A DNA stretch of 64,000 nt from NCBI GenBank assembly GCA_031418495.1, contig JANOXQ010000121.1, positions 1,858-65,857 on the forward strand, in the 5' to 3' direction. Both the position numbers and the translations under genes were made by a program. This document shows positions 1-64,000 of this stretch, piece by piece. How positions within the stretch are numbered: the stretch's first letter is position 1; the number at the start of each line of letters is the position of its first letter. Source of the stretch: Sphingomonadales bacterium (lineage in GTDB: Bacteria > Pseudomonadota > Alphaproteobacteria > Sphingomonadales > Sphingomonadaceae). The notes beneath the pieces were generated by a model, which saw only the letters and a program-made list of their open reading frames with translations, was not told the DNA's origin and did no database searches.

Positions 1-1
1 T

Positions 2-415
2 CCGCACAATGTCGGCGCTGTGCTGCGTTCAGCCGCCGCTTTTGATGCCATCGCGATTGTGACGCAGGATCGCCATTCGCCCCCTGAATCGGGCACGATT
101 GCACGTGCGGCCTCGGGTATGCTTGAGATTGTGCCGTGGGTACGCGTCGTTAATCTTTCGCGCGCGCTTGATGAAATTGGTGAGGCTGGCTTTTGGCGGA
201 TTGGCCTTGCTGGCGAAGCGCGCGATACGCTTGAGGATGCGATGGGCACGTCGAAAATCGCGCTCGTGCTCGGGGCCGAAGGCGAAGGAATGCGTCAGAA
301 TACGACCGCACACTGTGATACCATAGCGCGTCTACCAATCAGCAAACAGGTCGAGAGCCTCAACGTCTCAAATGCCGCCGCCATCGCACTTTATGCCATC
401 GCCACGCGCAAATAG
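2..415 (+). CDS. rlmB: 23S rRNA (guanosine-2'-O)-methyltransferase RlmB, 5' part outside window
   Basis: SpoU/TrmH motifs PHNVGAVLRSA, LVLGAEGEGMR and ESLNVSNAAA; the frame is open from the window edge. Confidence 0.9.
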   Translation, partial: PHNVGAVLRSAAAFDAIAIVTQDRHSPPESGTIARAASGMLEIVPWVRVVNLSRALDEIGEAGFWRIGLAGEARDTLEDAMGTSKIALVLGAEGEGMRQNTTAHCDTIARLPISKQVESLNVSNAAAIALYAIATRK

Positions 416-418
416 GGC

Positions 419-1492
419 TCAGAAAAACAGGCCGTCGTCCTGCTTCACATCCCTATCGTTAGCGCAGCTTTCGATCAGCGCGCGCCACTGCTGCGGGGTG
501 ATTGAAGCGGTGTAGGCCGCTTTGGGATTGGCACTTTTGCGGAACATCGCTTCGCGGTTTTGCGATAGCGGATGGCTTGAAAGATACCCGAGCGCGGCGG
601 CTGCCTTGCCAAGCGCTTTTTCACCCTCCGCCAATCGCGCGAAAAATCCGGCGGTGTCATTGGGCGAAACATTTGCGCGCTTCATCAGGCCAATCGAAAA
701 TGCGTCAGCTTCCGCCTCTGCTTCGCGCGAATAGGTCGCCGAAACAAGCGTATTGGCATAGCCGCCCGCATCGCCGCTAATCCCACCGAGCAGCAGGCTT
801 AACCCTGCTTGGCGGAGCAAAGACTGCATGACATCGCGGTTGCGGACATGGCCGATTTCATGACCGATAACGCCCGCAAGCTCATCGGGGGATTTGGCTT
901 CCTGCAACAGCCCTCGAAAGATGATGATCGTACCGCCGGGCAGCGCGACCGCGTTGACCATGTTGATGTTGGCTACGCGCACGCGCAGCTGGGTGCCAGA
1001 GGGTTCGATCCGTTTGACGATCGCGTCGAGTGCCTCTTGCCCGCCGGGGCCATTGCAAAAACGTCCGCCAAAATCCCCAACCATCGCATCGCCAAGCTGC
1101 TTTTCCCAAGATAGCGGCACCAGCGGGGCCAAGAAATCAGGCGACTTGACGATTACAAACAACGCCGCAGCCGAAAGCCCAACCGATATTATTGCCGCCG
1201 GGATCAGCCCCGCTCGGTCAATCCAACGACCGAACTTTTCAACTTTTGGCAGACGGACTTCAACTTCAGGATCAACCTCTCCATCAAACCCGATCTGCCA
1301 ACCACGCCGCCCCGTCAGGCCGTAAACGCGGGTGTTCGCGCGTTCGCTGCGAAAGACCAGATCGCTGAAGCGGTAGCGCTCACCAGTGACGCCGCCAATG
1401 TTGAGATGAAAACTCTCTCCGTCGACGATGATTTCGCCGCTCTGACGCGCGCCACTGTTACCATCAAAGTGCCAAATTCGCATCGCTGACAA
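419..1492 (-). CDS. M48 family zinc metallopeptidase
   Basis: VNAVALPGG, ELAGVIGHEIGH (HExxH), YSREAEAEAD and SHP motifs; one N-terminal TM helix; abuts the DUF898 gene. Confidence 0.9.
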   Translation of the reverse strand: MSAMRIWHFDGNSGARQSGEIIVDGESFHLNIGGVTGERYRFSDLVFRSERANTRVYGLTGRRGWQIGFDGEVDPEVEVRLPKVEKFGRWIDRAGLIPAAIISVGLSAAALFVIVKSPDFLAPLVPLSWEKQLGDAMVGDFGGRFCNGPGGQEALDAIVKRIEPSGTQLRVRVANINMVNAVALPGGTIIIFRGLLQEAKSPDELAGVIGHEIGHVRNRDVMQSLLRQAGLSLLLGGISGDAGGYANTLVSATYSREAEAEADAFSIGLMKRANVSPNDTAGFFARLAEGEKALGKAAAALGYLSSHPLSQNREAMFRKSANPKAAYTASITPQQWRALIESCANDRDVKQDDGLFF

Positions 1493-2698
1493 TTAGATCG
1501 CCCCCATATCAAATGCGTCAAGCAAGCCTTCGCCTTGCTTCAATTCACGCGTTGGTGATTGGGTGAGCGTGTCAAGATTAATCTCGCCGCCCGCTTCTAA
1601 ATGGCGGATGAAAAAGGCCCAGTTACGGTAACGGACAAACGGCCCAACGAGCATGAGTGGGATGATGAAACTGAGCACGACTAGCACGATTGTCCCAAAT
1701 CCAAGGCCGCCAAATCCGCCCGTACCAACAGCACCAAGCGCAGCGATCCCGCCAAACACGCTTGCGCCAATGAAGCCAATGATAATCGCGAGAATCGACA
1801 GTCCGAAATTACCAAGCAGCAGCAATACCCACTCCGCCGAACGCGCACCGAACGAGAATTTGAGCGTTGACAGGCCAAGCGAGCTAATCACTTCGCGTGT
1901 GTACGCCGCATAATAGATCAGTGCGAGCAATGGCAGGGCAATATAAATCACAATAAAAATAAGCGCGATGGCACCTGCCATACTGGTTGCTTCGCCTGAC
2001 GTGGCAAGGCCTGTCATACCACCCGATTTGAAGACATACCAACCGAGGAAACCAACCACGATCAACGGCATCATATAACAAAGCGCAAAGCGGACGATCA
2101 GATTTTTCCACGTTGGGTTTGATGTGAAATTGTGCGGGCCAAAGCTCATCGCCTCCCACCGCTCTTTCCACAGGGTCGTTGATGACCACGGAGTAAGCAG
2201 CCCGAGCGGCAAAGCGCCAACAATTGTTTTCCAAAAATATGACCAGCCATAAGCAAAGCCTGGGTTGTCACTGCCGCCATGAATACCGTGCCAGTAAGAT
2301 CGGCTCAGCCGATACCGCAGCCCACGAAATACCGCGAATCCAGCCAAGCACAGTAGAAAGAGATAAACGACAATCCCGGCAATGGCTGCAATCACGGTTT
2401 GATCCTGAAAAATCAGCCCTTGCGCGATTAGCTGCAAAACAAATAGTGGAATACCAAGCAAGAAAAAAGCTGCGATAAAGCCGATAAACAGTTCACCACC
2501 AGTGCCTGTCCATTCAAGCTGATCATCGATAAAGCGCGTTTTGCTCCAAAGATAGCGCCGTTCGCGCGTGGTCGCCCAGAATCTGTAAAAACCAAGAGTA
2601 ACAAAGGTTAAAAATGCATTGGTTAAACCAATTGATATGAAATCCTGCCAACGGCCCTCAAATTCAAATGCCGTATTATCTTCGCCACTTATATTCAT
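1493..2698 (-). CDS. YjgN/DUF898 family inner membrane protein
   Basis: N-terminal FEFEGRWQDF..NAFLTFVTLGFYRFWA..RRYLWSKT signature; multiple TM helices; typical pairing with an M48 peptidase. Confidence 0.85.
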   Translation of the reverse strand: MNISGEDNTAFEFEGRWQDFISIGLTNAFLTFVTLGFYRFWATTRERRYLWSKTRFIDDQLEWTGTGGELFIGFIAAFFLLGIPLFVLQLIAQGLIFQDQTVIAAIAGIVVYLFLLCLAGFAVFRGLRYRLSRSYWHGIHGGSDNPGFAYGWSYFWKTIVGALPLGLLTPWSSTTLWKERWEAMSFGPHNFTSNPTWKNLIVRFALCYMMPLIVVGFLGWYVFKSGGMTGLATSGEATSMAGAIALIFIVIYIALPLLALIYYAAYTREVISSLGLSTLKFSFGARSAEWVLLLLGNFGLSILAIIIGFIGASVFGGIAALGAVGTGGFGGLGFGTIVLVVLSFIIPLMLVGPFVRYRNWAFFIRHLEAGGEINLDTLTQSPTRELKQGEGLLDAFDMGAI

Positions 2699-2750
2699 CG
2701 ACTTCTTCCCCCATGAATATTAGCGTTCTTTTCAGGAAAGAGTGACTGGG

Positions 2751-4034
2751 TCAAGCCCTGCTTGTTGGGGCGTGAGGTGGTTCTATTTCAGGAGGTTCGG
2801 GTGCATCAAGTTCACCCTCCCATTTCGCAACGACTGCGGTGGCGACTGCGTTGCCGACAACATTGGTGCCTGAGCGGCCCATATCGAGGAACTGGTCGAT
2901 GGCAAGGATCAGGACAAGCCCGGCCTCTGGAATGCCGAACTGCGCCATCGTCCCCGAAATCACGACAAGGCTTGCGCGCGGGACAGCGGCCATGCCTTTT
3001 GACGTGAGCATCAACGTCAGGAACATCGCGACCTGCTGACCAAAGCTCAGCTCAATCCCGTAAAGCTGCGCGATGAACAGTGTCGCAAAGGTCATGTACA
3101 TCATTGAACCGTCGAGATTGAACGAGTAGCCGAGCGGAAGGACAAAGCTGCCGATCTTTGGCGGCACCCCGAAACGGTCAAGCGCCTCAAGCGTGCGCGG
3201 ATAGGCAGCCTCTGACGATGCGGTTGAGAAAGCGAGCAGGATTGGCTCACGAATGTAGCGGATCAAAGTCCCCGCGCGCTTCCCGATCACGAGGAATGCG
3301 GCCAAGAACAGCACGAGCCACAGCACGAGTAGCCCGAAATAGAAGGTGCCGATGAACCAAGCAAACGTGCCAAGGATACCAAGCCCATTGACCGCGATTA
3401 CCTTCGCCATTGCAGCAAACACCGCAAGCGGCGACATCCGCATGACATAGTTGGTAACCTGAAGCATGACATCGACGAGCGCATCAACGCCCTTGACGAT
3501 TGGCGTGGCTTTTTCGCCAACCGCCGTCATCGCGACGCCGAAGAACAGTGAGAAAATCACGATCTGGAGCAGCGTATTATTCGCCATCCCTTCAAAGATT
3601 GATTTGGGGAACATCTCCGAAATGATCGTGAAAATATCACTCGACGGCTTGGCGATCCCTGCGGTTGCGTCTGCCGGTGGCAGGACAAAACTGGTGCCAA
3701 TGCCGGGGTGCAGCAGATTGACGAGGATCATACCAAGCGTCAGCGAAACAATCGTTGCGCCGATGAACCATGTCATCGTTTTGAGGCCAACGCGGCCAAG
3801 GCTTGCGGTATCGCCCATGTGGACAATGCCCGAAACGAGTGTTGCAAACACCAGCGGCGCGATGATCATCTTGATCAGGCGGAGGAAGATATCGGTAACG
3901 AGCTTGAACCATTTGCTGATCGCTTCAATCGTGCCGGGATCAGTGATCGTCGCGTGGAGAATCGCGCCAACGACAATGCCGAAAACAAGCCCGATCATGA
4001 TATATAGCGTCAGGCGTTTGGCCACGGGCAGCAT
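2751..4034 (-). CDS. dicarboxylate/amino acid:cation symporter (DAACS, GltP/DctA family)
   Basis: FLRLIKMIIAPLVF, AFSTASSEA, LPLGYSFNLDG and DMGRSGTNVVGN motifs. Confidence 0.92.
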   Translation of the reverse strand: MLPVAKRLTLYIMIGLVFGIVVGAILHATITDPGTIEAISKWFKLVTDIFLRLIKMIIAPLVFATLVSGIVHMGDTASLGRVGLKTMTWFIGATIVSLTLGMILVNLLHPGIGTSFVLPPADATAGIAKPSSDIFTIISEMFPKSIFEGMANNTLLQIVIFSLFFGVAMTAVGEKATPIVKGVDALVDVMLQVTNYVMRMSPLAVFAAMAKVIAVNGLGILGTFAWFIGTFYFGLLVLWLVLFLAAFLVIGKRAGTLIRYIREPILLAFSTASSEAAYPRTLEALDRFGVPPKIGSFVLPLGYSFNLDGSMMYMTFATLFIAQLYGIELSFGQQVAMFLTLMLTSKGMAAVPRASLVVISGTMAQFGIPEAGLVLILAIDQFLDMGRSGTNVVGNAVATAVVAKWEGELDAPEPPEIEPPHAPTSRA

Positions 4035-4106
4035 CCTTTGTTGGTTTTGCCATTATTGGCTTTTGGGGAAATGACGCGATGTATAGCGATCCGTCAAGCC
4101 GCTTGG

Positions 4107-5639
4107 TTACACAAGTTTCAATTTGCGCGCGGCTTTACCGAGCGTTTTGCGATCCTCGAACGGCAATGCAAAGCGCGCGCAGAGCCAAAGTGCCGCAAGT
4201 TGCACGATCATTACGGCGGGCAATTCGAACAATGTCGGCAATTGTAGCGTAAGGTGCGCGACAATCACCGCTCCCGCCGAAATCAGCAGCGATTTGGTCA
4301 TCACGCCGACAAAAGGCGACGCAAAGGGGTGGAGCCGGTCAAGAATATGCAATTGCCACAGCGGGACAAGCGCTGAGATCGCAACGCCAGCGCCAACCGC
4401 AAGCGCCATTCCAGTAAGACCCCATTCGGGCATGAGGGCAAAGACGATTACAGTCGCGACGCCAAGCCCGACGACGCTGCCAACCAATTGGCTGCGGAAA
4501 CCGGCCGTGACTTGCTGGATTGGCCCGGCACTGCCGATCACCGCCTCAATAATCCGCGCTACGGTGAGGATGATCAGTGCGGGCAGAGCAACGCCTGCAT
4601 CGGTGCCAAATGCGCGCAGTACCGCAGGCCCGCCGCCGATGATCACCGCGCCAATCGGCAGCGCGAGCGCGAATGATAGCCGCGTGACAAAGCCGTAAAT
4701 CGTCCGCACTTCATCCTCAGCGCCTTGACTCGCCGAAGAGGCAAGCGGGGCGAGGACATAACCAAAGGCTTGGCGGACAAGCTGAACAATGCTCGAAACC
4801 TTACGCGCGATCACATATAATGCAGCCGATACTGCCCCCGCCGCGCCGGGCAACAGCCAATTAAGCAGCAATGCCGGGCCATCGGTAAACGAACGCGCCA
4901 CGACATTGCCGGGCAGCACCGCCAGCCCTGATTTGAGCATATTCGCAGTAATTTCAGGCTTGTGCGACCTTCGCAGCAACAGCCGCAGATCAAAATAGCC
5001 GCTGAGCAAGCGCACTGCGAGAATGCAGATCAGGAACAGCGAGATGATATGCGCATAAAGCAGCGCAATCGTGCCAAAGCCTGCGAAGAAGAATAAAACC
5101 GCGATCGCCAGCCGGATCAACTGTTCCCATACCAACCGCAACCGGATTTCGGCGCCAAACATCCGCTTTGATCGCAGCGCTGCGGTCGAAACTTCGGCGA
5201 ATGCCCAAAGTGGCAACGTCCAGACATAGATCGCAATCGCGTGGACGAGAATATCTGCATCCGCATCGGCCACATTGAACAGCGGCGCAATCATTGGCGC
5301 GCAGAGTGATGCGATCAGCGCGATTATGATCGATGGTGTGACGCCAATAATGAGCGCCGCACGGAGCGCTGCCGTTTCATCCTGCGGCGTCCCGCTTTGG
5401 GGCACAACACGCTGCAATGCGGCGGGCATTCCAAGGTCAGCGATATTCTCAACCAGCGTCACCACCGCCCACAGCACAGCATAGAGACCATAACCCGCAA
5501 GGCCAAACATCAGGACATAAAGCGGCTGCGAAACCACCTCAAATACAGCCCCAAGCCGCGCAAGCACGGTGGTTCCAGCACCTTTGGCAAAATCACGATT
5601 GGTTACCGGGGTTGGAGTGTTGGCGGGCGTTTCGGTCAT
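4107..5639 (-). CDS. oligosaccharide flippase / polysaccharide biosynthesis (MOP superfamily) membrane protein
   Basis: 510-aa polytopic protein; start RDFAKGAGTTVLARL..YGLYAVLWAVV..ADLGM is typical of Wzx-like flippases. Confidence 0.7.
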   Translation of the reverse strand: MTETPANTPTPVTNRDFAKGAGTTVLARLGAVFEVVSQPLYVLMFGLAGYGLYAVLWAVVTLVENIADLGMPAALQRVVPQSGTPQDETAALRAALIIGVTPSIIIALIASLCAPMIAPLFNVADADADILVHAIAIYVWTLPLWAFAEVSTAALRSKRMFGAEIRLRLVWEQLIRLAIAVLFFFAGFGTIALLYAHIISLFLICILAVRLLSGYFDLRLLLRRSHKPEITANMLKSGLAVLPGNVVARSFTDGPALLLNWLLPGAAGAVSAALYVIARKVSSIVQLVRQAFGYVLAPLASSASQGAEDEVRTIYGFVTRLSFALALPIGAVIIGGGPAVLRAFGTDAGVALPALIILTVARIIEAVIGSAGPIQQVTAGFRSQLVGSVVGLGVATVIVFALMPEWGLTGMALAVGAGVAISALVPLWQLHILDRLHPFASPFVGVMTKSLLISAGAVIVAHLTLQLPTLFELPAVMIVQLAALWLCARFALPFEDRKTLGKAARKLKLV

Positions 5640-5757
5640 TATTCGGCCTCCATAGGAGATTCCCCGTAGCCAAGCGAAGCAAATTCATCATTTGGATGGT
5701 TGAGCCGCGCGCCGCATCGCGCTATCGATACTTTCACGTTTTGCACGAGGGGCAATC

Positions 5758-6537
5758 ATGGCCGAATTTACACTTCCCAAAAACAGCGTTGTGAAAAAGG
5801 GCAAGGCCCATTCATCGACAACCAGCGGGCGGATCAAGAAATTCAAAGTCTATCGCTATGACCCCGATAGCGGCGAAAACCCACGCTATGACAATTTTGA
5901 AGTTGATCTCGACACATGCGGGCCAATGGTGCTTGATGCACTAATCAAGATGAAGAGCGAGCAAGACCCAAGCCTCACCTTCCGCCGGTCATGCCGCGAA
6001 GGGATTTGCGGTTCCTGCTCAATGAACATTGATGGCACCAACACGCTTGCCTGCACTAAGGCGATTGAGGATGTGAAGGGCGATATTCGTATTACGCCTT
6101 TGCCGCATATGGATGTGATCAAGGATTTGGTGCCCGACTTTACCCATTTCTACGCGCAATATGCCAGTATAAAGCCGTGGCTGCAAACGGTGACGCCGTC
6201 ACCTTCGGGCAAGGAGCGGCTCCAGTCGCCTGAAGATCGCGCCAAACTTGATGGGCTATATGAGTGCATCCTGTGCGCGTGTTGCTCAACCAGCTGCCCG
6301 AGTTATTGGTGGAATTCAGACAAGTTCCTTGGGCCGGCGATCCTGCTTCAGGCCTACCGCTGGCTCGCCGATAGCCGTGATGAAATGACCGGAGAGCGGC
6401 TTGATGAGCTTGAAGATCCGTTCCGACTGTACCGCTGCCACACGATTATGAATTGCTCAAACGTCTGCCCCAAAGGGCTTTCACCGGGCAAGGCAATTGC
6501 CGAAGTTAAGAAAATGGTGGTCGAGCGCCAGATTTGA
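5758..6537 (+). CDS. sdhB: succinate dehydrogenase iron-sulfur subunit
   Basis: [22 protein letters not shown] and [12 protein letters not shown] Fe-S motifs. Confidence 0.97.
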
Positions 6538-7004
6538 GTTCGGTGACGCAAGACAATCAAACGGGCTTCATCAGCGAACCCGATCCCGAAAACCCCGGTT
6601 GGTTTACGTGGAAGCTGCGCGATGATCGGCGCTATAACAGCCAAGTGCTTGGCAAGATGCTTGTCTGCACGGACGGTGAAGGCCGCGCGCGGCTGCGGAT
6701 GTTTCCAACGATGCGCCATTCAAACCTTGGCAATAATGTCCACGGGGGCACGACGCTTGGCTTTATTGATGTCGCGCTGTTTGGTGCCGCGCGGACGTTT
6801 GGCTTGATTGAGGCGGGGACGGCGGTCACACTTGATCTTTCGGTGCAATTTCTCGGGGCGGGTGCGGTTGATATCCCGCTTGATGCCGAGGTTGAGCTGT
6901 TGCGCGAAACCAAGCGGCTACTGTTCCTGCGCGGGCTCGTGGTTCAGAGCGATAACCGAATCGCCGCGTTCGCTGGCACGATCCGCAAACCGACAGCACG
7001 CTGA
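6534..7004 (+). CDS. PaaI family hotdog-fold thioesterase
   Basis: [15 protein letters not shown] motif; overlaps the sdhB stop. Confidence 0.85.
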
Positions 7005-8113
7005 TGCCTACGGTTATTAAAAGATATGAGCGCCTCATCGCGGATGGCGAACTGCGCCCCGATCCTGAACAGCGCGCCGCCGCACTTCGCCTGACAGAAC
7101 TACAAGCGGCACTTGAGGCGGTGCCGCCGCGTGGCAGCCTGCTCTGGCGGCTTGGCCGAGCAAAACCACCCGCGCCAAAGGGTGTCTATATGTGGGGCGG
7201 GGTTGGTCGTGGTAAATCGATGCTGATGGATTTATTTTACAGCGTTCTTGACATCAATCGCAAACGCCGCGTCCATTTCCACGAATTCATGGCTGAGGTT
7301 CACGCCCGCCTGCGCGACGCGCGTGCGCTCGAAAAGGGCGATCCAATTCCAATCGTCGTGGCTGGCATTGCTGAGGGCGCACGCTGCCTCGCGTTCGATG
7401 AAATGGTCGTCAATAATAGTGCCGATGCAATGATCATGTCGCGGCTATTCACTGGATTGGTTGAGGCCGGGGTTACGCTTGTCACGACATCGAACCGGGC
7501 ACCATCAGAGCTTTATAAGGACGGCCTAAACCGTGAGCATTTCCTGCTGTTCATCGCACTGATTGAGGCGCGGCTTGACGTTCTTGGCCTCAATGGCCCG
7601 ACCGATTACCGCATGGAGCGGCTTAGCGGGGTGACGACTTGGCACCAGCCAATCGGCGAAGCGGCGACAACCAAGGTGCGTGAGGCGTTCTTTAAGCTGA
7701 CCGATTATTCGCCCGATGATGCCGCCAATGTCCCCGCCGAGGATTTGCCGATCAGCGGTGGACGCAGCATTCATGTGCCCAAAAGCCTAAAAGGTGTTGC
7801 GGTCTTTTCATTCAAGAAGCTGTGCGGCGAGGCGCGCGGATCGCCCGATTACCTCGCGATTGCGCGACGCTATCACACAGTGTTCCTTGTTGGCATTCCA
7901 AAACTTGGCCCCGAAAACCGTAATGAGGCCGCGCGCTTCGTGACGTTGATCGATGCGCTTTATGAACAAAAAACCAAATTCATCGCGATTGCCGATGCGC
8001 CACCCGCTGAGCTTTACGCAAGCGGCGATGGTCGGTTTGAATTTGATCGCACGATCAGCCGCCTGATGGAAATGCAAAGTCAGGACTATTTAGCCGAGGG
8101 CCACGGCGGATAG
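7004..8113 (+). CDS. zapE: cell division ATPase ZapE (AFG1 family)
   Basis: KGVYMWGGVGRGKSMLMD Walker A, LAFDEM Walker B, TSNRAPSELY and RFVTLIDALYE motifs. Confidence 0.92.
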   Translation: MPTVIKRYERLIADGELRPDPEQRAAALRLTELQAALEAVPPRGSLLWRLGRAKPPAPKGVYMWGGVGRGKSMLMDLFYSVLDINRKRRVHFHEFMAEVHARLRDARALEKGDPIPIVVAGIAEGARCLAFDEMVVNNSADAMIMSRLFTGLVEAGVTLVTTSNRAPSELYKDGLNREHFLLFIALIEARLDVLGLNGPTDYRMERLSGVTTWHQPIGEAATTKVREAFFKLTDYSPDDAANVPAEDLPISGGRSIHVPKSLKGVAVFSFKKLCGEARGSPDYLAIARRYHTVFLVGIPKLGPENRNEAARFVTLIDALYEQKTKFIAIADAPPAELYASGDGRFEFDRTISRLMEMQSQDYLAEGHGG

Positions 8114-8135
8114 TTTTTGTATTTTTTCTGTAATC

Positions 8136-8150
8136 TAGTCGAATCGATTA
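8136..8150. promoter_or_regulatory. palindromic candidate operator TAGTC-N5-GATTA upstream of the first DUF6973-like gene
   Basis: The same TARTC-N5-GAYTA pattern recurs twice upstream of the paralogous gene (9054-9068, 9075-9089). Confidence 0.45.
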
Positions 8151-8201
8151 TGGTCAGCCTGCGACTCATATATTATCATGGCCACGCAAGAGGACTGGCT
8201 T

Positions 8202-9056
8202 ATGAGTACGCTCAATATCATTGCATCGCTTTCCGGGCCGGCTGCGGCACAATTGGCGAGTTTACGCCCCGCGACTCAAGGGGGTGACGGCGCGAAGCCA
8301 TCGCTTGACCGGGTGATCCAAAATTATGTCGCGCTGAAGCAAGGTGGGGCAGGCCAAGTAACCATTAATACACTGGTCACCCTGCTCATCAATACGCGCG
8401 GCGTACCGGGCCTTCAGAAATTCATGACGATTTATAATGAAGCCTATGCCACATCGGCCAATCGTAACCGCGCACCAACCCAGATTCCGGCCAATGTTGA
8501 GGCCAAGATCCAAAGCCTGCCAGAGGCAACGCAACAGCAGGATGCGCGCGTCGCTTGGCCGCGTAATGATGGGCATATTGACGCCTTTCGCCACGCCTAT
8601 TGCAGTGCGCGTTTAACCTGCGAATTTGGTGGCGCATGGGCCGAACAATTTGCCAGCGCGCATGAAGGCAATGATCCCGGCAACCGAAAAACCGGCGGGA
8701 TGGATCTCCACAATAATCATGTTGGCTGCCGGATTGGGCTTGCCAATCCGGGTGCAACGCCCGCACAACTCGCCGATCTTGTGAAGGCCGCACTTGAGCG
8801 CGGCGAACTTGTCGTGGTTGATCGCAGTGGTGAGCTTAACTGGAGCAATCAAGTGCCGATTGGTCATCACGGCGTCCCAATCCCCTATATGAATATGCCA
8901 ATTGCGCCCGGTGAATGGATTTGCCCGATTGGCTGTAATTTTCGGAAAAGTGCTGGCTGCAACAGCGCGATGACATGCCCGCTCGGCTCAATGCTTGGCG
9001 AGGAAGGGTTGGCGACTTGCCAAGCTCCGCGCGTCGATGCGGCGGAACCCATCTAG
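8202..9056 (+). CDS. DUF6973-like protein A (candidate effector) with a Cys-rich C-terminal tail
   Basis: DAFRHAY..FASAHEG..MDLHNNHVG motif. Start moved from ORF-track 8178 to ATG 8202, which follows AGAGGA. Clearly paralogous to 9146-9937. Confidence 0.7.
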   Translation: MSTLNIIASLSGPAAAQLASLRPATQGGDGAKPSLDRVIQNYVALKQGGAGQVTINTLVTLLINTRGVPGLQKFMTIYNEAYATSANRNRAPTQIPANVEAKIQSLPEATQQQDARVAWPRNDGHIDAFRHAYCSARLTCEFGGAWAEQFASAHEGNDPGNRKTGGMDLHNNHVGCRIGLANPGATPAQLADLVKAALERGELVVVDRSGELNWSNQVPIGHHGVPIPYMNMPIAPGEWICPIGCNFRKSAGCNSAMTCPLGSMLGEEGLATCQAPRVDAAEPI

Positions 9057-9089
9057 TCATTTCGACTAGTTTTCTAATCGAAACGACTA
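9054..9089. promoter_or_regulatory. two tandem TARTC-N5-GAYTA palindromes upstream of the second DUF6973-like gene
   Basis: TAGTCATTTCGACTA (9054-9068) and TAATCGAAACGACTA (9075-9089). Confidence 0.45.
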
Positions 9090-9145
9090 TTTTCACTGGC
9101 GTATGATTCCTGCATTGCTGGGCATCAAAGAACAGGAGTCGCACC

Positions 9146-9937
9146 GTGTCTGGATCAACCTCATTCGTCGCTAGAGCCCCAAGCCCCACATTGACGCTCA
9201 TCAGCGATGCCGCGCTCGCCCAATCGCGCAAGCCAACGCTCAATTCTATCGAACGTAATTATCAGGTGAAAGAGGAAGCCAGCAAGGATTGGAGCCCGAA
9301 ACTGTTTGGGTCAATTCCTGTCGGGGAGATTGGTGGGAAGGTTAAACTAACCCTCACTGAGGGTAAGTTGCTTGATAATCTCACAAGAGATCGCGGTATA
9401 TTGGGTTTGCGGGAGTTCAAAGGCATTGCAGAAGATGCTTTCGCAACATCTGAGGCACGAGTTCCGCCTTCAACAGCAATCCCAACCGATGTTATGGCAA
9501 AGATCAACGCACTCCCTACAGCCAAAGCGCGAGAAGACGCGATTAAGGGTTGGCCAACCAACGACGGACATACCGACGCATTTCGCCATGCTTATTGGAA
9601 TGCACGTATGACTTCAGAATTTGGTGCCGAGTGGACGCGCCAATTTGCAACTGCCCATGAGGGTGCCAATACAGATAGTTCAACACGAGAAGCTATGGAT
9701 CTTTATAATAATGAAATTGGCAGGCAGATTGCAATTGGCAATCCAAATGCCTCACTTAAAGAGCTTGCAGATTTGGTCAAAAAAGCTCTTGATAATGGTG
9801 ATTTGGTTGTGGTTGATGGCAGTGGGCATCTAAATTGGAGCAACAAAGTTGCAAACGGCAATCACGGCGTTACTATACAGCTAAATAATGTACCTGCAGC
9901 TTTGAACACACCATCGGGGAATGCTCCAGCTTCATAG
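9146..9937 (+). CDS. DUF6973-like protein B (candidate periplasm-acting toxin)
   Basis: DAFRHAYWNA..FATAHEG..EAMDLYNNEIGR motif; GTG start after AGGAG; no signal peptide; followed directly by a small lipoprotein. Confidence 0.75.
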   Translation: MSGSTSFVARAPSPTLTLISDAALAQSRKPTLNSIERNYQVKEEASKDWSPKLFGSIPVGEIGGKVKLTLTEGKLLDNLTRDRGILGLREFKGIAEDAFATSEARVPPSTAIPTDVMAKINALPTAKAREDAIKGWPTNDGHTDAFRHAYWNARMTSEFGAEWTRQFATAHEGANTDSSTREAMDLYNNEIGRQIAIGNPNASLKELADLVKKALDNGDLVVVDGSGHLNWSNKVANGNHGVTIQLNNVPAALNTPSGNAPAS

Positions 9938-9965
9938 TTCTGGGACTGACAGGAGATTTTAACGA

Positions 9966-10316
9966 ATGTGGATTAAATTCGTTTTTCTGTTTATCGCACT
10001 ACCAAACTTGTTAATGATACCGGGATGCGGAGATGCCACAATGCCGTTTGACAAAACCAAATGGGCTTCCGGCAAAGGCAATTATAGCGGCAAAAATCCG
10101 CGCGTTGAGATGGTATCCGATGCTGAGGAAGCAGGTGTAAAAATTGGTGCTACGCGTGAGCAGGTGCGTAGGTTACTCGGTACGCCTGACAGTAGCGACA
10201 CATTAATCGATACTTGGTATCTTGGCAGATCACTCTACGCGCCAGATTATACAACATTAGATGTGTATTATAATGACAAGTTCATCGTAACTAAAATTGG
10301 CAATACTCAAAGCTAA
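9966..10316 (+). CDS. SmpA/BamE-like lipoprotein, candidate immunity protein 1
   Basis: Signal peptide with lipobox IPGC; VKIGATREQVRRLLGTPD resembles the SmpA/OmlA core. Confidence 0.7.
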   Translation: MWIKFVFLFIALPNLLMIPGCGDATMPFDKTKWASGKGNYSGKNPRVEMVSDAEEAGVKIGATREQVRRLLGTPDSSDTLIDTWYLGRSLYAPDYTTLDVYYNDKFIVTKIGNTQS

Positions 10317-10650
10317 TAAATCAGTTACAATATTTAGTGCCGAATGGACGGCCCAATTTGCGACCGCGCATGAAGGCAATAACCCCGGCAATTCAACGCG
10401 CGAAGCAATGGATTTATATAACAATCAAATCGGGCGGCAAATTGCTATCAGCAACCCCAAAGCCTCGCCAGCGGAATTGGCTGATCTTGTCAAAAAAGCG
10501 CTTGATAACGGTGACTTAGTTGTTGTGAATAGCAAGGGCCACCTCGATTGGAGCAACAAGGTGGCGGTGGGCCATCACGGCATCTCAATTCAGTTGGATA
10601 ATATCCCAAATGCCATTAACACTCCGGCAGGGAACGCGTCTGCACGCTGA
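10297..10650 (+). pseudogene. orphan C-terminal fragment of a DUF6973-like toxin
   Basis: Homology to protein B begins only near 10335 (F-AEWT-QFATAHEG..EAMDLYNN..TPAGNASAR); the DAFRH motif and N-terminus are absent. Confidence 0.8.
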
Positions 10651-10667
10651 CCTTTGGAGCATGACCG

Positions 10668-11009
10668 ATGTTGATCGCTAGAGTTATGGCGCTTATACTG
10701 CTGGCATCGCCACTAGCTTGTGGGAGTGCATCAGTGTCGTTTGACAAAGAGAAATGGGCGTCAGGCAGAGGCAATTTTCGGGGAGAAAATCCAAGAGGTT
10801 GGATGGTTTCTGATGCCGAAGAGGCGGGCGTAAAGGTGGGCGCAACCCGCGCAAGCATACGAGCTTTACTAGGCGAGCCGGATAGCACAGGGCCGAGAGG
10901 TGATAGTTGGACTTTAGGGCGCGGTGGTTATGCACCAGACTATGAAACGCTCAGAATTAAATATGATGAAGACGAGATTGCCACCGAAGTTCGCGTTTTC
11001 CAATCATAA
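10668..11009 (+). CDS. SmpA/BamE-like lipoprotein, candidate immunity protein 2
   Basis: Lipobox PLAC; FDKEKWASGRGN..GATRASIRALLGEPD; paralog of 9966-10316. Confidence 0.7.
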   Translation: MLIARVMALILLASPLACGSASVSFDKEKWASGRGNFRGENPRGWMVSDAEEAGVKVGATRASIRALLGEPDSTGPRGDSWTLGRGGYAPDYETLRIKYDEDEIATEVRVFQS

Positions 11010-11067
11010 CTCTCCGGCAGGAAACGCGTTCCCCCGCTGACCTAGTGAGCGCGAGAGGAATAGTCTG

Positions 11068-11409
11068 ATGTTAATCGCAAAAGTGATGGCTTTCGCGCTA
11101 CTGGCATCACTATCCGCGTGTGGGAGTGCATCAGTGTCTTTTGACAAAGAAAAATGGGCATCGGGGAAAGGCAATTATGACGGAGAAAATCCCCGTGGGT
11201 GGATGGTATCAGATGCTAGAGAAGCTGGCGTAAAGGTGGGGGCAACTCGTATAAGCATCCGAGCCTTGCTCGGTGTACCTGATAGCACTGGGCCAGATGG
11301 TGATATTTGGTACCTTGGGCGGGGAGGTTATGCTCCAGATTATGAAACATTTGAGATAAAATATGACGGGAATGGCATCGCTACTGAAGTGCGCGTTCTC
11401 CAAAGTTAA
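11068..11409 (+). CDS. SmpA/BamE-like lipoprotein, candidate immunity protein 3
   Basis: Lipobox LSAC; very similar to immunity protein 2. Confidence 0.7.
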   Translation: MLIAKVMAFALLASLSACGSASVSFDKEKWASGKGNYDGENPRGWMVSDAREAGVKVGATRISIRALLGVPDSTGPDGDIWYLGRGGYAPDYETFEIKYDGNGIATEVRVLQS

Positions 11410-11468
11410 CACTCCGGCAGGGAATGCGTCCGCTCGCTGACCTAGGGAGCAGGACAGGAGTATGGCCA

Positions 11469-11786
11469 ATGTTGTTTGCAAAAGCACTGCTGGCCTCGCT
11501 ATGCGCATGTGGGAGCTTTGCGGTGTCGTTTGACAAAGAGAAATGGGCGTCAGGCAGAGGCAATTATAGCAGGAAAAATCCGCGTACCGAGGCTGAGGCG
11601 GCAGGTGTTAAGCTCGGTGCTACACGAGATCAGGTGCGTGGTCAGCTCGGTCAGCCGGATAGTAGCGACACATCAATTGATACTTGGCATCTCGGTAGAT
11701 CAGTTTATGCGCCCGATTACATGACCCTAGATGTCTATTATGACAACAAGGCAATTGTCACCAGAATTGGCAGCACCCAAAGCTGA
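11469..11786 (+). CDS. SmpA/BamE-like lipoprotein, candidate immunity protein 4 (mosaic)
   Basis: ATG 11469 follows CAGGAG; lipobox LCAC; N-half resembles proteins 2/3 and C-half resembles protein 1. Confidence 0.65.
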   Translation: MLFAKALLASLCACGSFAVSFDKEKWASGRGNYSRKNPRTEAEAAGVKLGATRDQVRGQLGQPDSSDTSIDTWHLGRSVYAPDYMTLDVYYDNKAIVTRIGSTQS

Positions 11787-11813
11787 TCAATCAGCCTTGG
11801 GTGCCAAACCTAC

Positions 11814-12098
11814 TTAACGACAGCGACGCTTACGTAGAAGTTCGCGGCCCAGAAGCGCGCCACCGGCGGCACCGAGGATTGTACCCGTGGTGCGTTCGCC
11901 GCGTGTATCGACCGCGCGACCGAGCAGAGCGCCGCCTGCGGCCCCAACCACCAAACCAACGGTGCCGTTTGATTTGCGGCAGTAAACACGGCCATCTTTA
12001 CCGCGCCATTCTGAACGCGCCTGCGCAGGTGCCGTTGGCACGACAAATGCGGGGGCAAGCAGGGCAGCAGCGGTGATGATTGAAAGCATAGTACGCAT
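11814..12098 (-). CDS. glycine-zipper 2TM domain small secreted protein
   Basis: Signal peptide MRTMLSII..AQA; WRGKDGRVYCRKSNGTVGLVVGAAGGALLG glycine zipper; start at ATG 12098 after AAGGA. Confidence 0.85.
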   Translation of the reverse strand: MRTMLSIITAAALLAPAFVVPTAPAQARSEWRGKDGRVYCRKSNGTVGLVVGAAGGALLGRAVDTRGERTTGTILGAAGGALLGRELLRKRRCR

Positions 12099-12212
12099 GG
12101 TCACATCCTTTTGTTGAAATTCCGATGTGTCTATAATGACGCTCTGAAGCTGAACCTTACCCAACCAATCTCAACGACTTAACACTCAACTAGCGCGCTT
12201 TATCGCCAAAAA

Positions 12213-13361
12213 CTAACGCCAGCGCAGATTGTTACGATCAAGATCAGCAATAGAGCGTGCGCCCATCAGTTTCATGCCGCGTGCAATCTCATCGCGCAGC
12301 AGCCCAACCGCGAGCGCGACTCCGGGTTGCCCTGCCGCCGCCAGTGCATAAAGATAAAGCCGCCCGCCCGAACAGGCCTTCGCCCCGACCGAGAGTGCCT
12401 TCAGCACATGCGTGCCGCGCGTAATCCCGCCGTCGCAGATCACGTCGATCCGGTCGCCAACAGCATCAACAATTTCGGCAAGCTGATCGAACGGCGCGCG
12501 GCTGCCATCAAGCTGACGTCCACCGTGGTTAGACACCATGATCGCGGTTGCGCCGATATCAACCGCGCGCCGTGCATCCTCAACCGACATGATCCCTTTG
12601 AGGCAGAATTGCCCGCCCCAATCGGCGCGAATGGCTTCAGCGGTTTTCCAGTCCATCGATTGATCAAGCATCGTGTTGAAATAATCAGCGATTGAGAGCG
12701 CAACATTGGTGCCCTCGGAAACATGATCCTTGAGGTTGGACAGCTCAAATTGGGTTCGGAAGAAATAGTTGAAAGCCCATGCCGGGTGGAGCGCGAAGCT
12801 CGCGATGCTCCCAGGGGTCAGCCGCATCGGCGTCGTAAAACCAGTCCGCAAATCGCGCTCACGCCGCCCGCTGACGATGGTATCGACGGTCAGCGTCATG
12901 ACATCAAATTTCGCCGCCTTGCACCGCGCGACCAGTGCTGCGTTCAGCCCTTTGTCTTTGTGAACATAAAGCTGAAACATTTTGGGCGTGCTGATTGTGC
13001 GGCCAATCTCTTCAATGCTGATCGTCGCGAGTGAAGATATGCCGAAGAATGTGCCATTGGCCTGTGCCACTGCACCGACCGCTGCTTCGCCATCGCGGTG
13101 GAACATCCGCTGGATCGCAGTCGGCGAAAGGAACAGCGGCATAGCAATCTTCTGCCCCATCACCGTCGTTGACATATCAATATGCTCAACGCCTGCGAGG
13201 ACATTAGGGATGAGATCGCACGTGTCATAAGCCGTCGTATTGCGCCGCCGCGTCACTTCATCGTCAGCGGCGCCGTCGATATAGTGGAACACCGGCCCCG
13301 GTAGGCGCTTTTGCGCGAGGCGGCGGAAATCATCGATATTTTGGCAGTCAGTCAGTCGCAT
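12213..13361 (-). CDS. FMN-dependent alpha-hydroxy acid oxidase/dehydrogenase (LldD-like)
   Basis: FHYIDGAADDEVT, LKGIMSVEDA, VSNHGGRQLD and DGGITRGTHVLKAL motifs. Confidence 0.92.
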   Translation of the reverse strand: MRLTDCQNIDDFRRLAQKRLPGPVFHYIDGAADDEVTRRRNTTAYDTCDLIPNVLAGVEHIDMSTTVMGQKIAMPLFLSPTAIQRMFHRDGEAAVGAVAQANGTFFGISSLATISIEEIGRTISTPKMFQLYVHKDKGLNAALVARCKAAKFDVMTLTVDTIVSGRRERDLRTGFTTPMRLTPGSIASFALHPAWAFNYFFRTQFELSNLKDHVSEGTNVALSIADYFNTMLDQSMDWKTAEAIRADWGGQFCLKGIMSVEDARRAVDIGATAIMVSNHGGRQLDGSRAPFDQLAEIVDAVGDRIDVICDGGITRGTHVLKALSVGAKACSGGRLYLYALAAAGQPGVALAVGLLRDEIARGMKLMGARSIADLDRNNLRWR

Positions 13362-13419
13362 AGGCGTCTATTGGCTTGTTTTGCGTTTGGCCGCACCTAT
13401 AAAATTGGTTTAGCCCACA

Positions 13420-13512
13420 CCGTCATGCTGAACTCGTTTCAGCATCCATCTCTCCGCAAACTCTGTCTTCCCATGTTGAGAGATAGACCCTGAAACAAGT
13501 TCAGGGTGACGG
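13420..13512. repeat. CGTC-tagged REP doublet (inverted pair) between lldD-like and Hsp20 genes
   Basis: CCGTCATGCTGAACTCGTTTCAGCAT at 13420 and ACCCTGAAACAAGTTCAGGGTGACGG at 13487-13512. Confidence 0.75.
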
Positions 13513-13548
13513 TGTGGGTGGTTGGTCAAGTCCTCAACTTATTAAGGC

Positions 13549-14019
13549 TTACGCCGCCTTAAGCTGCGGGATTGTCTCAGCCGTCGCGCCGCCGAGCACG
13601 ATCTTGCGTGGCTTCATCGCCTCGGGCACTTCGCGCACCAGATCAATGGTGAGCAAACCATCGGCCACATCTGCCGCGTTCACCCGCACATAATCGGCAA
13701 GCTGGAAACGCCGTTCAAATGCACGGTTGGCGATGCCCCGGTGCACATAGTGCGGGGTCTCGCTGCCTTCGACCGTTTCGGCCTTGCGCGCGGCAACCGT
13801 GAGCAGGTTCTGATGCGCGGTCACTTCAATCTCATCACGAGCAAAACCAGCAACCGCGATAGTGATGCGGTAACTATCATCGCCTGACTTTTCGATGTCA
13901 TAGGGCGGATAATTGCTGTCGCTCGCAGTGGCCCGGGCATTATGTTCGAGCACATCGAACAGACGGTCAAAGCCAACCATCGAACGGCGATAAGGGGTAA
14001 AATCAAAAGCGTTTCGCAT
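13549..14019 (-). CDS. ibpA: small heat-shock protein Hsp20 (IbpA-like)
   Basis: MRNAFDFTPYRRSMVGFDRLFD, NYPPYDIEK, AVAGF and HRGIANRAFERRFQLAD motifs; start at ATG 14019. Confidence 0.93.
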   Translation of the reverse strand: MRNAFDFTPYRRSMVGFDRLFDVLEHNARATASDSNYPPYDIEKSGDDSYRITIAVAGFARDEIEVTAHQNLLTVAARKAETVEGSETPHYVHRGIANRAFERRFQLADYVRVNAADVADGLLTIDLVREVPEAMKPRKIVLGGATAETIPQLKAA

Positions 14020-14104
14020 GAGTATGTCCTTCATAAGCAACATAATTTATGCGCGCCCACCATTGGAACCGCGCATATCAGACCCAATATGGCGTCTGAC
14101 ACAT
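14020..14104 (-). ncRNA. ROSE-like RNA thermometer in the Hsp20 5' UTR
   Basis: The minus strand gives three hairpins; the last, UAUGU-UGCU-UAUG-AAGG-ACAUA, pairs the U(U/C)GCU ROSE motif with the Shine-Dalgarno. Confidence 0.75.
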
Positions 14105-14108
14105 CATG

Positions 14109-14136
14109 AGATGGGAAGCGCCATTTCGAAAACAAG
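14109..14136 (-). promoter_or_regulatory. RpoH (sigma-32) type promoter
   Basis: Minus strand CTTG-N17-CCCATCT directly upstream of the ROSE element. Confidence 0.75.
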
Positions 14137-14313
14137 AGTTATTATGTAAAATTTTATCAGGCTATGTTGATCGGAACTCGACCTCCAAAGACACTGCAAA
14201 TCTGCACATTTACCTGCCCACCCCCTGCCGTTTCGCCTTGCCTATGATATGCCAAGTAGAATACGGATTGGTCGTCCCCGCATGACAATCCCTCCTGTGC
14301 AATAGAGCTATGC

Positions 14314-15033
14314 TTGAACGCTGAACTTTCCCCTTTTCGCGAACACTTGAGGCAGCGCGGTGTTGCGATCCTGCTCACGCTGCTGATTGAGGGGCTGCTT
14401 GTCTTGCTGTTGTTGAGCTTGGTGGTGGAGCCAGAGGCTAAGCGTGAAAGCGCGGCCCGCCTGACGAGCTTTTCGCTTGAACCCGCCGCGCAGACCGCCA
14501 AGCCAAGCAAGGCCGCAGCCAAGCCCAAGGCCGAGCGGCCAACCCCGCCCAAAGATATCCCACCGCCAGAAATCCCGGTTCCGCCTTCGCCCAACAAGGG
14601 CTTTATTGAGATGAGCCGGGAAGAGATGGCGGCGGGCGATATCAGCACACTGCCAAAATATGAGAGCACGGCGGCGGGCGGGGGCAGCGCAGGCGATTCT
14701 GAAAGAGCATCAGGGCAAGCACCAAATGGTGAGCCGCTCTACCACGCTGAGTGGAAACGCGAGCCGACTGACGGCGAACTGGCCTTTTATTTGCCCAAGA
14801 ACCGCCCGTCGGGCAGTTGGGCCATTATCGCGTGTCGCACGATTGCGGATTATCAGGTCGAAAATTGTCAGTCGATTGGCGAATCCCCTCCGGGTTCAGG
14901 GATTGCGCACGCGATGCGCCGGGCTGCTTGGCAATTTCGTGTCCGCCCGCCGCGCGTCGGCAACAAGCCGCTTGTCGGTGCATGGGTGAGCATCCGCTTC
15001 GATTTCACCAAGATCCGACAGGAGGAGAATTAG
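14314..15033 (+). CDS. TonB-like membrane-anchored protein (Pro/Lys-rich linker, TonB C-terminal-like domain)
   Basis: One TM helix, AKPSKAAAKPK..PPPEIPVPP linker, C-terminal ..AAWQFRVRPPRVGNKPLVGAWVSIRFDF. Confidence 0.6.
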   Translation: MNAELSPFREHLRQRGVAILLTLLIEGLLVLLLLSLVVEPEAKRESAARLTSFSLEPAAQTAKPSKAAAKPKAERPTPPKDIPPPEIPVPPSPNKGFIEMSREEMAAGDISTLPKYESTAAGGGSAGDSERASGQAPNGEPLYHAEWKREPTDGELAFYLPKNRPSGSWAIIACRTIADYQVENCQSIGESPPGSGIAHAMRRAAWQFRVRPPRVGNKPLVGAWVSIRFDFTKIRQEEN

Positions 15034-15042
15034 AACCCACCC

Positions 15043-15717
15043 CTACCAGTCAAGGATTGGCCATTTTCGTTGCATCGCCACCACGCGCAGCTTTGGTGAG
15101 GGGTGGACGGCGATGGGTTCATCGGCCCAATCAAAGGTTGGAAGATCAGATATATGATCCGAATAAAAACGGACGTGGACACTGTCACGATCAAGGTCTT
15201 GGTCGGCAAACCAGCGCTCAACCATCGCCCGCTTGGCCGCGCCATAGCAATTTTCACCGGGAATTTGGGGGGTAAGCTGGTCACTGTCCCACACCGATCC
15301 CGTCGCGATGACATAGGTTACGCCCAGCGCCGCCGCAATTGGCTCAACATAAAAACGGTGTGACGCGGTGGCGATCACCACGCGTTGTCCTGCTGCGTTT
15401 GCTGCTGCAATCACCCGCTTTGCCTCGGCGTAGCTGTTGTTCTCAAACGTTGCTTTGGCAAAGGAAGCGGTGACGCGTTTGATCCGCGCAGCATCAACTT
15501 TGCGTCCAAGCATCAGCGACTGCATCGCTTGCTTGAGCGCCTTACGGTCAATCCGTTTTAGCCCATAACCTGCAAAATAAGGGATCAGCGCCGGGATCAG
15601 CAACAGCCGCCACGGCGCCAGCCGAAGCGCTGCATGGATCAGGAACGGCGTATAGGTTGGCAGGCGCGTGATCGTGCGATCAAGATCAAAGAGGTGGAGA
15701 GTCTGCTTATCGGCCAT
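15043..15717 (-). CDS. HAD-IB family phosphatase
   Basis: FDLDRT (motif I), IATAS, K and YSDHISD (motif IV); start at ATG 15717. Confidence 0.88.
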   Translation of the reverse strand: MADKQTLHLFDLDRTITRLPTYTPFLIHAALRLAPWRLLLIPALIPYFAGYGLKRIDRKALKQAMQSLMLGRKVDAARIKRVTASFAKATFENNSYAEAKRVIAAANAAGQRVVIATASHRFYVEPIAAALGVTYVIATGSVWDSDQLTPQIPGENCYGAAKRAMVERWFADQDLDRDSVHVRFYSDHISDLPTFDWADEPIAVHPSPKLRVVAMQRKWPILDW

Positions 15718-15802
15718 GCCGCGCTCTTCCTGTTTTGCCGCCAAAAAGCAAGGCGCACCCATTCACCATATTTCAGCCCCATTTTTCAAGCAGTGCCGCG
15801 CC

Positions 15803-16537
15803 ATGATCAAGAGAGCTATTATCCTGAGCGCCGGGCAGGGATCCCGCCTGTTGCCGCTGACTGAAAGCCTGCCCAAATGCCTGATCGCATTTTCGGGCAA
15901 GACGCTGCTTGAGTGGCAGGTGAATGCGCTTGTCGCGGGCGGGATTGAGCGGATTGATGTCGTCACTGGTTTTATGACTGAAAAGGTTGAGGCCGAGCTT
16001 GCCCGGCTCGCCCGTCCCGGCGTCACGCTGACCGCACTATTTAACCCGTTCTACAAAGTTGCTGACAATCTCGGCTCCTGCTGGATTGCGCGCGCGGCGA
16101 TGGATGAGGATTTTCTGATCCTTAACGGCGATACGCTGATTTCGGATGCGATTGTCGCGCGCGTGCTTGCGGACAGCGATTGGCCAGTGCGCGTTACCGT
16201 CGATATCAAGTCTGCCTATGACAGCGATGATATGAAGGTCGAGCGCGACGGCGAGCGGTTGATCGCGATTGGCAAGACGCTGTCAGCGGCGCAGAGCAAT
16301 GCTGAATCAATCGGCTTTCTCGCATTTCGCGGAGACGGCGCAGCGTTGTTCCGCGATACTGTCGAGGCATTCATGCGGACGCCCGCCGGCGTTGAGAATT
16401 GGTATCTAAAGGTGATCGATGCCCTCGCTCCCACCGAAAAGATCGGCACCTGCGCAATTGACGGTCTTGATTGGGCCGAGGTTGATTTCCTCAATGATGT
16501 CCAAACCGCCGAGGAACTGACGCGAGGTTGGGTCTAA
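15803..16537 (+). CDS. NTP transferase, phosphocholine cytidylyltransferase (LicC-like) family
   Basis: MIKRAIILSAGQGSRLLPLTESLPKCL, ILNGD and DDMKV motifs; start at ATG 15803. Confidence 0.88.
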   Translation: MIKRAIILSAGQGSRLLPLTESLPKCLIAFSGKTLLEWQVNALVAGGIERIDVVTGFMTEKVEAELARLARPGVTLTALFNPFYKVADNLGSCWIARAAMDEDFLILNGDTLISDAIVARVLADSDWPVRVTVDIKSAYDSDDMKVERDGERLIAIGKTLSAAQSNAESIGFLAFRGDGAALFRDTVEAFMRTPAGVENWYLKVIDALAPTEKIGTCAIDGLDWAEVDFLNDVQTAEELTRGWV

Positions 16538-16561
16538 TCTCCCCGAAGGCAAAATATTTTA

Positions 16562-16912
16562 GTCATCCCCGCGCAGGCTGGAATCCATCTCCAGATCAGG
16601 CGTACCAAGAACTATGACTGGCGCCAATATCTCCCGCGCGCCAAATCCAAACGCGGATACCGCCGTAAACAAGGCGGATCAGCCCTCTCGATCCAACACC
16701 GCGTGCCAATCGCCGAGCGCCCTAAAACTGTCAATGACCGCCAATCCTCTCGCGACCCAGCTCATCACATGGCTTAAAACACTGCCACAGCAAAGGCGTG
16801 CAACGATACCCCTAGAAAATGCCTCGACTTCAACACCCCTGATGAGGCATTCCAAATTCAACTGTTGCACTTCAAATGTGAATCGATCTTCCCGCCTGCG
16901 CGGGAATGACGG
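16562..16912. repeat. inverted pair of CGTC-type REPs enclosing about 300 bp
   Basis: GTCATCCCCGCGCAGGCTGGAATC at 16562 and CCCGCCTGCGCGGGAATGACGG ending at 16912. Confidence 0.7.
16733..16799 (+). repeat. 67-bp dispersed direct repeat, copy 1 (encodes MTANPLATQLITWLKTLPQQRR)
   Basis: 65/67 identical to 26300-26366; both differences are synonymous in this frame. Confidence 0.9.
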
Positions 16913-16944
16913 CTTTTTGATAAGATAGCATACTCAAAAGCAGC

Positions 16945-16958
16945 ATTGTCTAGACAAT
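16945..16958. promoter_or_regulatory. perfect palindrome ATTGTCTAGACAAT, candidate GntR-type operator of the aminotransferase
   Basis: 14-bp perfect inverted repeat about 140 bp upstream of the ATG; the GTCTAGAC core resembles GntR-family operators. Confidence 0.45.
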
Positions 16959-17100
16959 TGGCCCGCTTTAGGCATAGCATTAGACTATGCAACGATGTTT
17001 CATCATCAGCCGGGTCAACCGCTATCTCGCCAGGCTTGGCTTCTCTCCCTGATTGGGGCGCATCGCCCGTCGCAACATTTCATCACAGGAGAGACTGACC

Positions 17101-18480
17101 ATGCCCCGCAATTATGATATCGCCGAACTCAAACGCCTCGACGTTGCCCACCATTTGCCAGCCCAACAGGATTACCAACTGATCGAGGATATGGGTGGCA
17201 GCCGGATCATCACCCATGCCGATGGCTGCTACATCAATGACGGCGACGGCAACCGCATCCTCGACGGGATGGCGGGCCTGTGGTGCGTCAATATCGGCTA
17301 TGGCCGCCCTGAACTGGCCGAAGTCGCGGCCGAGCAGATGAAGGAACTGCCCTTCTACAACACCTTCTTCAAAACGGTGACGCCGCCCGCCGTCATGCTC
17401 GCGCAGAAGATCGCCAGCCTCACGCAAAACCGCCTGCCGCACATCTTTTTCAATGCCAGTGGCTCTGAAGCCAACGACACCGTGCTGCGGATGGTGCGCC
17501 ATTATTGGCAAGTGAAGGGTGAACCAAACCGCAAAATCTTCATCAGCCGCCACAACGCCTATCACGGATCAACCGTCGCGGGCGTCAGCCTTGGCGGCAT
17601 GAAATTCATGCACGCGCAGGGCGATCTCCCGATCCCCGGCATAGAGCACGTCCGCCAGCCATACTGGTACAATGAAGGCGAAGGCATGACGCAAGAGGCA
17701 TTCGGCCTTGCCTGCGCCAATGCAATTGAGGAACGCATCCTCTCGGTCGGCCCCGAAAATGTCGCAGCCTTCATTGGTGAGCCAATTCAGGGCGCGGGCG
17801 GCGTCATCATCCCGCCGCCCAATTATTGGCCAGTGGTTGAGGCGATCTGCCGCAAATATGGCATCCTGCTCGTCTGCGATGAAGTCATCTGCGGCTTTGG
17901 CCGAACGGGCAACATGTGGGGCCATGAAACGGTGGGCGTAAAGCCCGACATGATCGCGATGGCGAAGGGGCTGTCGTCGGGCTACCTGCCAATTTCGGCG
18001 TGCGCGGTTTCGGCGGAGATTGTTGACGTCCTCAAAACCGGCGGCGATTTCGTCCACGGCTTTACCTATTCGGGCCATCCGGTGTGTGCGGCAGTCGCCC
18101 TGCGCAACATCGAGATTATCGAGCGCGAAGGGCTCGTCGAGCGCACCCGCAGCGACACTGGCCCCTATCTGGCGCGCGCGCTTGCCGAACAACTCTCTGG
18201 TCACCCGCTCGTTGGTGAGGCGCGCTCAGTCGGCCTGATCGGCGCAGTCGAAATCACCAGCGACAAGGCCACCCACGCCCGCTTCGGCGGCGCAGAAGGA
18301 ACAGCCGGGCCAATGGTGCGCGATCTCTGCATCGAAAACGGCTTGATGGTGCGCGGCATCCGCGACACCATCGTCATGTGCCCCCCGCTGATCATCAGCC
18401 ATGACCAGATTGATGCGATGGTGGGGACGATCAAGAAGGCGCTTGACCTAGCAGAACCGAAATTGAGGGCGATTGGGTAG
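17101..18480 (+). CDS. class III PLP aminotransferase (putrescine/omega-amine aminotransferase-like)
   Basis: LDGMAGLWCVNIGYG, SGSEAND, YHGST, FIGEPIQGAGG, DEVICGFGRTG and AKGLSSGYLP motifs; ATG 17101 follows CAGGAG. Confidence 0.93.
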   Translation: MPRNYDIAELKRLDVAHHLPAQQDYQLIEDMGGSRIITHADGCYINDGDGNRILDGMAGLWCVNIGYGRPELAEVAAEQMKELPFYNTFFKTVTPPAVMLAQKIASLTQNRLPHIFFNASGSEANDTVLRMVRHYWQVKGEPNRKIFISRHNAYHGSTVAGVSLGGMKFMHAQGDLPIPGIEHVRQPYWYNEGEGMTQEAFGLACANAIEERILSVGPENVAAFIGEPIQGAGGVIIPPPNYWPVVEAICRKYGILLVCDEVICGFGRTGNMWGHETVGVKPDMIAMAKGLSSGYLPISACAVSAEIVDVLKTGGDFVHGFTYSGHPVCAAVALRNIEIIEREGLVERTRSDTGPYLARALAEQLSGHPLVGEARSVGLIGAVEITSDKATHARFGGAEGTAGPMVRDLCIENGLMVRGIRDTIVMCPPLIISHDQIDAMVGTIKKALDLAEPKLRAIG

Positions 18481-18516
18481 AGACATCCTACTCCGCCGCC
18501 CCGCACTAAGCCCCCC

Positions 18517-18542
18517 CCGTCGCCCCGCACTCGATGCGGGGC
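18517..18542. repeat. CGTC-type REP (CCGTCGCCCCGCAC-n-ATGCGGGGC subfamily)
   Basis: The same unit occurs at 20183 and 42527. Confidence 0.75.
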
Positions 18543-18554
18543 TAAGCTTCCCTT

Positions 18555-18647
18555 CTTCGCGCCTTCGCGCCTTCGCGTGAACCACTTGCACCTCAAGGCG
18601 CGTGGCGCGGCCTGTTTTTTTCACGCGAAGGCGCGAAGGCGCGAAGG
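18555..18647. repeat. ~90-bp hairpin element with tandem CTTCGCG arms, copy 1
   Basis: (CTTCGCGC)3-GTGA ... TCAC-(GCGAAGGC)3; the internal spacer is homologous to 25971-26060. Confidence 0.8.
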
Positions 18648-18674
18648 AGAAAGTGGCGATTTTGAGGAAAACTC

Positions 18675-18852
18675 CCCCTTTCAAAAAACGTCGGAAATCT
18701 CAGGAAGTTGACACTGAGTCCGTGTATTCGTTTAGCCCACACGATTTGAAAAAATAGCGAAACCGATCTGCCACGGCAACGCAGTGACGAGGGCAAGTAA
18801 GGGATGGTAGCAGCAATCATGATAGGAACATATCATGAATATTGGATGTAGG
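18675..18852 (-). repeat. dispersed ~180-bp LexA-box element, copy 1
   Basis: Alignable over its whole length with 41163-41342. Plus strand shows CCCCTTTCAAAAAA..TCAGGAAGTTGACACTGA..GAACATATCATGAAT..TGTAGG. Confidence 0.8.
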
Positions 18853-19070
18853 GAAGACGTTTGGTTGGCGGCCTTGTTGTAGGGGGCTGACTGGCTGGTT
18901 TGCCGCTCCCTAATTCATTTCACATCCAAACATGAGGCTGTCCTTTGCTTGAAAACGGGATGAGTTACCCTTCGCCGAGGGCGTTGGTAGTGAAGCGGTG
19001 TAACAATAATCGGATGATCGGTGAATCTGGCGATTGCAGCTTTCCCTCGCTTCGCTGTAGTATAGGTAGG

Positions 19071-20075
19071 GTGGAAATCGTACCTTGCATCTACTGCGAC
19101 GAAACCGATCCGTTCAGATTTTCGGGTCGGGAGCACGTTGTTCCCCAAGCCTTCGGGAAATTTGGCAGCAAAACTCCTACGCTCAAATGCGTATGCGATG
19201 GATGCAATGCTATATTTGGAAGAGAACTCGATCAAATTCTCGCGCGTGACACGTTGGAGGGCATGTTACGCTACAATCAAGGCAAGCGCTCGACCGAAAA
19301 AAGGGCACAACGTCGGTTGCGGATCACACTTGCGGACGAAAGCGAGGCTGAAGGGTTTGTAGGCGCCGTGCTGGAAGGTGTTGACCCGACCAATCTTCAG
19401 CTCATGCCGTTAGCCACCCAGTTACAGATCAAAAATCTGACGACAGGAGAGACGGAGATATTTAAGCGCGCGGAACTCGGGAAATTTGCTCTGCCAGCGG
19501 ACACATTTGGGAAACCGGGGGAGCGCGAACTCGTCGTATACGCCCCTACCAAGGAAGAACACGATGCGTTCATTGTTGAGCTTAATCTTGCAGGATTCGA
19601 TATGCGCATGGATGGAGCATCAATCAGTGGTATTACGCCTTCTATAGATGCAAATGGGGCCGAGACACTCGGTGTCCATGTTGAAGCTACGTTTGATCAA
19701 CTGCACCGACGGGCATTGGCAAAAATCCTCGTTAATTTTGCTGCATACTATCTGGGGATAGCTACGGTAAATTCCTTTGAGTGGACGCCACTCAAGCGGT
19801 TTGTTCGTTACGCAGAAGGCTCATTGGGAGCTAGGCTCTCAAAGAAGCCGTTCTGGACGGGGCAAGAAACCGACAGTTTGCGCTTCCCAGACGCGATAAA
19901 CATTAGACTGGAAAACCACGAAAAGGGGATTGTAGGGGTTATCCAGTTTTATAACCAGATCACATATGAGCTACTGCTAGTTGAGGGCCACTCCTTAGTT
20001 AGGGAAATGGCGGCTCGATTTGAGATTGGCAAAGAACCTACACTCGGCGAGCGGCGACCACGAACATTGATATAA
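19071..20075 (+). CDS. HNH endonuclease domain protein (accessory, candidate defence)
   Basis: CIYC..EHVVPQAFG..VCDGCNAIFG zinc-finger HNH signature at the N-terminus. GTG 19071 is the likely start; the ORF track starts at 18945. Confidence 0.75.
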   Translation: MEIVPCIYCDETDPFRFSGREHVVPQAFGKFGSKTPTLKCVCDGCNAIFGRELDQILARDTLEGMLRYNQGKRSTEKRAQRRLRITLADESEAEGFVGAVLEGVDPTNLQLMPLATQLQIKNLTTGETEIFKRAELGKFALPADTFGKPGERELVVYAPTKEEHDAFIVELNLAGFDMRMDGASISGITPSIDANGAETLGVHVEATFDQLHRRALAKILVNFAAYYLGIATVNSFEWTPLKRFVRYAEGSLGARLSKKPFWTGQETDSLRFPDAINIRLENHEKGIVGVIQFYNQITYELLLVEGHSLVREMAARFEIGKEPTLGERRPRTLI

Positions 20076-20182
20076 TATCTTGAACTGGTGGCTCCGTGAA
20101 AGCTGAAAATAAACGTCCGCTTTTGCTGGTGAACGATTGAGCATCCATTGGCTAAAAACTTGTCGCAACTTGCTTCCCCTTA

Positions 20183-20285
20183 CCGTCGCCCCGCACGTGA
20201 TGCGGGGCTGGGCTTTCCTTATTGGCTGCACTGATCAAAATAGTTGGGGAGTTAGCCAAGCCCCGTGTCGAGCACGGGGCGACGG
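20183..20285. repeat. CGTC-type REP doublet downstream of the HNH gene
   Basis: CCGTCGCCCCGCACGTGATGCGGGGC and GCCCCGTGTCGAGCACGGGGCGACGG in inverted orientation. Confidence 0.8.
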
Positions 20286-20363
20286 GGGTTTTGGGCGTCG
20301 CAGGTTGATTTTTGAACGACTGGAATTTCGTCGCATTTCCCACAAACCAACACGGTCATTTCA

Positions 20364-20594
20364 TCAAATCTGCCCGTTTGCCACAAGCTGCCCCAACACC
20401 GCGTTGACGCGGGTTTGCCATCCGGGGCCGCTGCCGCGCAGATGCTCAACAGTGTTGGCGTCGAGCCGGATTTTTACCTCTACCTTGGGTGCTTCCAGTT
20501 TGGGACGCCCGCGCCGGGATGGCTTCATTCCCGCCAGAAAGTCCGCACTTAGGGGCGGATTATCATCGTGAATCTTTGGGTCAAACTTGTCCAT
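20364..20594 (-). CDS. BrnA-family antitoxin (orphan)
   Basis: DDNPPL..RGRPK..KVEVKIRLD..VEHLRGSGPGWQTRVNAVL motif; no BrnT gene upstream. Confidence 0.85.
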   Translation of the reverse strand: MDKFDPKIHDDNPPLSADFLAGMKPSRRGRPKLEAPKVEVKIRLDANTVEHLRGSGPGWQTRVNAVLGQLVANGQI

Positions 20595-20602
20595 AATAAA
20601 CC

Positions 20603-20938
20603 TCATTTCATGTTTTTCCGCCCCACCCCCGCATCAAACACCGCCATCTCATACGCAATCGAGCTTTCCACCAGCATTTCCCACATCGCGGCGACGAGTG
20701 GTTCGGGTACGCCGGCTTCCCTTGCCGCGTCCTTCGCCGCTGCGATTACACTTGCCTTGCGGTCTTCGTCGCGGACGGCGGCGCGGTCGGTTTTGATGCG
20801 GGCGGCGGCGCGCATGTAGGCGAAGCGCTGCCCCAACAGTGCCACGATCTGCGCGTCTACCGCGTCCACACCGGCGCGGACTTGGGTCATGTTTGTGCAG
20901 GTTTCGGGGGCCAAGAAATGAGAGGATGTCGTCGTCAT
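20603..20938 (-). CDS. chorismate mutase (AroQ type) family protein
   Basis: VRAGVDAVDAQIVALLGQRFAYMRAAARIK..VRDEDR..LVESSIAYE. Confidence 0.88.
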   Translation of the reverse strand: MTTTSSHFLAPETCTNMTQVRAGVDAVDAQIVALLGQRFAYMRAAARIKTDRAAVRDEDRKASVIAAAKDAAREAGVPEPLVAAMWEMLVESSIAYEMAVFDAGVGRKNMK

Positions 20939-21837
20939 AATGCGGTTGCCTCAATATGGTCAATTTGCGCGGGCTTTTGCCGCGCGGCGATGATGCAGCC
21001 GGTGACGATCAGCGCGGTGCCAAGGATCGTTGGCAGCGTCACCGCCTCCTCAAAAAACCACCAGCCAAAGATCGCGGCCCAGATGAACGCGGTATATTCA
21101 ACCGCAACCAGCACCTGCGCCTCGGCGCGCGCATAGGCCCATGACAGCAGCGAAAGCGAAATGAGCGCGAGCATTGCGCTGCCAGTGAGCGCGGGCAAAT
21201 GATGGGCGGCTGGCACGACCGCAAACCAAGGTGCTGCAAGCGCGAGCGCGCTCGCCGCGATCAGGCTTTGGAAAAATGCGATTTCGGCGGGCTTGGCGAC
21301 CTGCGCCTGTTGCCGCTGGAGGATCAGATTGTAAGAATACAGCACCGCCGAGAGGAAAATCGCGGCGACGCCCCATTTCGCGTCCTCGGTGAAGGTGCCA
21401 CCCATCTTGCCACCAAGAATCACCAGCACGCCCGCGATGCCAAGCAGTGAGGCGAGGATGGCGCTCCGCCCAATGGTTTCCTTGAGCAGTACAGCGGCAA
21501 GATACAGCGTGATCAGCGGCGCAATGAACGACAGCGCGACGGCCTCGGCCAGCGGCACCCGCGCCAACCCCCAGAAAAACAGCGTCGCCATCGCAGCGGC
21601 TAGGAATCCCCGAATGACATGGATCTTGAGCGTCGAACGCGGCGGCAGCGGCATCCGCAACGCGAAGAACACCGCCCCACCAATCACCGCACCAATCATG
21701 CAACGCCACAGCATCGCATTGTACGCGCCAATCGCGATCGACAGATCCTTCATCAGCACGTCCATCACCGAGAAAAACGCAATGCCGAGTGTGGCCGTGG
21801 CGAACGGGATCGCGGGATTAAGGACGGGTTTGGACAT
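20935..21837 (-). CDS. DMT (EamA) family transporter
   Basis: About 10 TM helices; FIAPL..LKETIG and EYTAFIWAAIFGWWFFEE motifs. Confidence 0.88.
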   Translation of the reverse strand: MSKPVLNPAIPFATATLGIAFFSVMDVLMKDLSIAIGAYNAMLWRCMIGAVIGGAVFFALRMPLPPRSTLKIHVIRGFLAAAMATLFFWGLARVPLAEAVALSFIAPLITLYLAAVLLKETIGRSAILASLLGIAGVLVILGGKMGGTFTEDAKWGVAAIFLSAVLYSYNLILQRQQAQVAKPAEIAFFQSLIAASALALAAPWFAVVPAAHHLPALTGSAMLALISLSLLSWAYARAEAQVLVAVEYTAFIWAAIFGWWFFEEAVTLPTILGTALIVTGCIIAARQKPAQIDHIEATAL

Positions 21838-21875
21838 CGACGCTGCTTTAGCGAAGGCGGGCGTTACTGCCAGCC

Positions 21876-22934
21876 TTAAAATGCACCCGCTGGCGTCAGC
21901 GCCGCGCGCGCCTCCGCCGTGTTATCGCTGAACAGCCCATCAACGCCCGCCGCAACGAACGCCTTGATTTCGGCGGCAAGATCACCCGGCTTGGTTGGAT
22001 CAGCGCCAGCCTTTTGTCCGGTGGGCAGGAAATAATTCTCGCGCCGGAATGTCCAGGGGTGAACCGCCAGCCCCGCCGCATGAGCATCACGCACGAGCAT
22101 CGTCGGTTTGCCAAGCGCGCCGCTTTTATCGCGTGGGATGATCAGCGCTTTGTTCGGGCCAATCCCGTCAGCATATTTGGCCACTGCCTTTAAGCCCTGC
22201 GGCGTGATGATATCGGTATAGCGCACAGTCGGCGCGTCAGCAGGGCCGCCCTCGGCATCAATGAGCTGGATCAGCCGCAGCTTGGTCTTGCCGCGCAGTG
22301 CCCGCAAATTGCCGACTTCAAAGCTTTGGATAAACACGAGATCGTCGCGCTTGCTATAGCCAAAGCGCGTCAGGCTGGCGAGCAATGCGGCCTCATGCGG
22401 CAGGCCGATCTGCGTGAAATAGGTCGGGTGTTTGGTTTCGGGATAAACGCCAATCCGCCGCTTGAGCTTTGCCTCATTGGTTTTGATCAGTTCCAATATC
22501 TCATCAAAGGTCGGCACGGCAAATTGCCCGTCATAGGCCGTGTTGGCGGGGCGAAGCTGCGGCAGCCGCTCCTTGGCACGCAGCGTCTTGAGTTCGGCGA
22601 GCGTGAAATCTTCGGTGAACCATCCCGTCTTTGCCTCGCCGTCAATCGTCTTGGTGCTTTTCCGCGCCGCGAACTCAGGCCGCGCAGACACGTCGGTCGT
22701 TTCCGAAATCTCATTCTCATGCCGCGCAACGAGAGCCCCGTCCTTGGTCAGCACCAGATCAGGCTCGATGAAATCCGCCCCCTGATCAATCGCAAGCTGA
22801 TAGCTTGCCAGCGTATGTTCGGGCCGCTCACCCGATGCGCCGCGATGCGCGATGAGAATAAGTGAGGCCACAGGGATATCCTTTGCCATGAGGGGCGTTG
22901 CGACGAGCGCGAGAAAGAGCCAGCCGAAACGCAT
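21876..22934 (-). CDS. glycerophosphodiester phosphodiesterase (GlpQ-like, secreted)
   Basis: IAHRGASGERPEHTLASY, IEPDLVLTKDG, ETKHP and IQSFE motifs; signal peptide; ATG 22934. Confidence 0.92.
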   Translation of the reverse strand: MRFGWLFLALVATPLMAKDIPVASLILIAHRGASGERPEHTLASYQLAIDQGADFIEPDLVLTKDGALVARHENEISETTDVSARPEFAARKSTKTIDGEAKTGWFTEDFTLAELKTLRAKERLPQLRPANTAYDGQFAVPTFDEILELIKTNEAKLKRRIGVYPETKHPTYFTQIGLPHEAALLASLTRFGYSKRDDLVFIQSFEVGNLRALRGKTKLRLIQLIDAEGGPADAPTVRYTDIITPQGLKAVAKYADGIGPNKALIIPRDKSGALGKPTMLVRDAHAAGLAVHPWTFRRENYFLPTGQKAGADPTKPGDLAAEIKAFVAAGVDGLFSDNTAEARAALTPAGAF

Positions 22935-22935
22935 C

Positions 22936-23277
22936 CTAGCCAAATACCGAGGCATAAGCATCAGGCTTAAACCCTACGAGCAGCTTGCCCGCGCCTTCAA
23001 GCACCGGGCGTTTGATCATCGACGGCTGCGCCACCATCAGCGCGATGGCCTTGCCTGCGTCAATATCCTGCTTATCCGCCTCGGGGAGCGCTTTGAAGGT
23101 GGTGCCCGCGCGGTTGAGGATCACATTCCAGCCCATTTCATTGCACCATGCGCGCAGCTTCACCGTGTCCGCACCCTGCTTTTTATAATCATGAAACGTA
23201 TAAGCCACGCCGTGCGCATCAAGCCAGACGCGCGCCTTCTTCACCGTATCGCAATTAGGGATGCCGTAGAGGATCAT
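22936..23277 (-). CDS. ArsC/Spx-like (YffB) family protein
   Basis: LYGIPNCDTVKKAR, NRAGTTF and PSMIKRPVLE motifs. Confidence 0.9.
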   Translation of the reverse strand: MILYGIPNCDTVKKARVWLDAHGVAYTFHDYKKQGADTVKLRAWCNEMGWNVILNRAGTTFKALPEADKQDIDAGKAIALMVAQPSMIKRPVLEGAGKLLVGFKPDAYASVFG

Positions 23278-23663
23278 GCTGCTGCCCGTAATGCTGTCAC
23301 TTCAATCTCAACCTTCATTTCGGGGCGGATCAACCCCGCCACGATCAGCGCAGTCGCCGCCGGGCGGATGTCGCCAAACTTCTCACCCAATATCGGCGCA
23401 ATTATATCGTGATATTCTGCCTTTGTGACATAATAAGTCACGCGCACAACATCAGACAGCGCAAAGCCAGCCTTGGCGAGCGCGGTTTCAATAATATTGA
23501 AGGCATTGCGCGTCTGATCGCGGACATCATCGGTAAAAATCTGGGTCGCGGGGTCTGGCCCGGTGGTGCCCGCAACAAAGCACCAATCCCCCTGAACCAC
23601 GGCGCGGCTATACCCCACCTGTTTTTCAAAGGGAGAGCCGGAGGAAATGAGTGTTCGAGTCAT
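23274..23663 (-). CDS. RidA family protein
   Basis: SSGSPFEKQVGYSRAV, RPAAT and KVEIEVTA motifs. Confidence 0.9.
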   Translation of the reverse strand: MTRTLISSGSPFEKQVGYSRAVVQGDWCFVAGTTGPDPATQIFTDDVRDQTRNAFNIIETALAKAGFALSDVVRVTYYVTKAEYHDIIAPILGEKFGDIRPAATALIVAGLIRPEMKVEIEVTALRAAA

Positions 23664-23672
23664 GACGGTTCC

Positions 23673-23888
23673 TTATTTATAATTTTCGCGGCGATCACCA
23701 AAATCACGTACCCGCTTTCGCCACGCGCGGTAACTCCCCGCTTTCAAATGCGCGCGCATGATCGCCTTCACTTGATCAGGCGTCGCCCCGTGCTGATCCT
23801 TGATCACCGCGAAACTGACATGATCACTGAGTGCCATTTCAATGATTTCGCTGAGCGCTGCGGGGGATGGAGTGGAGGGCTTAGGCAC
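23673..23888 (-). CDS. TIGR03643/DUF2805 family small protein
   Basis: IIEMALSDHVSF..VKAIMRAHLKAGSYRAWRKRV pattern. Confidence 0.75.
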   Translation of the reverse strand: MPKPSTPSPAALSEIIEMALSDHVSFAVIKDQHGATPDQVKAIMRAHLKAGSYRAWRKRVRDFGDRRENYK

Positions 23889-24066
23889 CCGGCTGCGCTA
23901 CTATCATAGTCCAGCTTTTACCAGAGGTAAGCCGCGTCATCAAGAGATTGCCATCGGCTGTTTCAGCAACATCAAACTTTTCCCCCGGCAAAAACCTATA
24001 ATGTGCTCGCACCGAAGCAGGGATGGTAAAGCGACCGCGCTTTGTGATGTTGATTGAGAAGTTCAT
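23881..24066 (-). CDS. AbrB/MazE/SpoVT-like DNA-binding small protein
   Basis: ITKRGRFTIPASVRAHYRFLPGEKF swapped-hairpin signature; ATG 24066. Confidence 0.6.
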   Translation of the reverse strand: MNFSINITKRGRFTIPASVRAHYRFLPGEKFDVAETADGNLLMTRLTSGKSWTMIVAQPGA

Positions 24067-24077
24067 GATGGTTGCCT

Positions 24078-25592
24078 TTACGTTGCCGCAATATAAGCAC
24101 GCATTACACCTCGTAGTAAAATCAAACTCATGCGTTCCAACCGCAGTTGGTTGGTTTCTGAAATTTGCTGATGTGCGTTGCCACGGATTGCGTGACAAAT
24201 CGCAAGGTCGCTTGCGATTTCGACTGCCTCTCCCAAGCCTTGCTTGGACTCAAACCAATCCAAATCGATCACACCCTTCTGGTAAGCAATGTTACGATAG
24301 CTCTGGTTTTTAAGCAACTTCCCGACCTCGGAATTTGAAGGCCAAATCTGTTTGAACTTTTCATAGAGTTGCTGCCTTGGGTGAACCCCGCGCTTTACCA
24401 GCAAAGCGCCCGCAAAATGCTCCACGCTAAGTGCCATTCCCTGAAGATAGCTTCGCATCACAACGAGTCGATTGGGATCAACAGAAAAGATGCGCTTATT
24501 GAAAGCGCGCCAGTGCCAGTAAAATCCTTCAAGACCGTTAGCTTCAACGAAATCCAAAAACTCGCTTACCTGTTCTGCCGAAAAATCGGCTCGGAGCAGC
24601 GCCGCAGGACTCGAGAAGCTAGAGAATAGACGCTCAGCACTTTCGCGCCACTCTGAAGCCCAGTTTCGATATATGACTCTGAGGGTTGGTTTGAAATTGC
24701 CTGATACCCTACCGACATCTTCGACGACTTGTTCAAACTCAACGCTTTGCACTTTTCGAGCAAGAATAATTGTCTGCGACAAAACTGATTTATAGGCTTC
24801 CGCTAATATCGGTCGCCCCAGATAATCCCATTCAGACCAGCGACAGGCGAGAAATTTTGCGAGAGTGATTAAGCGCTCATATGTTACGTTAAATTTTGAG
24901 CGACAGGCGTCGGTAACCGCCTTGCTACGATGCTCTATTTCTTCACTTTGCTCTCCCGTCAACAGTCGTCTACGTGAGTCTAAACCTATTACAAAAAGAT
25001 AGTTATTGTCATACTCATCTGCATAATGCGTAACTGCATTCAACATCGATTCATGCTCTTTGAATTTCGCTAGCGTATAATTGCTACCGCCTGCTCCAGA
25101 TTCCAAAAATTGTAGCAACTGCCAACTGCTGTAGTAAACTCTCACATTTTTAGGCTGCCAATCTGGGCCATCGTCACAATCCACCCTTACCCGATATACC
25201 CTCCAAGGCTTAAATTTGGTCAATTGCGGGTCTGATATGAATGGCAGCCATTCGGGCTTGGGTGCATCAAGTGGAAATGGCACTTGCAATGGATCATCGC
25301 CAAAAATTCCGCGCGAGGCGCCGTCATATAGCGCTTTCTCAAGATTATATGCAGCTCTCCAACGCTGGGTGTCACGTTCAAGCACCCCCTTTGGAACCCA
25401 GCCATAATTTGAATTCTCTGATAACCAGCGCCGCTCAACAGCCGCTGGATAAATTATTCTTGTGTGTGGGACAAGAATACGTTCCTTCTCAAGATATTCA
25501 AGTTCTCGCGCATTAACGTTGCCAGATCTTAAACGGAGTTTTGATAGCGCTTCCAAAAACTCTTTGGCGTTCAAATATCGTGAGTGCTTCAT
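24078..25592 (-). CDS. 504-aa accessory hypothetical protein (possible N-terminal MerR-like HTH, C-terminal HEPN-like region)
   Basis: Long ORF with visibly AT-richer codon use; ELEYLEKERILVP near the N-terminus; SVEHF..AIRGNAH near the C-terminus. Confidence 0.6.
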   Translation of the reverse strand: MKHSRYLNAKEFLEALSKLRLRSGNVNARELEYLEKERILVPHTRIIYPAAVERRWLSENSNYGWVPKGVLERDTQRWRAAYNLEKALYDGASRGIFGDDPLQVPFPLDAPKPEWLPFISDPQLTKFKPWRVYRVRVDCDDGPDWQPKNVRVYYSSWQLLQFLESGAGGSNYTLAKFKEHESMLNAVTHYADEYDNNYLFVIGLDSRRRLLTGEQSEEIEHRSKAVTDACRSKFNVTYERLITLAKFLACRWSEWDYLGRPILAEAYKSVLSQTIILARKVQSVEFEQVVEDVGRVSGNFKPTLRVIYRNWASEWRESAERLFSSFSSPAALLRADFSAEQVSEFLDFVEANGLEGFYWHWRAFNKRIFSVDPNRLVVMRSYLQGMALSVEHFAGALLVKRGVHPRQQLYEKFKQIWPSNSEVGKLLKNQSYRNIAYQKGVIDLDWFESKQGLGEAVEIASDLAICHAIRGNAHQQISETNQLRLERMSLILLRGVMRAYIAAT

Positions 25593-25768
25593 TTATTTAA
25601 GATGGCATTCCAAACTCAGATTACAATCGTCATTCAAACCCACCCAGTCTAAAATTAACATGTTTGCACCCCCTCCCTATTATCCAACTGACTCACATAA
25701 GGGCACGAAGGCGATGCGCTGATCCTGCATATGCTTTGCAAGCCTATCGCCGGAGCAGAAATCACTTT

Positions 25769-25965
25769 CCTACAGGCTTTTGTTCATGATATGTTCGCAT
25801 GATGATAGTGCATCTCAACATATCGCTCATACATCCGCTTGGGCCATCTGCGGCGCGCTTTGCTCTTTCGCATCGTCATTTTGCCACAGCGCGCGGGGTG
25901 TGCGGGAATAGTGTTTTGGTGAGACTTTAGTGTGACTTTCTGAACGGATGTTCATCTTGGAAATA
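25769..25965 (+). repeat. dispersed LexA-box element, copy 2 (diverged)
   Basis: CCTACA-N7-GTTCATGATATGTTC (perfect GTTC-N7-GTTC at 25782-25796) ... GACTTTAGTGTGACTTTCTGAAC. Confidence 0.65.
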
Positions 25966-25970
25966 GCAAT

Positions 25971-26060
25971 CTTCGCGCCTCCCGCGCCTTCGCGTGAACC
26001 CTTGCACCCTCAAGGCGCGCGGCGCGGCCTGATTTATCTCACGCAAAGAGGCGAAGAAGA
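25971..26060. repeat. ~90-bp hairpin element with CTTCGCG arms, copy 2
   Basis: Arms and spacer (AACCCTTGCACCCTCAAGGCGCGCGGCGCGGCCTG) are homologous to 18555-18647; a further CTTCGTG-arm pair lies at about 26090-26190. Confidence 0.8.
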
Positions 26061-26189
26061 AAGGCCAGTTTTGGATGTAAAATACCCTCCTCTTCGTGCC
26101 CTTCGTGTCTTCGTGTCTTCGTGTGAACCAAAGCCACGTCTTCTGCGTACTCAAACCTGATTTAATGACTCACACGAAGCCACGAAGGC

Positions 26190-26290
26190 CTGTGCTTTCA
26201 CATCGTCAATTTCGCCTTTCCGGCAAGGCGCGCGGATATATGGATTCAGTCTCAACTTCCTGAGCTTTCCGCCATTTTTTGAAAGGAGCA
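26190..26290 (+). repeat. 5'-truncated copy of the dispersed element (no LexA box)
   Basis: GATTCAGTCTCAACTTCCTGAGCTTTCCGCCATTTTTTGAAAGG matches the conserved end of copies 1 and 3. Confidence 0.75.
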
Positions 26291-26300
26291 TAGCTAGAGA

Positions 26301-26456
26301 ATGACCGCAAATCCTCTCGCGACCCAGCTCATCACATGGCTCAAAACACTGCCACAGCAAAGGCGTCAGTCGGTCACATGTGATAATCTTGTCCTGAGCG
26401 CCTGCAAGGCAGTCGAAGGGGGAACCGAGTTCGCTCAGCATACCGCCCCTAACTAA
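26301..26456 (+). CDS. putative 51-aa peptide (MTANPLATQLITWLKTLPQQRR...), copy 2 of the 67-bp repeat
   Basis: GAAAGGAG upstream of ATG 26301; first 22 codons are shared with 16734 with only synonymous changes; below the ORF-track cutoff. Confidence 0.4.
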   Translation: MTANPLATQLITWLKTLPQQRRQSVTCDNLVLSACKAVEGGTEFAQHTAPN

Positions 26457-26877
26457 ACAGCGGTTTTAGCCAGTCTGTCAGCGTCGCAATCTGCGCACCG
26501 TCAAGAGCGACGGCCTGCCCAAGATCGGGCAGCTTTGGCCAGCCATGATCTTCAAAGCTAACGCAATCATGCGCCCGCGTGCCTGAATAGCGCGGGATGA
26601 CATGATAATGGACGTGCGGATCAACCATCATCAGCATCAGATAATTGAGTTTTTCATGCGCAACTGCAGCCGTGAGCGCGGTCTCTATCGCGCGGCTGAC
26701 CAGCGCCAGTTCGGCAAACGCCGCATCGGGCAAATCGGCAAAGGCGGTCACATCTGATTTCGCCGCGAGGACCAGCGAGCCGAGCGTAGGCTGCGCTGGG
26801 CGAAGCAGCACCAGCCAATGGTCAAATTCTTCAATCAACGTTTCGGGATAACCGAATTTGCGAACAGTCTCGTTCAT
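26449..26877 (-). CDS. HIT family protein
   Basis: LMLMMVDPHVHYHVIPRY histidine triad; ATG 26877. Confidence 0.9.
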   Translation of the reverse strand: MNETVRKFGYPETLIEEFDHWLVLLRPAQPTLGSLVLAAKSDVTAFADLPDAAFAELALVSRAIETALTAAVAHEKLNYLMLMMVDPHVHYHVIPRYSGTRAHDCVSFEDHGWPKLPDLGQAVALDGAQIATLTDWLKPLFS

Positions 26878-26885
26878 ACCCGCGT

Positions 26886-28046
26886 TCAGGCTGCCTCTTG
26901 CAGCCATGATGTGATGCGGTTGCCGCTGGCCTTAACATAATAGGCCTGCACCGTGCGCACAGCGTGGACGACAAGCGAAATGATCGTCCACCACGCAACC
27001 GCAATCATCCCCAAATCAGGGCGACCGATGAGGAGCGACGCCACGAGAAGCACCATATTCGGGTTGCGCCGCGCGGTGATCAGGCGGAACCATGAGTCAA
27101 ACGGCCGCCACACATGGATGTGCTGGCCAAAGCCCTTGATAAAAATGCCCTCGATCGCGCGCTGTGCAGCATAGCCACCAAGCACTGAAATCATGACAAA
27201 TTCATACTGACCTTGACTGAGCGGCAGCCCAACCGCACCAAGACCGACGATCCATGCCACCCACCAAAAGGGTGGGTGAACGAGATCAAGCCCATGATCA
27301 AACACATTGCCCCAGAAGGATGATGTAATCGTGCAGCGCGCGAGTTTTCCGTCCACAGTATCAAGCACCATGAACACAAAACCAGCGGCAACCCCGCTCC
27401 AGAACCAGCCCATCGCAAACAGGAAAATTGCGCTGATACAGCCAACCGCGCCAATCGCCGTCACCATATTGGGCGTCATACCAAGCCGCGCGGCAATACG
27501 CGTCAGCCACAGCGCGAGCTCAGGCCAAAGATATTTGGTGAGGATGTCAGTCACGCCCTTATACGCGCCGTAATAGCTCTGCCGCTCAATCATCGCGACG
27601 GTATCACGGGTGAGTTCGGACAGGAACGGCGTTTCGAGCTTACGCAGGCTGTGATTATAAATCTGTGGGTTCGATGTATATTCAATCGACTGAAGCGCGC
27701 CCAAATCAACGCGCCCGCTTTCAAGCCGCAATGCCATCCGCCGCTCGGTCAAATGCGCGAGCACGGGAACCCCGTTCATCGTCACAACCGTATCGGGCTG
27801 ATTCGTGATATGGACAAGCCACTGCGGATCAAACGCATAGGCCAGATTTACCCAGATGCAACCATCGGAATTCACCGTCTCGGCCACCTTCTGCGCCTTA
27901 ATCAGCCGCAAAACACGTTCCTCATTCGACATGCCCCACAGCATCACATCATTGTGACCATGGAACATCACCGGCGCGTTAAGCCCGCGCCAGACAGAAT
28001 GCATCAATATGCCCGATTCGTAATTCATATGATGCGTTTCGGACAA
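26886..28046 (-). CDS. CDP-alcohol phosphotransferase family protein with extra N-terminal domain
   Basis: DTVDGKLAR..GNVFDHGLD matches DxxDGxxAR..GxxxDxxxD; TPNMVT helix; about 190-aa soluble N-terminal extension. Confidence 0.9.
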   Translation of the reverse strand: MSETHHMNYESGILMHSVWRGLNAPVMFHGHNDVMLWGMSNEERVLRLIKAQKVAETVNSDGCIWVNLAYAFDPQWLVHITNQPDTVVTMNGVPVLAHLTERRMALRLESGRVDLGALQSIEYTSNPQIYNHSLRKLETPFLSELTRDTVAMIERQSYYGAYKGVTDILTKYLWPELALWLTRIAARLGMTPNMVTAIGAVGCISAIFLFAMGWFWSGVAAGFVFMVLDTVDGKLARCTITSSFWGNVFDHGLDLVHPPFWWVAWIVGLGAVGLPLSQGQYEFVMISVLGGYAAQRAIEGIFIKGFGQHIHVWRPFDSWFRLITARRNPNMVLLVASLLIGRPDLGMIAVAWWTIISLVVHAVRTVQAYYVKASGNRITSWLQEAA

Positions 28047-28125
28047 GATTGGGGCGAAATCATGTCATCGGCGGTAAAGCGCCATTTTTTGGGGGTGTGA
28101 AGGTGGCGTCACCCCCGCGCCACCC

Positions 28126-28155
28126 CCGTCATTCCCGCGCACGCGGGAATGACGG
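28126..28155. repeat. perfect CGTC-type REP hairpin
   Basis: CCGTCATTCCCGCG-CA-CGCGGGAATGACGG. Confidence 0.8.
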
Positions 28156-28187
28156 GTTTCTTGTTCAAAAATATGCAAACAAAAGCA

Positions 28188-28568
28188 TTAATCCGGCTGT
28201 TGCGCTAAATTTTGTGACAGCATCATCGCATTGCCATCAGGATCATAGAAGGTCAGCAGCTTTACCAAGTCGGGAATATGTTGAATACCGCCGTCTTGCC
28301 GTACACCGTGCGCGTCGAGATGTGCCTTAGCGGCGAGGATATCAGCCACACCCCAGACATTGGTCGCGCCGCCGCCCTGCGTCACGCTTTGATTCTGGCT
28401 CAAGCCAACGCTGACACCGGGAACGGCCGTTGAAAGCTCACACCAGCCAATTTCGTCAGCGCGGTACATCAGCGTGAAACCAAGCACCGATTGATACCAG
28501 TCAATCGACCGATCAAGATTGGTCACGCCCATTGATGCAGTCAATTCGGGAACATAGCCAAGCGCCAT
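28188..28568 (-). CDS. VOC (glyoxalase/bleomycin resistance) family protein
   Basis: GVTNLDRSIDWYQSVLGF..FYDPDGN; real start is ATG 28568 after AGGAG. Confidence 0.88.
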   Translation of the reverse strand: MALGYVPELTASMGVTNLDRSIDWYQSVLGFTLMYRADEIGWCELSTAVPGVSVGLSQNQSVTQGGGATNVWGVADILAAKAHLDAHGVRQDGGIQHIPDLVKLLTFYDPDGNAMMLSQNLAQQPD

Positions 28569-28617
28569 TTTTCGTCTCCTCTTGAACTTATGGTCTGATT
28601 TGTATAGTTGATATAAA

Positions 28618-29154
28618 ATGCTGTCAACCACCCTGCTTGAAGATCTGATCGCGCTTGGCAAGCAGCGCTGGATGGCCGCTGTCCTCACCGATATTGGCGC
28701 GCATAAGGGCGCGCGTTTTGTCGCGCTGATCAACCGCCTGTCGCTGCCGCGCGATACGCTCACCCGCACGCTTGAGGCGGGCCAAGCGCTTGGCTGGGTG
28801 ATCCGTAATCCGGGGCACGGCCATCCGCTGCGCCCCGAATATATCCTGACGGGGGAGGGGGTGCGGATCGCCGAAATCGCCGCCCGGCAGCTATCCACAC
28901 AGGCGCAGGTTGGTCTCGCGCCGGGAACGCTGAGACGCTGGGGGCTGCCGATCATTCATTCGCTTGATGCAGGATTTCAGCGCTTCAATGATTTGTCTCG
29001 TGTGCTTGAAATCGCTAGCCCACGTGCGCTGTCGCAAGGCTTGCGCACGCTTGCCGCCAATCACTTGGTTAAACGCGCGCTGATTGACGATTACCCGCCG
29101 ATCAGCCGCTACAGCCTGACTGAGATCGGCCTCATCCTCGCCCGCGCAGCCTAG
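28618..29154 (+). CDS. winged-helix regulator with two HxlR-like repeats
   Basis: LGKQRW..RFVAL..LTRTLE..HPLRPEY.LT, followed by RRWGLP..RFNDL..LSQGLRTL..YPPISRYSLT. Confidence 0.75.
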   Translation: MLSTTLLEDLIALGKQRWMAAVLTDIGAHKGARFVALINRLSLPRDTLTRTLEAGQALGWVIRNPGHGHPLRPEYILTGEGVRIAEIAARQLSTQAQVGLAPGTLRRWGLPIIHSLDAGFQRFNDLSRVLEIASPRALSQGLRTLAANHLVKRALIDDYPPISRYSLTEIGLILARAA

Positions 29155-29645
29155 AAAATCCCCATTGCCAACCCCTGTGCCATTGCCGCACCAAGATCGC
29201 GGCATTTGGCGAGATCAGCCTCGGCAATGATTTTTGGCGCGAGGATCGCCTCGGGCGTCTGGGCATGGGTACAAATGATTAGCGGTTCGGCGACCGCGCG
29301 CAGCCGCCAGCCTGTGCCGATCCGGGCAATCTGGCGCGCGGTACCCTCACCGTCTGATCCTGCGCAAATCATCATAGCATAAGGGCGGCCTTCGATTTTT
29401 CCGAGTGCGGGATAATAAGTCCGGTCGAAGAAATCCTTCATCAAGCCGGCCATGCTCGCCAGATTTTCGGAGCAGATGAAAATATAGCCATCCGCCGTGA
29501 GCAGATCAGTGGCACTCGCCTCACTTGCGCGCTTGTTGTTGAGGGTCACGGCTCCACCTGCTCCACTGGCAGCTGCGCGTGCCATCGCCTCACTGCCCCC
29601 GGTGGCCGAATGCCAGACAATCAGCAGCCGTGCGACGCTTGGCAT
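29151..29645 (-). CDS. flavodoxin-like / NAD(P)H-dependent oxidoreductase
   Basis: VWHSATGGSEAMA, SENLASMAGLMKDFFDR and CAGSDGEG motifs. Confidence 0.85.
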   Translation of the reverse strand: MPSVARLLIVWHSATGGSEAMARAAASGAGGAVTLNNKRASEASATDLLTADGYIFICSENLASMAGLMKDFFDRTYYPALGKIEGRPYAMMICAGSDGEGTARQIARIGTGWRLRAVAEPLIICTHAQTPEAILAPKIIAEADLAKCRDLGAAMAQGLAMGIF

Positions 29646-30899
29646 TTACTCGCTGCGCAGCGCATCAATTGGCGATAGCCGCGACGCCCGTATCGCGGGG
29701 TAGCCACCAAACAATATCCCGATAAACGCCGAAAACAGGATCGCAAAGATTGAGATGCCAACACCGATTGGTGCGGGAAAATCGGCCAGTCGCTTGAACG
29801 CCTCTGCCGCCCCCATAGCGAGGATCAAGCCCATCGCGCCGCCAATGACGCACAGCACGGCCGCCTCAACCAGAAACTGATTGCGAATATCGGCACGCTT
29901 TGCGCCAAGCGCCATCCGCAGGCCGATCTCGCGCGTCCGCTCGGTCACGCTCACCAGCATGATGTTCATAATCCCAATCCCGCCGACGAGCAGCGAGATT
30001 GACGCGATGGCAACGAGCAACGTCTGGATCACGGCAGTCACTTGGCCCGATTGTTTGGCGAACTCTTCAGTCGTGTTGATCGTGAACGGGTTGAGCTCAT
30101 CCTTGGCCACCCGGTTACGGACGCGTAGCACATCCTTCATCTGCTTCTTGGCAGTGGGCAGGTCGATCCCCTCTTCAAAGCCAACGAACAGCACATGCAA
30201 ATCATCGGGGCCAGCGACCGTTGTCGTCGCAAAGCGCTGCCTTGCGGTGCTCAGGGGAATGATCGCGAGATCATCATTGTCATTGCCAAAGCTGCTGCCC
30301 TTGGCCTCAAGCACGCCAATCACGGTGAAGGGGGTTTTGTTGACGCGCAGACTTTGGCCGATGGGTTCAAAACTGCCGAACAATTTGGCGGCAACGCTTG
30401 GGCCAAGCACAATCACACGCGCGGCGGTGCGCACGTCCGCCTCATTCACAAACCGCCCGCTCTCAATATTAGTGTTGGTGACAATCGCATAATCGGGCGT
30501 TGCGCCAATCGCAGTGGTTGACGCGTTGCGCCCGGCAATCACCATCTGCACCGTGCTGCGGAGTTGCGGCGCGATAGTCGCAACGCCGGGCACCAGCCGC
30601 TGGACGGCGCGGGCATCACGCTCGGTCAGCCGACCACGATCAACCACGCGGCGTCCCCCATTATTTTCAGGCTGGGGGAAAACAATCGCCATGTTCGATC
30701 CGATGGCATTGATCGAATCGAGCACCGAAACTTTGGTGCCCTCTCCAACTGCCACTGCAAGGATGACGGAGAGCACCCCGATCATGATGCCAAGCGTCGT
30801 CAAAATTGAGCGCATGAGATTGGTGCGCAGTGCGGTAAACGCAATCGGCACATTGACGGCCCATGCCGCGATCCGGCCGGTGATGGCGCGGCGGTTCAT
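29646..30899 (-). CDS. MacB/FtsX-type ABC transporter permease
   Basis: RSILTTLGIMIGV, GGIGIMNIMLVSVTERTREIGLRMALGA and LSPIDALRSE motifs. Confidence 0.93.
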   Translation of the reverse strand: MNRRAITGRIAAWAVNVPIAFTALRTNLMRSILTTLGIMIGVLSVILAVAVGEGTKVSVLDSINAIGSNMAIVFPQPENNGGRRVVDRGRLTERDARAVQRLVPGVATIAPQLRSTVQMVIAGRNASTTAIGATPDYAIVTNTNIESGRFVNEADVRTAARVIVLGPSVAAKLFGSFEPIGQSLRVNKTPFTVIGVLEAKGSSFGNDNDDLAIIPLSTARQRFATTTVAGPDDLHVLFVGFEEGIDLPTAKKQMKDVLRVRNRVAKDELNPFTINTTEEFAKQSGQVTAVIQTLLVAIASISLLVGGIGIMNIMLVSVTERTREIGLRMALGAKRADIRNQFLVEAAVLCVIGGAMGLILAMGAAEAFKRLADFPAPIGVGISIFAILFSAFIGILFGGYPAIRASRLSPIDALRSE

Positions 30900-31618
30900 G
30901 CCGCTGCCCGTCGCGTGGTGACGGGAACATCCTCAACCACTTTGCCGTCGCGAAACAATATCCGGCGCTGGGCATATTCGGCGATATCGGGTTCATGGGT
31001 GACAAGGATAACGGTGATCCCTTGATCATTGAGCTTCTGGAAAATACCCATAATGTCTTCAGATGTTTGGGTATCAAGCGCGCCAGTCGGTTCATCGGCG
31101 AGCAGCATCAGCGGCTTAGTGACGAGGGCACGCGCAATCGCTACACGCTGCTGCTGCCCGCCAGACAGTTTGGCGGGCGTGTGATCAAGCCGGTTTTCAA
31201 GCCCCATTGCGGTCAAGGTTTCTCGCGCACGTTCGCGTCGTTCGCGGCTGCCAAGCCCGGCATAAATCAGCGGCACCGCAACATTATCAAGCGCGGTTGT
31301 CCGGTTGAGCAGGTTGAACTGCTGAAACACAAAACCAATTTTGCGGTTGCGGATATCGGCCAGCGCATTGCTATCAAGTGTCCGCGTATCAGCGCCGTCG
31401 AGCTTGAGTGTGCCTGCAGTTGGCACGTCAAGGCAGCCGACAAGGTTCATAAAAGTTGATTTTCCGGAGCCACTGGTGCCCATGATCGCGACAAACTCAC
31501 CGCGCGCGATGGTCAGCGAAACCCCGTTGACCGCATGGAGGACTTCGCCGCCGATGAAATAGTCTTTGACGAGGCCGTCAGTCTCAACAAGCGCGGGCTC
31601 ATTCACCGGAATCGGCAT
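30896..31618 (-). CDS. ABC transporter ATP-binding protein (MacB/LolD type)
   Basis: [24 protein letters not shown] and [11 protein letters not shown]; start placed at ATG 31618. Confidence 0.93.
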
Positions 31619-32903
31619 CTGCGCTGTCCACATCGACCTTTTTCTTGTTGAGCGATTTGCTGCGAACAATAACCTTGTCCGCGCTGCGAAGGCCGCTCAC
31701 CACCTCGGTAAAATCCTCACCCTGAAGGCCAATTTTGACGCTCCGGCGCTTTGGCTTGAGCGGATCAGGCGAAACGAGATAGACGGTTGGTTCATCGGCT
31801 TTGTTGGCCTTAGCCGTCTTTGCGCTGTCTTTCTTTTCTGCCTCATCACGGTCAGCTTCACGCGGACGGAAGCGCAGCGCCGCCGTTGGTACGCGCGTTA
31901 CCCGCTGCTTTTGACCCGTAATAACTTCGACGTTTGCCGTCATCCCGGGAAGCAGCTTTCCGCTGCTATTATCAACGCCGAGGATCACGAGATAGCTCAC
32001 GACATTCTGATTCTCGTTGGCAGCCTTGCGGATTTGATCAACCCGCGCGGCAAACGTCTCTTCGGGATAGGCATCAACGGTGAAGCGCACTTGCTGCCCT
32101 TCGATGATCTGGCCAATGTCGGCCTCATCAACCGAGGCCTCAACCTGCATCCGCGTTGTATCCGCCGCGATTTCAAACAGGTTTGGCGTCTGGAAATTGG
32201 CGGCAACCGTGGTGCCCGGCTCAACCAGCTTATTGATCACGACGCCGCTGGCAGGCGCGATAATCGTTGTGCGGCGGAGGTCAAGCTGGGCCGACGAAAG
32301 TTCAGCCATGCTTTGTGAGATTTGTGCGCGTGCGCTGGCAACCTGTGCGGTTGCGGTGCGCGCACCAGCGCGCGCCGAGGCAAGCGCGCTGCTCGCGGTA
32401 TCAAGCCCTGACTTGGAGACAAAGCCCGTTTTTTCAAGATCGCTGCGTCGGCCAAACTCACGACCTTGGATCGCAAGATCGGTCTGGCTACGCGCTACCG
32501 CAGCTTCGGCCTGTGACAGTGAGGCCTGCGCAAGCGCAACCTGCGCCTGCGCCTGTTGAACGCGCGCGCGCAGCCGGGTTGGATCAATTTCGGCCAATAT
32601 CTGTCCAGCACGGACGGGCGTATTGAAATCAACATAAACGCGCGTGATTTGCCCCGAAACTTCGGCACCCACCTTGATCGTGTTGAGCGCGCGTAGTTTA
32701 CCACTCGCGGTCACCTTGCGCGTCACTTCGCCGACATCAACGCTTTCGGGCACATATTCGTAAGTCGGCGGCGTCGGTTTCAGAACAGCATAACCAATGC
32801 CCAAAACCAGTAAGGCGATAATCGCAAACCAGATCGGGTGACGCCTTATCCAACGGCTTAGTATCCAGTCCGATAACCAGTCTAATATGTCGCCTATCAC
32901 CAA
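31599..32903 (-). CDS. MacA-type efflux periplasmic adaptor subunit
   Basis: VTASGKL..VGAEVSGQI, coiled coil, IIAPASGVV, VDEADIG and LLPGMTANVEV motifs. Confidence 0.9.
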   Translation of the reverse strand: MVIGDILDWLSDWILSRWIRRHPIWFAIIALLVLGIGYAVLKPTPPTYEYVPESVDVGEVTRKVTASGKLRALNTIKVGAEVSGQITRVYVDFNTPVRAGQILAEIDPTRLRARVQQAQAQVALAQASLSQAEAAVARSQTDLAIQGREFGRRSDLEKTGFVSKSGLDTASSALASARAGARTATAQVASARAQISQSMAELSSAQLDLRRTTIIAPASGVVINKLVEPGTTVAANFQTPNLFEIAADTTRMQVEASVDEADIGQIIEGQQVRFTVDAYPEETFAARVDQIRKAANENQNVVSYLVILGVDNSSGKLLPGMTANVEVITGQKQRVTRVPTAALRFRPREADRDEAEKKDSAKTAKANKADEPTVYLVSPDPLKPKRRSVKIGLQGEDFTEVVSGLRSADKVIVRSKSLNKKKVDVDSADADSGE

Positions 32904-32969
32904 GCTTACCTTTAATAATCAACGTCTAGCCAAGGTGTCTTAGCGAGGTAAAACAGTGGTGTCTAGCGT

Positions 32970-35300
32970 CTAAAACTTAACCGCTAATTCAACCCCGAAG
33001 GTGCGCGGTTCGTTCACAAATCCGGTCAGATTGTTGAAATCAATCCCGCCGACCGCTGACGTGTCATTGGTCAGATTGCGGACATAGCCCGACACTTCAA
33101 ACCTGTCGGTTTTGTAGCCTAATCGCGCGCCGAGTTCGACCAAGCGGCGATCCTGAAACTCAACCGATTCGTAGAGGAAGAAGTTGATGCGTGAACGGAA
33201 AGCAATGTCGCTGAACGCATAGACCTCGCCATTACCAACCGGCACACCGTAACGTGCAGTGGCGTTGGCAATCCAGCGCGGGCTTTGCGGCAGGCGGTTG
33301 CCATTGATGTTGACGATGGCCGCCGAAAAAGGGGCGGAGGGCGTAACAATTGGATCAAGCAAGGTGCAGAGCGAAACATTGGGGAAGGTATCCACACGTA
33401 CTGCACCGCAAGCTGCCGTCGTCAGATTGCGATCCTGAATCTTGGTGTTGTTGTAGCTAAGCCCAGCGGTGAACAAAAATTCAGGCACTGGCTTAAATTC
33501 GGCATCAACTTCAAATCCGTAACCGCGCACATTACGTGCATTGATGAGGCGGTTTGCGTTGACCCCGCCACCAACGGCAGTGAGCTGTGCGTTCTTGAGA
33601 TCATAATAAAAGCCGTTGGCGTTGAACCGGCCCTTGCCATCCGCAAATTCGGTTTTGATGCCGGCTTCATAAGAGGTGATCGTTTCGGAGCGACCAACGG
33701 TCACGCCCGATTCAAGTGGCGTCGCAGTGGCAGGCGGGAAGAGGATACGCCCTTGGATGCTTGGCGCACGATAACCACGCGCAACGCGGGCATAGAGGCT
33801 CACATCGTCAGTCGCCTTATAATTTGCCGCGATGTCCCACGTGATATTGTCATCCTTGACCGAGCGGTTGACCGTACCGAGTGGGTTTTGGAGGAAGTTC
33901 GGAAATTGCGTATCGCGACTGCGGACAACGCGGTAAGTGCGCTTGTCATCATTATAACGCGCGCCGCCCGTGAGGCTAAACTGATCGGAGAGCTTGTAGG
34001 TGAGCGAACCGAAGACGCCGTACGCCTTGCTCTTTTGGCGCTGATCAACGGTAATATTGATCCCGCCGACGGCATTATTAGGATCACCAAGCGTTGAGAA
34101 ATTGTCCGAAAGGATGCGCAGTTTCTCATCGAAGTAGAATACACCACCCTGATAGCTAAACGCGCCATCACCGTTGCTCGCGATACGGAATTCCTGCGTG
34201 AACTGCTTTAGGCTTGGCACAGCGTCGCGCGTTTCGGCGGTGAATGGGATTACGCCGGGGCCGGTGAGATTGGGCGGCAGGAAATTCGCGCCAAAACCGC
34301 CGTCAACATCGCCAACCGAAGTCGCGTCACCGTCCCAATAGCTCGTTACTGAAAAGAGCGAGATTGGCCCGGCATCATAGGTGATCCGCGCGGTGCCGTT
34401 GTAGGTGTTGACCTCTTGCTCATTCTGCCCGTCAGTGCTGACCGTGAAGCGGCGGAAATTGGCGTTGAGGCCGCGCTGTCCGCGTGTGAAGACGTTGGCA
34501 CGGAATACGCGCGCGGTGCCATCAAGCGTGCGCGCTTGGCCGCTCAGCAAAATATCAAGGTCTTCGCTTGGCTTGAGGAGAAGCTGGAGACGCCCGGCAA
34601 ACTCATCATAGCCTTCAAGCGCATTCTTGGTCGTCCCGCTTGGCAAGACATTGTCGATATAATCATCCTGCCGCTGATAGAAAAGCGAAAGTCGGGCCGA
34701 GACTTTTTCGCCCGATAGATTGCCGCCAACCGCGCCTTCAAGGCTGACCTGATTGAAGCGACCATATGACGCACGGAGATAGCCGTTCAAATCTTTGCCG
34801 GGTTTAACCGAGTCAAACTTTACGATACCAGCAGGCGTATTGCGGCCAAAGAGCGTGCCCTGCGGCCCGCGCAGCACCTCAACCTGAGCAATATCAAACA
34901 CTGGGAAGCCTTTGAGGATAGGGTTTTCCAAAACAACATCATCATAGATGAGGCTGACGGGCTGCGACGCGTTGAAATCAAAATCGGTATTGCCAAGCCC
35001 GCGAATATAAAAACGTGGGAAAGTGCGGCCAAATGACGATTCAACGATCAGGCTTGGTACGCGCGCTGAAAGAAAACGGATATCAGCACCCGCCGCCGAG
35101 ATATTGCCGAGTTTTTCACCGCCAATTGCGGTGACTGACAACGGCACATCCTGAAGGTTTTCATCGCGGCGCTGGGCTGTCACGATGATTTCGCCAAGGC
35201 CAGCCTCTTCGGCGGCAGGCGCTGTCTGCGCAATGGCAGGTGCAGCCGTTGAGGTAAGCAGGGCAACGGTAAGAAAGTGAGCAAATGTAGCCAAGCGCAT
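32970..35300 (-). CDS. TonB-dependent receptor
   Basis: EIIVTAQRRDENLQDVPLSVTA, VEVLRGPQGTLFGRN plug motifs; C-terminal EPRTFGVELAVKF. Confidence 0.95.
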   Translation of the reverse strand: MRLATFAHFLTVALLTSTAAPAIAQTAPAAEEAGLGEIIVTAQRRDENLQDVPLSVTAIGGEKLGNISAAGADIRFLSARVPSLIVESSFGRTFPRFYIRGLGNTDFDFNASQPVSLIYDDVVLENPILKGFPVFDIAQVEVLRGPQGTLFGRNTPAGIVKFDSVKPGKDLNGYLRASYGRFNQVSLEGAVGGNLSGEKVSARLSLFYQRQDDYIDNVLPSGTTKNALEGYDEFAGRLQLLLKPSEDLDILLSGQARTLDGTARVFRANVFTRGQRGLNANFRRFTVSTDGQNEQEVNTYNGTARITYDAGPISLFSVTSYWDGDATSVGDVDGGFGANFLPPNLTGPGVIPFTAETRDAVPSLKQFTQEFRIASNGDGAFSYQGGVFYFDEKLRILSDNFSTLGDPNNAVGGINITVDQRQKSKAYGVFGSLTYKLSDQFSLTGGARYNDDKRTYRVVRSRDTQFPNFLQNPLGTVNRSVKDDNITWDIAANYKATDDVSLYARVARGYRAPSIQGRILFPPATATPLESGVTVGRSETITSYEAGIKTEFADGKGRFNANGFYYDLKNAQLTAVGGGVNANRLINARNVRGYGFEVDAEFKPVPEFLFTAGLSYNNTKIQDRNLTTAACGAVRVDTFPNVSLCTLLDPIVTPSAPFSAAIVNINGNRLPQSPRWIANATARYGVPVGNGEVYAFSDIAFRSRINFFLYESVEFQDRRLVELGARLGYKTDRFEVSGYVRNLTNDTSAVGGIDFNNLTGFVNEPRTFGVELAVKF

Positions 35301-35525
35301 GGTGGAAAACTCCTGCAGGTCATTTTAATAAATATGGCGCGGCCATGATAGGCTTATCTTACGCGGTCAAGCGCTGCCAGCAGTCTAAGCGCGGTTTTTG
35401 CACGGTTGTTGCCATAATGTGACGGCTAGCAACCATGTTTAAAAGCTGTTTCTTAAAGCCCGCGCCATAGGCCATGTAGCGGGAACCAGGGGAAATGCAG
35501 TGCTGCATCCGTGCAAGCGTGATCA

Positions 35526-35948
35526 ATGACGGGCGACAGGCGACTGGGCGCAACGCGAGCTGAGGCACGCCTCTTTCGCTACGAGCGCGAATTGCAGGAC
35601 GCAATCAGGCGGCAATTGGCAATGGTTGAACCGGGCTTAGTAGAGGCCGATGGCGGCCATGAACGCTCAGTTGCTACTGGCAAGATTGATATTGTTGCGC
35701 GGGATCTGGCGGGGCATTTCGTTGTGATTGAACTCAAGGCTGGGCCGTGTCCACACGGCGCGCTTGAGCAGGTGCTCGCTTATTCAAGCGATCTTGAGGC
35801 TGAAACAGGCACGCCGTGCCGCGCGATCCTTGTTGCAGCGCAATTTTCTGAGCGTATTCGTGCGGCCGCAAAGCGTGCGCGCGACGTTTCGCTGGTTACT
35901 TACGAGCTTCAGCTTGGCCTTGCAGAAGCGCCTCCTCAACCGCGTTAA
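35526..35948 (+). CDS. stand-alone NucS/EndoMS C-terminal-like PD-(D/E)xK nuclease domain (DUF91)
   Basis: ERELQD..GKIDIVARD..VVIELK..QVLAY motif set; only 140 aa. Confidence 0.75.
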   Translation: MTGDRRLGATRAEARLFRYERELQDAIRRQLAMVEPGLVEADGGHERSVATGKIDIVARDLAGHFVVIELKAGPCPHGALEQVLAYSSDLEAETGTPCRAILVAAQFSERIRAAAKRARDVSLVTYELQLGLAEAPPQPR

Positions 35949-37074
35949 AGGCTGAGCGGCCCTTTGCGGCCTCATCGGCAACGGCGGTGATAAAGTAAGC
36001 CGTACCAGTGCCAGCAACAGGATCAATCCACAGCCCAGAGCGAAGCCCGTAAGCCTCACCGGGATGACCAATCCTCTGTCGCCCATCACCAAAAGGATCA
36101 TCTTTGCAACCCGTAGCGCCGCTCGCAAGCATCTGCACCGCAAGCGCGTAGCTACACCAGAAACCGCCTTCTGTGTCACCGTTCGAACCGTCATAGCGCC
36201 ACTGCGGGCTAATCATTACCTTGAAAGAGGCGGGTTTGAGGAAACCACGTCCGCGCCTCAATAGCATTTGCCCGACTGTCGCCAGCCCGCGCGCGCTGAT
36301 CCGCAAGCCGCCCTGAGGTGAGAATAATGCGCCGTTCGTGGCCAGTATATAGCGGCTCAAATTGCAACTGCCATCAGCGGCGGGCACCGTAGGACATGCG
36401 GGGCGCTTGCCTTGCAAATGATCGCGCCGGATAGCTCCCGCGCCGTCAGTCAGCACCACCGCGCGCGTCACGGTCGCGTCGCTGCATGTTGTCCAGTTGA
36501 AACAGGCGTCGAACTTAAGTGGCTTGAACACCAGCCACGCCATAAGCGTGTCAAAGCGCTTGCGCGTCGCTGCCTCCATCACACTCGCGATTACTGGAAA
36601 ATTGAGGTTGGCATAACGAAAATATGCGCCAGGCGGATGCGCTGCGTCCCACGCTTTCGGATCGGCTGCACTGGCCTGCACGCTCCCACCAAGCGGGATC
36701 GCATAATCAACATTATCGGTAAGACTTGACTGGTGCGACAGCAGCAGGCGAAGCGTGATAGCCTTATCAGGAAAGGCGGGATTGCGCAGCCGCCAGCCAA
36801 GATAATCCGAAACATCACGGTCAAGGTTGAGCTTGCCCGCATCCACCAATCGCATCACGGCGAGCGCAACGACTAGTTTTGAAACCGATGCGATCCGCGC
36901 TGGATCATCTATGGTCAGGCTTCGCTTGGCAAACGGATCCGCCATGCCTGTGGTGGTGGTACTGGTGATCGCCCGCGCGTTAAAGGTCACAATCGCTGAA
37001 GCACCAAAATCTGCTGCGTGCGCCGGAGCGATTGTTAGCAACAGAGCAAAAAGTGTCAGAAAAAAGCGCTTCAT
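35896..37074 (-). CDS. serine hydrolase, beta-lactamase/AmpC-like family (secreted)
   Basis: IASVSKL (SxxK), LLLSHQSS, FRYAN and GHPG motifs; signal peptide. Confidence 0.85.
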   Translation of the reverse strand: MKRFFLTLFALLLTIAPAHAADFGASAIVTFNARAITSTTTTGMADPFAKRSLTIDDPARIASVSKLVVALAVMRLVDAGKLNLDRDVSDYLGWRLRNPAFPDKAITLRLLLSHQSSLTDNVDYAIPLGGSVQASAADPKAWDAAHPPGAYFRYANLNFPVIASVMEAATRKRFDTLMAWLVFKPLKFDACFNWTTCSDATVTRAVVLTDGAGAIRRDHLQGKRPACPTVPAADGSCNLSRYILATNGALFSPQGGLRISARGLATVGQMLLRRGRGFLKPASFKVMISPQWRYDGSNGDTEGGFWCSYALAVQMLASGATGCKDDPFGDGRQRIGHPGEAYGLRSGLWIDPVAGTGTAYFITAVADEAAKGRSAFNAVEEALLQGQAEARK

Positions 37075-37233
37075 ATGGCGATGTTATCGCATCCGTAAGC
37101 GCGCCGTGCAACTCTGTTAAAAGCGTGATGGCTATCACTAACGTTTGGCCAAGCATTATGCTAATAATTGACTCATTAATCGATATAACGGGCCGCAGTT
37201 CGTACACCCAAAAACTCCCGAAAGGAGTGTGTC

Positions 37234-38254
37234 ATGTCCTGCCAATGCTTCATTATCCCCAAAGATGTGCTTGAGCGTTATTCAAAAGATAGGTCATTGC
37301 CCGGGGCTGATCGTAAGCAATTTGCCGATGCTGCTAATTTCGAAAGTGAATGGCGCAAGGCACGCGCGGTTAATGCAAAGCTCGCGGTGTCTGGGCAGAA
37401 TATGCTTGAAAGCGTTTTGCAGGCGGTATTCCCGCCCCCGGTTCTAGTCAGCGATTGTAAGAACGGAACTATGCTATCAGGCACCCCCATTGCCGATCCG
37501 GGTAGCTCATCCGATGGCACTGCAAAACGTGCTTTTGACGAAACAAAAGCGGTTGCCAATTTCTATAAACAGATATTCGGGCGCAATTCGCTCGATAATA
37601 ATGGCAAAACCCTGCTCTCATCGACCCACTTTGGCGTCAAATATAACAACGCCTTTTGGAACGGAAACCGGATGACTTACGGGGACGGGGACGGCAATAT
37701 CTTCGTCGATTTCACCAAATCCAACGACGTGATTGCGCATGAGCTAACCCACGGCGTCACCCAGTTTACATCGCAATTTGCTTACACCAATCAGGCGGGT
37801 GGCCTCAACGAAAGCATGTCTGACGTATTCTGATCTATGTTCCGTCAATGGCGCGCCAATCAGACCGTCAATCAGGCCGATTGGCTGATCGGCAGCGGGA
37901 TAATAGGGCCGCGTGCCGCTGCGCAAGGCTTTACCTGCCTGCGTGATATGGCGAACCCAGCGGCCACTTATGCCCTTGCGCCTCAACCGACACATTTTAG
38001 CCAATATCAGAACGGCATGGATCCGCACGAAAGCAGTGGTATTCCCAACCTCGCTTTTTACAAGGCAGCCAAAGCGTATGGCGGAAAAAGCTGGGAAAAG
38101 ATTGGCAAAATCTGGTACAAGGTATTGGCAGGTTATGCAGCTTCACCCAATTTAAGGATGTTGGCTTTTGCGAACCGAACGCGTCGACAGGCTAGGCTTA
38201 TGTTTCCTGGCGATGCTGCTTTGTACAACGCCATCAATAGCCGTCGGACTGTAA
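37234..38254 (+). pseudogene. protealysin-like M4 metalloprotease, disrupted by an in-frame TGA (37831) and a frameshift (about 38240)
   Basis: CFIIP propeptide, YNNAFWNG, HELTHG, GGLNESMSDVF-stop-SMFRQW, PHESSGIPN; the natural end AVGL-stop (38240-38254) is in a shifted frame. Confidence 0.85.
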
Positions 38255-38282
38255 GGCGGCCCGTATTGAAAGGCCGCGCGAT

Positions 38283-38570
38283 ATGGGCATACTCAAGGTT
38301 GAACGTATCGGCGGTCTTGCTGGCTTTGGCGGCGCTAAATCGCGGCTCAAGAGTGACGGCGAAATCGCGTTTTCGGCACTGCCGCTCAGTGATCAGAAGG
38401 CGGTGGAGGCGCTGTTTAAGGCGCATGGAACTGCCGCCCCATCGCAAACGCGCGATGGTTTTAGTTACCGCATTACACGCGGGGGGAGTGCGGTAGGCGA
38501 GAGTATTCTCGTTCCCGAGGATACAATGCCCGCCGCCCTTATCGCCTGTGTGAAAGACCGGATCGGTTAA
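38283..38570 (+). CDS. emfourin (protealysin inhibitor) family protein
   Basis: LKVERIGGLAGFG..RDGFSYRIT..VPE pattern; canonical position directly downstream of a protealysin-like gene. Confidence 0.8.
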   Translation: MGILKVERIGGLAGFGGAKSRLKSDGEIAFSALPLSDQKAVEALFKAHGTAAPSQTRDGFSYRITRGGSAVGESILVPEDTMPAALIACVKDRIG

Positions 38571-38965
38571 GCTGGGCCCATCCGGAATACGCACAATTTA
38601 TTACCATCAGGATCACGGAAATAGGCCGCGTAAAATGCTTGTGGCCCTTCTTCTCCGCGCAAACCCGGAGGGCCTTCGCAACTGCCGCCAAGTTCAAGTG
38701 CCTTTGAATAAAGCGCATCAACCTTGGCCCGTTCATCAACGGTAAGCGCGAGCATGTTGCCATTGCCAGCCGTCGCGGCAGCCTTGTTATGCGGATTGGT
38801 GACGGCAATGCCTGGTTTGTCAAACGCGACACCCCATAGCGTGAACCCACCGAGGTCATCACCAAATTCCATCATCCGCTTTGCGCCAATTTCGCCAAGC
38901 AGCGCATCGTAAAAAGCACGGGCGCGCGGCAGATTATCGCTGCCTAATGTTGCGTAACCGATCAT
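38567..38965 (-). CDS. VOC family protein
   Basis: MIGYATLGSDNLPRARAFYDALL..YAAYFRDPDGNKL. Confidence 0.9.
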   Translation of the reverse strand: MIGYATLGSDNLPRARAFYDALLGEIGAKRMMEFGDDLGGFTLWGVAFDKPGIAVTNPHNKAAATAGNGNMLALTVDERAKVDALYSKALELGGSCEGPPGLRGEEGPQAFYAAYFRDPDGNKLCVFRMGPA

Positions 38966-38988
38966 CTCTCTCTCCTCTTGCGTATCAT

Positions 38989-39426
38989 TCAGCCAAACGC
39001 ATCGCCGCCCGCAGGCAGCGGCGCAAACCGGATTAGCCGACTGGTCAGCACCGCCGCCTGACGGTGAACCACAGCGATCCGGTAATCGGGATCTGTGACC
39101 ATTTCAAGAAACGCCGAAGCTGTGGGGTATGACGCGATGAAACTTGCATCCCACCGTGCCTCATCAGGGCCGATCAGCACTGCCTCCATATGCCCGCGCC
39201 AGACGATACCGCCGCCGCCGCGCGCGAATATGGGGGCGCTGGTGCGGCCATATTCAGCATAAGCCTGCGCGCCGCTTAAGCCTTTGCCAGCATGGCTATG
39301 TCCTTCGGGATAAGCCGCCACCTCGCGAAAGCGGAGCAGGTTGAGCATGTTAATCGGCATATCGCGCGGGAGTGATTTGAAAAAATCAAACTGCGCGCGC
39401 TCTGGGTCAACATGCTCATCGTGCAT
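38989..39426 (-). CDS. DUF1330 family protein
   Basis: PINMLNLLRFR..AYAEYG..YPTASAFLEMV..HRQAA pattern. Confidence 0.8.
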   Translation of the reverse strand: MHDEHVDPERAQFDFFKSLPRDMPINMLNLLRFREVAAYPEGHSHAGKGLSGAQAYAEYGRTSAPIFARGGGGIVWRGHMEAVLIGPDEARWDASFIASYPTASAFLEMVTDPDYRIAVVHRQAAVLTSRLIRFAPLPAGGDAFG

Positions 39427-39444
39427 TGCCTTGGCTACCTTTGT

Positions 39445-40998
39445 TTAGCGAGACGGGGTGAAGTTGGGCCTTGGCGTCAGTGGAGCGCCGCCAATTTCAA
39501 ACGCATGGCCAGCCGCTAACACCTTCGCATCGGCCCATTTGAGGCCAATGAACGAAAGCCCAACCGGCAGACCGTTGGTCAACCCCATCGGCACGGTCAA
39601 ATGCGGATAGCCTGCGACCGCCGGACGCTGGCTTGCGCTTGGCCCGATAAAGGCATCACCCGAACCAAGCGTCGTCCGCCACGCAACGCCGTTGGTCTGT
39701 GTCACCAGCACATCAAGCCGGTTGGTCGAAAACAGCCGGTCAAGCCCGTCGGTGCGCGACAGCCGCCGCGCCGTTGCAAGCGCTGAGGTGTAAGTGGTGG
39801 TGTTCAATCCCGTCGTCTGCTGCGACGCTACAAACGTCTCTTGTCCAAAAAATTGCAGCTCGGTTGCGGCATTGGCCGTGTTGAAAGCAATCAGATCAGC
39901 CAGAGTCCGCGATGGCACGAGGCCCGTCGGAAGCCCCTGAAGATAAAGGCCGATATCAACCTTAAACTCGGTCAGCAGCACGGTATTTTCCGCCGAACCA
40001 AGTGTGCCCGAGGACGGATAAGTGACCGAAACCACCGTCGCACCCGCATTGCGCAACCGTGTGATTGCGGCCGAAATCAACCCCTCATCGGTGCCCGACG
40101 TGCGGATTATACCAACGCGCAAACCGCGCAGCCCGTTCGCGCTCAGCGCCGCCACATAATCGACCTTGCGCGCATCGGCCTCAACCGTTGCTGGGTCGGT
40201 TGGATCACTGCCCGCCATTGCGGTCAGCATGATTGCCGCATCACGCACGGTGAGCGTCATTGGCCCAGCGGTATCTTGGCTGCGACTGATCGGCACAATG
40301 CGTGAGCGCGAGACGAGGCCAACTGTTGGCTTAAACCCTACAACGCCGTTGACCGAAGACGGGCAGACGATTGATCCGTCAGTCTCAGTACCAACTGCGC
40401 CCGACGCGAGCCGCGCCGCCATGCCAGCGCCGCTCCCTGAGGAGGAGCCACAAGCATTGTGCGTCAGCAGATAAGGATTGCGCGTGAGACCGCCGGTCAG
40501 GCTATACCCACTGGTCGAGCCATTGCCGCGAAAATTGGCCCATTCGGAAAGGTTGGTCTTGCCAAGGATGATCGCGCCCGCCGCACGCAGCCGCGCGACC
40601 ATTGGCGCATCACGGCGCGTGTTGTTGTTCCGAAGCGCAAGCGATCCAGCGGTCGTCGCCATATTATCCGACGATTCGATATTATCCTTGAGGAAAATCG
40701 GGATGCCGTGGAGTAGCCCACGCACCCGCCCGCTTGCGCGTTCGGCATCAAGCGCGCGCGCCTGCGCGATGATATCGGGATTGGTGACGATCACCGCGCG
40801 GATCGCTGGCCCCGCATCATCAATCGCCGCAATCCGAGAGAGATAGGCCTGAACCAGCGCCTCACTCGTCGTCCGTCCAGCGGAAAGATCAGCCGCATTT
40901 TCCGAAAGTGTCTTCGGCAGCGCCGTCTGAGCCGCAAGGGGTTGCGCAAAAGCCGCCACCGCTGCAACACATCCAAATATCGTAATTCTCTTTTGCAT
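39445..40998 (-). CDS. amidase signature family enzyme (secreted)
   Basis: LHGIPIFLKDNI, GKTNLSEWAN, GSSSGSG and GTETDGSIVCPS motifs; signal peptide. Confidence 0.92.
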   Translation of the reverse strand: MQKRITIFGCVAAVAAFAQPLAAQTALPKTLSENAADLSAGRTTSEALVQAYLSRIAAIDDAGPAIRAVIVTNPDIIAQARALDAERASGRVRGLLHGIPIFLKDNIESSDNMATTAGSLALRNNNTRRDAPMVARLRAAGAIILGKTNLSEWANFRGNGSTSGYSLTGGLTRNPYLLTHNACGSSSGSGAGMAARLASGAVGTETDGSIVCPSSVNGVVGFKPTVGLVSRSRIVPISRSQDTAGPMTLTVRDAAIMLTAMAGSDPTDPATVEADARKVDYVAALSANGLRGLRVGIIRTSGTDEGLISAAITRLRNAGATVVSVTYPSSGTLGSAENTVLLTEFKVDIGLYLQGLPTGLVPSRTLADLIAFNTANAATELQFFGQETFVASQQTTGLNTTTYTSALATARRLSRTDGLDRLFSTNRLDVLVTQTNGVAWRTTLGSGDAFIGPSASQRPAVAGYPHLTVPMGLTNGLPVGLSFIGLKWADAKVLAAGHAFEIGGAPLTPRPNFTPSR

Positions 40999-41162
40999 GA
41001 CCCGTCCTTGTGCTTATCGTTGAAGCGCGGAGATTGCCCGATCAGAGGTCGTCATGCAAGATGGGCGTGTTGCAATATGAGGCTGGATTGGTGTGGGAAG
41101 GCGTTGGACTGATTTTGTCGCGCAAAGGTGCGAAGAAGAAGGGGCATAATTTTCTAGGAGCA

Positions 41163-41342
41163 CCCCTTTCAAAAAAGTAACGGAAAACTCAGGAAGTTGA
41201 CACTGAATCGGTATGTTTTCCAACTCCGCGCGATGAGAAAAATACGGCCCAACCGGTACGCCAAAACGACGCACTGAGAAGGGCAAGCCAAGGGCGATAA
41301 CATCAACCATATTCAGAACATAGCATGAATATTTGGTGTAGG
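41163..41342 (-). repeat. dispersed ~180-bp LexA-box element, copy 3
   Basis: Collinear with 18675-18852; GAACATAGCATGAAT at 41316-41330, TGTAGG at 41337-41342. Confidence 0.8.
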
Positions 41343-41440
41343 AAACATCTATGATTGCGGTCGCTTTGTTGGGGGCGGCGGAATAGCGGGTTTTGGGGAG
41401 AAAGTCGCAAAAGCGGACCCTCAGTGAATTCGAGAATTAA

Positions 41441-42449
41441 GTATTGTGTCCCCAGAATCCCCGATGCTTTATTGCCCTTGGCGATGCAATAGTCAGGCGG
41501 TAGGCTCCGTTCGAGAAAAAGGGGAGCAAAAATGCAGCTAAGCAGAAGCGAACTCGGAGCAATTGCGATGGCGATGGCCAGCCTCGCTTCCTGCGGCCCA
41601 AGCGGCCAACTACAAGGAAAGAGCGACCGCGAGCTAGACGGCTATGCCGGGTTGAAGTTGGGTTCAACCTTCGAAGAGGCAATGTTGGTAGCGGCCCCAA
41701 GCGACTTCAACCCCTCCGGGCTGAATGAGTGCTTAGAGGATATGCCGATCAAGGGATGCTTCCTATCCCCAGAAAACGACCTGAGCACATTTAGACGCGT
41801 CCAGGGTATTCCCTATGGGCTGCAACTCGAATTCAATCGGCTGGGTGCGCTTACGGACATCACTTTGCGATTCACGCGAAGGCGCACTTACGATGATGAC
41901 TTGAATCCGGTTTCGGCAACAATTACGAAATCGGAGTGTTCAAGTGTTGTCGAACGGACCATTGACTGGGTTTCTGCCGAATACGGCAACTTGGTATCAA
42001 AGCAGCCCAAAGGCTCAGATTTCCAACCTGCCAAGACTGCGAATGGCAATGCGTATTGGCGGAACAAGAGTACGGATGGATCGGGCTTCTTTGCCACCGG
42101 AGATGTGGAATTTAAGGGTAGTCGATCAGTGGGCTTGTTCGCCTATTTCTTGCTACTCGATGGTGAACCGGACTGCTCCATCTCCGTGTTATTCAAAGAA
42201 GCGTCAAAAATTGAGCGGAGAGTATCAGATTCAGACACGAAGGCTCAATCGGAACATATCGTCGAAAAGGCTGCGAGGCCGCAAGCACAAGCAAAGCGTC
42301 GATATCCTTACGTTACGCCTGATGGCGTCGATATCACGAGTGAAGAAGACGAGAGGAACTGGAGGAAGTACGGAACTACTGATCCAAACGGTGGTGAGTG
42401 AAGCTCCTTGCAGAATTCCGGGGACACCAGAATTCCGGGGACACAATAC
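41441..42449. mobile_element. candidate non-autonomous gene cassette bounded by 18-bp inverted repeats GTATTGTGTCCCCrGAAT
   Basis: IR-L 41441-41458 and IR-R 42432-42449 (one mismatch); tandem duplication of CAGAATTCCGGGGACAC at 42411-42444; one cargo gene inside. Confidence 0.55.
41532..42401 (+). CDS. hypothetical lipoprotein (cassette cargo)
   Basis: Lipobox LASC; GGGGAG upstream; codon use differs from neighbours; no recognised domain. Confidence 0.7.
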   Translation: MQLSRSELGAIAMAMASLASCGPSGQLQGKSDRELDGYAGLKLGSTFEEAMLVAAPSDFNPSGLNECLEDMPIKGCFLSPENDLSTFRRVQGIPYGLQLEFNRLGALTDITLRFTRRRTYDDDLNPVSATITKSECSSVVERTIDWVSAEYGNLVSKQPKGSDFQPAKTANGNAYWRNKSTDGSGFFATGDVEFKGSRSVGLFAYFLLLDGEPDCSISVLFKEASKIERRVSDSDTKAQSEHIVEKAARPQAQAKRRYPYVTPDGVDITSEEDERNWRKYGTTDPNGGE

Positions 42450-42526
42450 CAATTAGATGTTTGCTTTCAGGTGATGCACTCCAATTTGTGAACGCCTGAA
42501 AAGGTCGCGAATCCTGCCACCTATTA

Positions 42527-42628
42527 CCGTCGCCCCGCACTTGATGCGGGGCTTGGCTTTTCCGCCAGCCAGAATGGAAAGAGCATTTTCTGTTGACACC
42601 GCAAAGGCAGTCAAGCACGGGGCGACGG
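42527..42628. repeat. CGTC-type REP doublet downstream of the cassette
   Basis: CCGTCGCCCCGCACTTGATGCGGGGC and TCAAGCACGGGGCGACGG; same subfamily as 20183-20285. Confidence 0.75.
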
Positions 42629-42729
42629 TGTTTTGAATGTCTGGTATTAAAAAGCTAAGTGGTACGGCTGACGGCAGAAACTCGCCGCATCCCGACATCT
42701 CCACATTTCCCTCAAACCCCAGCCCCGCC

Positions 42730-43506
42730 TCAGGCCAGCGCAGCACCGCCAGAGAAATTATAAGGGTCAATCCCCCGCGCGTGGTAAGCCTTATGGGCGC
42801 GGGCGTAATGGGTTGATGCGTCGATATTCATCCGGGCGCGGGCGGCCTCAAGCGGTTCGGCGAGGAGTGCTGCAATATCTTGCTTAAACAGTGGCTCGGC
42901 TGCCTTCCCAATGCGGATCGCCTCGCGGACGGCGGCAAAGACGGGCGCATCGGCCTTCACGCGCCGCCACAATTCAAACGCACCTGCCCAAGCCAGAAAT
43001 CCATCCGTCCAAGCGCGGTATTGGCTGTAAGAAAAACCAAGCGCGCACTGTTCACCCAGCGGATCGCGGCCATAGCCTGTTAGCACATGAACAAGATCAT
43101 GCGTATCGCGCAGCCGATCATGAAACCATTGCGCCTGATCATCAAAACGCGCCCTGCCCGCCTTTGCGCTTTCGGCAACCAACCCAGCGGCGGAAAGCCC
43201 TTCGGCGCGCATAAACGCAACATAGGCATGGGCGACCGACCCGGCCGGCATCGCAAGCAGCCGATCATGATCATCAAGCAAATTAGGCAGATAAGGCTCC
43301 TGCGCCATCCGCACCTGACCTTGGGAACTTTCGCAAAAAGCGCGTAGTACCCGATCATAGCCAGCGCTTGGCAGGCAATCGGTCATGTGGAAAACCTGCT
43401 CAGTATCTTCCTTATCAGCGATGAGTTTTTGAAAATGACCAAGCGCCTTAAACGGACGCAAGCGGAGCGGCGGGCGAAGCGGATCGTAGATATGAGTCGT
43501 CATCAT
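42730..43506 (-). CDS. Coq4-like protein
   Basis: GSVAHAYVAFM, RLRDTHDLVHVLTGYGRDPLGE (HDxxH..E); start placed at ATG 43506. Confidence 0.85.
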   Translation of the reverse strand: MMTTHIYDPLRPPLRLRPFKALGHFQKLIADKEDTEQVFHMTDCLPSAGYDRVLRAFCESSQGQVRMAQEPYLPNLLDDHDRLLAMPAGSVAHAYVAFMRAEGLSAAGLVAESAKAGRARFDDQAQWFHDRLRDTHDLVHVLTGYGRDPLGEQCALGFSYSQYRAWTDGFLAWAGAFELWRRVKADAPVFAAVREAIRIGKAAEPLFKQDIAALLAEPLEAARARMNIDASTHYARAHKAYHARGIDPYNFSGGAALA

Positions 43507-43527
43507 AGCCTGAGAATCTACATCTGC

Positions 43528-43541
43528 TGACATTAATGTCA
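43528..43541. promoter_or_regulatory. perfect palindrome TGACATTAATGTCA, candidate operator of the Coq4-like gene
   Basis: 14-bp perfect inverted repeat about 20 bp upstream of the ATG. Confidence 0.5.
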
Positions 43542-43598
43542 ATAGTGTTTTTAGTGATTGTATCGCCCCCATTGCTCCTCGGCTAATTGCGGCCTATT

Positions 43599-43613
43599 GT
43601 TCTTGCTATGTCC
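43599..43613 (+). promoter_or_regulatory. alphaproteobacterial LexA (SOS) box over the uvrB start
   Basis: GTTC-TTGCTAT-GTCC, one mismatch to GTTC-N7-GTTC, overlapping ATG 43608. Confidence 0.7.
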
Positions 43614-45794
43614 CTAGTCATCCGTACATCGCTTGCCGAGCCTGAAACTGGCGCTGAATTCGTCCCGCACCGCCCCGTTCGTCCGCCCAAGGTGGAGGGC
43701 GGCAAACGGTTTGAGATTGTCAGCGATTATACGCCCGCCGGGGATCAGCCGACTGCAATTGCTGAGCTTGTCGCGGGGATTGCAGCGCAGGAGCGTGATC
43801 AGGTGCTGCTCGGCGTTACGGGTTCGGGCAAGACGTTCACCGTTGCCAAGGTGATTGAGGCGGTGCAGCGGCCTGCGCTGATCCTTGCGCCCAATAAAAT
43901 CCTTGCCGCACAGCTTTACGGCGAGTTCAAAAGCTTTTTCCCGAACAATGCGGTGGAATATTTCGTCAGTTACTATGATTACTATCAGCCCGAGGCCTAT
44001 GTCGCGCGGTCGGACACCTACATCGAAAAGGAAAGTTCGGTAAACGAAGCGATTGACCGGATGCGCCACTCCGCCACGCGTTCGCTGCTTGAGCGCGATG
44101 ATGTGATCATCGTTGCCTCGGTTTCGTGCCTTTACGGGATTGGATCGGTCGAAACCTATTCGGCAATGATTTTTGACCTCAAGAAAGGCGGCACTGCCGA
44201 TCAACGCGAGATCATCCGCAAGCTTGTTGCGCTCCAATATAAGCGCAACGACGCCGCCTTTGCGCGCGGCAATTTCCGCGTGCGCGGCGACAATCTCGAA
44301 ATTTTCCCAAGCCATTATGAAGATACCGCGTGGCGGATCAGTTTCTTCGGCGATGATATCGAGGAGATCACTGAATTTGACCCGCTTACGGGCAAGAAAA
44401 TCGCCAACCTCGATTTCATCCGCATTTATGCGAACAGCCACCACGTCACCCCCGGCCCGACGCTCAAGCAAGCGATGGAGGCAATTAAACTTGAACTTGA
44501 AGTGCGCCTCAAGGAAATGGTTGGAGAGGGCAAGCTGCTTGAGGCGCAGCGGCTTGAGCAGCGCACCAATTTCGATCTTGAGATGATCGCGGCGACAGGA
44601 AGCTGTGCAGGGATCGAGAATTACAGCCGCTTTCTTTCGGGGCGGCTTCCCGGCGAGCCACCACCGACCTTGTTTGAATATCTCCCCGAGAATGCGCTGC
44701 TGTTTGTTGATGAAAGCCATGTGAGCATTGGCCAGATCAACGGCATGTCACGGGGTGATCACCGCCGCAAACTCACGCTCGCTGAATATGGCTTCCGCTT
44801 GCCAAGCTGCATCGATAACCGCCCCTTACGTTTCAACGAATGGGATGCGATGCGCCCGCAGACCACTTACGTCTCGGCAACCCCAGGCAATTGGGAAATG
44901 GAGCGCGTGCAGGGCGTGTTTGCCGAACAAGTCATCCGCCCAACCGGACTGATCGACCCGCCCGTCGAAATTCGCCCTACAGAAGATCAAGTGCAGGACT
45001 GCATCAACGAATGCCGCAAGGTCGCGGGAGAAGGATACCGCACGCTTGTTACCACACTGACCAAGCGGATGGCAGAGGATTTGACGGAGTTTATGCATGA
45101 GGCAGGCTTGCGCGTCCGCTACATGCACAGCGACGTTGAAACGCTTGAACGGATTGAGCTGATCCGCGATCTGCGGCTTGGCGTTTATGATGTCCTCGTC
45201 GGGATCAACCTGCTGCGTGAAGGACTCGACATTCCCGAATGCGGATTGGTGACGATATTGGATGCGGATAAGGAAGGCTTTCTCCGCTCCGAAACCTCGC
45301 TGATCCAAACGATTGGTCGCGCCGCGCGCAACGTTGATGGCCGCGTGATCCTCTATGCTGACCGGATGACGGGCAGCATGGAACGCGCGATCAACGAAAC
45401 CAACCGCCGCCGCGAAAAGCAGGTCGCCTACAACAGTCTCCACGGCATCACCCCGGCATCAATCAAACGCAACATCGCCGACATTATCGGAGATGTTTCA
45501 AACCGCGACAGCGTCCTCGTCGAAATCGAAGACGGCCCCGCGCACATGGTCGGCCACAATCTGCGCGCCTATATCGAAGACCTTGAAAAGCGGATGCGCA
45601 AAGCGGCAGGCGATCTCGAATTTGAAGAGGCTGGCAGGCTCCGCGATGAAATCCGGATGCTTGAGCAAAACGAACTTGGCATTCCCGTCGCTGGCCAAGT
45701 CGCCCCGATCATGGGCCGCAGCAACGAAGGCAAGCCGGGAACACGCAAAGGGCGATTTGGGAAGAGCAGTACGTTTAAGGGCCGGGGGCGGTGA
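43608..45794 (+). CDS. uvrB: excinuclease ABC subunit UvrB
   Basis: PAGDQPTAI, LGVTGSGKT, YYDYYQPEAY, VSATPG, LREGLDIPE and QTIGRAARN motifs; C-terminal UVR domain. Confidence 0.98.
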   Translation: MSLVIRTSLAEPETGAEFVPHRPVRPPKVEGGKRFEIVSDYTPAGDQPTAIAELVAGIAAQERDQVLLGVTGSGKTFTVAKVIEAVQRPALILAPNKILAAQLYGEFKSFFPNNAVEYFVSYYDYYQPEAYVARSDTYIEKESSVNEAIDRMRHSATRSLLERDDVIIVASVSCLYGIGSVETYSAMIFDLKKGGTADQREIIRKLVALQYKRNDAAFARGNFRVRGDNLEIFPSHYEDTAWRISFFGDDIEEITEFDPLTGKKIANLDFIRIYANSHHVTPGPTLKQAMEAIKLELEVRLKEMVGEGKLLEAQRLEQRTNFDLEMIAATGSCAGIENYSRFLSGRLPGEPPPTLFEYLPENALLFVDESHVSIGQINGMSRGDHRRKLTLAEYGFRLPSCIDNRPLRFNEWDAMRPQTTYVSATPGNWEMERVQGVFAEQVIRPTGLIDPPVEIRPTEDQVQDCINECRKVAGEGYRTLVTTLTKRMAEDLTEFMHEAGLRVRYMHSDVETLERIELIRDLRLGVYDVLVGINLLREGLDIPECGLVTILDADKEGFLRSETSLIQTIGRAARNVDGRVILYADRMTGSMERAINETNRRREKQVAYNSLHGITPASIKRNIADIIGDVSNRDSVLVEIEDGPAHMVGHNLRAYIEDLEKRMRKAAGDLEFEEAGRLRDEIRMLEQNELGIPVAGQVAPIMGRSNEGKPGTRKGRFGKSSTFKGRGR

Positions 45795-46282
45795 GCAGAG
45801 ATCGCCAAATAATTGAGTCACAGGCCGAAATGTACCGCTTGTCGAACGAGATATCTGCAAAATTTGTTGCTGACCTAGTTTATGGTCAATTTCGCGAAGA
45901 ATTTGATCTTATCGCTCGTGCCTTAAACGGAGAAAAATCGGCTCGGTTTGGATCTTTCAGGGTGCTTTTGCGCCGCTTTGGACGGAAGGAGTCTAAGCCA
46001 TTAATTTCGATTTCGTCTCAAAAATCAAATTATAATTGGCTGCTAACTATACAACCGCGAGAGGATGCGAATAGGCCTGATGGCGGAAAACGCCGCCGAG
46101 CGCGAGAACGTGAATTCGAAGTCAACGAAATTGGGGAGGTTTATTACCGATCCCGTCGCGAAGGCCTGTCTGACATGGACTCGCTCAAAGCGGCGCAACA
46201 AGTCTTGAAACTCAATCTATCGCTTCGAACCATCCGGGCCAAGGTGCAGGAGTTTCGAAAAGCGGCAATAAAACGCGGCTAG
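45791..46282 (+). CDS. hypothetical accessory protein, possible C-terminal HTH, possibly truncated by an amber codon
   Basis: GTGA overlap with the uvrB stop; AT-richer; frame stays open for 55 codons after TAG 46280. Confidence 0.5.
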   Translation: MSRDRQIIESQAEMYRLSNEISAKFVADLVYGQFREEFDLIARALNGEKSARFGSFRVLLRRFGRKESKPLISISSQKSNYNWLLTIQPREDANRPDGGKRRRAREREFEVNEIGEVYYRSRREGLSDMDSLKAAQQVLKLNLSLRTIRAKVQEFRKAAIKRG

Positions 46283-46489
46283 GTTGATCCTTACGCAGCC
46301 GTTGAAGCTGCGCGCCGCTACTCTAAAGGGCATAGCATCCCCGAGCCTGACCTCACTATTGCTGATATGACAAAAAAGGGGCGTCCCTTGAAAAAGGTAC
46401 AAGCACAGCCATCGCGTTCTGTACTATTACCATTTCAGAAACCCAGTTAGCCCCGTTCCAATTGTACTGAAATCGAGCGGTGACGAGCA

Positions 46490-46852
46490 ATGACTGGCAA
46501 CCTTGACAAATCCGAACCTGTCCGATATGAAGGACAAATTGTCGTCTTTGAGACGGAGCAATTCCGCGACTGGCTTGATGGCCTGCGTGATGGGAAAGCG
46601 CGTCTGAGGATCGACGATCGGCTGCGGCGTCTTGCAAATGGCAATGCTGGTGATACAAAATCGGTGGGCAACGGCGTGCAGGAGTTACGGCTGCATTTCG
46701 GCCCCGGTTACCGCGTATATTATATATGGCAGGATGGTGTCCTTATCATCCTGTTATGCGGCGGGGACAAAGGTTCGCAGGCCCGCGACATCTTAAAGGC
46801 CAAGGAACTCGCGAAGGAAGCAGGTAATGGCATTGAAGGTCTTCCCATTTGA
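46490..46852 (+). CDS. RelE/ParE-superfamily addiction module killer (HigB-like) toxin; true start uncertain
   Basis: FRDWLDGLRD..RIDDRLRRL..GDTKSVG.GVQELRLHFGPGYRVYY..LLCGGDKGSQ. Confidence 0.9.
   Translation: MTGNLDKSEPVRYEGQIVVFETEQFRDWLDGLRDGKARLRIDDRLRRLANGNAGDTKSVGNGVQELRLHFGPGYRVYYIWQDGVLIILLCGGDKGSQARDILKAKELAKEAGNGIEGLPI
46503..46536 (+). promoter_or_regulatory. TA promoter/operator: TTGACA -35 and TGTCC-N8-GGACA palindrome
   Basis: TTGACA at 46503-46508; inverted repeat at 46519-46536 covering the -10 region. Confidence 0.55.
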
Positions 46853-47117
46853 TCCAGCACGGCATATCGAAACCGAGGAAGACATCCTCTATTATCTCGA
46901 AGCGGCGATGGAGGGGAATGACGCTCGACATATCGCCCGCGCGCTTGGCGATGTCGCTCGCTCCAAGGGCATGACCGAGATTGCCAAGAAAACGGGGCTT
47001 GGGCGGCAAGCGCTTTACACTGCATTATCTGAGAACGGGAACCCTACGCTCGAAACGCTCACATCGGTGCTTGGCGCGCTTGGGCTTGAACTTACGGTGC
47101 AGAAAAAGGCAGCCTGA
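46827..47117 (+). CDS. addiction module antidote protein (XRE HTH antitoxin)
   Basis: FDPARHIETEED..ALGDVARSKGMTEIAKKTGLGRQALY.ALSENGNPTLETL. Confidence 0.92.
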   Translation: MALKVFPFDPARHIETEEDILYYLEAAMEGNDARHIARALGDVARSKGMTEIAKKTGLGRQALYTALSENGNPTLETLTSVLGALGLELTVQKKAA

Positions 47118-47118
47118 C

Positions 47119-47280
47119 ATGCGTACAATCGTCGTCAGAAACGTACCGGAAGATCATATGCGCGCATTGCGTGAAGAAGCGGCCGAACGGGGCATATCTG
47201 TTAATGATGTACTCCTTGAAATGATCAAGGAGCATGTCGAGCGGTATCGGACAATGAAGGCGCTGGAGAAGGCGGCTTAA
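47119..47280 (+). CDS. FitA/Arc-like ribbon-helix-helix small protein
   Basis: MRTIVVRNVPED..ALREEAAERGISVN pattern; ATG 47119. Confidence 0.7.
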   Translation: MRTIVVRNVPEDHMRALREEAAERGISVNDVLLEMIKEHVERYRTMKALEKAA

Positions 47281-47285
47281 CTACG

Positions 47286-47483
47286 ATGTCGAAATCGCAG
47301 ACTGCCACTAATCCTGAATGGCTGCACAACAGCCATGCTGGCGAACTGCTGGTCTCCGCCTCGCGCGTTATTTCGATATGTCGGAAGGCTTTTTTCCTTG
47401 GGCTTCAACTTGATCATGAATTACTCGAAGTGAAGCGCGCATTGAATGGTGAACTGGATCGAATTATTCCGCGCGCAGCCTGA
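47286..47483 (+). CDS. hypothetical small protein
   Basis: 65-aa ORF 5 bp after the RHH gene, same strand; no motif recognised. Confidence 0.4.
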   Translation: MSKSQTATNPEWLHNSHAGELLVSASRVISICRKAFFLGLQLDHELLEVKRALNGELDRIIPRAA

Positions 47484-47503
47484 CAGGCTTTCAAACCAAT
47501 CGA

Positions 47504-48748
47504 TCAGCCACTAGAGCGATCTCCTCCGAATGCGGTGATATAGGCGTCAATCAGCGCCTTTTTCTGAAAATCCCAACTCAGTTCATTTTCGAAGCGTGCG
47601 CGCCCGAATGTTGCCATTTCGGCACGAATTTCAGGGTTATCGATCAGAAAGATGATTTTTTCGGCAAAATCAATCGGATCATTTGGTGCGGCATAAAGTG
47701 ATGCTTTATCAGCACTAAACCGCCCCTCAACCACGTCAAACTGAACAATCGGTTTTGAAAATGCGAGATATTCCAGGATTTTGTTCATTGTGGAAATATC
47801 ATTCATCGGATTAACCCGATCAGGATTAACACCAACATCTGCTGTTGAGAGCACCTCAAACAGATCGTCGTCCGAAACGCGCCCGGTAAATGTGATAAAG
47901 TCCGATAGCCCCTTCTTTTCCGCCATCGCAATCAAGCCAGCCAGTGATGGCCCACCGCCGACGAGGCAGAATTGAATGTCGTGGCGCTGTTTCACGAACA
48001 CAATATGCGCCACCGCCTCGATAAGAAGATCAATCCCCTCTTGCTGCCCCATCACCCCAACATAACCAACCAGATAATTACGACCATTGCGCCATGATGC
48101 GACGGGCGGCACCACCTTAATCCGGTCGGTTTCTGGCCCTGAGCGAACAACAAACACCTTGTCCGGTGCCATTTTGCCACGTTCAATCGCAACCTTGCGG
48201 TATGATTGGTTGGTGGCGATTGAGACATGGGCGGACGCAAATGTGATCCGTTCAAACAGCTTCATCAACTGCCAAAAAAAGCCACGCTTATTGAATTTTG
48301 CTTCATAAAGCTCCGGGTTCACGTCGTGATGATCAAAAATATATTTGACACCAAAAATTCGGAACTGCCACGCAATCAGAAAGATGAGGTCAGGCGGATT
48401 ACAGCCATGAATCACGTCAAACCGTCGCGTCAGAAATATCCGCCACGCCAGCACCGTTTCCCAAAATAAGGCGGCACCATATTCGCGCAAATATCCAAGC
48501 GCATTATCGGCATCGGGCGGCATCGGGTGGCGATAGATATCGATCCCCTCAAGCGTTTCTTTGCGAAGTGTTGCGCCTTTGCCAAGCGGGCAAATGATCG
48601 AAACTATGGCCCCTGCTCCACGAAGCGTACGGGCCTCCTGCCAAACCCGCCGATCAAAGGGGAGGGGCAGATTTTCAACAATGATCAACACCCGCTTGCC
48701 AGCCAACAGCTGTTGAGCTTCACCCTTATGCTCGCGCGCTAAACTCAC
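47504..48748 (-). CDS. glycosyltransferase family 4 (GT-B)
   Basis: VENLPLPFDRRVWQEA, HGCNPPD, FDHHD and NKILEY motifs. Confidence 0.9.
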   Translation of the reverse strand: MSLAREHKGEAQQLLAGKRVLIIVENLPLPFDRRVWQEARTLRGAGAIVSIICPLGKGATLRKETLEGIDIYRHPMPPDADNALGYLREYGAALFWETVLAWRIFLTRRFDVIHGCNPPDLIFLIAWQFRIFGVKYIFDHHDVNPELYEAKFNKRGFFWQLMKLFERITFASAHVSIATNQSYRKVAIERGKMAPDKVFVVRSGPETDRIKVVPPVASWRNGRNYLVGYVGVMGQQEGIDLLIEAVAHIVFVKQRHDIQFCLVGGGPSLAGLIAMAEKKGLSDFITFTGRVSDDDLFEVLSTADVGVNPDRVNPMNDISTMNKILEYLAFSKPIVQFDVVEGRFSADKASLYAAPNDPIDFAEKIIFLIDNPEIRAEMATFGRARFENELSWDFQKKALIDAYITAFGGDRSSG

Positions 48749-50016
48749 TCAACAACACTCACATCGATGATGTTTTCGGTTTGGAAATTGAGTGTTTTAT
48801 GAAGCCTTGTCGTGCCAATGACGAGATTATAGCTTCGGCTTTCAGCCGTGCTTTTATCAATCAGTAACGAATCAACCGCCGGCAGGTTGGCATAGGCATA
48901 ACCCAAATTCTGCCCAACGAGCTTGGCTGGGGTGAGTGCAGGATCATATATGTCGAGCTTATAGCCAGCGGCCAGCAGTTTGCGCGCCAAGTCTATCGAT
49001 GGGCTTTCGCGCAAATCATCGGTTTTGTCTTTGAACGCAAGCCCAACCATTAGAACATGATCGTTCTGATGAAGCAATTTTTCGACGCGCAGAAATTGAA
49101 AATGCTTATGCGCCTCATTGCTGCGCACGAGAGAATCAACAATCGGCGTGTTTGCGCCAAGTTCGGATGATATATACTGCAGTGCCCTTACATCTTTTGG
49201 TAGGCATGATCCACCAAACGGGCCACCAGGCCGCAAATAATAGGGCGATATGTTTAGCTTTGTATCTGAAACGAATATCTCATGTACCTTGGTAGCCGAG
49301 ATATTGAGAAGCCCGCAAACACGCCCTATTTCATTGGCATAGGCCACCTTAAGTGCGTGCCAGCTATTATCAACAAATTTGGTGAGCTCAGCTTCAGCAA
49401 AATGAACATTGAATATTGGTGCATCAATCCCAGCATAGAGCGCTGTTAGCGCTTCGGAGGGAAGCCCATCAGCCGTACCAACCACTATCTTTGGCGGATT
49501 GAAATAATCGTCTACCGCTGACGCCTCTCGCAAAAATTCCGGATTATAGACAAGTTCGATCAAACCACTGCTATGCTCACCCAAGCGCGAGCGAAAAATC
49601 GGCGCTACCATTGCGTCAATCGTCCCGGGCCGCATAGTTGACCGGTAAATCACAGTCAGCGCCTTGGCACGTTCAGGTTTGATCGCGGCGGCAATCTGCT
49701 GCGTAACCTGAATTATATAGCTCATATTATGCGCGCCGTCGGCCCCGCTCGGCGTTCCAACACAAACAATTGCTATGTCACAGCTACCAAGCTCATCGCC
49801 AATATCGGTCGAAGCCCTAAGCCGCCCGTCGACAAGCGCACTGGCCAGCATGTCAGCAACCTTAGGCTCGCTAATCGGTGATTGACCGCGCGCAATCATA
49901 TTCACTTTGTCAGCGCTTACATCGAAGCCGATCAAATCATGACCCTGGCTTGTCAAACACGCAACGGCTGTACACCCGACATAGCCAAGACCAAGCACAG
50001 CAATTCTCATAAACAT
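48745..50016 (-). CDS. UDP-glucose/GDP-mannose dehydrogenase family (AlgD-like)
   Basis: GLGYVG, CVGTP, YNPEFLRE, GGSCLPKD and DDLRESP motifs. Confidence 0.92.
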   Translation of the reverse strand: MFMRIAVLGLGYVGCTAVACLTSQGHDLIGFDVSADKVNMIARGQSPISEPKVADMLASALVDGRLRASTDIGDELGSCDIAIVCVGTPSGADGAHNMSYIIQVTQQIAAAIKPERAKALTVIYRSTMRPGTIDAMVAPIFRSRLGEHSSGLIELVYNPEFLREASAVDDYFNPPKIVVGTADGLPSEALTALYAGIDAPIFNVHFAEAELTKFVDNSWHALKVAYANEIGRVCGLLNISATKVHEIFVSDTKLNISPYYLRPGGPFGGSCLPKDVRALQYISSELGANTPIVDSLVRSNEAHKHFQFLRVEKLLHQNDHVLMVGLAFKDKTDDLRESPSIDLARKLLAAGYKLDIYDPALTPAKLVGQNLGYAYANLPAVDSLLIDKSTAESRSYNLVIGTTRLHKTLNFQTENIIDVSVVE

Positions 50017-50270
50017 CTCCGGTCGTCACGCAGGCTCAGCCCGCTACGCGTTCGCCTTGCCACGCACAATATAAATTAGTGGTTACGCGACAAAGTGACG
50101 CCATAGTTATGACATGATTCTAGCTGTAAATAATTCATGGCCTGAGACATATTGGCCGGTTTACCCTTTTTCATTTTGCGCAATCGTGTGTCCGTCGGTA
50201 TAGCAATTTTTTTGAGGGGTGAGGCACAGGCCAGACTCCATTTTTGATATTGATCCAAGGAGATCCTGAT

Positions 50271-51170
50271 ATGCGCCGATTTGCCCTTTCTGCCACTACG
50301 CTTGCGTTGGCGCTTACTTTGTCCGCTTGTGGAGAAAAAGAAGGTGCGTCTCTTGAAAAAGGTCAGGTATTGGCAACCGTCAATGGCACAGATATCACCG
50401 CCAATGAACTCAACGCAGAGCTAATTGGGGCGCAACTGCCTGCCGCTGGCGAACAGCGGAAAGCCATTGAACAGCAGGCATTGCAAGGTTTAGTCGATCG
50501 CACAATTCTTTCTGGCATTGCTCGGGAAAAAGCGCTTGATAAATCGCCAATCTTTGTTTCGCAGAAGCGTCGTGCCGAGGAAAATTTGCTCGTCCAGCTT
50601 TTGCAACGTGACATTGCAAGCAAGATTTCTCCAACGACACCTTTAGAAGCTAAGAGTTTCATGGAGAGCAACCCGCAACTTTTCACAGACCGTAAGATTT
50701 ATCAACTTGACCAGATTCAGTTCCAGATGCCAAAGGATCTTAGTAAGTTAAAAGCCTATGAACCCCTGAAAACTATGGAAGAAATTGCGCTTCAGCTAAC
50801 CCGTGATGGCTTACAATATCGTCGTGCACCGGGGGCGCTTGATCCAGTCGCAACGGCCCCTAACATTCTTAGCCAGATTACATCAAAACCTCAGGGCGAA
50901 ATCTTTATTATCCCTGCCAACGGTGCGCTGGTCGCAACGCGGATTGTTGGTTCAAAGCCTGAGCCGTTTTCTGGCCAGAAGGCTGAGGAATTTGCGATGA
51001 GTGCAGTCCAACAGAAAAAAATTGCTGCGGCGACCGAAAAGGAACTTGCGGAGCGGATTAAAAAGTCGCGTGAGGCTGTGAAATATCAGGAGGGTTATGC
51101 GCCGCCTAAGCAACCAGCGGGTGCCATCACACCAGTAACACCAGCAGCCCCCGCGCCAGCGGGGGGCTAA
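50271..51170 (+). CDS. EpsD-family peptidyl-prolyl isomerase lipoprotein
   Basis: Lipobox LSAC; GQVLATVNGTDIT..ELNAE SurA-like N-terminus; ATG 50271 after AAGGAG. Confidence 0.8.
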   Translation: MRRFALSATTLALALTLSACGEKEGASLEKGQVLATVNGTDITANELNAELIGAQLPAAGEQRKAIEQQALQGLVDRTILSGIAREKALDKSPIFVSQKRRAEENLLVQLLQRDIASKISPTTPLEAKSFMESNPQLFTDRKIYQLDQIQFQMPKDLSKLKAYEPLKTMEEIALQLTRDGLQYRRAPGALDPVATAPNILSQITSKPQGEIFIIPANGALVATRIVGSKPEPFSGQKAEEFAMSAVQQKKIAAATEKELAERIKKSREAVKYQEGYAPPKQPAGAITPVTPAAPAPAGG

Positions 51171-51191
51171 GCAAGGGTTGGCGTAACTCCA

Positions 51192-52820
51192 GTGCGAAAC
51201 GCAATCTTAGGGAGGCTTAACGAAGTACGCGCGTCGGACGGCATGTCTGCCGTAGCGCGTTTTCTAAAGGCGCTTTGGACGCGTCCAGCGCCAGCACTCG
51301 CACCCTATCATCAGCCAATAGCACCGCTCAGGCGCGCTGTTAAAAAAACCGCTGCCATTTCCTTGATCATCCTAATCGGGATGATTTACGGTCTGTTGAT
51401 TTCGATTTTCCCGATATTTCTCTATCTTTATCTCGCCGTTCCCGTTGGCATCTTGATACTGCTGGTTATCTGGGCCTTACCTGAGAACGAAAATATTCCA
51501 GTCAAGTCTATAAACTGGCTGTTTTTCGCTATTTTGACGACGAGTTGCCTATGGCCAAACTATATCGCCATCGCAATTCCAGGCCTGCCATGGATTACAT
51601 TCATGCGGCTTTGGTCGATTCCAATGACGCTTTTGTTTGTGATCAGCCTGTCGATGTCACCCAGATTCCGCCGCGAAGTGGGTGAGTGGTTCGCGACGAG
51701 CTCACCGATTTTGTGGATGATGCTCACTTTTGTTGCGCTCAGCTTTCTCACAATCCCAATGTCGTCGCGTCCTTTTGGTGCGTTCAATCGGGTCCTGATC
51801 AATCAGTTTGAATTGACGACAGTGTTTTTTGTGGCGTGCTATTTGTTCCGCAAATCAGGGCAAGTTACGAAGTGGGCGCACCTATTCTGCGGCTTTGCTA
51901 TTTTTCTAGCGTTATTTAGCGTGGTTGAATATATCAATGGACAAGTTCCATGGGCCAACCATATTCCTTCATTCTTCAAGATTCAGAGCGACTTGGTTGA
52001 GGCGATTTTACAAGGGGGCGCAAGATCTGCCACTGGTCAATACCGTGTCCAAAGTATATTTACGACCAGCCTAAATTTCGCTGAGTTTCTGGCACTTGCA
52101 ACCCCGTTTATGTTACATTTTATTGTGACTGCAAAGCGCCAGCTAATCCAAGGTGCGTTGATTGTTTACATTCCTTTTTCATTCTGGGTCATCTTCAAAA
52201 CGGATTCGCGCCTCGGCATGATTGGGTTTTTTGCATCGATTTTAATCTATGCGCTGCTGTGGGGTATCAAGCGTTGGCGCCGCGATAGCCACGGCCTTAT
52301 TGCACCCGCTTTAGTACTTGCTTATCCTGCGATTATCGCAGCTTTCTTTGCTTTGACCCTAATATGGCGGCGGCTAGAGGTTATGGTCTGGGGCGGCGGG
52401 CCACAACAGGCGAGCAATGACTCACGTGTATTCCAATGGGTTGGTGCTATGCGCGAATTCAAACAATGGCCATTTGGCAGCGGCCTCGGCGAAGCAGGAG
52501 AGCTGGTTGGCTATTATGATCAGGCTGGGCGCTTGTCGCTTGACAGCTACTATATAACTATTCTCCTCGATTATGGCTTGATTGGTTTTGTTGCCTTCTA
52601 TGGAATGTTCATTGTTGCCATTATCAAAGCCATCAAACTGGGCCTCGAAACCAAGGATGAAGAAACTGAACTCCTCATCCCACTTGGGATCATGCTGACC
52701 GTGTTTGTGATTATCAAGGGCGTGCTGAGCCAAGAAGATAATCATACGCTGGTATTTATAGCGCTTGGAGCAACCGTCGCGCTTTATCACCGGGCAATGT
52801 TCAAACCACGTCAAACATGA
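51192..52820 (+). CDS. Wzy/O-antigen ligase-like polysaccharide polymerase
   Basis: About 12 TM helices, RVQSIF..FAEFLAL, TDSRLG and DSYYITILLDYGLIG motifs; start may be ATG 51243. Confidence 0.75.
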   Translation: MRNAILGRLNEVRASDGMSAVARFLKALWTRPAPALAPYHQPIAPLRRAVKKTAAISLIILIGMIYGLLISIFPIFLYLYLAVPVGILILLVIWALPENENIPVKSINWLFFAILTTSCLWPNYIAIAIPGLPWITFMRLWSIPMTLLFVISLSMSPRFRREVGEWFATSSPILWMMLTFVALSFLTIPMSSRPFGAFNRVLINQFELTTVFFVACYLFRKSGQVTKWAHLFCGFAIFLALFSVVEYINGQVPWANHIPSFFKIQSDLVEAILQGGARSATGQYRVQSIFTTSLNFAEFLALATPFMLHFIVTAKRQLIQGALIVYIPFSFWVIFKTDSRLGMIGFFASILIYALLWGIKRWRRDSHGLIAPALVLAYPAIIAAFFALTLIWRRLEVMVWGGGPQQASNDSRVFQWVGAMREFKQWPFGSGLGEAGELVGYYDQAGRLSLDSYYITILLDYGLIGFVAFYGMFIVAIIKAIKLGLETKDEETELLIPLGIMLTVFVIIKGVLSQEDNHTLVFIALGATVALYHRAMFKPRQT

Positions 52821-53497
52821 TGATAGATGAAGCAAGCGCGTCCCGTGAAACGCTCTATAGTGACAAAATCGCCAGTTACTTCTCTGGCGCGCGGCATGAT
52901 ATGGTTGCACTTCTTTCAACAAAGCAGTCAGCCCATATTCTCGAAATTGGCTGCGGCGATGGCGCGACTGGTGCGGCTGCGCTGGCAGCAGGAAAAGCGA
53001 TGCATTACACTGGCGTTGAACTGATGCCTGAGGTAGCTGAGCTGGCGCGCGACCGCCTTCAAACCGTTATTACTGGAAATATCGAACGACTTGATCTGAA
53101 CCAGTTTCAAGGTCAGTTTGACGCGCTGATCATGAGTGAAGTGATCGAGCATTTGGTCGATCCGTGGGAAACGCTCGCACGGCTGATCTCTTGCCTAAAA
53201 CCCGGTGGTGAAATCATTGCAAGCTCCCCCAACGCCGCGCACCGCAAGGTGATTGCCGGTCTAATCGCAGGCCGGTTTGAATATGCGGCTGAGGGCGTAA
53301 TGGATCGCACCCATTTGCGCTGGTTCACGCCACATTCCTATCGAGCATTGTTTGAACGCGCCGGATTTATCGATGTGCGGATGATGCCGGTCCGGCGTCC
53401 CAGACTCCTGCCCCGCCTGTTCAATCGTCTCACTGCTGATCGTTATGCGCACCTATCAATGACGCAAATCATGGTTCAAGCCCGCAAGCCGCTATAA
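52817..53497 (+). CDS. class I SAM-dependent methyltransferase
   Basis: ILEIGCGDG, EVIEHLVDPW, SPN and DRTHLRWFT motifs. Confidence 0.9.
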   Translation: MMIDEASASRETLYSDKIASYFSGARHDMVALLSTKQSAHILEIGCGDGATGAAALAAGKAMHYTGVELMPEVAELARDRLQTVITGNIERLDLNQFQGQFDALIMSEVIEHLVDPWETLARLISCLKPGGEIIASSPNAAHRKVIAGLIAGRFEYAAEGVMDRTHLRWFTPHSYRALFERAGFIDVRMMPVRRPRLLPRLFNRLTADRYAHLSMTQIMVQARKPL

Positions 53498-53506
53498 TTA
53501 GGACAT

Positions 53507-56236
53507 CTAACCTTTGGCAGCGGCGAGCAGCATATCCTCAAGTCCGCGTAGTCGGTGCGGATCAACAATCTTCTCGCCAGTCAAATCGGTCACATAAAAT
53601 GTATCAACCGCGCGTTCGCCGTAGGTTGCGATGTGCGCTGAACGGATCGTAACGCTTGATTGGAATAGCGCATGTGCCAGCGCATTGAGCAGCGCTGGGC
53701 GATCCTGCGCATTCACCTCGGCCACTGTGTAACGATTGGATGCGCCATTATCGATCAGCACATTGGGCACGACCGTAAACGCGTGGGCGCGTGCCCGTGG
53801 TAACGGTCTGGCCGCGAGCCGCTCGGTCAATTTGCTGCGATTGGTGAGAACATCCTCGATTCCCGCCTCAATCCGCTTGAGCCGCGTTGGATCATCAAAA
53901 GGTTGGCCAAAGGGGTCTTGAATCAGAAAATTATCAAGCGCCATCCCGTCACGTGTCGTGTGAATACGCGCATCGATAATGCTGCCGCCTGCAAGATGGA
54001 TCGCCCCTGCCACTCGGTAGAAAAGCCCGGGATGATCGGCGGCATAAACAGTCACAAGCGTAGCGCCGCGTTCCGGATAGATTTGCGCTGAAATCGATAG
54101 TGGCTTATCGCCAGCGCCGTCAACATGGCGTGCATTCCGTTCCAATATATCTGCAGGTTCGGCAATCCAGTAAGCCTCCGGCAGTCGCTTTTTAAGCGCA
54201 GCAAACTTGCTCGCAGACCAGCCAAGCGACTCCTGTAAAGCCTCCTGCTTGGTGGTGACTCTTTCCTTACGGCCTTTCTGCTTATGGCCCAGGCGAAGCA
54301 CCTCTTCAGCCGCATTGAACAGATCAGACAGTAATTGTCGCTTCCAGCTATTCCAAACGCCGGGGCCAACCGCACGAATATCGACCACTGTGAGAATGAG
54401 CAGCAGCCTCAACCGTTCGGGCGATTGGACAATTTCTGCAAAATCGAGGATAGTCTTGAAATCAGACAAATCACGCTTGAAGGCTGTCGCCGACATTTGG
54501 AGATGCGCGCGCACCAACCAAGCTGTCGTTTCGGTCTCCGCCGCAGTCATGCCGAATCGCGGGCAGAGCTTTTCGGCGACTTGCCCGCCAAGCACACTAT
54601 GATCGCCGCCACGCCCTTTTGCGATATCGTGGAGGAGGACAGCGGCATAAAGCACCCGGCGCGAAACAATCTGTTTGACGATCGCGGTGGCAAGGGGGTG
54701 GTCATCGCCAAATTCGCCCTTTTCGATTTTCGCAAGCAGGCCGATGGCGCGGATGCTATGTTCATCAACGGTATAGTGGTGATACATATCAAACTGCATT
54801 TGGGCTACGACACGGCCAAAGTCAGGCACGAAGCGGCCGAACACTGTCGCTTCATTCATCCAACGCAGCACGGTTTCTGGATCACGTTGGCTGACCAATA
54901 TATCAACGAACATGGCATTGGCGCGCGGGTTTGCGCGCACACTTGAGTCAATCAGCCGCGCATCACGGTTTGCAGCACGCATGGCTTGCGGGTGGATATC
55001 CACCTGATGCTTGTCGGCAAGCGCAAACAGTTCAATCAAACGCACTGGATCGCGTTCAAACCAATCGTCCGACGGCAGCGCGAGCCGACCGCGATCAAGC
55101 ACGAACCCTTGTAAGTCTCGCGGAGAACGGCGTAGCCCAGCAAGCGAGAAGCGCCTTCCCTTGGGCGCAAACTGATCATCAAGGTGGGCCAAAAACACGC
55201 CGGTTAAATCGCCAACTTGTTTCGCAATCAGGAAATAATGCTGCATAAAGCGTTCAACCGCTGAGCGCCCCGGCCGATCCGCGTAGCGCATCCGTGTTGC
55301 GATTTCTCGTTGTACGTCAAAGGTTAGCCGCTCCTCACCGCGATTGGTGATCGCGTGGAGGTGGCAGCGCACCGCCCAAAGGAAATTCTCGGCCTTTTGA
55401 AACTGGCGCAGCTCGGCCTTGGTCAGCAAACCGCGCTCAACCAGTTCAGCGACGCTCCCCACCCGGTGCATATATTTACCGATCCAAAACAAGGTATGGA
55501 GATCGCGCAGACCACCTTTACCTTCCTTCAAGTTCGGCTCGACGACATAGCGGCTATCACCCATCCGCTTGTGCCGGATGTCGCGCTCGGCAAGTTTTTC
55601 TGCAACAAAGCTACGGGCGGTGCCAGCCACCACCTCAGCATCAAAACGTGCCGAGGCCTCATCATAAAGCGGCTGATCGCCCCAGACATAACGCGCCTCA
55701 AGTAGTGCCGTGCGGATCGTAAGATCGCCCTTTGCCATGCGGATCATTTCATCGAGTGAACGGCTTGAATGGCCAATTTTCAGACCCAAATCCCAGAGGG
55801 TATAAAGGATCGACTCAATCACTTGCTCAGTCCAGCCTGTTTGCTTCCACGGCGTTAGAAACGCGATATCAACGTCTGAGTGGGGTGCCATTTCGCCGCG
55901 CCCATAGCCGCCGACCGCAATGAGAGCGATCCGTTCAGACGCGGTCGGGTTGTTAAGTGGATACAGCCGTTCGCGCGTAAAATCGAAGGTTACGCGCAAA
56001 ATCTGATCAATCAGAAACGCTTGTGCGGCGGCGGCCTCACGCCCGGCTTGTGGATGCAACGCCAATCGTGCGGCAATCTCGGCGCGTCCTGCCTCAAGTG
56101 CAGGCTTGAAGATTGCGGTTGACGCCGCACGCATCTCACTAGCAGTACCGCCTTCAATCGCGGCGAGCCGGTCAGCAAGAGTACGCCGATCAATAATCGC
56201 GCGGCGATTGTTTAGTTGATCAAAACGGGAGGCCAT
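53507..56236 (-). CDS. glnD: [protein-PII] uridylyltransferase GlnD
   Basis: AVGGYGRGEMAPHSDVD, EPNLKEGKGGLRDL, YHHYTVDEH, LLHDIAKG; two C-terminal ACT domains. Confidence 0.97.
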   Translation of the reverse strand: MASRFDQLNNRRAIIDRRTLADRLAAIEGGTASEMRAASTAIFKPALEAGRAEIAARLALHPQAGREAAAAQAFLIDQILRVTFDFTRERLYPLNNPTASERIALIAVGGYGRGEMAPHSDVDIAFLTPWKQTGWTEQVIESILYTLWDLGLKIGHSSRSLDEMIRMAKGDLTIRTALLEARYVWGDQPLYDEASARFDAEVVAGTARSFVAEKLAERDIRHKRMGDSRYVVEPNLKEGKGGLRDLHTLFWIGKYMHRVGSVAELVERGLLTKAELRQFQKAENFLWAVRCHLHAITNRGEERLTFDVQREIATRMRYADRPGRSAVERFMQHYFLIAKQVGDLTGVFLAHLDDQFAPKGRRFSLAGLRRSPRDLQGFVLDRGRLALPSDDWFERDPVRLIELFALADKHQVDIHPQAMRAANRDARLIDSSVRANPRANAMFVDILVSQRDPETVLRWMNEATVFGRFVPDFGRVVAQMQFDMYHHYTVDEHSIRAIGLLAKIEKGEFGDDHPLATAIVKQIVSRRVLYAAVLLHDIAKGRGGDHSVLGGQVAEKLCPRFGMTAAETETTAWLVRAHLQMSATAFKRDLSDFKTILDFAEIVQSPERLRLLLILTVVDIRAVGPGVWNSWKRQLLSDLFNAAEEVLRLGHKQKGRKERVTTKQEALQESLGWSASKFAALKKRLPEAYWIAEPADILERNARHVDGAGDKPLSISAQIYPERGATLVTVYAADHPGLFYRVAGAIHLAGGSIIDARIHTTRDGMALDNFLIQDPFGQPFDDPTRLKRIEAGIEDVLTNRSKLTERLAARPLPRARAHAFTVVPNVLIDNGASNRYTVAEVNAQDRPALLNALAHALFQSSVTIRSAHIATYGERAVDTFYVTDLTGEKIVDPHRLRGLEDMLLAAAKG

Positions 56237-56254
56237 ACGCGCCTTTTGCCGAAC

Positions 56255-56959
56255 TTAGCTGCCGCTGTCGCCCTGATATTTAAGCTCAAGGTAGCGGCCT
56301 TGCGTCGCGAGTGTATTGAGATCGCCCGAGGCGAGCTGTTGGGAGAGGCGCGTAAGTTCAGTATCAACAACGCCGAGACCATCGACCAACTGTTTGTCAG
56401 GGCTCATCCCGTTGAGGCCGTCGCGGCGCAGATTAGGCGGCACCCGGTTATAGCCGTTGACCAACTCGGGCAGTTCATCACCGATCAGGCGGCGAAGTTC
56501 GCCAGCGATTGGTTCACGCTCATCAAGCGTCTGCAGCTGAACCCCAAGCGTATCGAGCTTACGACCAATGTCATTTACCAGCGTTATTGCAGGCGCGGGC
56601 AACGCGCGACGCTGCGCCTGAAGCCAACGGTCAGTGCTTTGGGGAAGCTGCTTAAGATCAACCTCGCGAAGTTTTTCAGCCGAGACAACGCGCTCACCAC
56701 TAAAAGCCACACCAATCCCCATCGCAACAAGCATCGCAAGAAAAGCGAGCATGACCCCCGCAATTCCGATTGGCGAGATAAATCCCCAAACGAATGTAGC
56801 AAGAATAACCGCCCCAGCCCCGGCAAGTGCGAATTTTACCGCTCTACGCGCACGGTTGAAGATGGAGCGCGGTTGTGGGAGCAGGTTATAACCCTGCTGT
56901 ATTCGGATCTTTGCTTCGCGGGCACTCCGCAGAATTTCATCAGAGTCACTCATGATCAA
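56255..56959 (-). CDS. membrane-anchored partner of TelA (two TM helices plus helical domain)
   Basis: ATGA-coupled downstream of the telA-like gene; C-terminal QGRYLELKY. Confidence 0.6.
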   Translation of the reverse strand: MIMSDSDEILRSAREAKIRIQQGYNLLPQPRSIFNRARRAVKFALAGAGAVILATFVWGFISPIGIAGVMLAFLAMLVAMGIGVAFSGERVVSAEKLREVDLKQLPQSTDRWLQAQRRALPAPAITLVNDIGRKLDTLGVQLQTLDEREPIAGELRRLIGDELPELVNGYNRVPPNLRRDGLNGMSPDKQLVDGLGVVDTELTRLSQQLASGDLNTLATQGRYLELKYQGDSGS

Positions 56960-58155
56960 ACCGGCGCAAACGGGCTGTCAGCGCTACCGCCGCCTTCAAT
57001 CGCTGCCTGGCGTTGCCCTTCGGCGCGCGCGATATAGCCCTTCGATTTTTCTACTTCGTTTGATAACGTATCGACGGTGGTTTTCATTGAAACCAGCGCC
57101 TTGGCCTTGAACGTATCGATGCTATCCATCGTCACATAAATATTCTGGAAGGCGCGCTGGAGCGTTTCCATCGGAATGGTGCTTGATGCCGCCTGCTCAT
57201 GAATTTTCGCGGTTTGGTTTTTGAGCATCTCGCCGGTTGAGTCGATGATGTTTGCGGTCGTCGTGTTAAGCGCGGTAATCTGCTCAAGCACTAGTTTCTG
57301 CCCAACCAGCGCTTGAGCAACGGTAACCGCCGTGCGCAGCGCCGCAACCGTTGTCGTAGAAGCGCGGTCTACGCCCTTGATGAGTTCGACGTTATTCTTT
57401 TTGACCAGATCAAGTGCAAGATAACCTTGCACCGTCACCGCCATTTGCGTCAGCAAATCAGTCGTGCGCTGGCGAATGTAGAAAAGCGCGGTTTCGCGGA
57501 TTGCCTTCGCTTTGGCGGGATCGCTGATATCAAGGTCATTCGCTTTGTCTTCAAGTTTGGCATCAAGCGCCTTAGCAACATGGATCATCTGTTCAAGCCG
57601 ACCCATCGCCGCCCAGAGATTCTGCCGCTCAACATCAATCGCGGCATTATCTTTGAGCAGTTCATCCTTGCCTGATCCAAGGTTGGAGAGGATTGAGGAA
57701 ATATGGCCTTGCGATGATTTATAGCCATCAAAATAATTGCGCATCTTATTGCCGTAGGGGATGATCCCAAAGAATTTTTTGCGCGTGAAGAGATCGCCCT
57801 TGGCTCCTGGATCAAGATCCTCAATCGTCCGGCGAAGCTCGGCCAGATCTTTGCCAACGCCGCCTTCCTTATCCATCGCGCGAACGGGACGATCAAGGAA
57901 CCGGTTCGATTGGCCCGACGCTTCGGCAATTTCCTTGCGGCCCATGCTGGTAAGCTGATCCACCTTTTTGCCAAATTCAGGCGAATTGGGATCAAGCAGC
58001 GCAAGCTCGCTCACAAAGCCGTCGGCCTTTTCATCAAGTGCCGAGCGTTGCTCATCTTTCAAGGGAACAAGCCCCGACGCCTTTTCAGGCGCGACGACGG
58101 GCACCGGGTCGGGCGCATTTAATGTGATCGTTGGTTCCTGAACCTGAGTCGCCAA
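56956..58155 (-). CDS. toxic anion resistance protein (TelA family)
   Basis: GKDELLKDN..QRTTDLLTQ..NNVELIKGVDRA..TVAALRTAVTVAQAL pattern. Confidence 0.88.
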   Translation of the reverse strand: MATQVQEPTITLNAPDPVPVVAPEKASGLVPLKDEQRSALDEKADGFVSELALLDPNSPEFGKKVDQLTSMGRKEIAEASGQSNRFLDRPVRAMDKEGGVGKDLAELRRTIEDLDPGAKGDLFTRKKFFGIIPYGNKMRNYFDGYKSSQGHISSILSNLGSGKDELLKDNAAIDVERQNLWAAMGRLEQMIHVAKALDAKLEDKANDLDISDPAKAKAIRETALFYIRQRTTDLLTQMAVTVQGYLALDLVKKNNVELIKGVDRASTTTVAALRTAVTVAQALVGQKLVLEQITALNTTTANIIDSTGEMLKNQTAKIHEQAASSTIPMETLQRAFQNIYVTMDSIDTFKAKALVSMKTTVDTLSNEVEKSKGYIARAEGQRQAAIEGGGSADSPFAPV

Positions 58156-58206
58156 TCAAGCCTCCTTTAGTAATTTACCCAAACATGGCGACAAACGCTG
58201 TATTAT

Positions 58207-59199
58207 TCAAGTAGAACGCGTCAACCGCGCGGCCAACCAAGCCGAAACGATCAATTGCAACTGGTGATACAGCATCAGGGGGATGATGATAAGCCCCGCC
58301 TCAGCGCCGGGAAACAATATGCGCGCCATCGGTGCGCCGGTGGCAAGCGTCTTGTGCGATCCTGAATACAGCAGCGTAATCCGGTCTTCGCGTTTGAAAC
58401 CTAGCGCGCCGCCCAGCCACCACGTCGATCCAAAGGCGAAGCCCAACAAGACCAGCACAACCAGCAACAACACACCAAACTGCCCACCCGACAAACGGTG
58501 CCACAACCCGTCTACCACTGCCGCACTAAACGCCACGTAAACCGCCAAGATGATCGTTAACCGGTCCATCCGCCCAATCCAAAGCTTATGCCGCTCGGCC
58601 CAAGCGCCGTACCAACCATGGGCAATTTGGCCGAGGATGAAGGGGAGCAACAGCAGCCCAGCAATCTTGCCAATCGAGCCAAGCCCGACCCCCGCCCCGC
58701 TGGCGCTCGCAATCCCCGCAACGATCAACGGCGTCAGGACAACACCCGCGATATTGGAGAGAGCCGCCGCCACCACCGACGCGGCGACATTGCCGCCCGC
58801 CATCGAACTTGATGAGATCGCCGCCTGCACCGTTGACGGCAGTGCGCAGAGGAACAGCATACCGATCCAAAGGCCGGGGGTGAGGAGCGAAGGCATCAGC
58901 AGCGAAAGCGACAGACCGGCAAGCGGCAGTGCTGCAAACGTGAACGCAACGATAGCAAGCTGCAACCGCCAATGCTTAATCCCCGCCCAGACCGCTTCGC
59001 GGCTAAGTCGAAGCCCGTGGAAGAAGAAGAGCGAAAAGATGGCGATGTTAGAAACAGTGGAAACAGTGGAAAGCGTTGAACCGCGCGCAGGCAAAAAGCT
59101 CGCGAGCGCAATCACGCCGAGCAGCAGCAATATAAAGCGATCAGGGATCAGGCGGGCGAGCATTGCGCGTGTGATGGCGGATTGCCGAGCGCTCGACAA
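58207..59199 (-). CDS. bile acid:sodium symporter family (SBF-like) transporter
   Basis: FFFHGLRL, LPSTVQ..GGNVA and SHKTLATGAPMA motifs. Confidence 0.88.
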   Translation of the reverse strand: MSSARQSAITRAMLARLIPDRFILLLLGVIALASFLPARGSTLSTVSTVSNIAIFSLFFFHGLRLSREAVWAGIKHWRLQLAIVAFTFAALPLAGLSLSLLMPSLLTPGLWIGMLFLCALPSTVQAAISSSSMAGGNVAASVVAAALSNIAGVVLTPLIVAGIASASGAGVGLGSIGKIAGLLLLPFILGQIAHGWYGAWAERHKLWIGRMDRLTIILAVYVAFSAAVVDGLWHRLSGGQFGVLLLVVLVLLGFAFGSTWWLGGALGFKREDRITLLYSGSHKTLATGAPMARILFPGAEAGLIIIPLMLYHQLQLIVSAWLAARLTRST

Positions 59200-59209
59200 G
59201 TAAGGCAGA

Positions 59210-59236
59210 TTGGTATATATTATTGCCGTATACCAA
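59210..59236. promoter_or_regulatory. vapBC operator-like inverted repeat
   Basis: TTGGTATA-N11-TATACCAA just upstream of the antitoxin start. Confidence 0.55.
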
Positions 59237-59250
59237 ATGGAGCGCTTGCG

Positions 59251-59502
59251 ATGAATGATATGGCGAAAATCTTCTGGACAGGCCGCAGTCAGGCGGTGCG
59301 CTTGCCCAAAGAATACCGCTTCGACGGTAAGGAAGTGCGGATTAGCCGAGAGGGTGGCAGGGTGGTTCTGGAAGCAGTGGAAGAAAGCAGCGGCGATTGG
59401 ATCGAGCGGTTGTCAGGGTGTATGGATGACGATTGGGCAAAGGCTGTGGAGGCTGGCCATCTTGGCCCTGAAAATATGCCCGACGGCCCGAGCTTTGATT
59501 GA
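59251..59502 (+). CDS. vapB: VapB antitoxin (AbrB/MazE type)
   Basis: AKIFWTGRSQAVRLPKEYRF motif; TTGA overlap with a PIN toxin. Confidence 0.92.
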   Translation: MNDMAKIFWTGRSQAVRLPKEYRFDGKEVRISREGGRVVLEAVEESSGDWIERLSGCMDDDWAKAVEAGHLGPENMPDGPSFD

Positions 59503-59906
59503 GTATGCGCTACCTTCTCGATTCCAATGCGATCATTACATGGTTTAATGGTCGTAATCGGGCGCTGGTTGACCGGCTTAAATCGCATGATGGCGAATTT
59601 GGCACATCAACAATCGTCATTTTTGAGCTTTATTTCGGCGCTTTTAACAGTAGCCGCGTTGCCGATAATATAAACCGTCTCGCTAATCTCAAAATACCAG
59701 TGCTTGAGTTCGGTGAACCCGACGCCCAAGCGGCCGGGGAGATTCGCGCGACCCTCAAAAAAGCTGGGACGCCGATCGGCCCTTACGATCTGCTAATCGC
59801 CGCTCAAGCCAAAGCGCGCGGGCTGGTGATGGTAACCAACAATGTCGCCGAATTTTCGAGAGTAGATGGCTTGGTGATTGAGGATTGGACAGACGCGCGC
59901 AGCTAG
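59499..59906 (+). CDS. vapC: VapC PIN-domain toxin
   Basis: YLLDSN, ELYFGA, GTPIGPYDLLIAAQA and VTNNVAEF motifs. Confidence 0.93.
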   Translation: MSMRYLLDSNAIITWFNGRNRALVDRLKSHDGEFGTSTIVIFELYFGAFNSSRVADNINRLANLKIPVLEFGEPDAQAAGEIRATLKKAGTPIGPYDLLIAAQAKARGLVMVTNNVAEFSRVDGLVIEDWTDARS

Positions 59907-59909
59907 TTT

Positions 59910-61073
59910 TCAGGCTGTCCTCGATATTATTCTACGCCGCCGAAGCGACCCGCCGACCAATCCAAAACCGCCAATCATCATCACCCAGCTTGATGGTTCA
60001 GGAACGGCGGAAAGCTCAAAGGCAAGAAACTGGGTAAACTGCGTCGCGCCAAAATTATTGTCAGACACTAGGATCAGGCTTTGCCGACCATTCTCAAGCG
60101 TCTGGCCAAAGCTGATCCCCTCAATATTGTCGAGCGGAACACCAAGTGTGCCAAGGTCAAAAAGCAATGTTTTGCGAACCGGGGTAAAATTTGCGCCTGT
60201 AAGCGATGACAGGCCGGTGATGTTCGTCGCCCCCGAAATATCGATATCAAATAGTTTGACCGAATAGCCCGTGCCCGGCGCGCCGACCGAAAAACTGCGC
60301 TCAACCCCGATAAAACGGCTATCGGACAAGGCCAATATCTCGACCAGCCCGTTGGTTGCAAAGGCTGTCAGCGGGTTTGGCGATTGATTGATCGCCGCCA
60401 CTTCATAAACATATTCGGCGAGCGGGTTGCCCGTTGCTGGGTTGAACGCAAGCAAACGGGCGAAACTGCCGTTGGTCAGCGTCGCGGCTAGCCCGTCCTG
60501 CCGAAGCGCGTTTTCGGTCGCGGTAAAAATGGTTCCGTTGGGTGTCAGCGCTAGGCTTTCAAAGGCAAGGTTCTGGCGGATGCCGCCGCTCGCGGTTGGC
60601 AGATAATAGCCGGGCAGCGTCAGGTCGCGGATGAACGATCCATCGCCGCGCGCTTCACGCACGAACGGCGATTGCAGGACATTAACATCGCCTTCACTTG
60701 TGTAATAAAACCCGCCCCGACCATTTAATCGGATTGCCTCTGGATCAATCCCAAGTGCCGGAAACGGCGAGCCGTCAGCTTGCTTGAGCGTCTGGGTCGC
60801 CGTGAAATTGACTGCGTTAAAACGTGTCGAGGTGAGATCAAGGTTGAGCGTGTAGAAACGCGCCGGATTAATCTGCGAACGATCATCACTGATCGACAGA
60901 TAGGTTCGCGATGCCGCGTCATAATCAATGCCCGAAAGCCCGCCAAGCGTCGTGCCGAGCACTTGCGTGCCGGTTGGGATGATCTGCTGGCCAATGTAGC
61001 GCAGGTTAACCGATGCAGCCTGTGCAGGGGTAACGGCGACGGCGAGCAATATTGCGCACATGCTGAGCTTCAT
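59910..61073 (-). CDS. esterase-like activity of phytase family protein with PEPxxWA-type PEP-CTERM sorting signal
   Basis: GGLSGIDYD, ISDDR, DPEAIR, NLAFESL and SDNNF motifs; C-terminal VPEPSSWVMMIGGFGLVGGSLRRRR; ATG 61073. Confidence 0.88.
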   Translation of the reverse strand: MKLSMCAILLAVAVTPAQAASVNLRYIGQQIIPTGTQVLGTTLGGLSGIDYDAASRTYLSISDDRSQINPARFYTLNLDLTSTRFNAVNFTATQTLKQADGSPFPALGIDPEAIRLNGRGGFYYTSEGDVNVLQSPFVREARGDGSFIRDLTLPGYYLPTASGGIRQNLAFESLALTPNGTIFTATENALRQDGLAATLTNGSFARLLAFNPATGNPLAEYVYEVAAINQSPNPLTAFATNGLVEILALSDSRFIGVERSFSVGAPGTGYSVKLFDIDISGATNITGLSSLTGANFTPVRKTLLFDLGTLGVPLDNIEGISFGQTLENGRQSLILVSDNNFGATQFTQFLAFELSAVPEPSSWVMMIGGFGLVGGSLRRRRIISRTA

Positions 61074-61231
61074 CGATAATCTCCTTAATACTAAGACTCC
61101 GCTAACCATAATCCTGTGACAATCGGGTTACGTTTTGAAAGGTATGATGTCAGATCCTCCCCACCTTGCCGCACCGCACAAATTGCGCTAAGCGCGCGGG
61201 CAACGTCATTCCTCGCAATCAGAGTATTTTC

Positions 61232-63067
61232 ATGAGCCTCCGCAATGTGGCCATTATCGCGCACGTCGATCATGGCAAAACGACCCTTGTTGATCAGTTG
61301 TTCCGTCAATCGGGCACGTTCCGCGAAAACCAGCGTATTGAAGAACGCGCGATGGATTCGAACGATCTTGAAAAAGAGCGCGGGATTACGATTCTGGCGA
61401 AATGCACCAGTGTCGAATGGCACGGCGGCGGTGTTGATACGCGGATCAACATCGTCGATACGCCGGGCCACGCCGATTTCGGCGGCGAGGTTGAGCGCAT
61501 CCTGTCGATGGTTGACGGCGTGATCTTGCTGGTTGATGCCTCCGAAGGCGCGATGCCGCAGACCAAGTTCGTGACCGGCAAGGCGCTTGCGCTCGGCCTG
61601 CGTCCGATTGTGGTAGTGAACAAGGTTGACCGCCCCGATGAGCGCATTCAGGAAGTGCTTGATGAAGTGTTTGATCTGTTCGTCTCGCTCGACGCAACCG
61701 ACGAACAGCTTGATTTTCCTGTCCTTTTTGCCAGCGGCCGCAATGGTTATGCCTCGCTTGACGCCTCCGCCCGCGAAGGCACACTCGCGCCGCTGTTTGA
61801 GACCATTGTGTCGCATGTGCCAGAGCCCTCCGCCGATCCCGATGGGCCGTTCAAATTCCTCGTCACCCTGCTTGACCGTGACAACTTCCTTGGCCGTATC
61901 CTCACTGGCCTCGTATTCAGCGGTTCGGTTAAGACCAACATGCCGATCCATGCGCTCAACCCCGACGGCAAGATTGTTGAAGCAGGCCGCGCGTCCAAAA
62001 TTCTGGCGTTTCGCGGTCTTGAGCGGGTTCCGGTTGATGAAGCCTTTGCAGGTGACATCATCTGTATCGCCGGGATGACCCACACGACGGTGGCTGATAC
62101 GATTGCTGACATCTCGGTAACCGAGCCGCTCCACGCACAACCGATCGATCCGCCGACGCTGTCGATGAGCTTTGCCGTCAATGACAGTCCGATGGCAGGA
62201 CGCGAAGGCACTAAGGTCACCAGCCGCATGATTCGTGATCGGTTGCTTCGCGAAGGCGAAAGCAATGTCGCGATCAAGGTCACCGAGTCGTCGGACAAGG
62301 ATAGTTTTGAAGTCGCCGGGCGCGGTGAGCTTCAACTCGGCGTTCTCATCGAAACGATGCGGCGCGAAGGGTTCGAGTTGAGCATTAGCCGTCCGCGCGT
62401 CCTTTTCCGCGAAGATGAAAGCGGCGCGAAATTGGAGCCTTATGAACAAGTCGTGATTGATGTTGATGATGAACATAGCGGCACCGTTATCGACAAGATG
62501 AACCTCCGCAAGGCCGAGATGCTCGATATGCGACCCTCGGTTGGTGGTAAGACGCGAATCACGTTTAGCGCGCCCTCTCGCGGGCTGATCGGCTATCACG
62601 GCGAATTCTTGAGTGACACGCGCGGTACGGGGATCATGAACCGTCTGTACGAGAAATATGGCCCGCACAAAGGCTTTATTGAAGGCCGCAAAAATGGCGT
62701 TTTGATCTCCAACGGCAGCGGCGAAGCCAATAATTATGCGCTCGGCCCCCTCGAAGATCGCGGCATCCTGTTCATTGGCCACCAGGAAGTGCTTTATGAA
62801 GGGATGATCGTAGGCGAAAATGCCAAGACCGATGATCTTGAAGTCAACCCGATGAAAACCAAGCAGTTGACCAACTTCCGCGCGTCGGGCGGCAAGGACG
62901 ATGCAGTCAGGCTGGCCCCGCCCAAGCGGATGACGCTCGAACAGGCGATTGCCTATATCGATGATGATGAGCTGGTCGAGGTAACGCCCAAAAACATCCG
63001 CCTACGCAAACGCCACCTCGATCCGCATGAGCGGAAGAAAGCGAGCAGGGCGAAGGTTGCGGCGTAA
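61232..63067 (+). CDS. typA: translational GTPase TypA/BipA
   Basis: NVAIIAHVDHGKTT, ERGITILAK, DTPGHADFGGEVER and GRGELQL motifs; ATG 61232. Confidence 0.97.
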   Translation: MSLRNVAIIAHVDHGKTTLVDQLFRQSGTFRENQRIEERAMDSNDLEKERGITILAKCTSVEWHGGGVDTRINIVDTPGHADFGGEVERILSMVDGVILLVDASEGAMPQTKFVTGKALALGLRPIVVVNKVDRPDERIQEVLDEVFDLFVSLDATDEQLDFPVLFASGRNGYASLDASAREGTLAPLFETIVSHVPEPSADPDGPFKFLVTLLDRDNFLGRILTGLVFSGSVKTNMPIHALNPDGKIVEAGRASKILAFRGLERVPVDEAFAGDIICIAGMTHTTVADTIADISVTEPLHAQPIDPPTLSMSFAVNDSPMAGREGTKVTSRMIRDRLLREGESNVAIKVTESSDKDSFEVAGRGELQLGVLIETMRREGFELSISRPRVLFREDESGAKLEPYEQVVIDVDDEHSGTVIDKMNLRKAEMLDMRPSVGGKTRITFSAPSRGLIGYHGEFLSDTRGTGIMNRLYEKYGPHKGFIEGRKNGVLISNGSGEANNYALGPLEDRGILFIGHQEVLYEGMIVGENAKTDDLEVNPMKTKQLTNFRASGGKDDAVRLAPPKRMTLEQAIAYIDDDELVEVTPKNIRLRKRHLDPHERKKASRAKVAA

Positions 63068-63078
63068 CGGTAAAAACG

Positions 63079-63118
63079 AGGTCACTCGGGGCAAAGCAAT
63101 AACTGCCCGGAGTGACCT
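63079..63118. terminator. strong hairpin between typA and a convergent gene (candidate bidirectional terminator)
   Basis: AGGTCACTCGGGGCA-N10-TGCCCGGAGTGACCT, 15-bp stem with one mismatch. Confidence 0.55.
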
Positions 63119-63128
63119 TGGTTCAAAT

Positions 63129-63683
63129 TTATCGCGCGCTTGCTGTTTCCACCGACGCAGCGGTGATTTTCAAGCCAGCAATGCGGGCATCGATGAGACT
63201 GAATATGCGGGTATAATTCTCATCTGATCGATCTGGTTTTTCGGATTTTTGCTCGCCAGACTGATCAAAATCGCCAAATCCGCTTTGGCTTTCAGTACGG
63301 CTTTTAATCAACCGCAGTCTGAGTGTGTAAGCACCAGTGCTATTTGGAATCATCGTGATTGTAGCCGCAGTGGATTTATACTCTGCCTCACCAGTTAGGT
63401 TTTCAAAAAAATCTCTGGTATCTTTTAATGGGGTCGCAGCACGAATAAATCCGCTATTACTGTCAACGTTGCCAATGATAAATCCGTTATCTTCGAGTGC
63501 AGCAATAGTTGCCTGAAAAATCTGTTGTTGATTTCCACTTACAATATGCTCAACTGGTAAAAATGGAACATCAGGAGCCTTTTTGGCCATAGCAGGCTGC
63601 GTTCCTGCAACGATAATCATTGCTGTGAAAACCAATAATGCTCTTGGCCGGGATATATTCGCTCGAATCGATACATTACTCAT
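63129..63683 (-). CDS. hypothetical secreted protein (AT-rich)
   Basis: Signal peptide ..TQPAMA; QIFQATIAALEDNGFII.NVDSNSGFI resembles small outer-membrane lipoprotein-like folds. Confidence 0.6.
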   Translation of the reverse strand: MSNVSIRANISRPRALLVFTAMIIVAGTQPAMAKKAPDVPFLPVEHIVSGNQQQIFQATIAALEDNGFIIGNVDSNSGFIRAATPLKDTRDFFENLTGEAEYKSTAATITMIPNSTGAYTLRLRLIKSRTESQSGFGDFDQSGEQKSEKPDRSDENYTRIFSLIDARIAGLKITAASVETASAR

Positions 63684-63833
63684 AACAGTCTCCTTTCAAA
63701 TACTCGGTGTGACTATGTTAGAATTCCATGAAAGGACTGAACCCTTAATGAATGATTTGTAGAAAGTGCGTCGCGGATCAAAGCGTCGATCAGGCTTGCA
63801 GCATAGCTTCGCTCAAAGCGCTTTGCGCCGCCC

Positions 63834-64000
63834 TTACTTCGGCGGCACGGCGCCCGGTTTGGGTGCTTGACGCGCGGCGGTTTCAAGGTCTTTGAGGCTA
63901 TCGCGCAGCCCAGCATTTGCAACGGTGAGTTCGGCGCTGCACCGGGCGAGTTCGGCTTGTAGCTTTTGGGGCGTTGTCACTGTCTTGGCTTCACCCACTA
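63834..64000 (-). CDS. 3' end of an unidentified protein (5' part outside window)
   Basis: Open frame VGEAKTV..AARQAPKPGAVPPK-stop runs to the window edge. Confidence 0.5.
   Translation of the reverse strand, partial: VGEAKTVTTPQKLQAELARCSAELTVANAGLRDSLKDLETAARQAPKPGAVPPK

Follow-up and report, generated by a model that had tools for sequence, protein, structure and literature searches.

A probable polymorphic toxin–immunity array of Min-Wnt (DUF6973) proteins and BamE-like lipoproteins between zapE and a glycine-zipper gene

In the window, i.e., the whole 64-kb stretch of DNA that was analysed, an array consisting of two full-length genes of one predicted toxin family (effA and effB), a 3′ toxin fragment and four paralogous genes for BamE-like lipoproteins (lipo1–lipo4) lies between zapE and a glycine-zipper gene (Table 1). 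All of these ORFs had been described in a first-pass annotation made from the sequence alone, and each was found again in its place, on the + strand between the two flanking genes. Two further features were added to that description: two 35-nt footprints of toxin gene ends, and a G+C content of 0.45–0.52 across 9250–11750, compared with 0.53–0.60 in effA and the flanks. The array is embedded among core genes (sdhB, zapE). The effA–effB spacer holds a terminator-like hairpin and a promoter-like site, which weakly suggests that transcription of effB and the array may be independent of effA, and the DNA from 9051 to 9146 is homologous to that upstream of the toxin in a related locus, L002.

Table 1. 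Coordinates of the array, its flanks and its internal features in the window
Feature	Position	Strand	Description	Basis
zapE/AFG1	7004–8113		flanking gene	
effA	8202–9056 (longest ORF 8178–9056)	+	conserved Min-Wnt/DUF6973 predicted toxin paralog	Pfam DUF6973, orthologs
effA–effB spacer	9053–9107	+	terminator-like hairpin 9053–9069 plus T-run; promoter-like site 9078–9107	consensus scan only
effB	9146–9937	+	full-length, fast-evolving Min-Wnt/DUF6973 predicted toxin, 263 aa	Pfam DUF6973, homologs, AF2
lipo1	9966–10316	+	putative BamE-like immunity lipoprotein	Pfam BamE 26.5 bits vs. cut-off 23.2; signal peptide, lipobox Cys
orphan	10330–10650 (ORF 10297–10650, overlapping lipo1 end)	+	3′ toxin fragment	toxin profile positions 160–264
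lipo2	10668–11009	+	putative BamE-like immunity lipoprotein, non-canonical lipobox (PLAC)	Pfam BamE E = 7.7e-4, below cut-off
footprint 1	11006–11040	+	toxin gene's final 11 codons + stop, lipo2–lipo3 spacer	repeat family D6, junction alignment
lipo3	11068–11409	+	putative BamE-like immunity lipoprotein, canonical lipobox (LSAC), no own toxin	Pfam BamE below cut-off
footprint 2	11406–11440	+	toxin gene's final 11 codons + stop, lipo3–lipo4 spacer	repeat family D6, junction alignment
lipo4	11469–11786 (ORF 11424–11786)	+	putative BamE-like immunity lipoprotein, distal array member	Pfam BamE below cut-off
glycine-zipper gene	11814–12164	-	flanking gene	

The effectors had initially been read as DUF6973-like paralogs sharing a DAFRHAY..AHE..MDLxNN motif. 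Pfam bears this out, with the DUF6973 profile scoring far above its 27-bit cut-off for effB (88 bits, E = 3.8e-25), effA (64 bits, E = 1.3e-17) and the orphan fragment (55 bits, E = 5.8e-15), and the motif, extended to DAFRH...AHE...MDLxNNxxG, occurs in effA and effB alike and is invariant among 71 diverse homologs. These sequence comparisons place effA and effB in DUF6973, which is the "Min-Wnt" family of the Lipocone superfamily described by Burroughs, Nicastro and Aravind (eLife 2025, PMC12419801). The motif residues match the His/Glu/Asp/polar/Gly active-site pattern defined there for Lipocones, and two effB homologs (WP_100281975.1 and WP_169348873.1) appear in the published Min-Wnt list. 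However, the sequence links to Wnt itself are weak (Pfam wnt, E = 0.03 and 0.007; PDB Wnt, E = 0.4–2.2), and a Foldseek search of the PDB with the confident effB model (AF2 pLDDT 91.9) gave no significant match, including to Wnt, SAA, TelC and 9UU0, both of which count against the fuller interpretation given below.

The type of system is likewise already published. In PMC12419801, the commonest Min-Wnt immunity partner is a membrane-anchored BamE-like protein, 442 loci are tagged "BamE-like-Imm-Prok-Wnt" in the data, and periplasmic action is proposed, as it is here. The window, which shares with that class the toxin family, its motif and the immunity class (lipoprotein or membrane-anchored BamE-like), is a further example. 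However, that study is purely computational and describes a class, whereas the window is one particular locus; the forms treated there mostly carry a signal peptide, lipobox or named delivery domain, whereas the sphingomonad and myxobacterial forms have only a short unstructured leader. No description of an array like the present one (orphan, footprints, four immunity genes) or of an effA-type paralog with a Cys-rich tail was found in the available part of that paper.

The effB product, for which 639 homologs were found, consists of a leader of ~30 aa, a small beta meander, a long helix and a helical core bearing D144-AFR-H148, H171-E172 and D185-LYNN-G192. The small meander is missing from effA, which keeps the motif intact (DAFRH/AHE/MDLHNN) and ends in a 47-aa tail with five invariant Cys; AF2 models the protein with an overall pLDDT of 73, which falls below 50 across most of this tail. 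The ATG at 8202, giving 284 aa, is likely to be the true effA start, rather than 8178, because eight orthologs (74–92% identity) open with M[GS]TLNIIASLSG; both the start and the tail are conserved among them.

Four BamE-like lipoproteins had also been claimed. Four paralogs with 54–66% mutual identity and an invariant Cys at the lipobox position are indeed present, but the Pfam BamE assignment stands for lipo1 and not for lipo2–lipo4, whose scores below the cut-off count against the proposed reading. The likely start of lipo4 is the ATG at 11469, giving MLFAKALLASLCAC. A BamE-like ORF adjoins the toxin in 76 of the 77 loci with a full-length toxin, and these adjacent ORFs have a lipobox in most cases and an N-terminal TM anchor in the remainder. 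We infer the pairing within the window as follows: lipo1, which comes directly 3′ of the toxin, an arrangement shared with 30 related loci, is presumed to be the cognate partner of effB, and lipo2 that of the displaced toxin tip. All four most likely shield their owner from toxins. Against this reading, no immunity gene was found directly downstream of effA among the window ORFs, and in another locus, L016, one lipoprotein is common to two toxins.

The presence of an orphan C-terminal toxin fragment, another early claim, is confirmed by its Pfam score and by its homology to the toxin profile, which begins at about 10330. The fragment keeps AHE and MDLYNN, but the DAFRH helix is missing, and it would therefore be no active toxin by itself. 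It shares 85% identity with the C-terminal region of the L002 toxin and 76% with that of effB, and together with lipo2 (70% identical to L002 imm1, 84% to lipo3) it is colinear with the 3′ half of the L002 toxin plus imm1. Footprint 2 is 88% identical to the orphan end, and in L002 the gene imm2, whose product is 96% identical to lipo3, follows a toxin-end remnant of 41 aa that shares 95% identity with the orphan end. The most distal protein, lipo4, shares 78% identity with lipo1 and 75% with L002 imm4. The array probably grew by recombination, in which the 3′ half of an incoming toxin and the matching immunity gene (effB from residue ~100, plus lipo1) would have been inserted ahead of the resident tip, displacing it to become the orphan fragment with lipo2. 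Older toxins would have been reduced to the 35-nt footprints, and lipo3 and lipo4 would have been retained as a defence against the toxins of other strains. CDI, Rhs and MafB loci follow the same logic, i.e., a toxin and its immunity gene come first and a displaced toxin 3′ fragment with further immunity genes comes next, with recombination between conserved 5′ parts and strain-to-strain variation. However, the window has no large N-terminal delivery scaffold, the entire toxin being ~260 aa, and the divergence spans the middle and C-terminal parts with no sharp demarcation motif.

Two congener loci, L015 and L016, occupy the same chromosomal site, and their flanking proteins are 90–97% identical to those of the window. 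The immunity proteins, in contrast to these flanks, are 60–69% identical and effB about 49%, against about 85% (L015) and 83% (L016) for effA and the first toxin at the site, and the gene content differs. In Sphingomonas longa, a toxin–immunity pair lies at the same site beside zapE. At the level of sequence, these comparisons demonstrate toxin–immunity linkage, modular rearrangement and hypervariability. The neighbourhood comparison that the first-pass annotation had called for thus gave variable gene order among relatives, rather than the invariant single-copy order that would have spoken against its reading. The same data bear on the proposal that the locus is not a weapon, i.e., that it is a housekeeping or stress envelope module, in which BamE paralogs would partner a Lipocone enzyme that remodels lipids or carrier lipids of the same cell, or an anti-phage abortive-infection effector. 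According to PMC12419801, housekeeping lipid enzymes account for many Lipocone families, and a predicted antiviral context is seen for some Min-Wnt proteins; both the core-gene setting and the S. longa pair would fit. However, this proposal is very improbable given the hypervariable sequence and gene content between conserved flanks, the orphan fragment and two footprints, and the fusion of orthologs to interbacterial delivery modules. In addition, a toxin lacking a signal peptide and a periplasmic partner would be unable to meet within one cell, PADLOC gives no matches, and the NCBIfam BamE equivalog score is 12.9, compared with a cut-off of 93.

The locus is instead probably a polymorphic toxin–immunity array of Min-Wnt toxins and BamE-like immunity proteins. 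The interbacterial antagonism suggested at first reading, with its orphan fragment and extra immunity, is supported by the family assignment, the variable gene order, the delivery modules on orthologs and the homology to BteO–BtiO, a T6SS effector–immunity pair of Bacteroides fragilis GA3 (He et al., PNAS 2025, PMC12541434; PDB 9UU0, 9UU1). The effB-family toxin profile matches BteO (9UU0) with E = 3.3e-6, a BteO fragment matches Pfam DUF6973 with E = 1.9e-13, and the top PDB match of the immunity profile is BtiO (9UU1, E = 2.1e-4), so that both toxin domain and immunity protein are homologous to those of the window, although the likeness between BteO and the window toxins is distant and limited to the core. 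BteO toxicity is confined to the periplasm, which supports the periplasmic site of action proposed earlier for the window, and is neutralised by BtiO; mutants at R143/H144, H167/E168, D187 or D191 lose toxicity (PMC12541434). In our own mapping, all of these essential residues except D187 lie in the AFRH/AHE/DLLNN motif residues, corresponding to the motif of effA and effB. However, the BteO gene lies inside a T6SS locus and its product has a reported N-terminal TM helix, neither of which is true of effA and effB.

In the proposed mechanism, effA and effB would be made in the cytoplasm without a Sec signal and exported, and their site of action would be the periplasm of neighbouring bacteria. 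They would rely on a pocket of the invariant His (DAFRH), Glu (AHE) and Asp/Asn (MDLxNN), with which they would cleave a phosphate-linked head group off a lipid carrier (lipid II or another undecaprenyl-linked intermediate), thereby blocking cell-envelope synthesis. The lipoproteins, exported via the lipoprotein pathway and anchored in the periplasm, would bind toxin delivered by sister cells and occlude this pocket. By analogy, head-group cleavage is the most likely biochemistry of the window toxins, with TelC as the template. According to PMC12419801, TelC of the Streptococcus intermedius T7SS pair TelC–TipC (Whitney et al. 2017, as cited there) belongs to the same superfamily as the window toxins but to a different family. 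It cleaves lipid II, has no activity in the cytoplasm and is countered by an immunity protein anchored in the membrane. TelC gave no direct match to the window toxins by sequence or Foldseek, and the pair differs from the window in its LXG/T7SS delivery domain and its immunity fold.

However, the enzymatic mechanism is a prediction, and the sole experimental paper on a family member argues that BteO acts non-enzymatically, by binding OmpA, and that BtiO imitates the C-terminal domain of OmpA. On that view, the locus would be the same toxin–immunity array, with non-enzymatic toxins and with lipoproteins acting as decoys that mimic the toxin target. Beyond the homology already described, BteO pulls down and co-immunoprecipitates OmpA proteins, OmpA overexpression suppresses its toxicity, and groove mutants lose OmpA9 binding (PMC12541434). 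The groove residues, however, are invariant across Bacteroidota, Sphingomonadales, Myxococcota and Cyanobacteria, which argues against the decoy view because such invariance is usual for catalytic sites and not for interfaces with diverging partners. They also form the active-site pattern common to the enzymes TelC and PTDSS1/2 (PMC12419801), and the immunity proteins of the window look BamE-like rather than OmpA-C-like. The assays of He et al. covered peptidoglycan sacculi and muropeptides only; the word "lipid" is absent from PMC12541434, as is any mention of DUF6973, Wnt, Lipocone or BamE. A non-enzymatic toxin is thus considered unlikely, and head-group cleavage is retained as the preferred mechanism.

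The lack of a signal peptide and of any Rhs, VgrG, PAAR, MIX or XVIPCD region, both remarked on in the first-pass annotation, was borne out. Across 83 homologs, Ala, Ser, Gly, Pro and Thr make up about 60% of the N-terminal leader, and in a simple hydrophobicity test on the 82 leaders of sufficient length, only 3 reached a signal-peptide-like value; Pfam found none of the five regions in the window proteins. In addition, no secretion-system genes were found in the 64-kb window, nor at a distance of up to 8 kb from the toxin in any of four independent contexts from sphingomonads. These absences count against the proposed reading, and two export routes may be considered. The leader-only toxins might be diffusible bacteriocins in the style of colicin M, released without a dedicated secretion system, whose unstructured leader would engage an outer-membrane receptor and Ton or Tol to reach the target periplasm. 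Colicin M is a protein of about 260 aa that lacks a signal peptide and has a disordered N-terminus, a C-terminal domain attacking a lipid carrier and a periplasm-anchored immunity protein. By analogy, the window toxins would parallel it in layout and size, in a disordered, Ala/Ser/Gly-rich N-terminus and in the predicted lipid-carrier attack; two-gene cassettes also occur at unrelated chromosomal sites without accessory genes. In PMC12419801, the BamE-like immunity family is also found beside a colicin-M-like toxin domain. However, this route seems quite improbable: a TonB or Tol box is not established (likenesses of the TLTLISD kind are anecdotal), neither a receptor-binding domain nor a nearby lysis gene was found, and the leader profiles match nothing else among the sequences searched.

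A tentative but credible alternative is that a contact-dependent machine whose genes lie elsewhere in the genome (T6SS, T4SS or eCIS) carries the toxins as cargo and recognises the ~30-aa leader or the fold directly or via an adaptor. T6SS cargo effectors are frequently without a recognisable marker, which favours this route, whereas the absence of marker domains and of nearby secretion-system genes noted above counts against it. Homologs are delivered by a T6SS (BteO, PMC12541434) or carry modules for other machines, and T1SS, T4SS, T6SS, T7SS, T9SS and DUF4157 contexts are described for Min-Wnt in PMC12419801. The modules found on effB orthologs (40–50% identity for those with T4SS, eCIS or WXG100 modules) are XVIPCD for the T4SS (E = 1.5e-16 and 2e-6), eCIS_core (E = 3.9e-27), SH3_3 plus LysM, and WXG100. 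The XVIPCD orthologs lack the leader, which therefore accompanies the absence of other delivery modules. Orthologs with 40–50% identity to effB from Lysobacteraceae, Xanthomonas and Hydrogenophaga have the layout of the X-Tfe/X-Tfi pairs of the bacteria-killing T4SS of Xanthomonadales, whereas the window has neither an XVIPCD on its proteins nor T4SS genes, and places its immunity genes downstream. The classical X-Tfe layout, in which a lipoprotein immunity gene lies upstream of a toxin with a C-terminal extension, was found in 43 of 80 loci, and this extension was an XVIPCD in both of the toxins of that layout that were scanned (n = 2).

An earlier first-pass annotation had placed two full effectors, an orphan toxin fragment and four lipoproteins between zapE and a glycine-zipper gene, and this layout is borne out by the ORF list and by Pfam. 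Eight genes lie downstream of zapE, the first seven on the + strand and the eighth on the − strand. The gathering cut-off of Pfam DUF6973 (PF22322), a whole-protein HMM score of 27 bits, is exceeded by the two full toxins (effA and effB) and by the orphan, i.e., a displaced 3′ toxin fragment, and that of Pfam BamE (23.2 bits) is exceeded by lipo1 alone among the four lipoproteins (lipo1–lipo4), the other three falling just below it. The two full toxins are 44% identical to each other, and the orphan is about 50% identical to effA and 76% identical to effB. The orphan keeps the AHE and MDLYNN motifs and lacks the helix bearing DAFRH, and it is therefore a truncated remnant rather than a small toxin.

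Genes of the toxin–lipoprotein array and its two neighbors
Feature	Coordinates	Strand	Supporting match
zapE	7004-8113		Pfam AFG1_ATPase, E 4.9e-105
effA	8178/8202-9056	+	Pfam DUF6973, 64 bits, E 1.3e-17
effB	9146-9937	+	Pfam DUF6973, 88.3 bits, E 3.8e-25
lipo1	9966-10316	+	Pfam BamE, 26.5 bits
orphan (117-codon ORF)	10297-10650	+	Pfam DUF6973, 55.4 bits, E 5.8e-15, profile positions 61-123 only
lipo2	10668-11009	+	Pfam BamE, E 7.7e-4, below cut-off
lipo3	11068-11409	+	Pfam BamE, E 0.047, below cut-off
lipo4	11424/11469-11786	+	Pfam BamE, E 3.6e-4, below cut-off
glycine-zipper gene	11814-12164	−	ORF list

DUF6973 was the sole match of effA and effB in Pfam and NCBIfam, the latter yielding no toxin family, and a full-text literature search for "DUF6973" found no papers. 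A search of the AF2 model of effB against the PDB with Foldseek returned no significant match (best E 0.27), with no Wnt, SAA, TelC or BteO among the results, and because this comparison was uninformative, sequence profiles were used instead. A match of effB to Pfam wnt below the cut-off (E 0.03), together with the database name "Wnt family protein" carried by one effB homolog, led to the study in which the Lipocone superfamily, including a prokaryotic "Min-Wnt" family, is defined (Burroughs, Nicastro and Aravind, eLife 2025, PMC12419801); a homolog also matches Pfam wnt below the cut-off (E 0.007). The signature given in that study's account of the family places a His, a Glu and an Asp in helices 2, 3 and 4, respectively, with a polar residue further downstream and a Gly capping helix 4 (PMC12419801). 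The motifs DAFRH, AHE and MDLxNNxxG, found in both effA and effB, match this signature exactly, and all three are invariant in an alignment of 71 homologs. Two homologs of effB, WP_100281975.1 from Sphingomonas psychrotolerans (57% identical) and WP_169348873.1 from Pyxidicoccus fallax, are present in the Min-Wnt source-data file of the authors. The effB model has a pLDDT of 91.9, with the motifs borne on helices 70-105, 126-138, 142-159, 161-172, 179-198 and 204-216, and is thus predicted to possess the soluble all-alpha core of four to five helices that characterizes Lipocone domains.

The four lipoproteins are mutually 54–66% identical, and each possesses a signal peptide with an invariant Cys at the lipobox position, the lipobox reading IPGC in lipo1, PLAC (atypical) in lipo2, LSAC in lipo3 and LCAC in lipo4. 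Homologs elsewhere carry a lipobox or, in some lineages, an N-terminal transmembrane helix, and 43 of 60 members of this immunity family match BamE at E < 0.01. Judged by sequence, lipo1–4 would therefore combine the BamE-like domain with the membrane anchoring that defines Imm-BamE. The possibility that they are housekeeping BamE, the subunit of the BAM complex, was excluded, given that the best score against the NCBIfam equivalog NF008585 is 12.9 bits (lipo1) vs. a cut-off of 93 bits, and that four tandem, fast-diverging copies are present. The network data of the Lipocone study contain 442 loci labelled "BamE-like-Imm-Prok-Wnt", and in that work the pairing of toxin and BamE-like immunity protein is known from comparative genomics only (PMC12419801). 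The toxin–immunity pairing proposed in the first-pass annotation was therefore read correctly, but the system had already been described in 2025 and is not new: the locus is a further example of a class described computationally in that year, with one experimentally characterized homolog, and in itself is no surprise to a specialist.

This homolog was found when the toxin profile was compared with all PDB sequences, which gave one significant match, 9UU0 (E 3.3e-6), in which the T6SS effector BteO of Bacteroides fragilis is fused to MBP; the remaining matches were only Wnt-3a, Wnt-7a and Wnt-3 (E 0.4–2.2). The aligned BteO fragment itself matches Pfam DUF6973 (E 1.9e-13). Likewise, the immunity profile built from 60 proteins has as its best PDB match 9UU1 (E 2.1e-4), i.e., the BteO immunity protein BtiO, followed by BamE chains at E 0.04–0.1, and the best Pfam match of the BtiO fragment is BamE. 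Both partners of the BteO–BtiO pair are thus homologous to the toxin and immunity families of the present array. BteO is toxic only if directed to the periplasm, and BtiO binds and neutralizes it (He et al., PNAS 2025, PMC12541434); within the Imm-BamE family, binding and neutralization of a cognate toxin have been shown only for this homolog (PMC12541434). Mutation of R143, H144, H167, E168, D187 or D191 abolishes BteO toxicity (PMC12541434). In our own mapping with the HMMER alignment, all of these residues except D187 fall on the AFRH, AHE and DLLNN motifs, with D187 located four residues ahead of the Asp of DLLNN, so that the residues essential for BteO toxicity correspond, on this alignment, to the predicted Lipocone active site. 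The active-site residues thereby link two papers that make no mutual reference to the concepts concerned (Lipocone, BteO), and BtiO is a member of the BamE-like immunity family.

Homology to BteO–BtiO strongly supports the view that the toxins of the array would act in the periplasm, would depend on the conserved pocket and would be neutralized by a periplasmic, membrane-anchored partner. As to what the pocket does, the Min-Wnt family is predicted, in the family description of the Lipocone study, to cleave or exchange phosphate-linked lipid head groups, an activity recorded there within the superfamily only for TelC and PTDSS1/2 (PMC12419801). By this prediction, effA and effB would cleave a phosphate-linked head group from a lipid carrier. 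In contrast, BteO was interpreted by He et al. as a "unique non-enzymatic" binder of the OmpA C-terminal domain, with BtiO as an OmpA mimic (PMC12541434), and the possibility that the present toxins are likewise OmpA binders is a serious rival; the model comes from direct experiments on BteO, a distant homolog of effA and effB. The enzymatic assays on BteO covered peptidoglycan sacculi and muropeptides only, and the terms Lipocone, Wnt, BamE and lipid are absent from the text of that paper (PMC12541434). The phenotypes reported for BteO are elongation, blebbing, lysis and an altered muropeptide composition (PMC12541434). Lipid-carrier cleavage is favored here because the pocket residues are invariant across phyla, because the pocket coincides with the active-site pattern of TelC and PTDSS1/2, because these phenotypes fit depletion of a carrier lipid, and because peptidoglycan was the only type of BteO substrate assayed. 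The choice between enzyme and OmpA binder becomes directly testable through the link between BteO–BtiO and Min-Wnt, and if the enzymatic reading is true, the published "non-enzymatic" mechanism of BteO would need revision. As the presumed ancestor of metazoan Wnt, this toxin family would attract broader interest if a biochemical activity were established for any member. PADLOC gave no matches, which makes a known anti-phage system unlikely.

The association of toxin and immunity gene was examined after a one-genome-per-species scan, which found 395 relatives; 80 loci were analyzed by running our own toxin and immunity profiles over six-frame ORFs. Of the 77 loci whose toxin is full-length, 76 have a BamE-like ORF next to it. 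Two layouts recur. In 30 loci (Sphingomonas, Myxococcota, cyanobacteria and others), a toxin of about 250–300 aa is followed by the immunity gene; in 43 loci (Lysobacteraceae, Xanthomonas, Hydrogenophaga), the immunity gene precedes a toxin of 360–390 aa whose first residues already belong to the conserved domain and which is extended at the C-terminus. XVIPCD is the signal for the bacteria-killing T4SS. Two of the three extended toxins scanned carry this domain as their extension (E 1.5e-16 and 2e-6), these being the Hydrogenophaga and Silanimonas orthologs, while it was not detected in the scanned Lysobacter ortholog. Other orthologs bear an N-terminal eCIS_core domain (E 3.9e-27), SH3_3 and LysM domains in proteins of about 1,100 aa, or WXG100. 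By domain composition, the toxin module, always together with the same immunity family, has thus been joined to no fewer than three distinct interbacterial delivery systems, and of the indirect evidence for effA and effB being antibacterial toxins this is the strongest.

The array agrees with polymorphic toxin systems, as Zhang et al. 2012 define them, in its toxin-adjacent immunity gene, orphan toxin tip, spare immunity genes and strain variation, but Pfam and NCBIfam found in effA and effB no trafficking domain of any kind, and hence not the N-terminal trafficking or secretion domain of those systems. Unlike the X-Tfe effectors of the X-T4SS, which carry a C-terminal XVIPCD, effA and effB have no XVIPCD by Pfam. 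The Stenotrophomonas pair Smlt3024/Smlt3025 is set apart by its description as a different effector with an FrpD-like immunity protein. The BteO–BtiO genes lie in a T6SS locus and BteO is T6SS-delivered, whereas no T4SS or T6SS genes are present among the ORFs identified by Pfam or by eye in the 64-kb window; Pfam scans of 20 further window ORFs gave the same result, and four sphingomonad contexts also had none up to 8 kb from the toxin.

A Sec or Tat signal was sought in both effA and effB and is absent. The leaders of 83 homologs consist of about 60% Ala/Ser/Gly/Pro/Thr, and their maximal 12-residue hydropathy has a median of 0.9, reaching 2.0 or more in only 3 of the 82 long enough to score; a Sec or Tat leader was rejected, there being neither a hydrophobic core nor an RR motif. 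This hydropathy test, with Pfam and NCBIfam, upholds the earlier observation that the effectors have no signal peptide and no recognizable delivery region. A double-glycine leader was also rejected, as the recurrent IDGG lies too near the N-terminus. The leader, about 30 aa long, is present in the free-standing toxins, missing from the XVIPCD-type orthologs, and 80–90% conserved among effA orthologs; it is therefore the best candidate for a delivery determinant. Profiles of the effA and effB leaders matched no other ORF in the window and 86 loci.

The leader-only toxins, i.e., proteins of about 260 aa with neither a Sec signal nor a known trafficking domain, occur as free-standing cassettes at unrelated sites and are singled out here as a subclass of interest for its delivery. 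That those of Sphingomonadales and Myxococcota follow an unrecognized delivery route specified by the unstructured N-terminal leader is a speculative and rather improbable proposal; such a route could be a colicin-M-like uptake of released toxin or an undescribed secretion signal. The leader could instead serve a contact-dependent machine encoded elsewhere in the genome. It could equally serve release and uptake in the manner of colicin M, with which its disordered, Ala/Ser/Gly-rich character agrees, but the toxins have no Pfam colicin M match, and no TonB box has been demonstrated. In Sphingomonas psychrotolerans, the toxin has a Peptidase_S24 (LexA-like) gene immediately ahead of it (7309-7932 of that locus); this may be a coincidence, but colicin-type bacteriocins are typically under SOS control.

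The first toxin gene, effA, has no immunity gene of its own, and this conserved type of paralog is still of interest for that reason. Its eight orthologs, 74–92% identical, have the start MGTLNIIASLSG in common and end in a tail of 47 aa in which five Cys are invariant. A small beta meander of effB is missing from effA, and all motif residues are kept. Most of the Cys-rich tail has a pLDDT below 50 in the AF2 model of effA. When the tail profile was searched against 1.84 billion representative proteins, only the effA family and three giant repeat proteins were matched, two of the latter being PKD/Ig-rich; these three matches were taken as compositional, and the idea that the tail is a widespread modular domain was rejected. 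The effA toxin may be neutralized by one of lipo1–4, or it may be aimed at other species and need no immunity.

Gene order at the site is variable among relatives. In two glacier-fed-stream Sphingomonadales MAGs (L015 and L016), synteny with the window extends over both flanks of the array, with 90–97% identity in the MATE transporter, sdhB, thioesterase, zapE, FMN dehydrogenase and HSP20. Their first toxin is an effA ortholog (about 85% and 83% identical, respectively), their second is only about 49% identical to effB, and each possesses a single lipoprotein, 60–69% identical to lipo1–4. A metagenomic contig, L002, has the right flank in common with the window but lacks effA; it carries a single toxin, 74% identical to effB, along with four lipoproteins and a remnant of a toxin end of 41 aa. 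In other Sphingomonas, the two-gene cassette occupies unrelated chromosomal sites, and in Sphingomonas longa a toxin–immunity pair (L008, 8756-11076) lies directly downstream of a zapE 64% identical to that of the window; the 3′ side of zapE may be a site of repeated insertion. The first-pass annotation had named an invariant, single-copy gene order in relatives as evidence against an antagonism locus, and the order observed here is clearly not of that kind.

A history of the array is suggested by its mosaic identities. The effB toxin is 85% identical to the L002 toxin over residues 1–100, 57% over 101–155 and 71% over 156–263, and the orphan is nearer to the C-terminal part of the L002 toxin (85%) than to that of effB (76%). 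The L002 remnant and the end of the orphan are 95% identical, lipo3 is 96% identical to the second L002 immunity gene product, and lipo1 and lipo4 group with the fourth (75–80%). At the DNA level, the orphan and lipo2 are colinear with the 3′ half of the L002 toxin gene and the first L002 immunity gene, and the 35 nt behind the stop codons of lipo2 and lipo3 are footprints, i.e., copies of the last 11 codons and stop of a toxin gene. The simplest history is recombination in front of a resident tip: the 3′ half of a new toxin would have entered upstream of that tip along with its immunity gene, lipo1, leaving the orphan and lipo2 behind, and the footprints, together with lipo3 and lipo4, would stem from earlier rounds. 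The G+C content drops to 0.45–0.52 from effB to lipo4 (9250-11750), vs. 0.53–0.60 in effA and both flanks, which suggests a foreign or recombinant origin for the effB–lipo4 block, the fast-evolving part of the array, with effA as an older resident. The source sample is a freshwater sediment metagenome. In two sediment runs from another study (X5 and X6), contigs of at least 90% identity cover effA and its flanks (8088-9068) and almost none of the effB–lipo4 stretch (9074-11880), which is consistent with populations sharing a common effA but carrying a different cassette. A contig in a further run (X4), in which lipo1 and lipo2 seem to be joined, is more probably a divergent paralog whose alignment falls into pieces, and it was not counted as a structural variant. 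Clear, compact and variable in nature, the array exemplifies the Min-Wnt and BamE-like immunity class in a freshwater sphingomonad, and it suits studies of specificity, as it brings together several toxin–immunity pairs: a conserved and a fast-evolving full toxin, a displaced tip and four immunity genes.

Elsewhere in the window, a transporter cluster about 18 kb from the array (29646-35300) comprises a MacB-type permease, a predicted ABC ATPase, an HlyD-family adaptor and a large outer-membrane receptor-like ORF; Pfam was applied to the permease and adaptor only, and no evidence links the cluster to the toxins. An ORF at 18945-20075 contains an HNH_5 endonuclease domain, and a 504-aa ORF at 24078-25592 has no Pfam match. 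The catalytic and M4_C domains of a thermolysin-like Peptidase_M4 (37234-38496) fall on adjacent ORFs, 37234-37833 and 37837-38496, and the gene looks interrupted by a stop codon or frameshift. At 59182-59906, a PIN-like ORF comes after a small AbrB/SpoVT-like one, both recognized by eye, and the pair looks like a VapBC-type toxin–antitoxin system.

Follow-up and report, generated by a model that had tools for sequence, protein, structure and literature searches.

We identified a new family of non-coding elements, each with an SOS box, that marks the stable side of slots whose defence genes are replaceable. The element is ~240 bases long, and genomes of one group of uncultured Sphingomonadales have ~20 copies each. 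Across Sphingomonadales MAGs and metagenomes, ~70 distinct copies were found, and the element matched no Rfam family. It is a resident, vertically inherited sequence, and the cargo genes beside it do not carry it along. The element is most likely an SOS-controlled leader or sRNA-like unit that reads towards its conserved core.

Architecture and inheritance of the element

The initial annotation of the window (the whole 64,000-nt stretch of DNA analysed here) described four related copies, and all four were recovered in place by an nhmmer profile HMM built from 36 copies. The features discussed below are:

18644-18886 (-): copy 1, full element (nhmmer 18644-18879, E=1.1e-60)
18847-18852 (-): copy 1, CCTACA
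18826-18840 (-): copy 1, LexA-type box ATTCATGATATGTTC
18818-18820 (-): copy 1, conserved ATG
18699-18720 (-): copy 1, core GACTCAGTGTCAACTTCCTGAG
18674-18688 (-): copy 1, U-tract and GAAAGGGGG
18562-18639 (no strand): REP-like long hairpin (CCTTCGCGCCTTCGCGTGAA...TTCACGCGAAGGCGCGAAGG) 3' of copy 1
25751-25913 (+): copy 2, promoter part and body (nhmmer 25751-25858, E=5.2e-8)
25769-25774 (+): copy 2, CCTACA
25782-25796 (+): copy 2, perfect GTTCATGATATGTTC box
25914-25961 (+): family B unit (TTTTGGTGAGACTTTAGTGTGACTTTCTGAACGGATGTTCATCTTGG), replacing the A core of copy 2
26189-26322 (+): copy 3, 5'-truncated, with 3' body, core, U-tract and GAAAGGAG (nhmmer 26209-26315, E=7.5e-21)
26243-26264 (+): copy 3, core GATTCAGTCTCAACTTCCTGAG
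41128-41378 (-): copy 4, full element (nhmmer 41131-41371, E=6.6e-61)
41337-41342 (-): copy 4, CCTACA
41316-41330 (-): copy 4, box ATTCATGCTATGTTC
41188-41209 (-): copy 4, core
18945-20075 (+): HNH_5 endonuclease-domain protein, slot gene at copy 1, GC3 0.52
24078-25592 (-): 504-aa protein, slot gene at copy 2, GC3 0.45, no family match
41532-42401 (+): 289-aa protein, slot gene at copy 4, no family match
43599-43613 (+): LexA-type box GTTCTTGCTATGTCC of uvrB, extending over the start codon (ATG 43609)
63739-63766 (-): fifth promoter-like module CTTTCTACA-N4-ATTCATTAAGGGTTC, without core

The element runs from CCAATCA..CTTTCCTACA-N6/7-ATTC-ATGATAT-GTTC through a pyrimidine-rich body of 108-110 nt to the invariant GAYTCAGTGTCAACTTCCTGAG, a U-tract and the Shine-Dalgarno-like GAAAGGGG. 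The distance from box to core is 108-110 nt in 30/34 copies, and the composition of the element strand is C 0.32, T 0.30, G 0.20 and A 0.19. The invariant core forms a hairpin with loop UGUCAACUUC and a stem (UUCAG/CUGAG) of only 5 bp, in which no compensatory changes occur. The CCTACA-N6/7-RTTC-N7-GTTC end was confirmed for copies 1, 2 and 4. Copy 3 is without the promoter part, and the fifth module is followed after 56 nt by a 184-aa ORF (63129-63683). The 3' end of copy 2 had been regarded as diverged; it does depart from the A core, but as a conserved 'family B' unit in its own right (TTTTGGTGAGACTTTAGTGTGACTTTCTGAAC), and the A core is intact in the copy 2 orthologues (L019, L009 and L036). 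The CTTCGCG/GCGAAG arms reported beside the element are those of a REP-like hairpin with a stem of ~20 bp. Such long hairpins often lie 3' of the element and were seen after most LexA-type copies in other genomes. The REP doublet said to be shared by two cargos was also found, with CGTCGCCCCG following both the HNH gene and the 289-aa gene (94.6% identity over 37 nt).

The 22-mer GATTCAGTGTCAACTTCCTGAG occurs three times in the window with <=1 mismatch, as compared with none in 100 shuffles, and the core is 100% identical throughout the ~70 copies. For the bare RTTC-N7-GTTC pattern the window shows no enrichment (5 observed vs 3.9 expected); the significant signal is the 15-mer box conserved from copy to copy. 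The most similar element pairs are orthologues. Orthologous elements are 72-88% identical (87.7% for copy 4 and its counterpart in L041), their downstream flanks are conserved too, and they are retained between species with 75-94% identity in their coding DNA, whereas the intergenic DNA around them is unalignable.

The LexA-type box and the genes behind it

GTTC-N7-GTTC is the SOS box of Caulobacter (da Rocha et al. 2008, as cited in PMC9578287). The proposal of a dispersed family with a LexA-type operator held up at the level of prediction, since the same box type precedes the PA0069 radical-SAM gene, a RarA-like gene, a VOC/glyoxalase gene and uvrB. As in alphaproteobacterial SOS operators, the element box consists of (A/G)TTC and GTTC as direct repeats 7 nt apart, and the box lies at or over the start of these four DNA-repair genes (the VOC gene being bleomycin-resistance-like). 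Unlike those operators, its first half-site is ATTC in 30/34 copies (88%), where the Caulobacter consensus has GTTC; its 7-nt spacer ATGATAT is conserved as strongly as the half-sites; and the box is part of a ~240-nt module, repeated ~20 times and mostly with no SOS gene behind it. The element stands 35 nt upstream of the PA0069 gene in four genomes and 78 nt upstream of the RarA-like gene, and in both cases it is the sole upstream region. Because the module lies directly upstream of these two genes, the element most likely reads towards the core. The VOC/glyoxalase gene has a perfect GTTC-N7-GTTC upstream and is followed by the core. For uvrB, the reference SOS gene of the window, the LexA box is present as claimed, but the match is imperfect (GTTCTTGCTATGTCC) and extends over the start codon. 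We infer that LexA binds the element box.

Downstream genes were co-oriented with the element in 33/46 cases (p=0.0045), as is the amidase gene (39445-40998) behind copy 4; 12/46 copies, including copies 1 and 3, had no co-oriented downstream gene. Many of the downstream genes (ubiH-like, pepN, rpoZ, ndk) would not be expected to belong to the SOS regulon, and a REP hairpin separates them from the element. The core alone is also found with other promoters: upstream of orphan cdiA-CT modules, an ilvE-like gene and other genes, behind the LexA-box VOC gene, and before ORFs at a CDI-type locus.

Variable slots at the 5' edge

The CCTACA side was thought to mark variable accessory genes, and our comparisons of MAGs agree. 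Synteny breaks there at 8-11/13 loci vs 3/58 other gene junctions (Fisher p 1.6e-5 to 1e-8); at these loci the DNA directly 5' of the element is a non-homologous segment of 1.3-3.6 kb. Homology ends 0-60 nt upstream of CCTACA (up to 180 nt from it at the extreme), and synteny returns beyond the segment. The slot genes include Shedu, HEC-01, a Mokosh-like helicase (MkoC-like), TA modules, PIN, PemK and HNH, with HigBA-like modules adjoining elements at three separate loci; slot alleles are 47-57% identical in protein vs 92-99% for the flanks. At the copy 2 position, GFS_4306, GFS_3822 and GFS_8868 each hold different genes, and a 46%-identical homologue of the 504-aa protein lies in a defence island beside CD-NTase and QatABCD genes. 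At copy 4, an unrelated 376-aa gene replaces the 289-aa gene in L041. Population reads show the 289-aa gene in one sample only, with a read depth of 12 in run X1 and 0 in X2, X4 and X6, in which both flanks were covered. The cargo genes had been described as pointing away from the element; this is true of the three window copies, but among ~45 copies the neighbour is divergent in only about half.

Integrons combine a LexA-controlled intI, attI/attC sites and cassette arrays, with defence cassettes included in Vibrio. Our element shares with them an SOS box and variable accessory, defence and TA genes beside a conserved non-coding platform. It differs in lacking an integrase, attC-type palindromes and a fixed junction, and in having a single slot at each site, not an array, with cassettes in mixed orientation that bear their own signals. 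The integron-like capture platform suggested by the initial annotation was therefore not supported: no recombinase family (integrase, transposase, HUH or other) recurs in 95 neighbour proteins, and no integrase, transposase or HUH family was found in the window, as had been noted for integrases; there is no fixed junction nucleotide at slot edges, no att-like site or palindrome at the element, no terminal inverted repeats and no rule of cargo orientation. A related possibility is that the CTTTCCTACA end is an integron-like landing pad, dispersed over ~20 single-slot sites, at which defence and TA cassettes are inserted or exchanged by a recombinase whose gene lies elsewhere and may be under SOS control. 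The one-sided, strongly concentrated variable segments, the type of cargo, the HigBA-like modules, the REP doublet bounding two window cargos and the LexA-type box within the pad would fit. Nonetheless, we consider this very unlikely given the missing recombinase, the varying end of homology, the mixed orientation, the far boundaries (which share no motif and are simply ends of core genes), and the more distant homologues of the 504-aa protein in ordinary defence islands that are free of the element.

In Neisseria 'minimal mobile elements' and replacement-type flexible islands, unrelated genes occupy one position between conserved flanks when related genomes are compared. The slots resemble these in having no dedicated recombinase, and homologous recombination in the flanks is the simplest route; they differ in that one flank at many loci is a copy of the same SOS-box repeat. 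Passive replacement by homologous recombination alone leaves the strong concentration of slots at elements unexplained.

Possible roles of the element

Our results agree with the earlier view that no reading frame is conserved: three frames occur, without codon periodicity, substitutions by codon position across copies (114/88/102) show no third-position excess, and column entropy of the element alignment shows no periodicity. We also considered a small leaderless protein whose start would be the conserved ATG following or within the box. This ATG is conserved 5 nt 3' of the box; uvrB and the L020/L024 HTH ORF begin within the box, showing that promoters of this type do have leaderless starts; and in 3/4 PA0069-linked copies the ORF end overlaps the gene start (ATGA). 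However, spacings of 108, 109 and 110 nt place the core in three different frames and ORF lengths vary from 23 aa to >85 aa, which together with the substitution pattern makes such a protein extremely improbable. At the RNA level, no structure was detectable in the element (z-scores ~0 to +1.5), no covariation was found among its copies, and neither canonical sigma-70 hexamers nor a recognisable intrinsic terminator was found within it.

Dispersed repeats bearing promoter or regulator sites include Correia elements (Neisseria), BIME/RIP with IHF sites and 'mobile promoters'. Like these, our element is short and intergenic, has promoter-like and protein-site-like parts, and lies beside REP hairpins, and such repeats can alter expression of neighbours. 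It differs in having no terminal inverted repeats or target duplications, in its old, orthologous and not recently mobile copies, and in an invariant 22-nt core that is found with unrelated promoters as well. It could be a selfish or neutral repeat, a decayed MITE or REP-like sequence with a LexA-like box by chance and no function of its own, building up alongside REPs and accessory genes where intergenic DNA tolerates it. This would be consistent with the REP-rich surroundings, with truncated, tandem and REP-interrupted copies (copy 3; L065, L051, L093) and with a family B unit present or absent between orthologues L067 and L069. We regard it as quite unlikely, given the persistence of orthologues, core, box and spacing amid unalignable DNA, the absent inverted repeats and the sole upstream position at the PA0069 and RarA-like genes. 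IstR-2 of E. coli is an SOS-induced small RNA, and Qrr a family of sibling sRNAs. Our element likewise has a LexA-type operator before a short non-coding unit, and paralogues with an invariant segment; unlike them it has no terminator, predicted structure or Rfam match, and its core also occurs in mRNA leaders. Trans-acting, SOS-induced sibling sRNAs, whose conserved loop or CU-rich 5' part would pair with mRNAs whatever the neighbours, could account for the many paralogues with variable bodies, the pyrimidine-rich 5' half (C > G), the U-tract after the hairpin and the copies without a co-oriented downstream gene. An SOS-induced sRNA family, the other alternative in the initial annotation, is compatible with the data. 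Trans-acting siblings are nonetheless an unlikely explanation, as the core also lies between cistrons, 390 kb held no enriched complementary sites, and the one-sided variable DNA and downstream orientation bias suggest a link in cis.

We tentatively favour a non-coding transcription unit, specific to the clade and inherited vertically, over a gene-capture machine. A LexA-type operator (ATTC/GTTC-N7-GTTC) within the promoter-like block CCAATCA..CTTTCCTACA would control transcription towards the core, giving a pyrimidine-rich, unstructured RNA of ~150-190 nt (its ends, like its direction, being predicted) with the invariant hairpin, the U-tract and GAAAGGGG. At the PA0069 radical-SAM and RarA-like genes, the unit would be a true 5' leader of SOS genes. 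The 38-nt core alone would serve as a portable leader or inter-cistronic signal with other promoters, probably read by a putative sequence-specific trans factor. The ~15-20 'orphan' copies per genome would act as leaders or sRNA-like units inducible by the SOS response, and selection would keep them upstream of housekeeping genes, with which they are mostly co-oriented. Element and downstream gene would together form the conserved edge of an intergenic slot, which may be why the variable defence and TA genes are found immediately 5' of the promoter, and the slot content would be swapped by homologous recombination via the conserved flanks, following the 'minimal mobile element' model.

Composition and distribution of the element

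On reading and aligning three regions of the window, we found the element ends that the initial annotation had described. The element (A-type) is a repeat of ~240 nt with an invariant 22-nt core (38 nt with its flanks). Its window copies and the order of its parts, 5' to 3', are as follows.

18644-18886 (-): copy 1
25751-25913 (+): copy 2
26189-26322 (+): copy 3, 5'-truncated
41128-41378 (-): copy 4

5' block: first part of the element; CCAATCA, N5-7, CTTTCCTACA
LexA-type box: after CTTTCCTACA; N6/7, then ATTC-ATGATAT-GTTC
Conserved ATG: N5 after the box
Body: separates box and core by 108-110 nt in 30 of 34 copies
Core region: AATATACC-GATTCAGTGTCAACTTCCTGAG-ATTTCCG
3' part: after the core; N3-4, T5-6, then GAAAGGGG
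REP-like hairpin: ~100 nt; usually ends the arrangement

The 22-mer GATTCAGTGTCAACTTCCTGAG was identical in ~70 copies, and on one strand the body is rich in pyrimidines (C 0.32, T 0.30, G 0.20, A 0.19). The core was also found directly after ORFs and behind other 5' parts, in which C(T/G)TCCTACA is kept and the LexA-type box is missing. Within the window, the 22-mer occurs with at most one mismatch at 18699-18720 (-), 26243-26264 (+) and 41188-41209 (-), compared with none in 100 shuffles, and an HMM built from 36 copies recovered all four window copies (E = 6.6e-61, 1.1e-60, 7.5e-21 and 5.2e-8). An exact-pattern scan with one genome per species placed the core at ~50 sites, and a metagenome scan added 22 further copies. 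In the genome scan, true matches were confined to a few Sphingomonadales MAGs (GFS_4306, GFS_8868, GFS_3822, GL106, VAR_78 and H41-bin166), at ~15-20 cores per genome; the lone match on a viral contig sits inside a coding region and was attributed to chance. The window itself derives from freshwater-sediment metagenomes. Our literature search on LexA-box repeats or SOS sRNAs in sphingomonads returned nothing relevant. Judged from its sequence, the element is a new clade-restricted, non-coding module with a predicted SOS box and an invariant core that has a putative reader.

Known repeat classes did not account for it. A MITE was rejected, as copies 1 and 4 have no terminal inverted repeats in common and the element edges are not sharp. 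REP/BIME units are short (20-40 nt), palindromic and often in inverted pairs, whereas the element is ~240 nt long and not palindromic; REP-like hairpins and doublets adjoin it as separate units. Candidate identities for the core (ECF/EcfG or sigma-E promoter, IHF site, integron core site, GANTC/GcrA site, IS end) each fit only part of the sequence or some of the copies and were set aside.

The other end of copy 2, previously regarded as diverged, proved to be a distinct conserved unit (TTTTGGTGAGACTTTAGTGTGACTTTCTGAAC...), here named family B, which elsewhere lies downstream of A-type elements, usually after the REP hairpin that follows them. It is present in L067 and missing from the orthologous L069 (L-numbers denote compared loci from related Sphingomonadales MAGs and metagenomes). 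The CTTCGCG/GCGAAG arms noted beside the element belong to long REP-like hairpins, whose resemblance to a plant miRNA precursor (Rfam, E-value mode) is a chance match. We also recovered the shared REP doublet type that had been reported behind two cargo genes: the CGTCGCCCCG doublets after the HNH and 289-aa genes are 94.6% identical over 37 nt, and the same REP type bounds the variable segment in L041.

25914-25961 (+): family B unit, TTTTGGTGAGAC..TTAGTGTGACTTTCTGAACGGATGTTCATCTTGG, core-like hairpin; also in L004, L018, L025, L045, L055, L067 and L083
18562-18639, 25966-26060 and 26090-26190: long REP-like hairpins following elements, stems of ~20-26 bp, CTTCGCGCCTTCGCGTGA.. or a CTTCGTG variant
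About 20178-20296 and 42522-42635, also near 18517-18545: REP doublet, CGTCGCCCCGCAC.TGATGCGGGGC ... GCCCCGTG..CACGGGGCGACG

A 10-kb window block (16537-26440) with copies 1-3 is elsewhere or absent at one site in the MAG GFS_8868 (L015:5369-5529), because homologues of window positions 16536 and 26468 are directly joined there. The truncated copy 3 lies at the edge of this block.

Variable gene slots at the 5' edge

Element copies are orthologous between MAGs, and similarity is highest in pairs whose downstream flanks are conserved. In orthologous pairs, body identity is 72-88% and homology starts 0-60 nt (once about 180 nt) upstream of CCTACA; beyond that start lie 1.3-3.6 kb of unrelated DNA (the slot), after which synteny resumes. 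This break was seen in L017/L039, L019/L036, L021/L055, L034/L044, L048/L061, window copy 4/L041 and window copy 2/L019, while L011/L063 and L031/L056/L059 have no upstream homology within the loci. In comparisons between species, breaks fell at 8-11 of the 13 5' edges of elements; for other gene junctions in these alignments the count was 3 of 58 (Fisher p 1.6e-5 to 1e-8). We found no such variable DNA between the element and its downstream gene. The variable segments are lower in G+C (0.46-0.53) and contain the following genes.

Genes and modules found in the slots
Shedu SduA: PADLOC, 2.6e-135
HEC-01 A and B: 6e-153 and 2e-77
Mokosh-like helicase: 8.8e-45
PemK/MazF, PIN+Phd, RHH+PIN, DUF4160 and HigBA-like modules
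HNH_5 gene of the window

A homologue of the 504-aa slot gene of the window (46% identical) lies among CD-NTase and Qat genes. Some slots contain diverged alleles of one family, with 47-57% protein identity between flanks that are 92-99% identical, which suggests allelic replacement or strong diversification; such same-family genes were observed in L034/L044, L025/L051 and L020/L024. In contig data from four samples, the depth of the 289-aa gene was 12 in one and 0 in the other three, with both flanks present in all. Unrelated genes thus occupy the same position between conserved flanks, with no recombinase in the window or among the 25 commonest families of neighbour proteins, as at minimal mobile elements or replacement sites.

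The broken 5' edges, the slot contents and the differences in sample depth therefore bear out, with strong statistics, the claim that accessory genes vary at sites marked by the element. The element is a reliable marker of replaceable slots for defence and toxin-antitoxin (TA) genes. Separately, a 145-aa ORF of the window (38989-39426; region 38980-39441) is missing from the syntenic L041, a small indel with no element nearby.

The LexA-type box, downstream genes and predicted transcript

The element had been described as carrying a LexA box. The window shows no enrichment of the bare RTTC-N7-GTTC pattern (5 occurrences vs. 3.9 expected); three of the five, however, are the nearly identical 15-mers of copies 1, 2 and 4. 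GTTCN7GTTC is the SOS box published for Caulobacter (PMC9578287), and perfect GTTC-N7-GTTC matches occur in copy 2 (25782-25796), L006, L042 and L020/L024. Of 34 LexA-type copies, 30 have ATTC as the first half-site, which differs from GTTC by one base, a difference that is itself conserved; the 7-nt spacer is conserved as strongly as the half-sites. A tblastn search of the compared loci for LexA, RecA, SSB and UvrA, as a source of clade reference operators, gave no match.

This type of box precedes a PA0069 radical-SAM gene (NCBIfam 1.3e-143), a RarA-like AAA ATPase gene, a VOC/glyoxalase gene and uvrB. The PA0069-family gene has, in four genomes, the whole module as its sole upstream sequence and starts 35 nt after the core motif; in one other genome the module lies 78 nt upstream of the RarA-like ATPase gene. 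L006 has its perfect box before the VOC/glyoxalase gene and a core after that gene's stop codon; in L020/L024 a small HTH-like ORF has its ATG within the box and reaches to the core. The LexA-type box attributed to uvrB in the window is indeed there (GTTCTTGCTATGTCC, over the gene's own ATG; box at 43599-43613 (+)). Given the position of the module or box type before or over the PA0069, RarA-like, VOC, HTH-like and uvrB starts, and the published Caulobacter SOS box, the box is best read as a predicted LexA-type operator, and transcription from box to core would be the only reading that fits the gene-proximal copies.

The start codon of uvrB (43609) falls within the box and has no Shine-Dalgarno sequence, which suggests that the uvrB mRNA may be leaderless; the HTH-like ORF of L020/L024 likewise starts inside its box. 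A fifth promoter-like module without a core (63739-63766 (-), CTTTCTACA-N4-ATTCATTAAGGGTTC) precedes a 184-aa ORF (63129-63683 (-)) by 56 nt; the ORF had no Pfam or NCBIfam match, and its ribosome-binding region, TTTGAAAGGAG, is similar to the TTTTTTGAAAGGGG in the 3' part of the element.

The next downstream gene is co-oriented with the element in 33 of 46 copies (binomial p = 0.0045). Besides two repair genes, the downstream genes are housekeeping genes (amidase at window copy 4, ubiH-like, pepN, rpoZ, ndk, ctpA-like, M20 peptidase, methyltransferase), usually with a REP hairpin between them and the element. The core also recurs in a CDI-type locus, L083:1-8377 (-), whose order is as follows.

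cdiA C-terminal part
Immunity-like gene
Promoter-like block CTGTCCTACA and core, 38 nt before the orphan
1036-aa orphan cdiA fragment
Immunity-like gene
67-aa ORF and B unit, followed by a second core
Next orphan

L045 has the same arrangement but begins with a LexA-type box. Since the core precedes the orphans in L083 and L045, it behaves as a putative portable leader signal, and it may supply the orphan toxin modules with their own expression signal.

As to the product, a small protein gene is argued against by the lack of a conserved reading frame, as had been noted: ORFs from the conserved ATG (23 aa to >85 aa) cross the core in three different frames, column entropy has no codon periodicity, and substitutions at codon positions 1/2/3 (114/88/102 in 15 close pairs) are unbiased. 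A structured ncRNA was also rejected, given that RNAalifold on 31 copies returned only a core hairpin (5-6 bp) with 0 compensatory pairs, and that six copies folded no better than shuffles (z-scores +0.64, -0.46, +1.18, +0.16, +0.78 and +1.5). Two hairpin-flanking positions are correlated (counts 27/7/6/16, p = 2e-4), one class of which would lengthen the stem by A-U, G-U and G-U, and a family B variant retains the stem via two one-sided changes; together these weakly favour an RNA hairpin. Against Rfam, the 64 kb gave 0 matches at gathering thresholds; in E-value mode the REP hairpin alone was matched, by chance. With regard to sRNA-gene features, a conserved promoter-like block and a U-tract were seen; simple scans of the element for a consensus sigma-70 promoter or intrinsic terminator were empty. 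A search of 390 kb for complements of the core yielded chance 9-mers only. Overall, as far as sequence can indicate, the likeliest role of the element is that of a leader or sRNA-like unit under DNA-damage control.

Capture platform or replacement through the flanks

The initial annotation offered an integron-like capture platform as one interpretation. Its observation that the window has no integrase was confirmed, and no transposase was found either. Among the 25 commonest families listed, no recombinase family was common to at least two of the 95 upstream-neighbour proteins. There is no fixed junction nucleotide, the near boundaries varying by 0-60 nt or more. The far boundary has no common motif either and coincides with the point where a core gene ends, in some cases with a REP there as well. 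Cargo genes were said to point away from the three full window copies; across the copies compared, the slot gene nearest the element does so in about half of cases and is co-directional in the rest. The element's predicted promoter points away from the slot. An integron proper would have an adjacent IntI, attC-type imperfect palindromes at the ends of each cassette with a fixed insertion point, and promoterless cassettes co-oriented with a platform promoter; the comparisons above fit none of these. With no recombinase in the window or among the families listed, no fixed junction or att-like boundary and mixed slot-gene orientation, the integron-like reading is not supported and seems unlikely. 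Nor does the 504-aa cargo appear to travel with or target the element: its close homologues occupy the same slot beside the same element in other samples, and its distant homologues lie in ordinary defence islands with no element nearby. Short core-REP 'joints' in the contig data were dismissed as evidence of excision, being only 24-32-nt matches between multi-copy repeats. These comparisons suggest that the element is resident and its neighbour changes.

The simplest route would be replacement of slot contents by homologous recombination via conserved flanks, the element and its downstream gene forming one such flank. Minimal mobile elements of Neisseria are replaced in this way, and the likeness lies in the route proposed here. 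Homologous recombination leaves the concentration of slots at elements unexplained. In another reading, the elements would be dispersed, SOS-wired docking sites for defence/TA cassettes (~20 chromosomal slots), with exchange during DNA damage driven by a trans-acting recombinase or RNA-guided enzyme whose target is either the invariant core or the CTTTCCTACA block. We consider such docking improbable; if true, it would constitute a distributed, integrase-less analogue of the integron.

If the transcript and its LexA control hold, the element would represent a new ncRNA or leader family absent from Rfam, with an invariant signal common to SOS genes, orphan CDI toxin modules and ~20 orphan units per genome. 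A signal common to such varied units would point to a sequence-specific putative reader. For this clade, the element is a practical marker for locating variable defence slots, and its statistical link with the turnover of defence genes gives concrete loci at which to ask how defence hotspots arise without integrases and whether they are coupled to the DNA-damage response.
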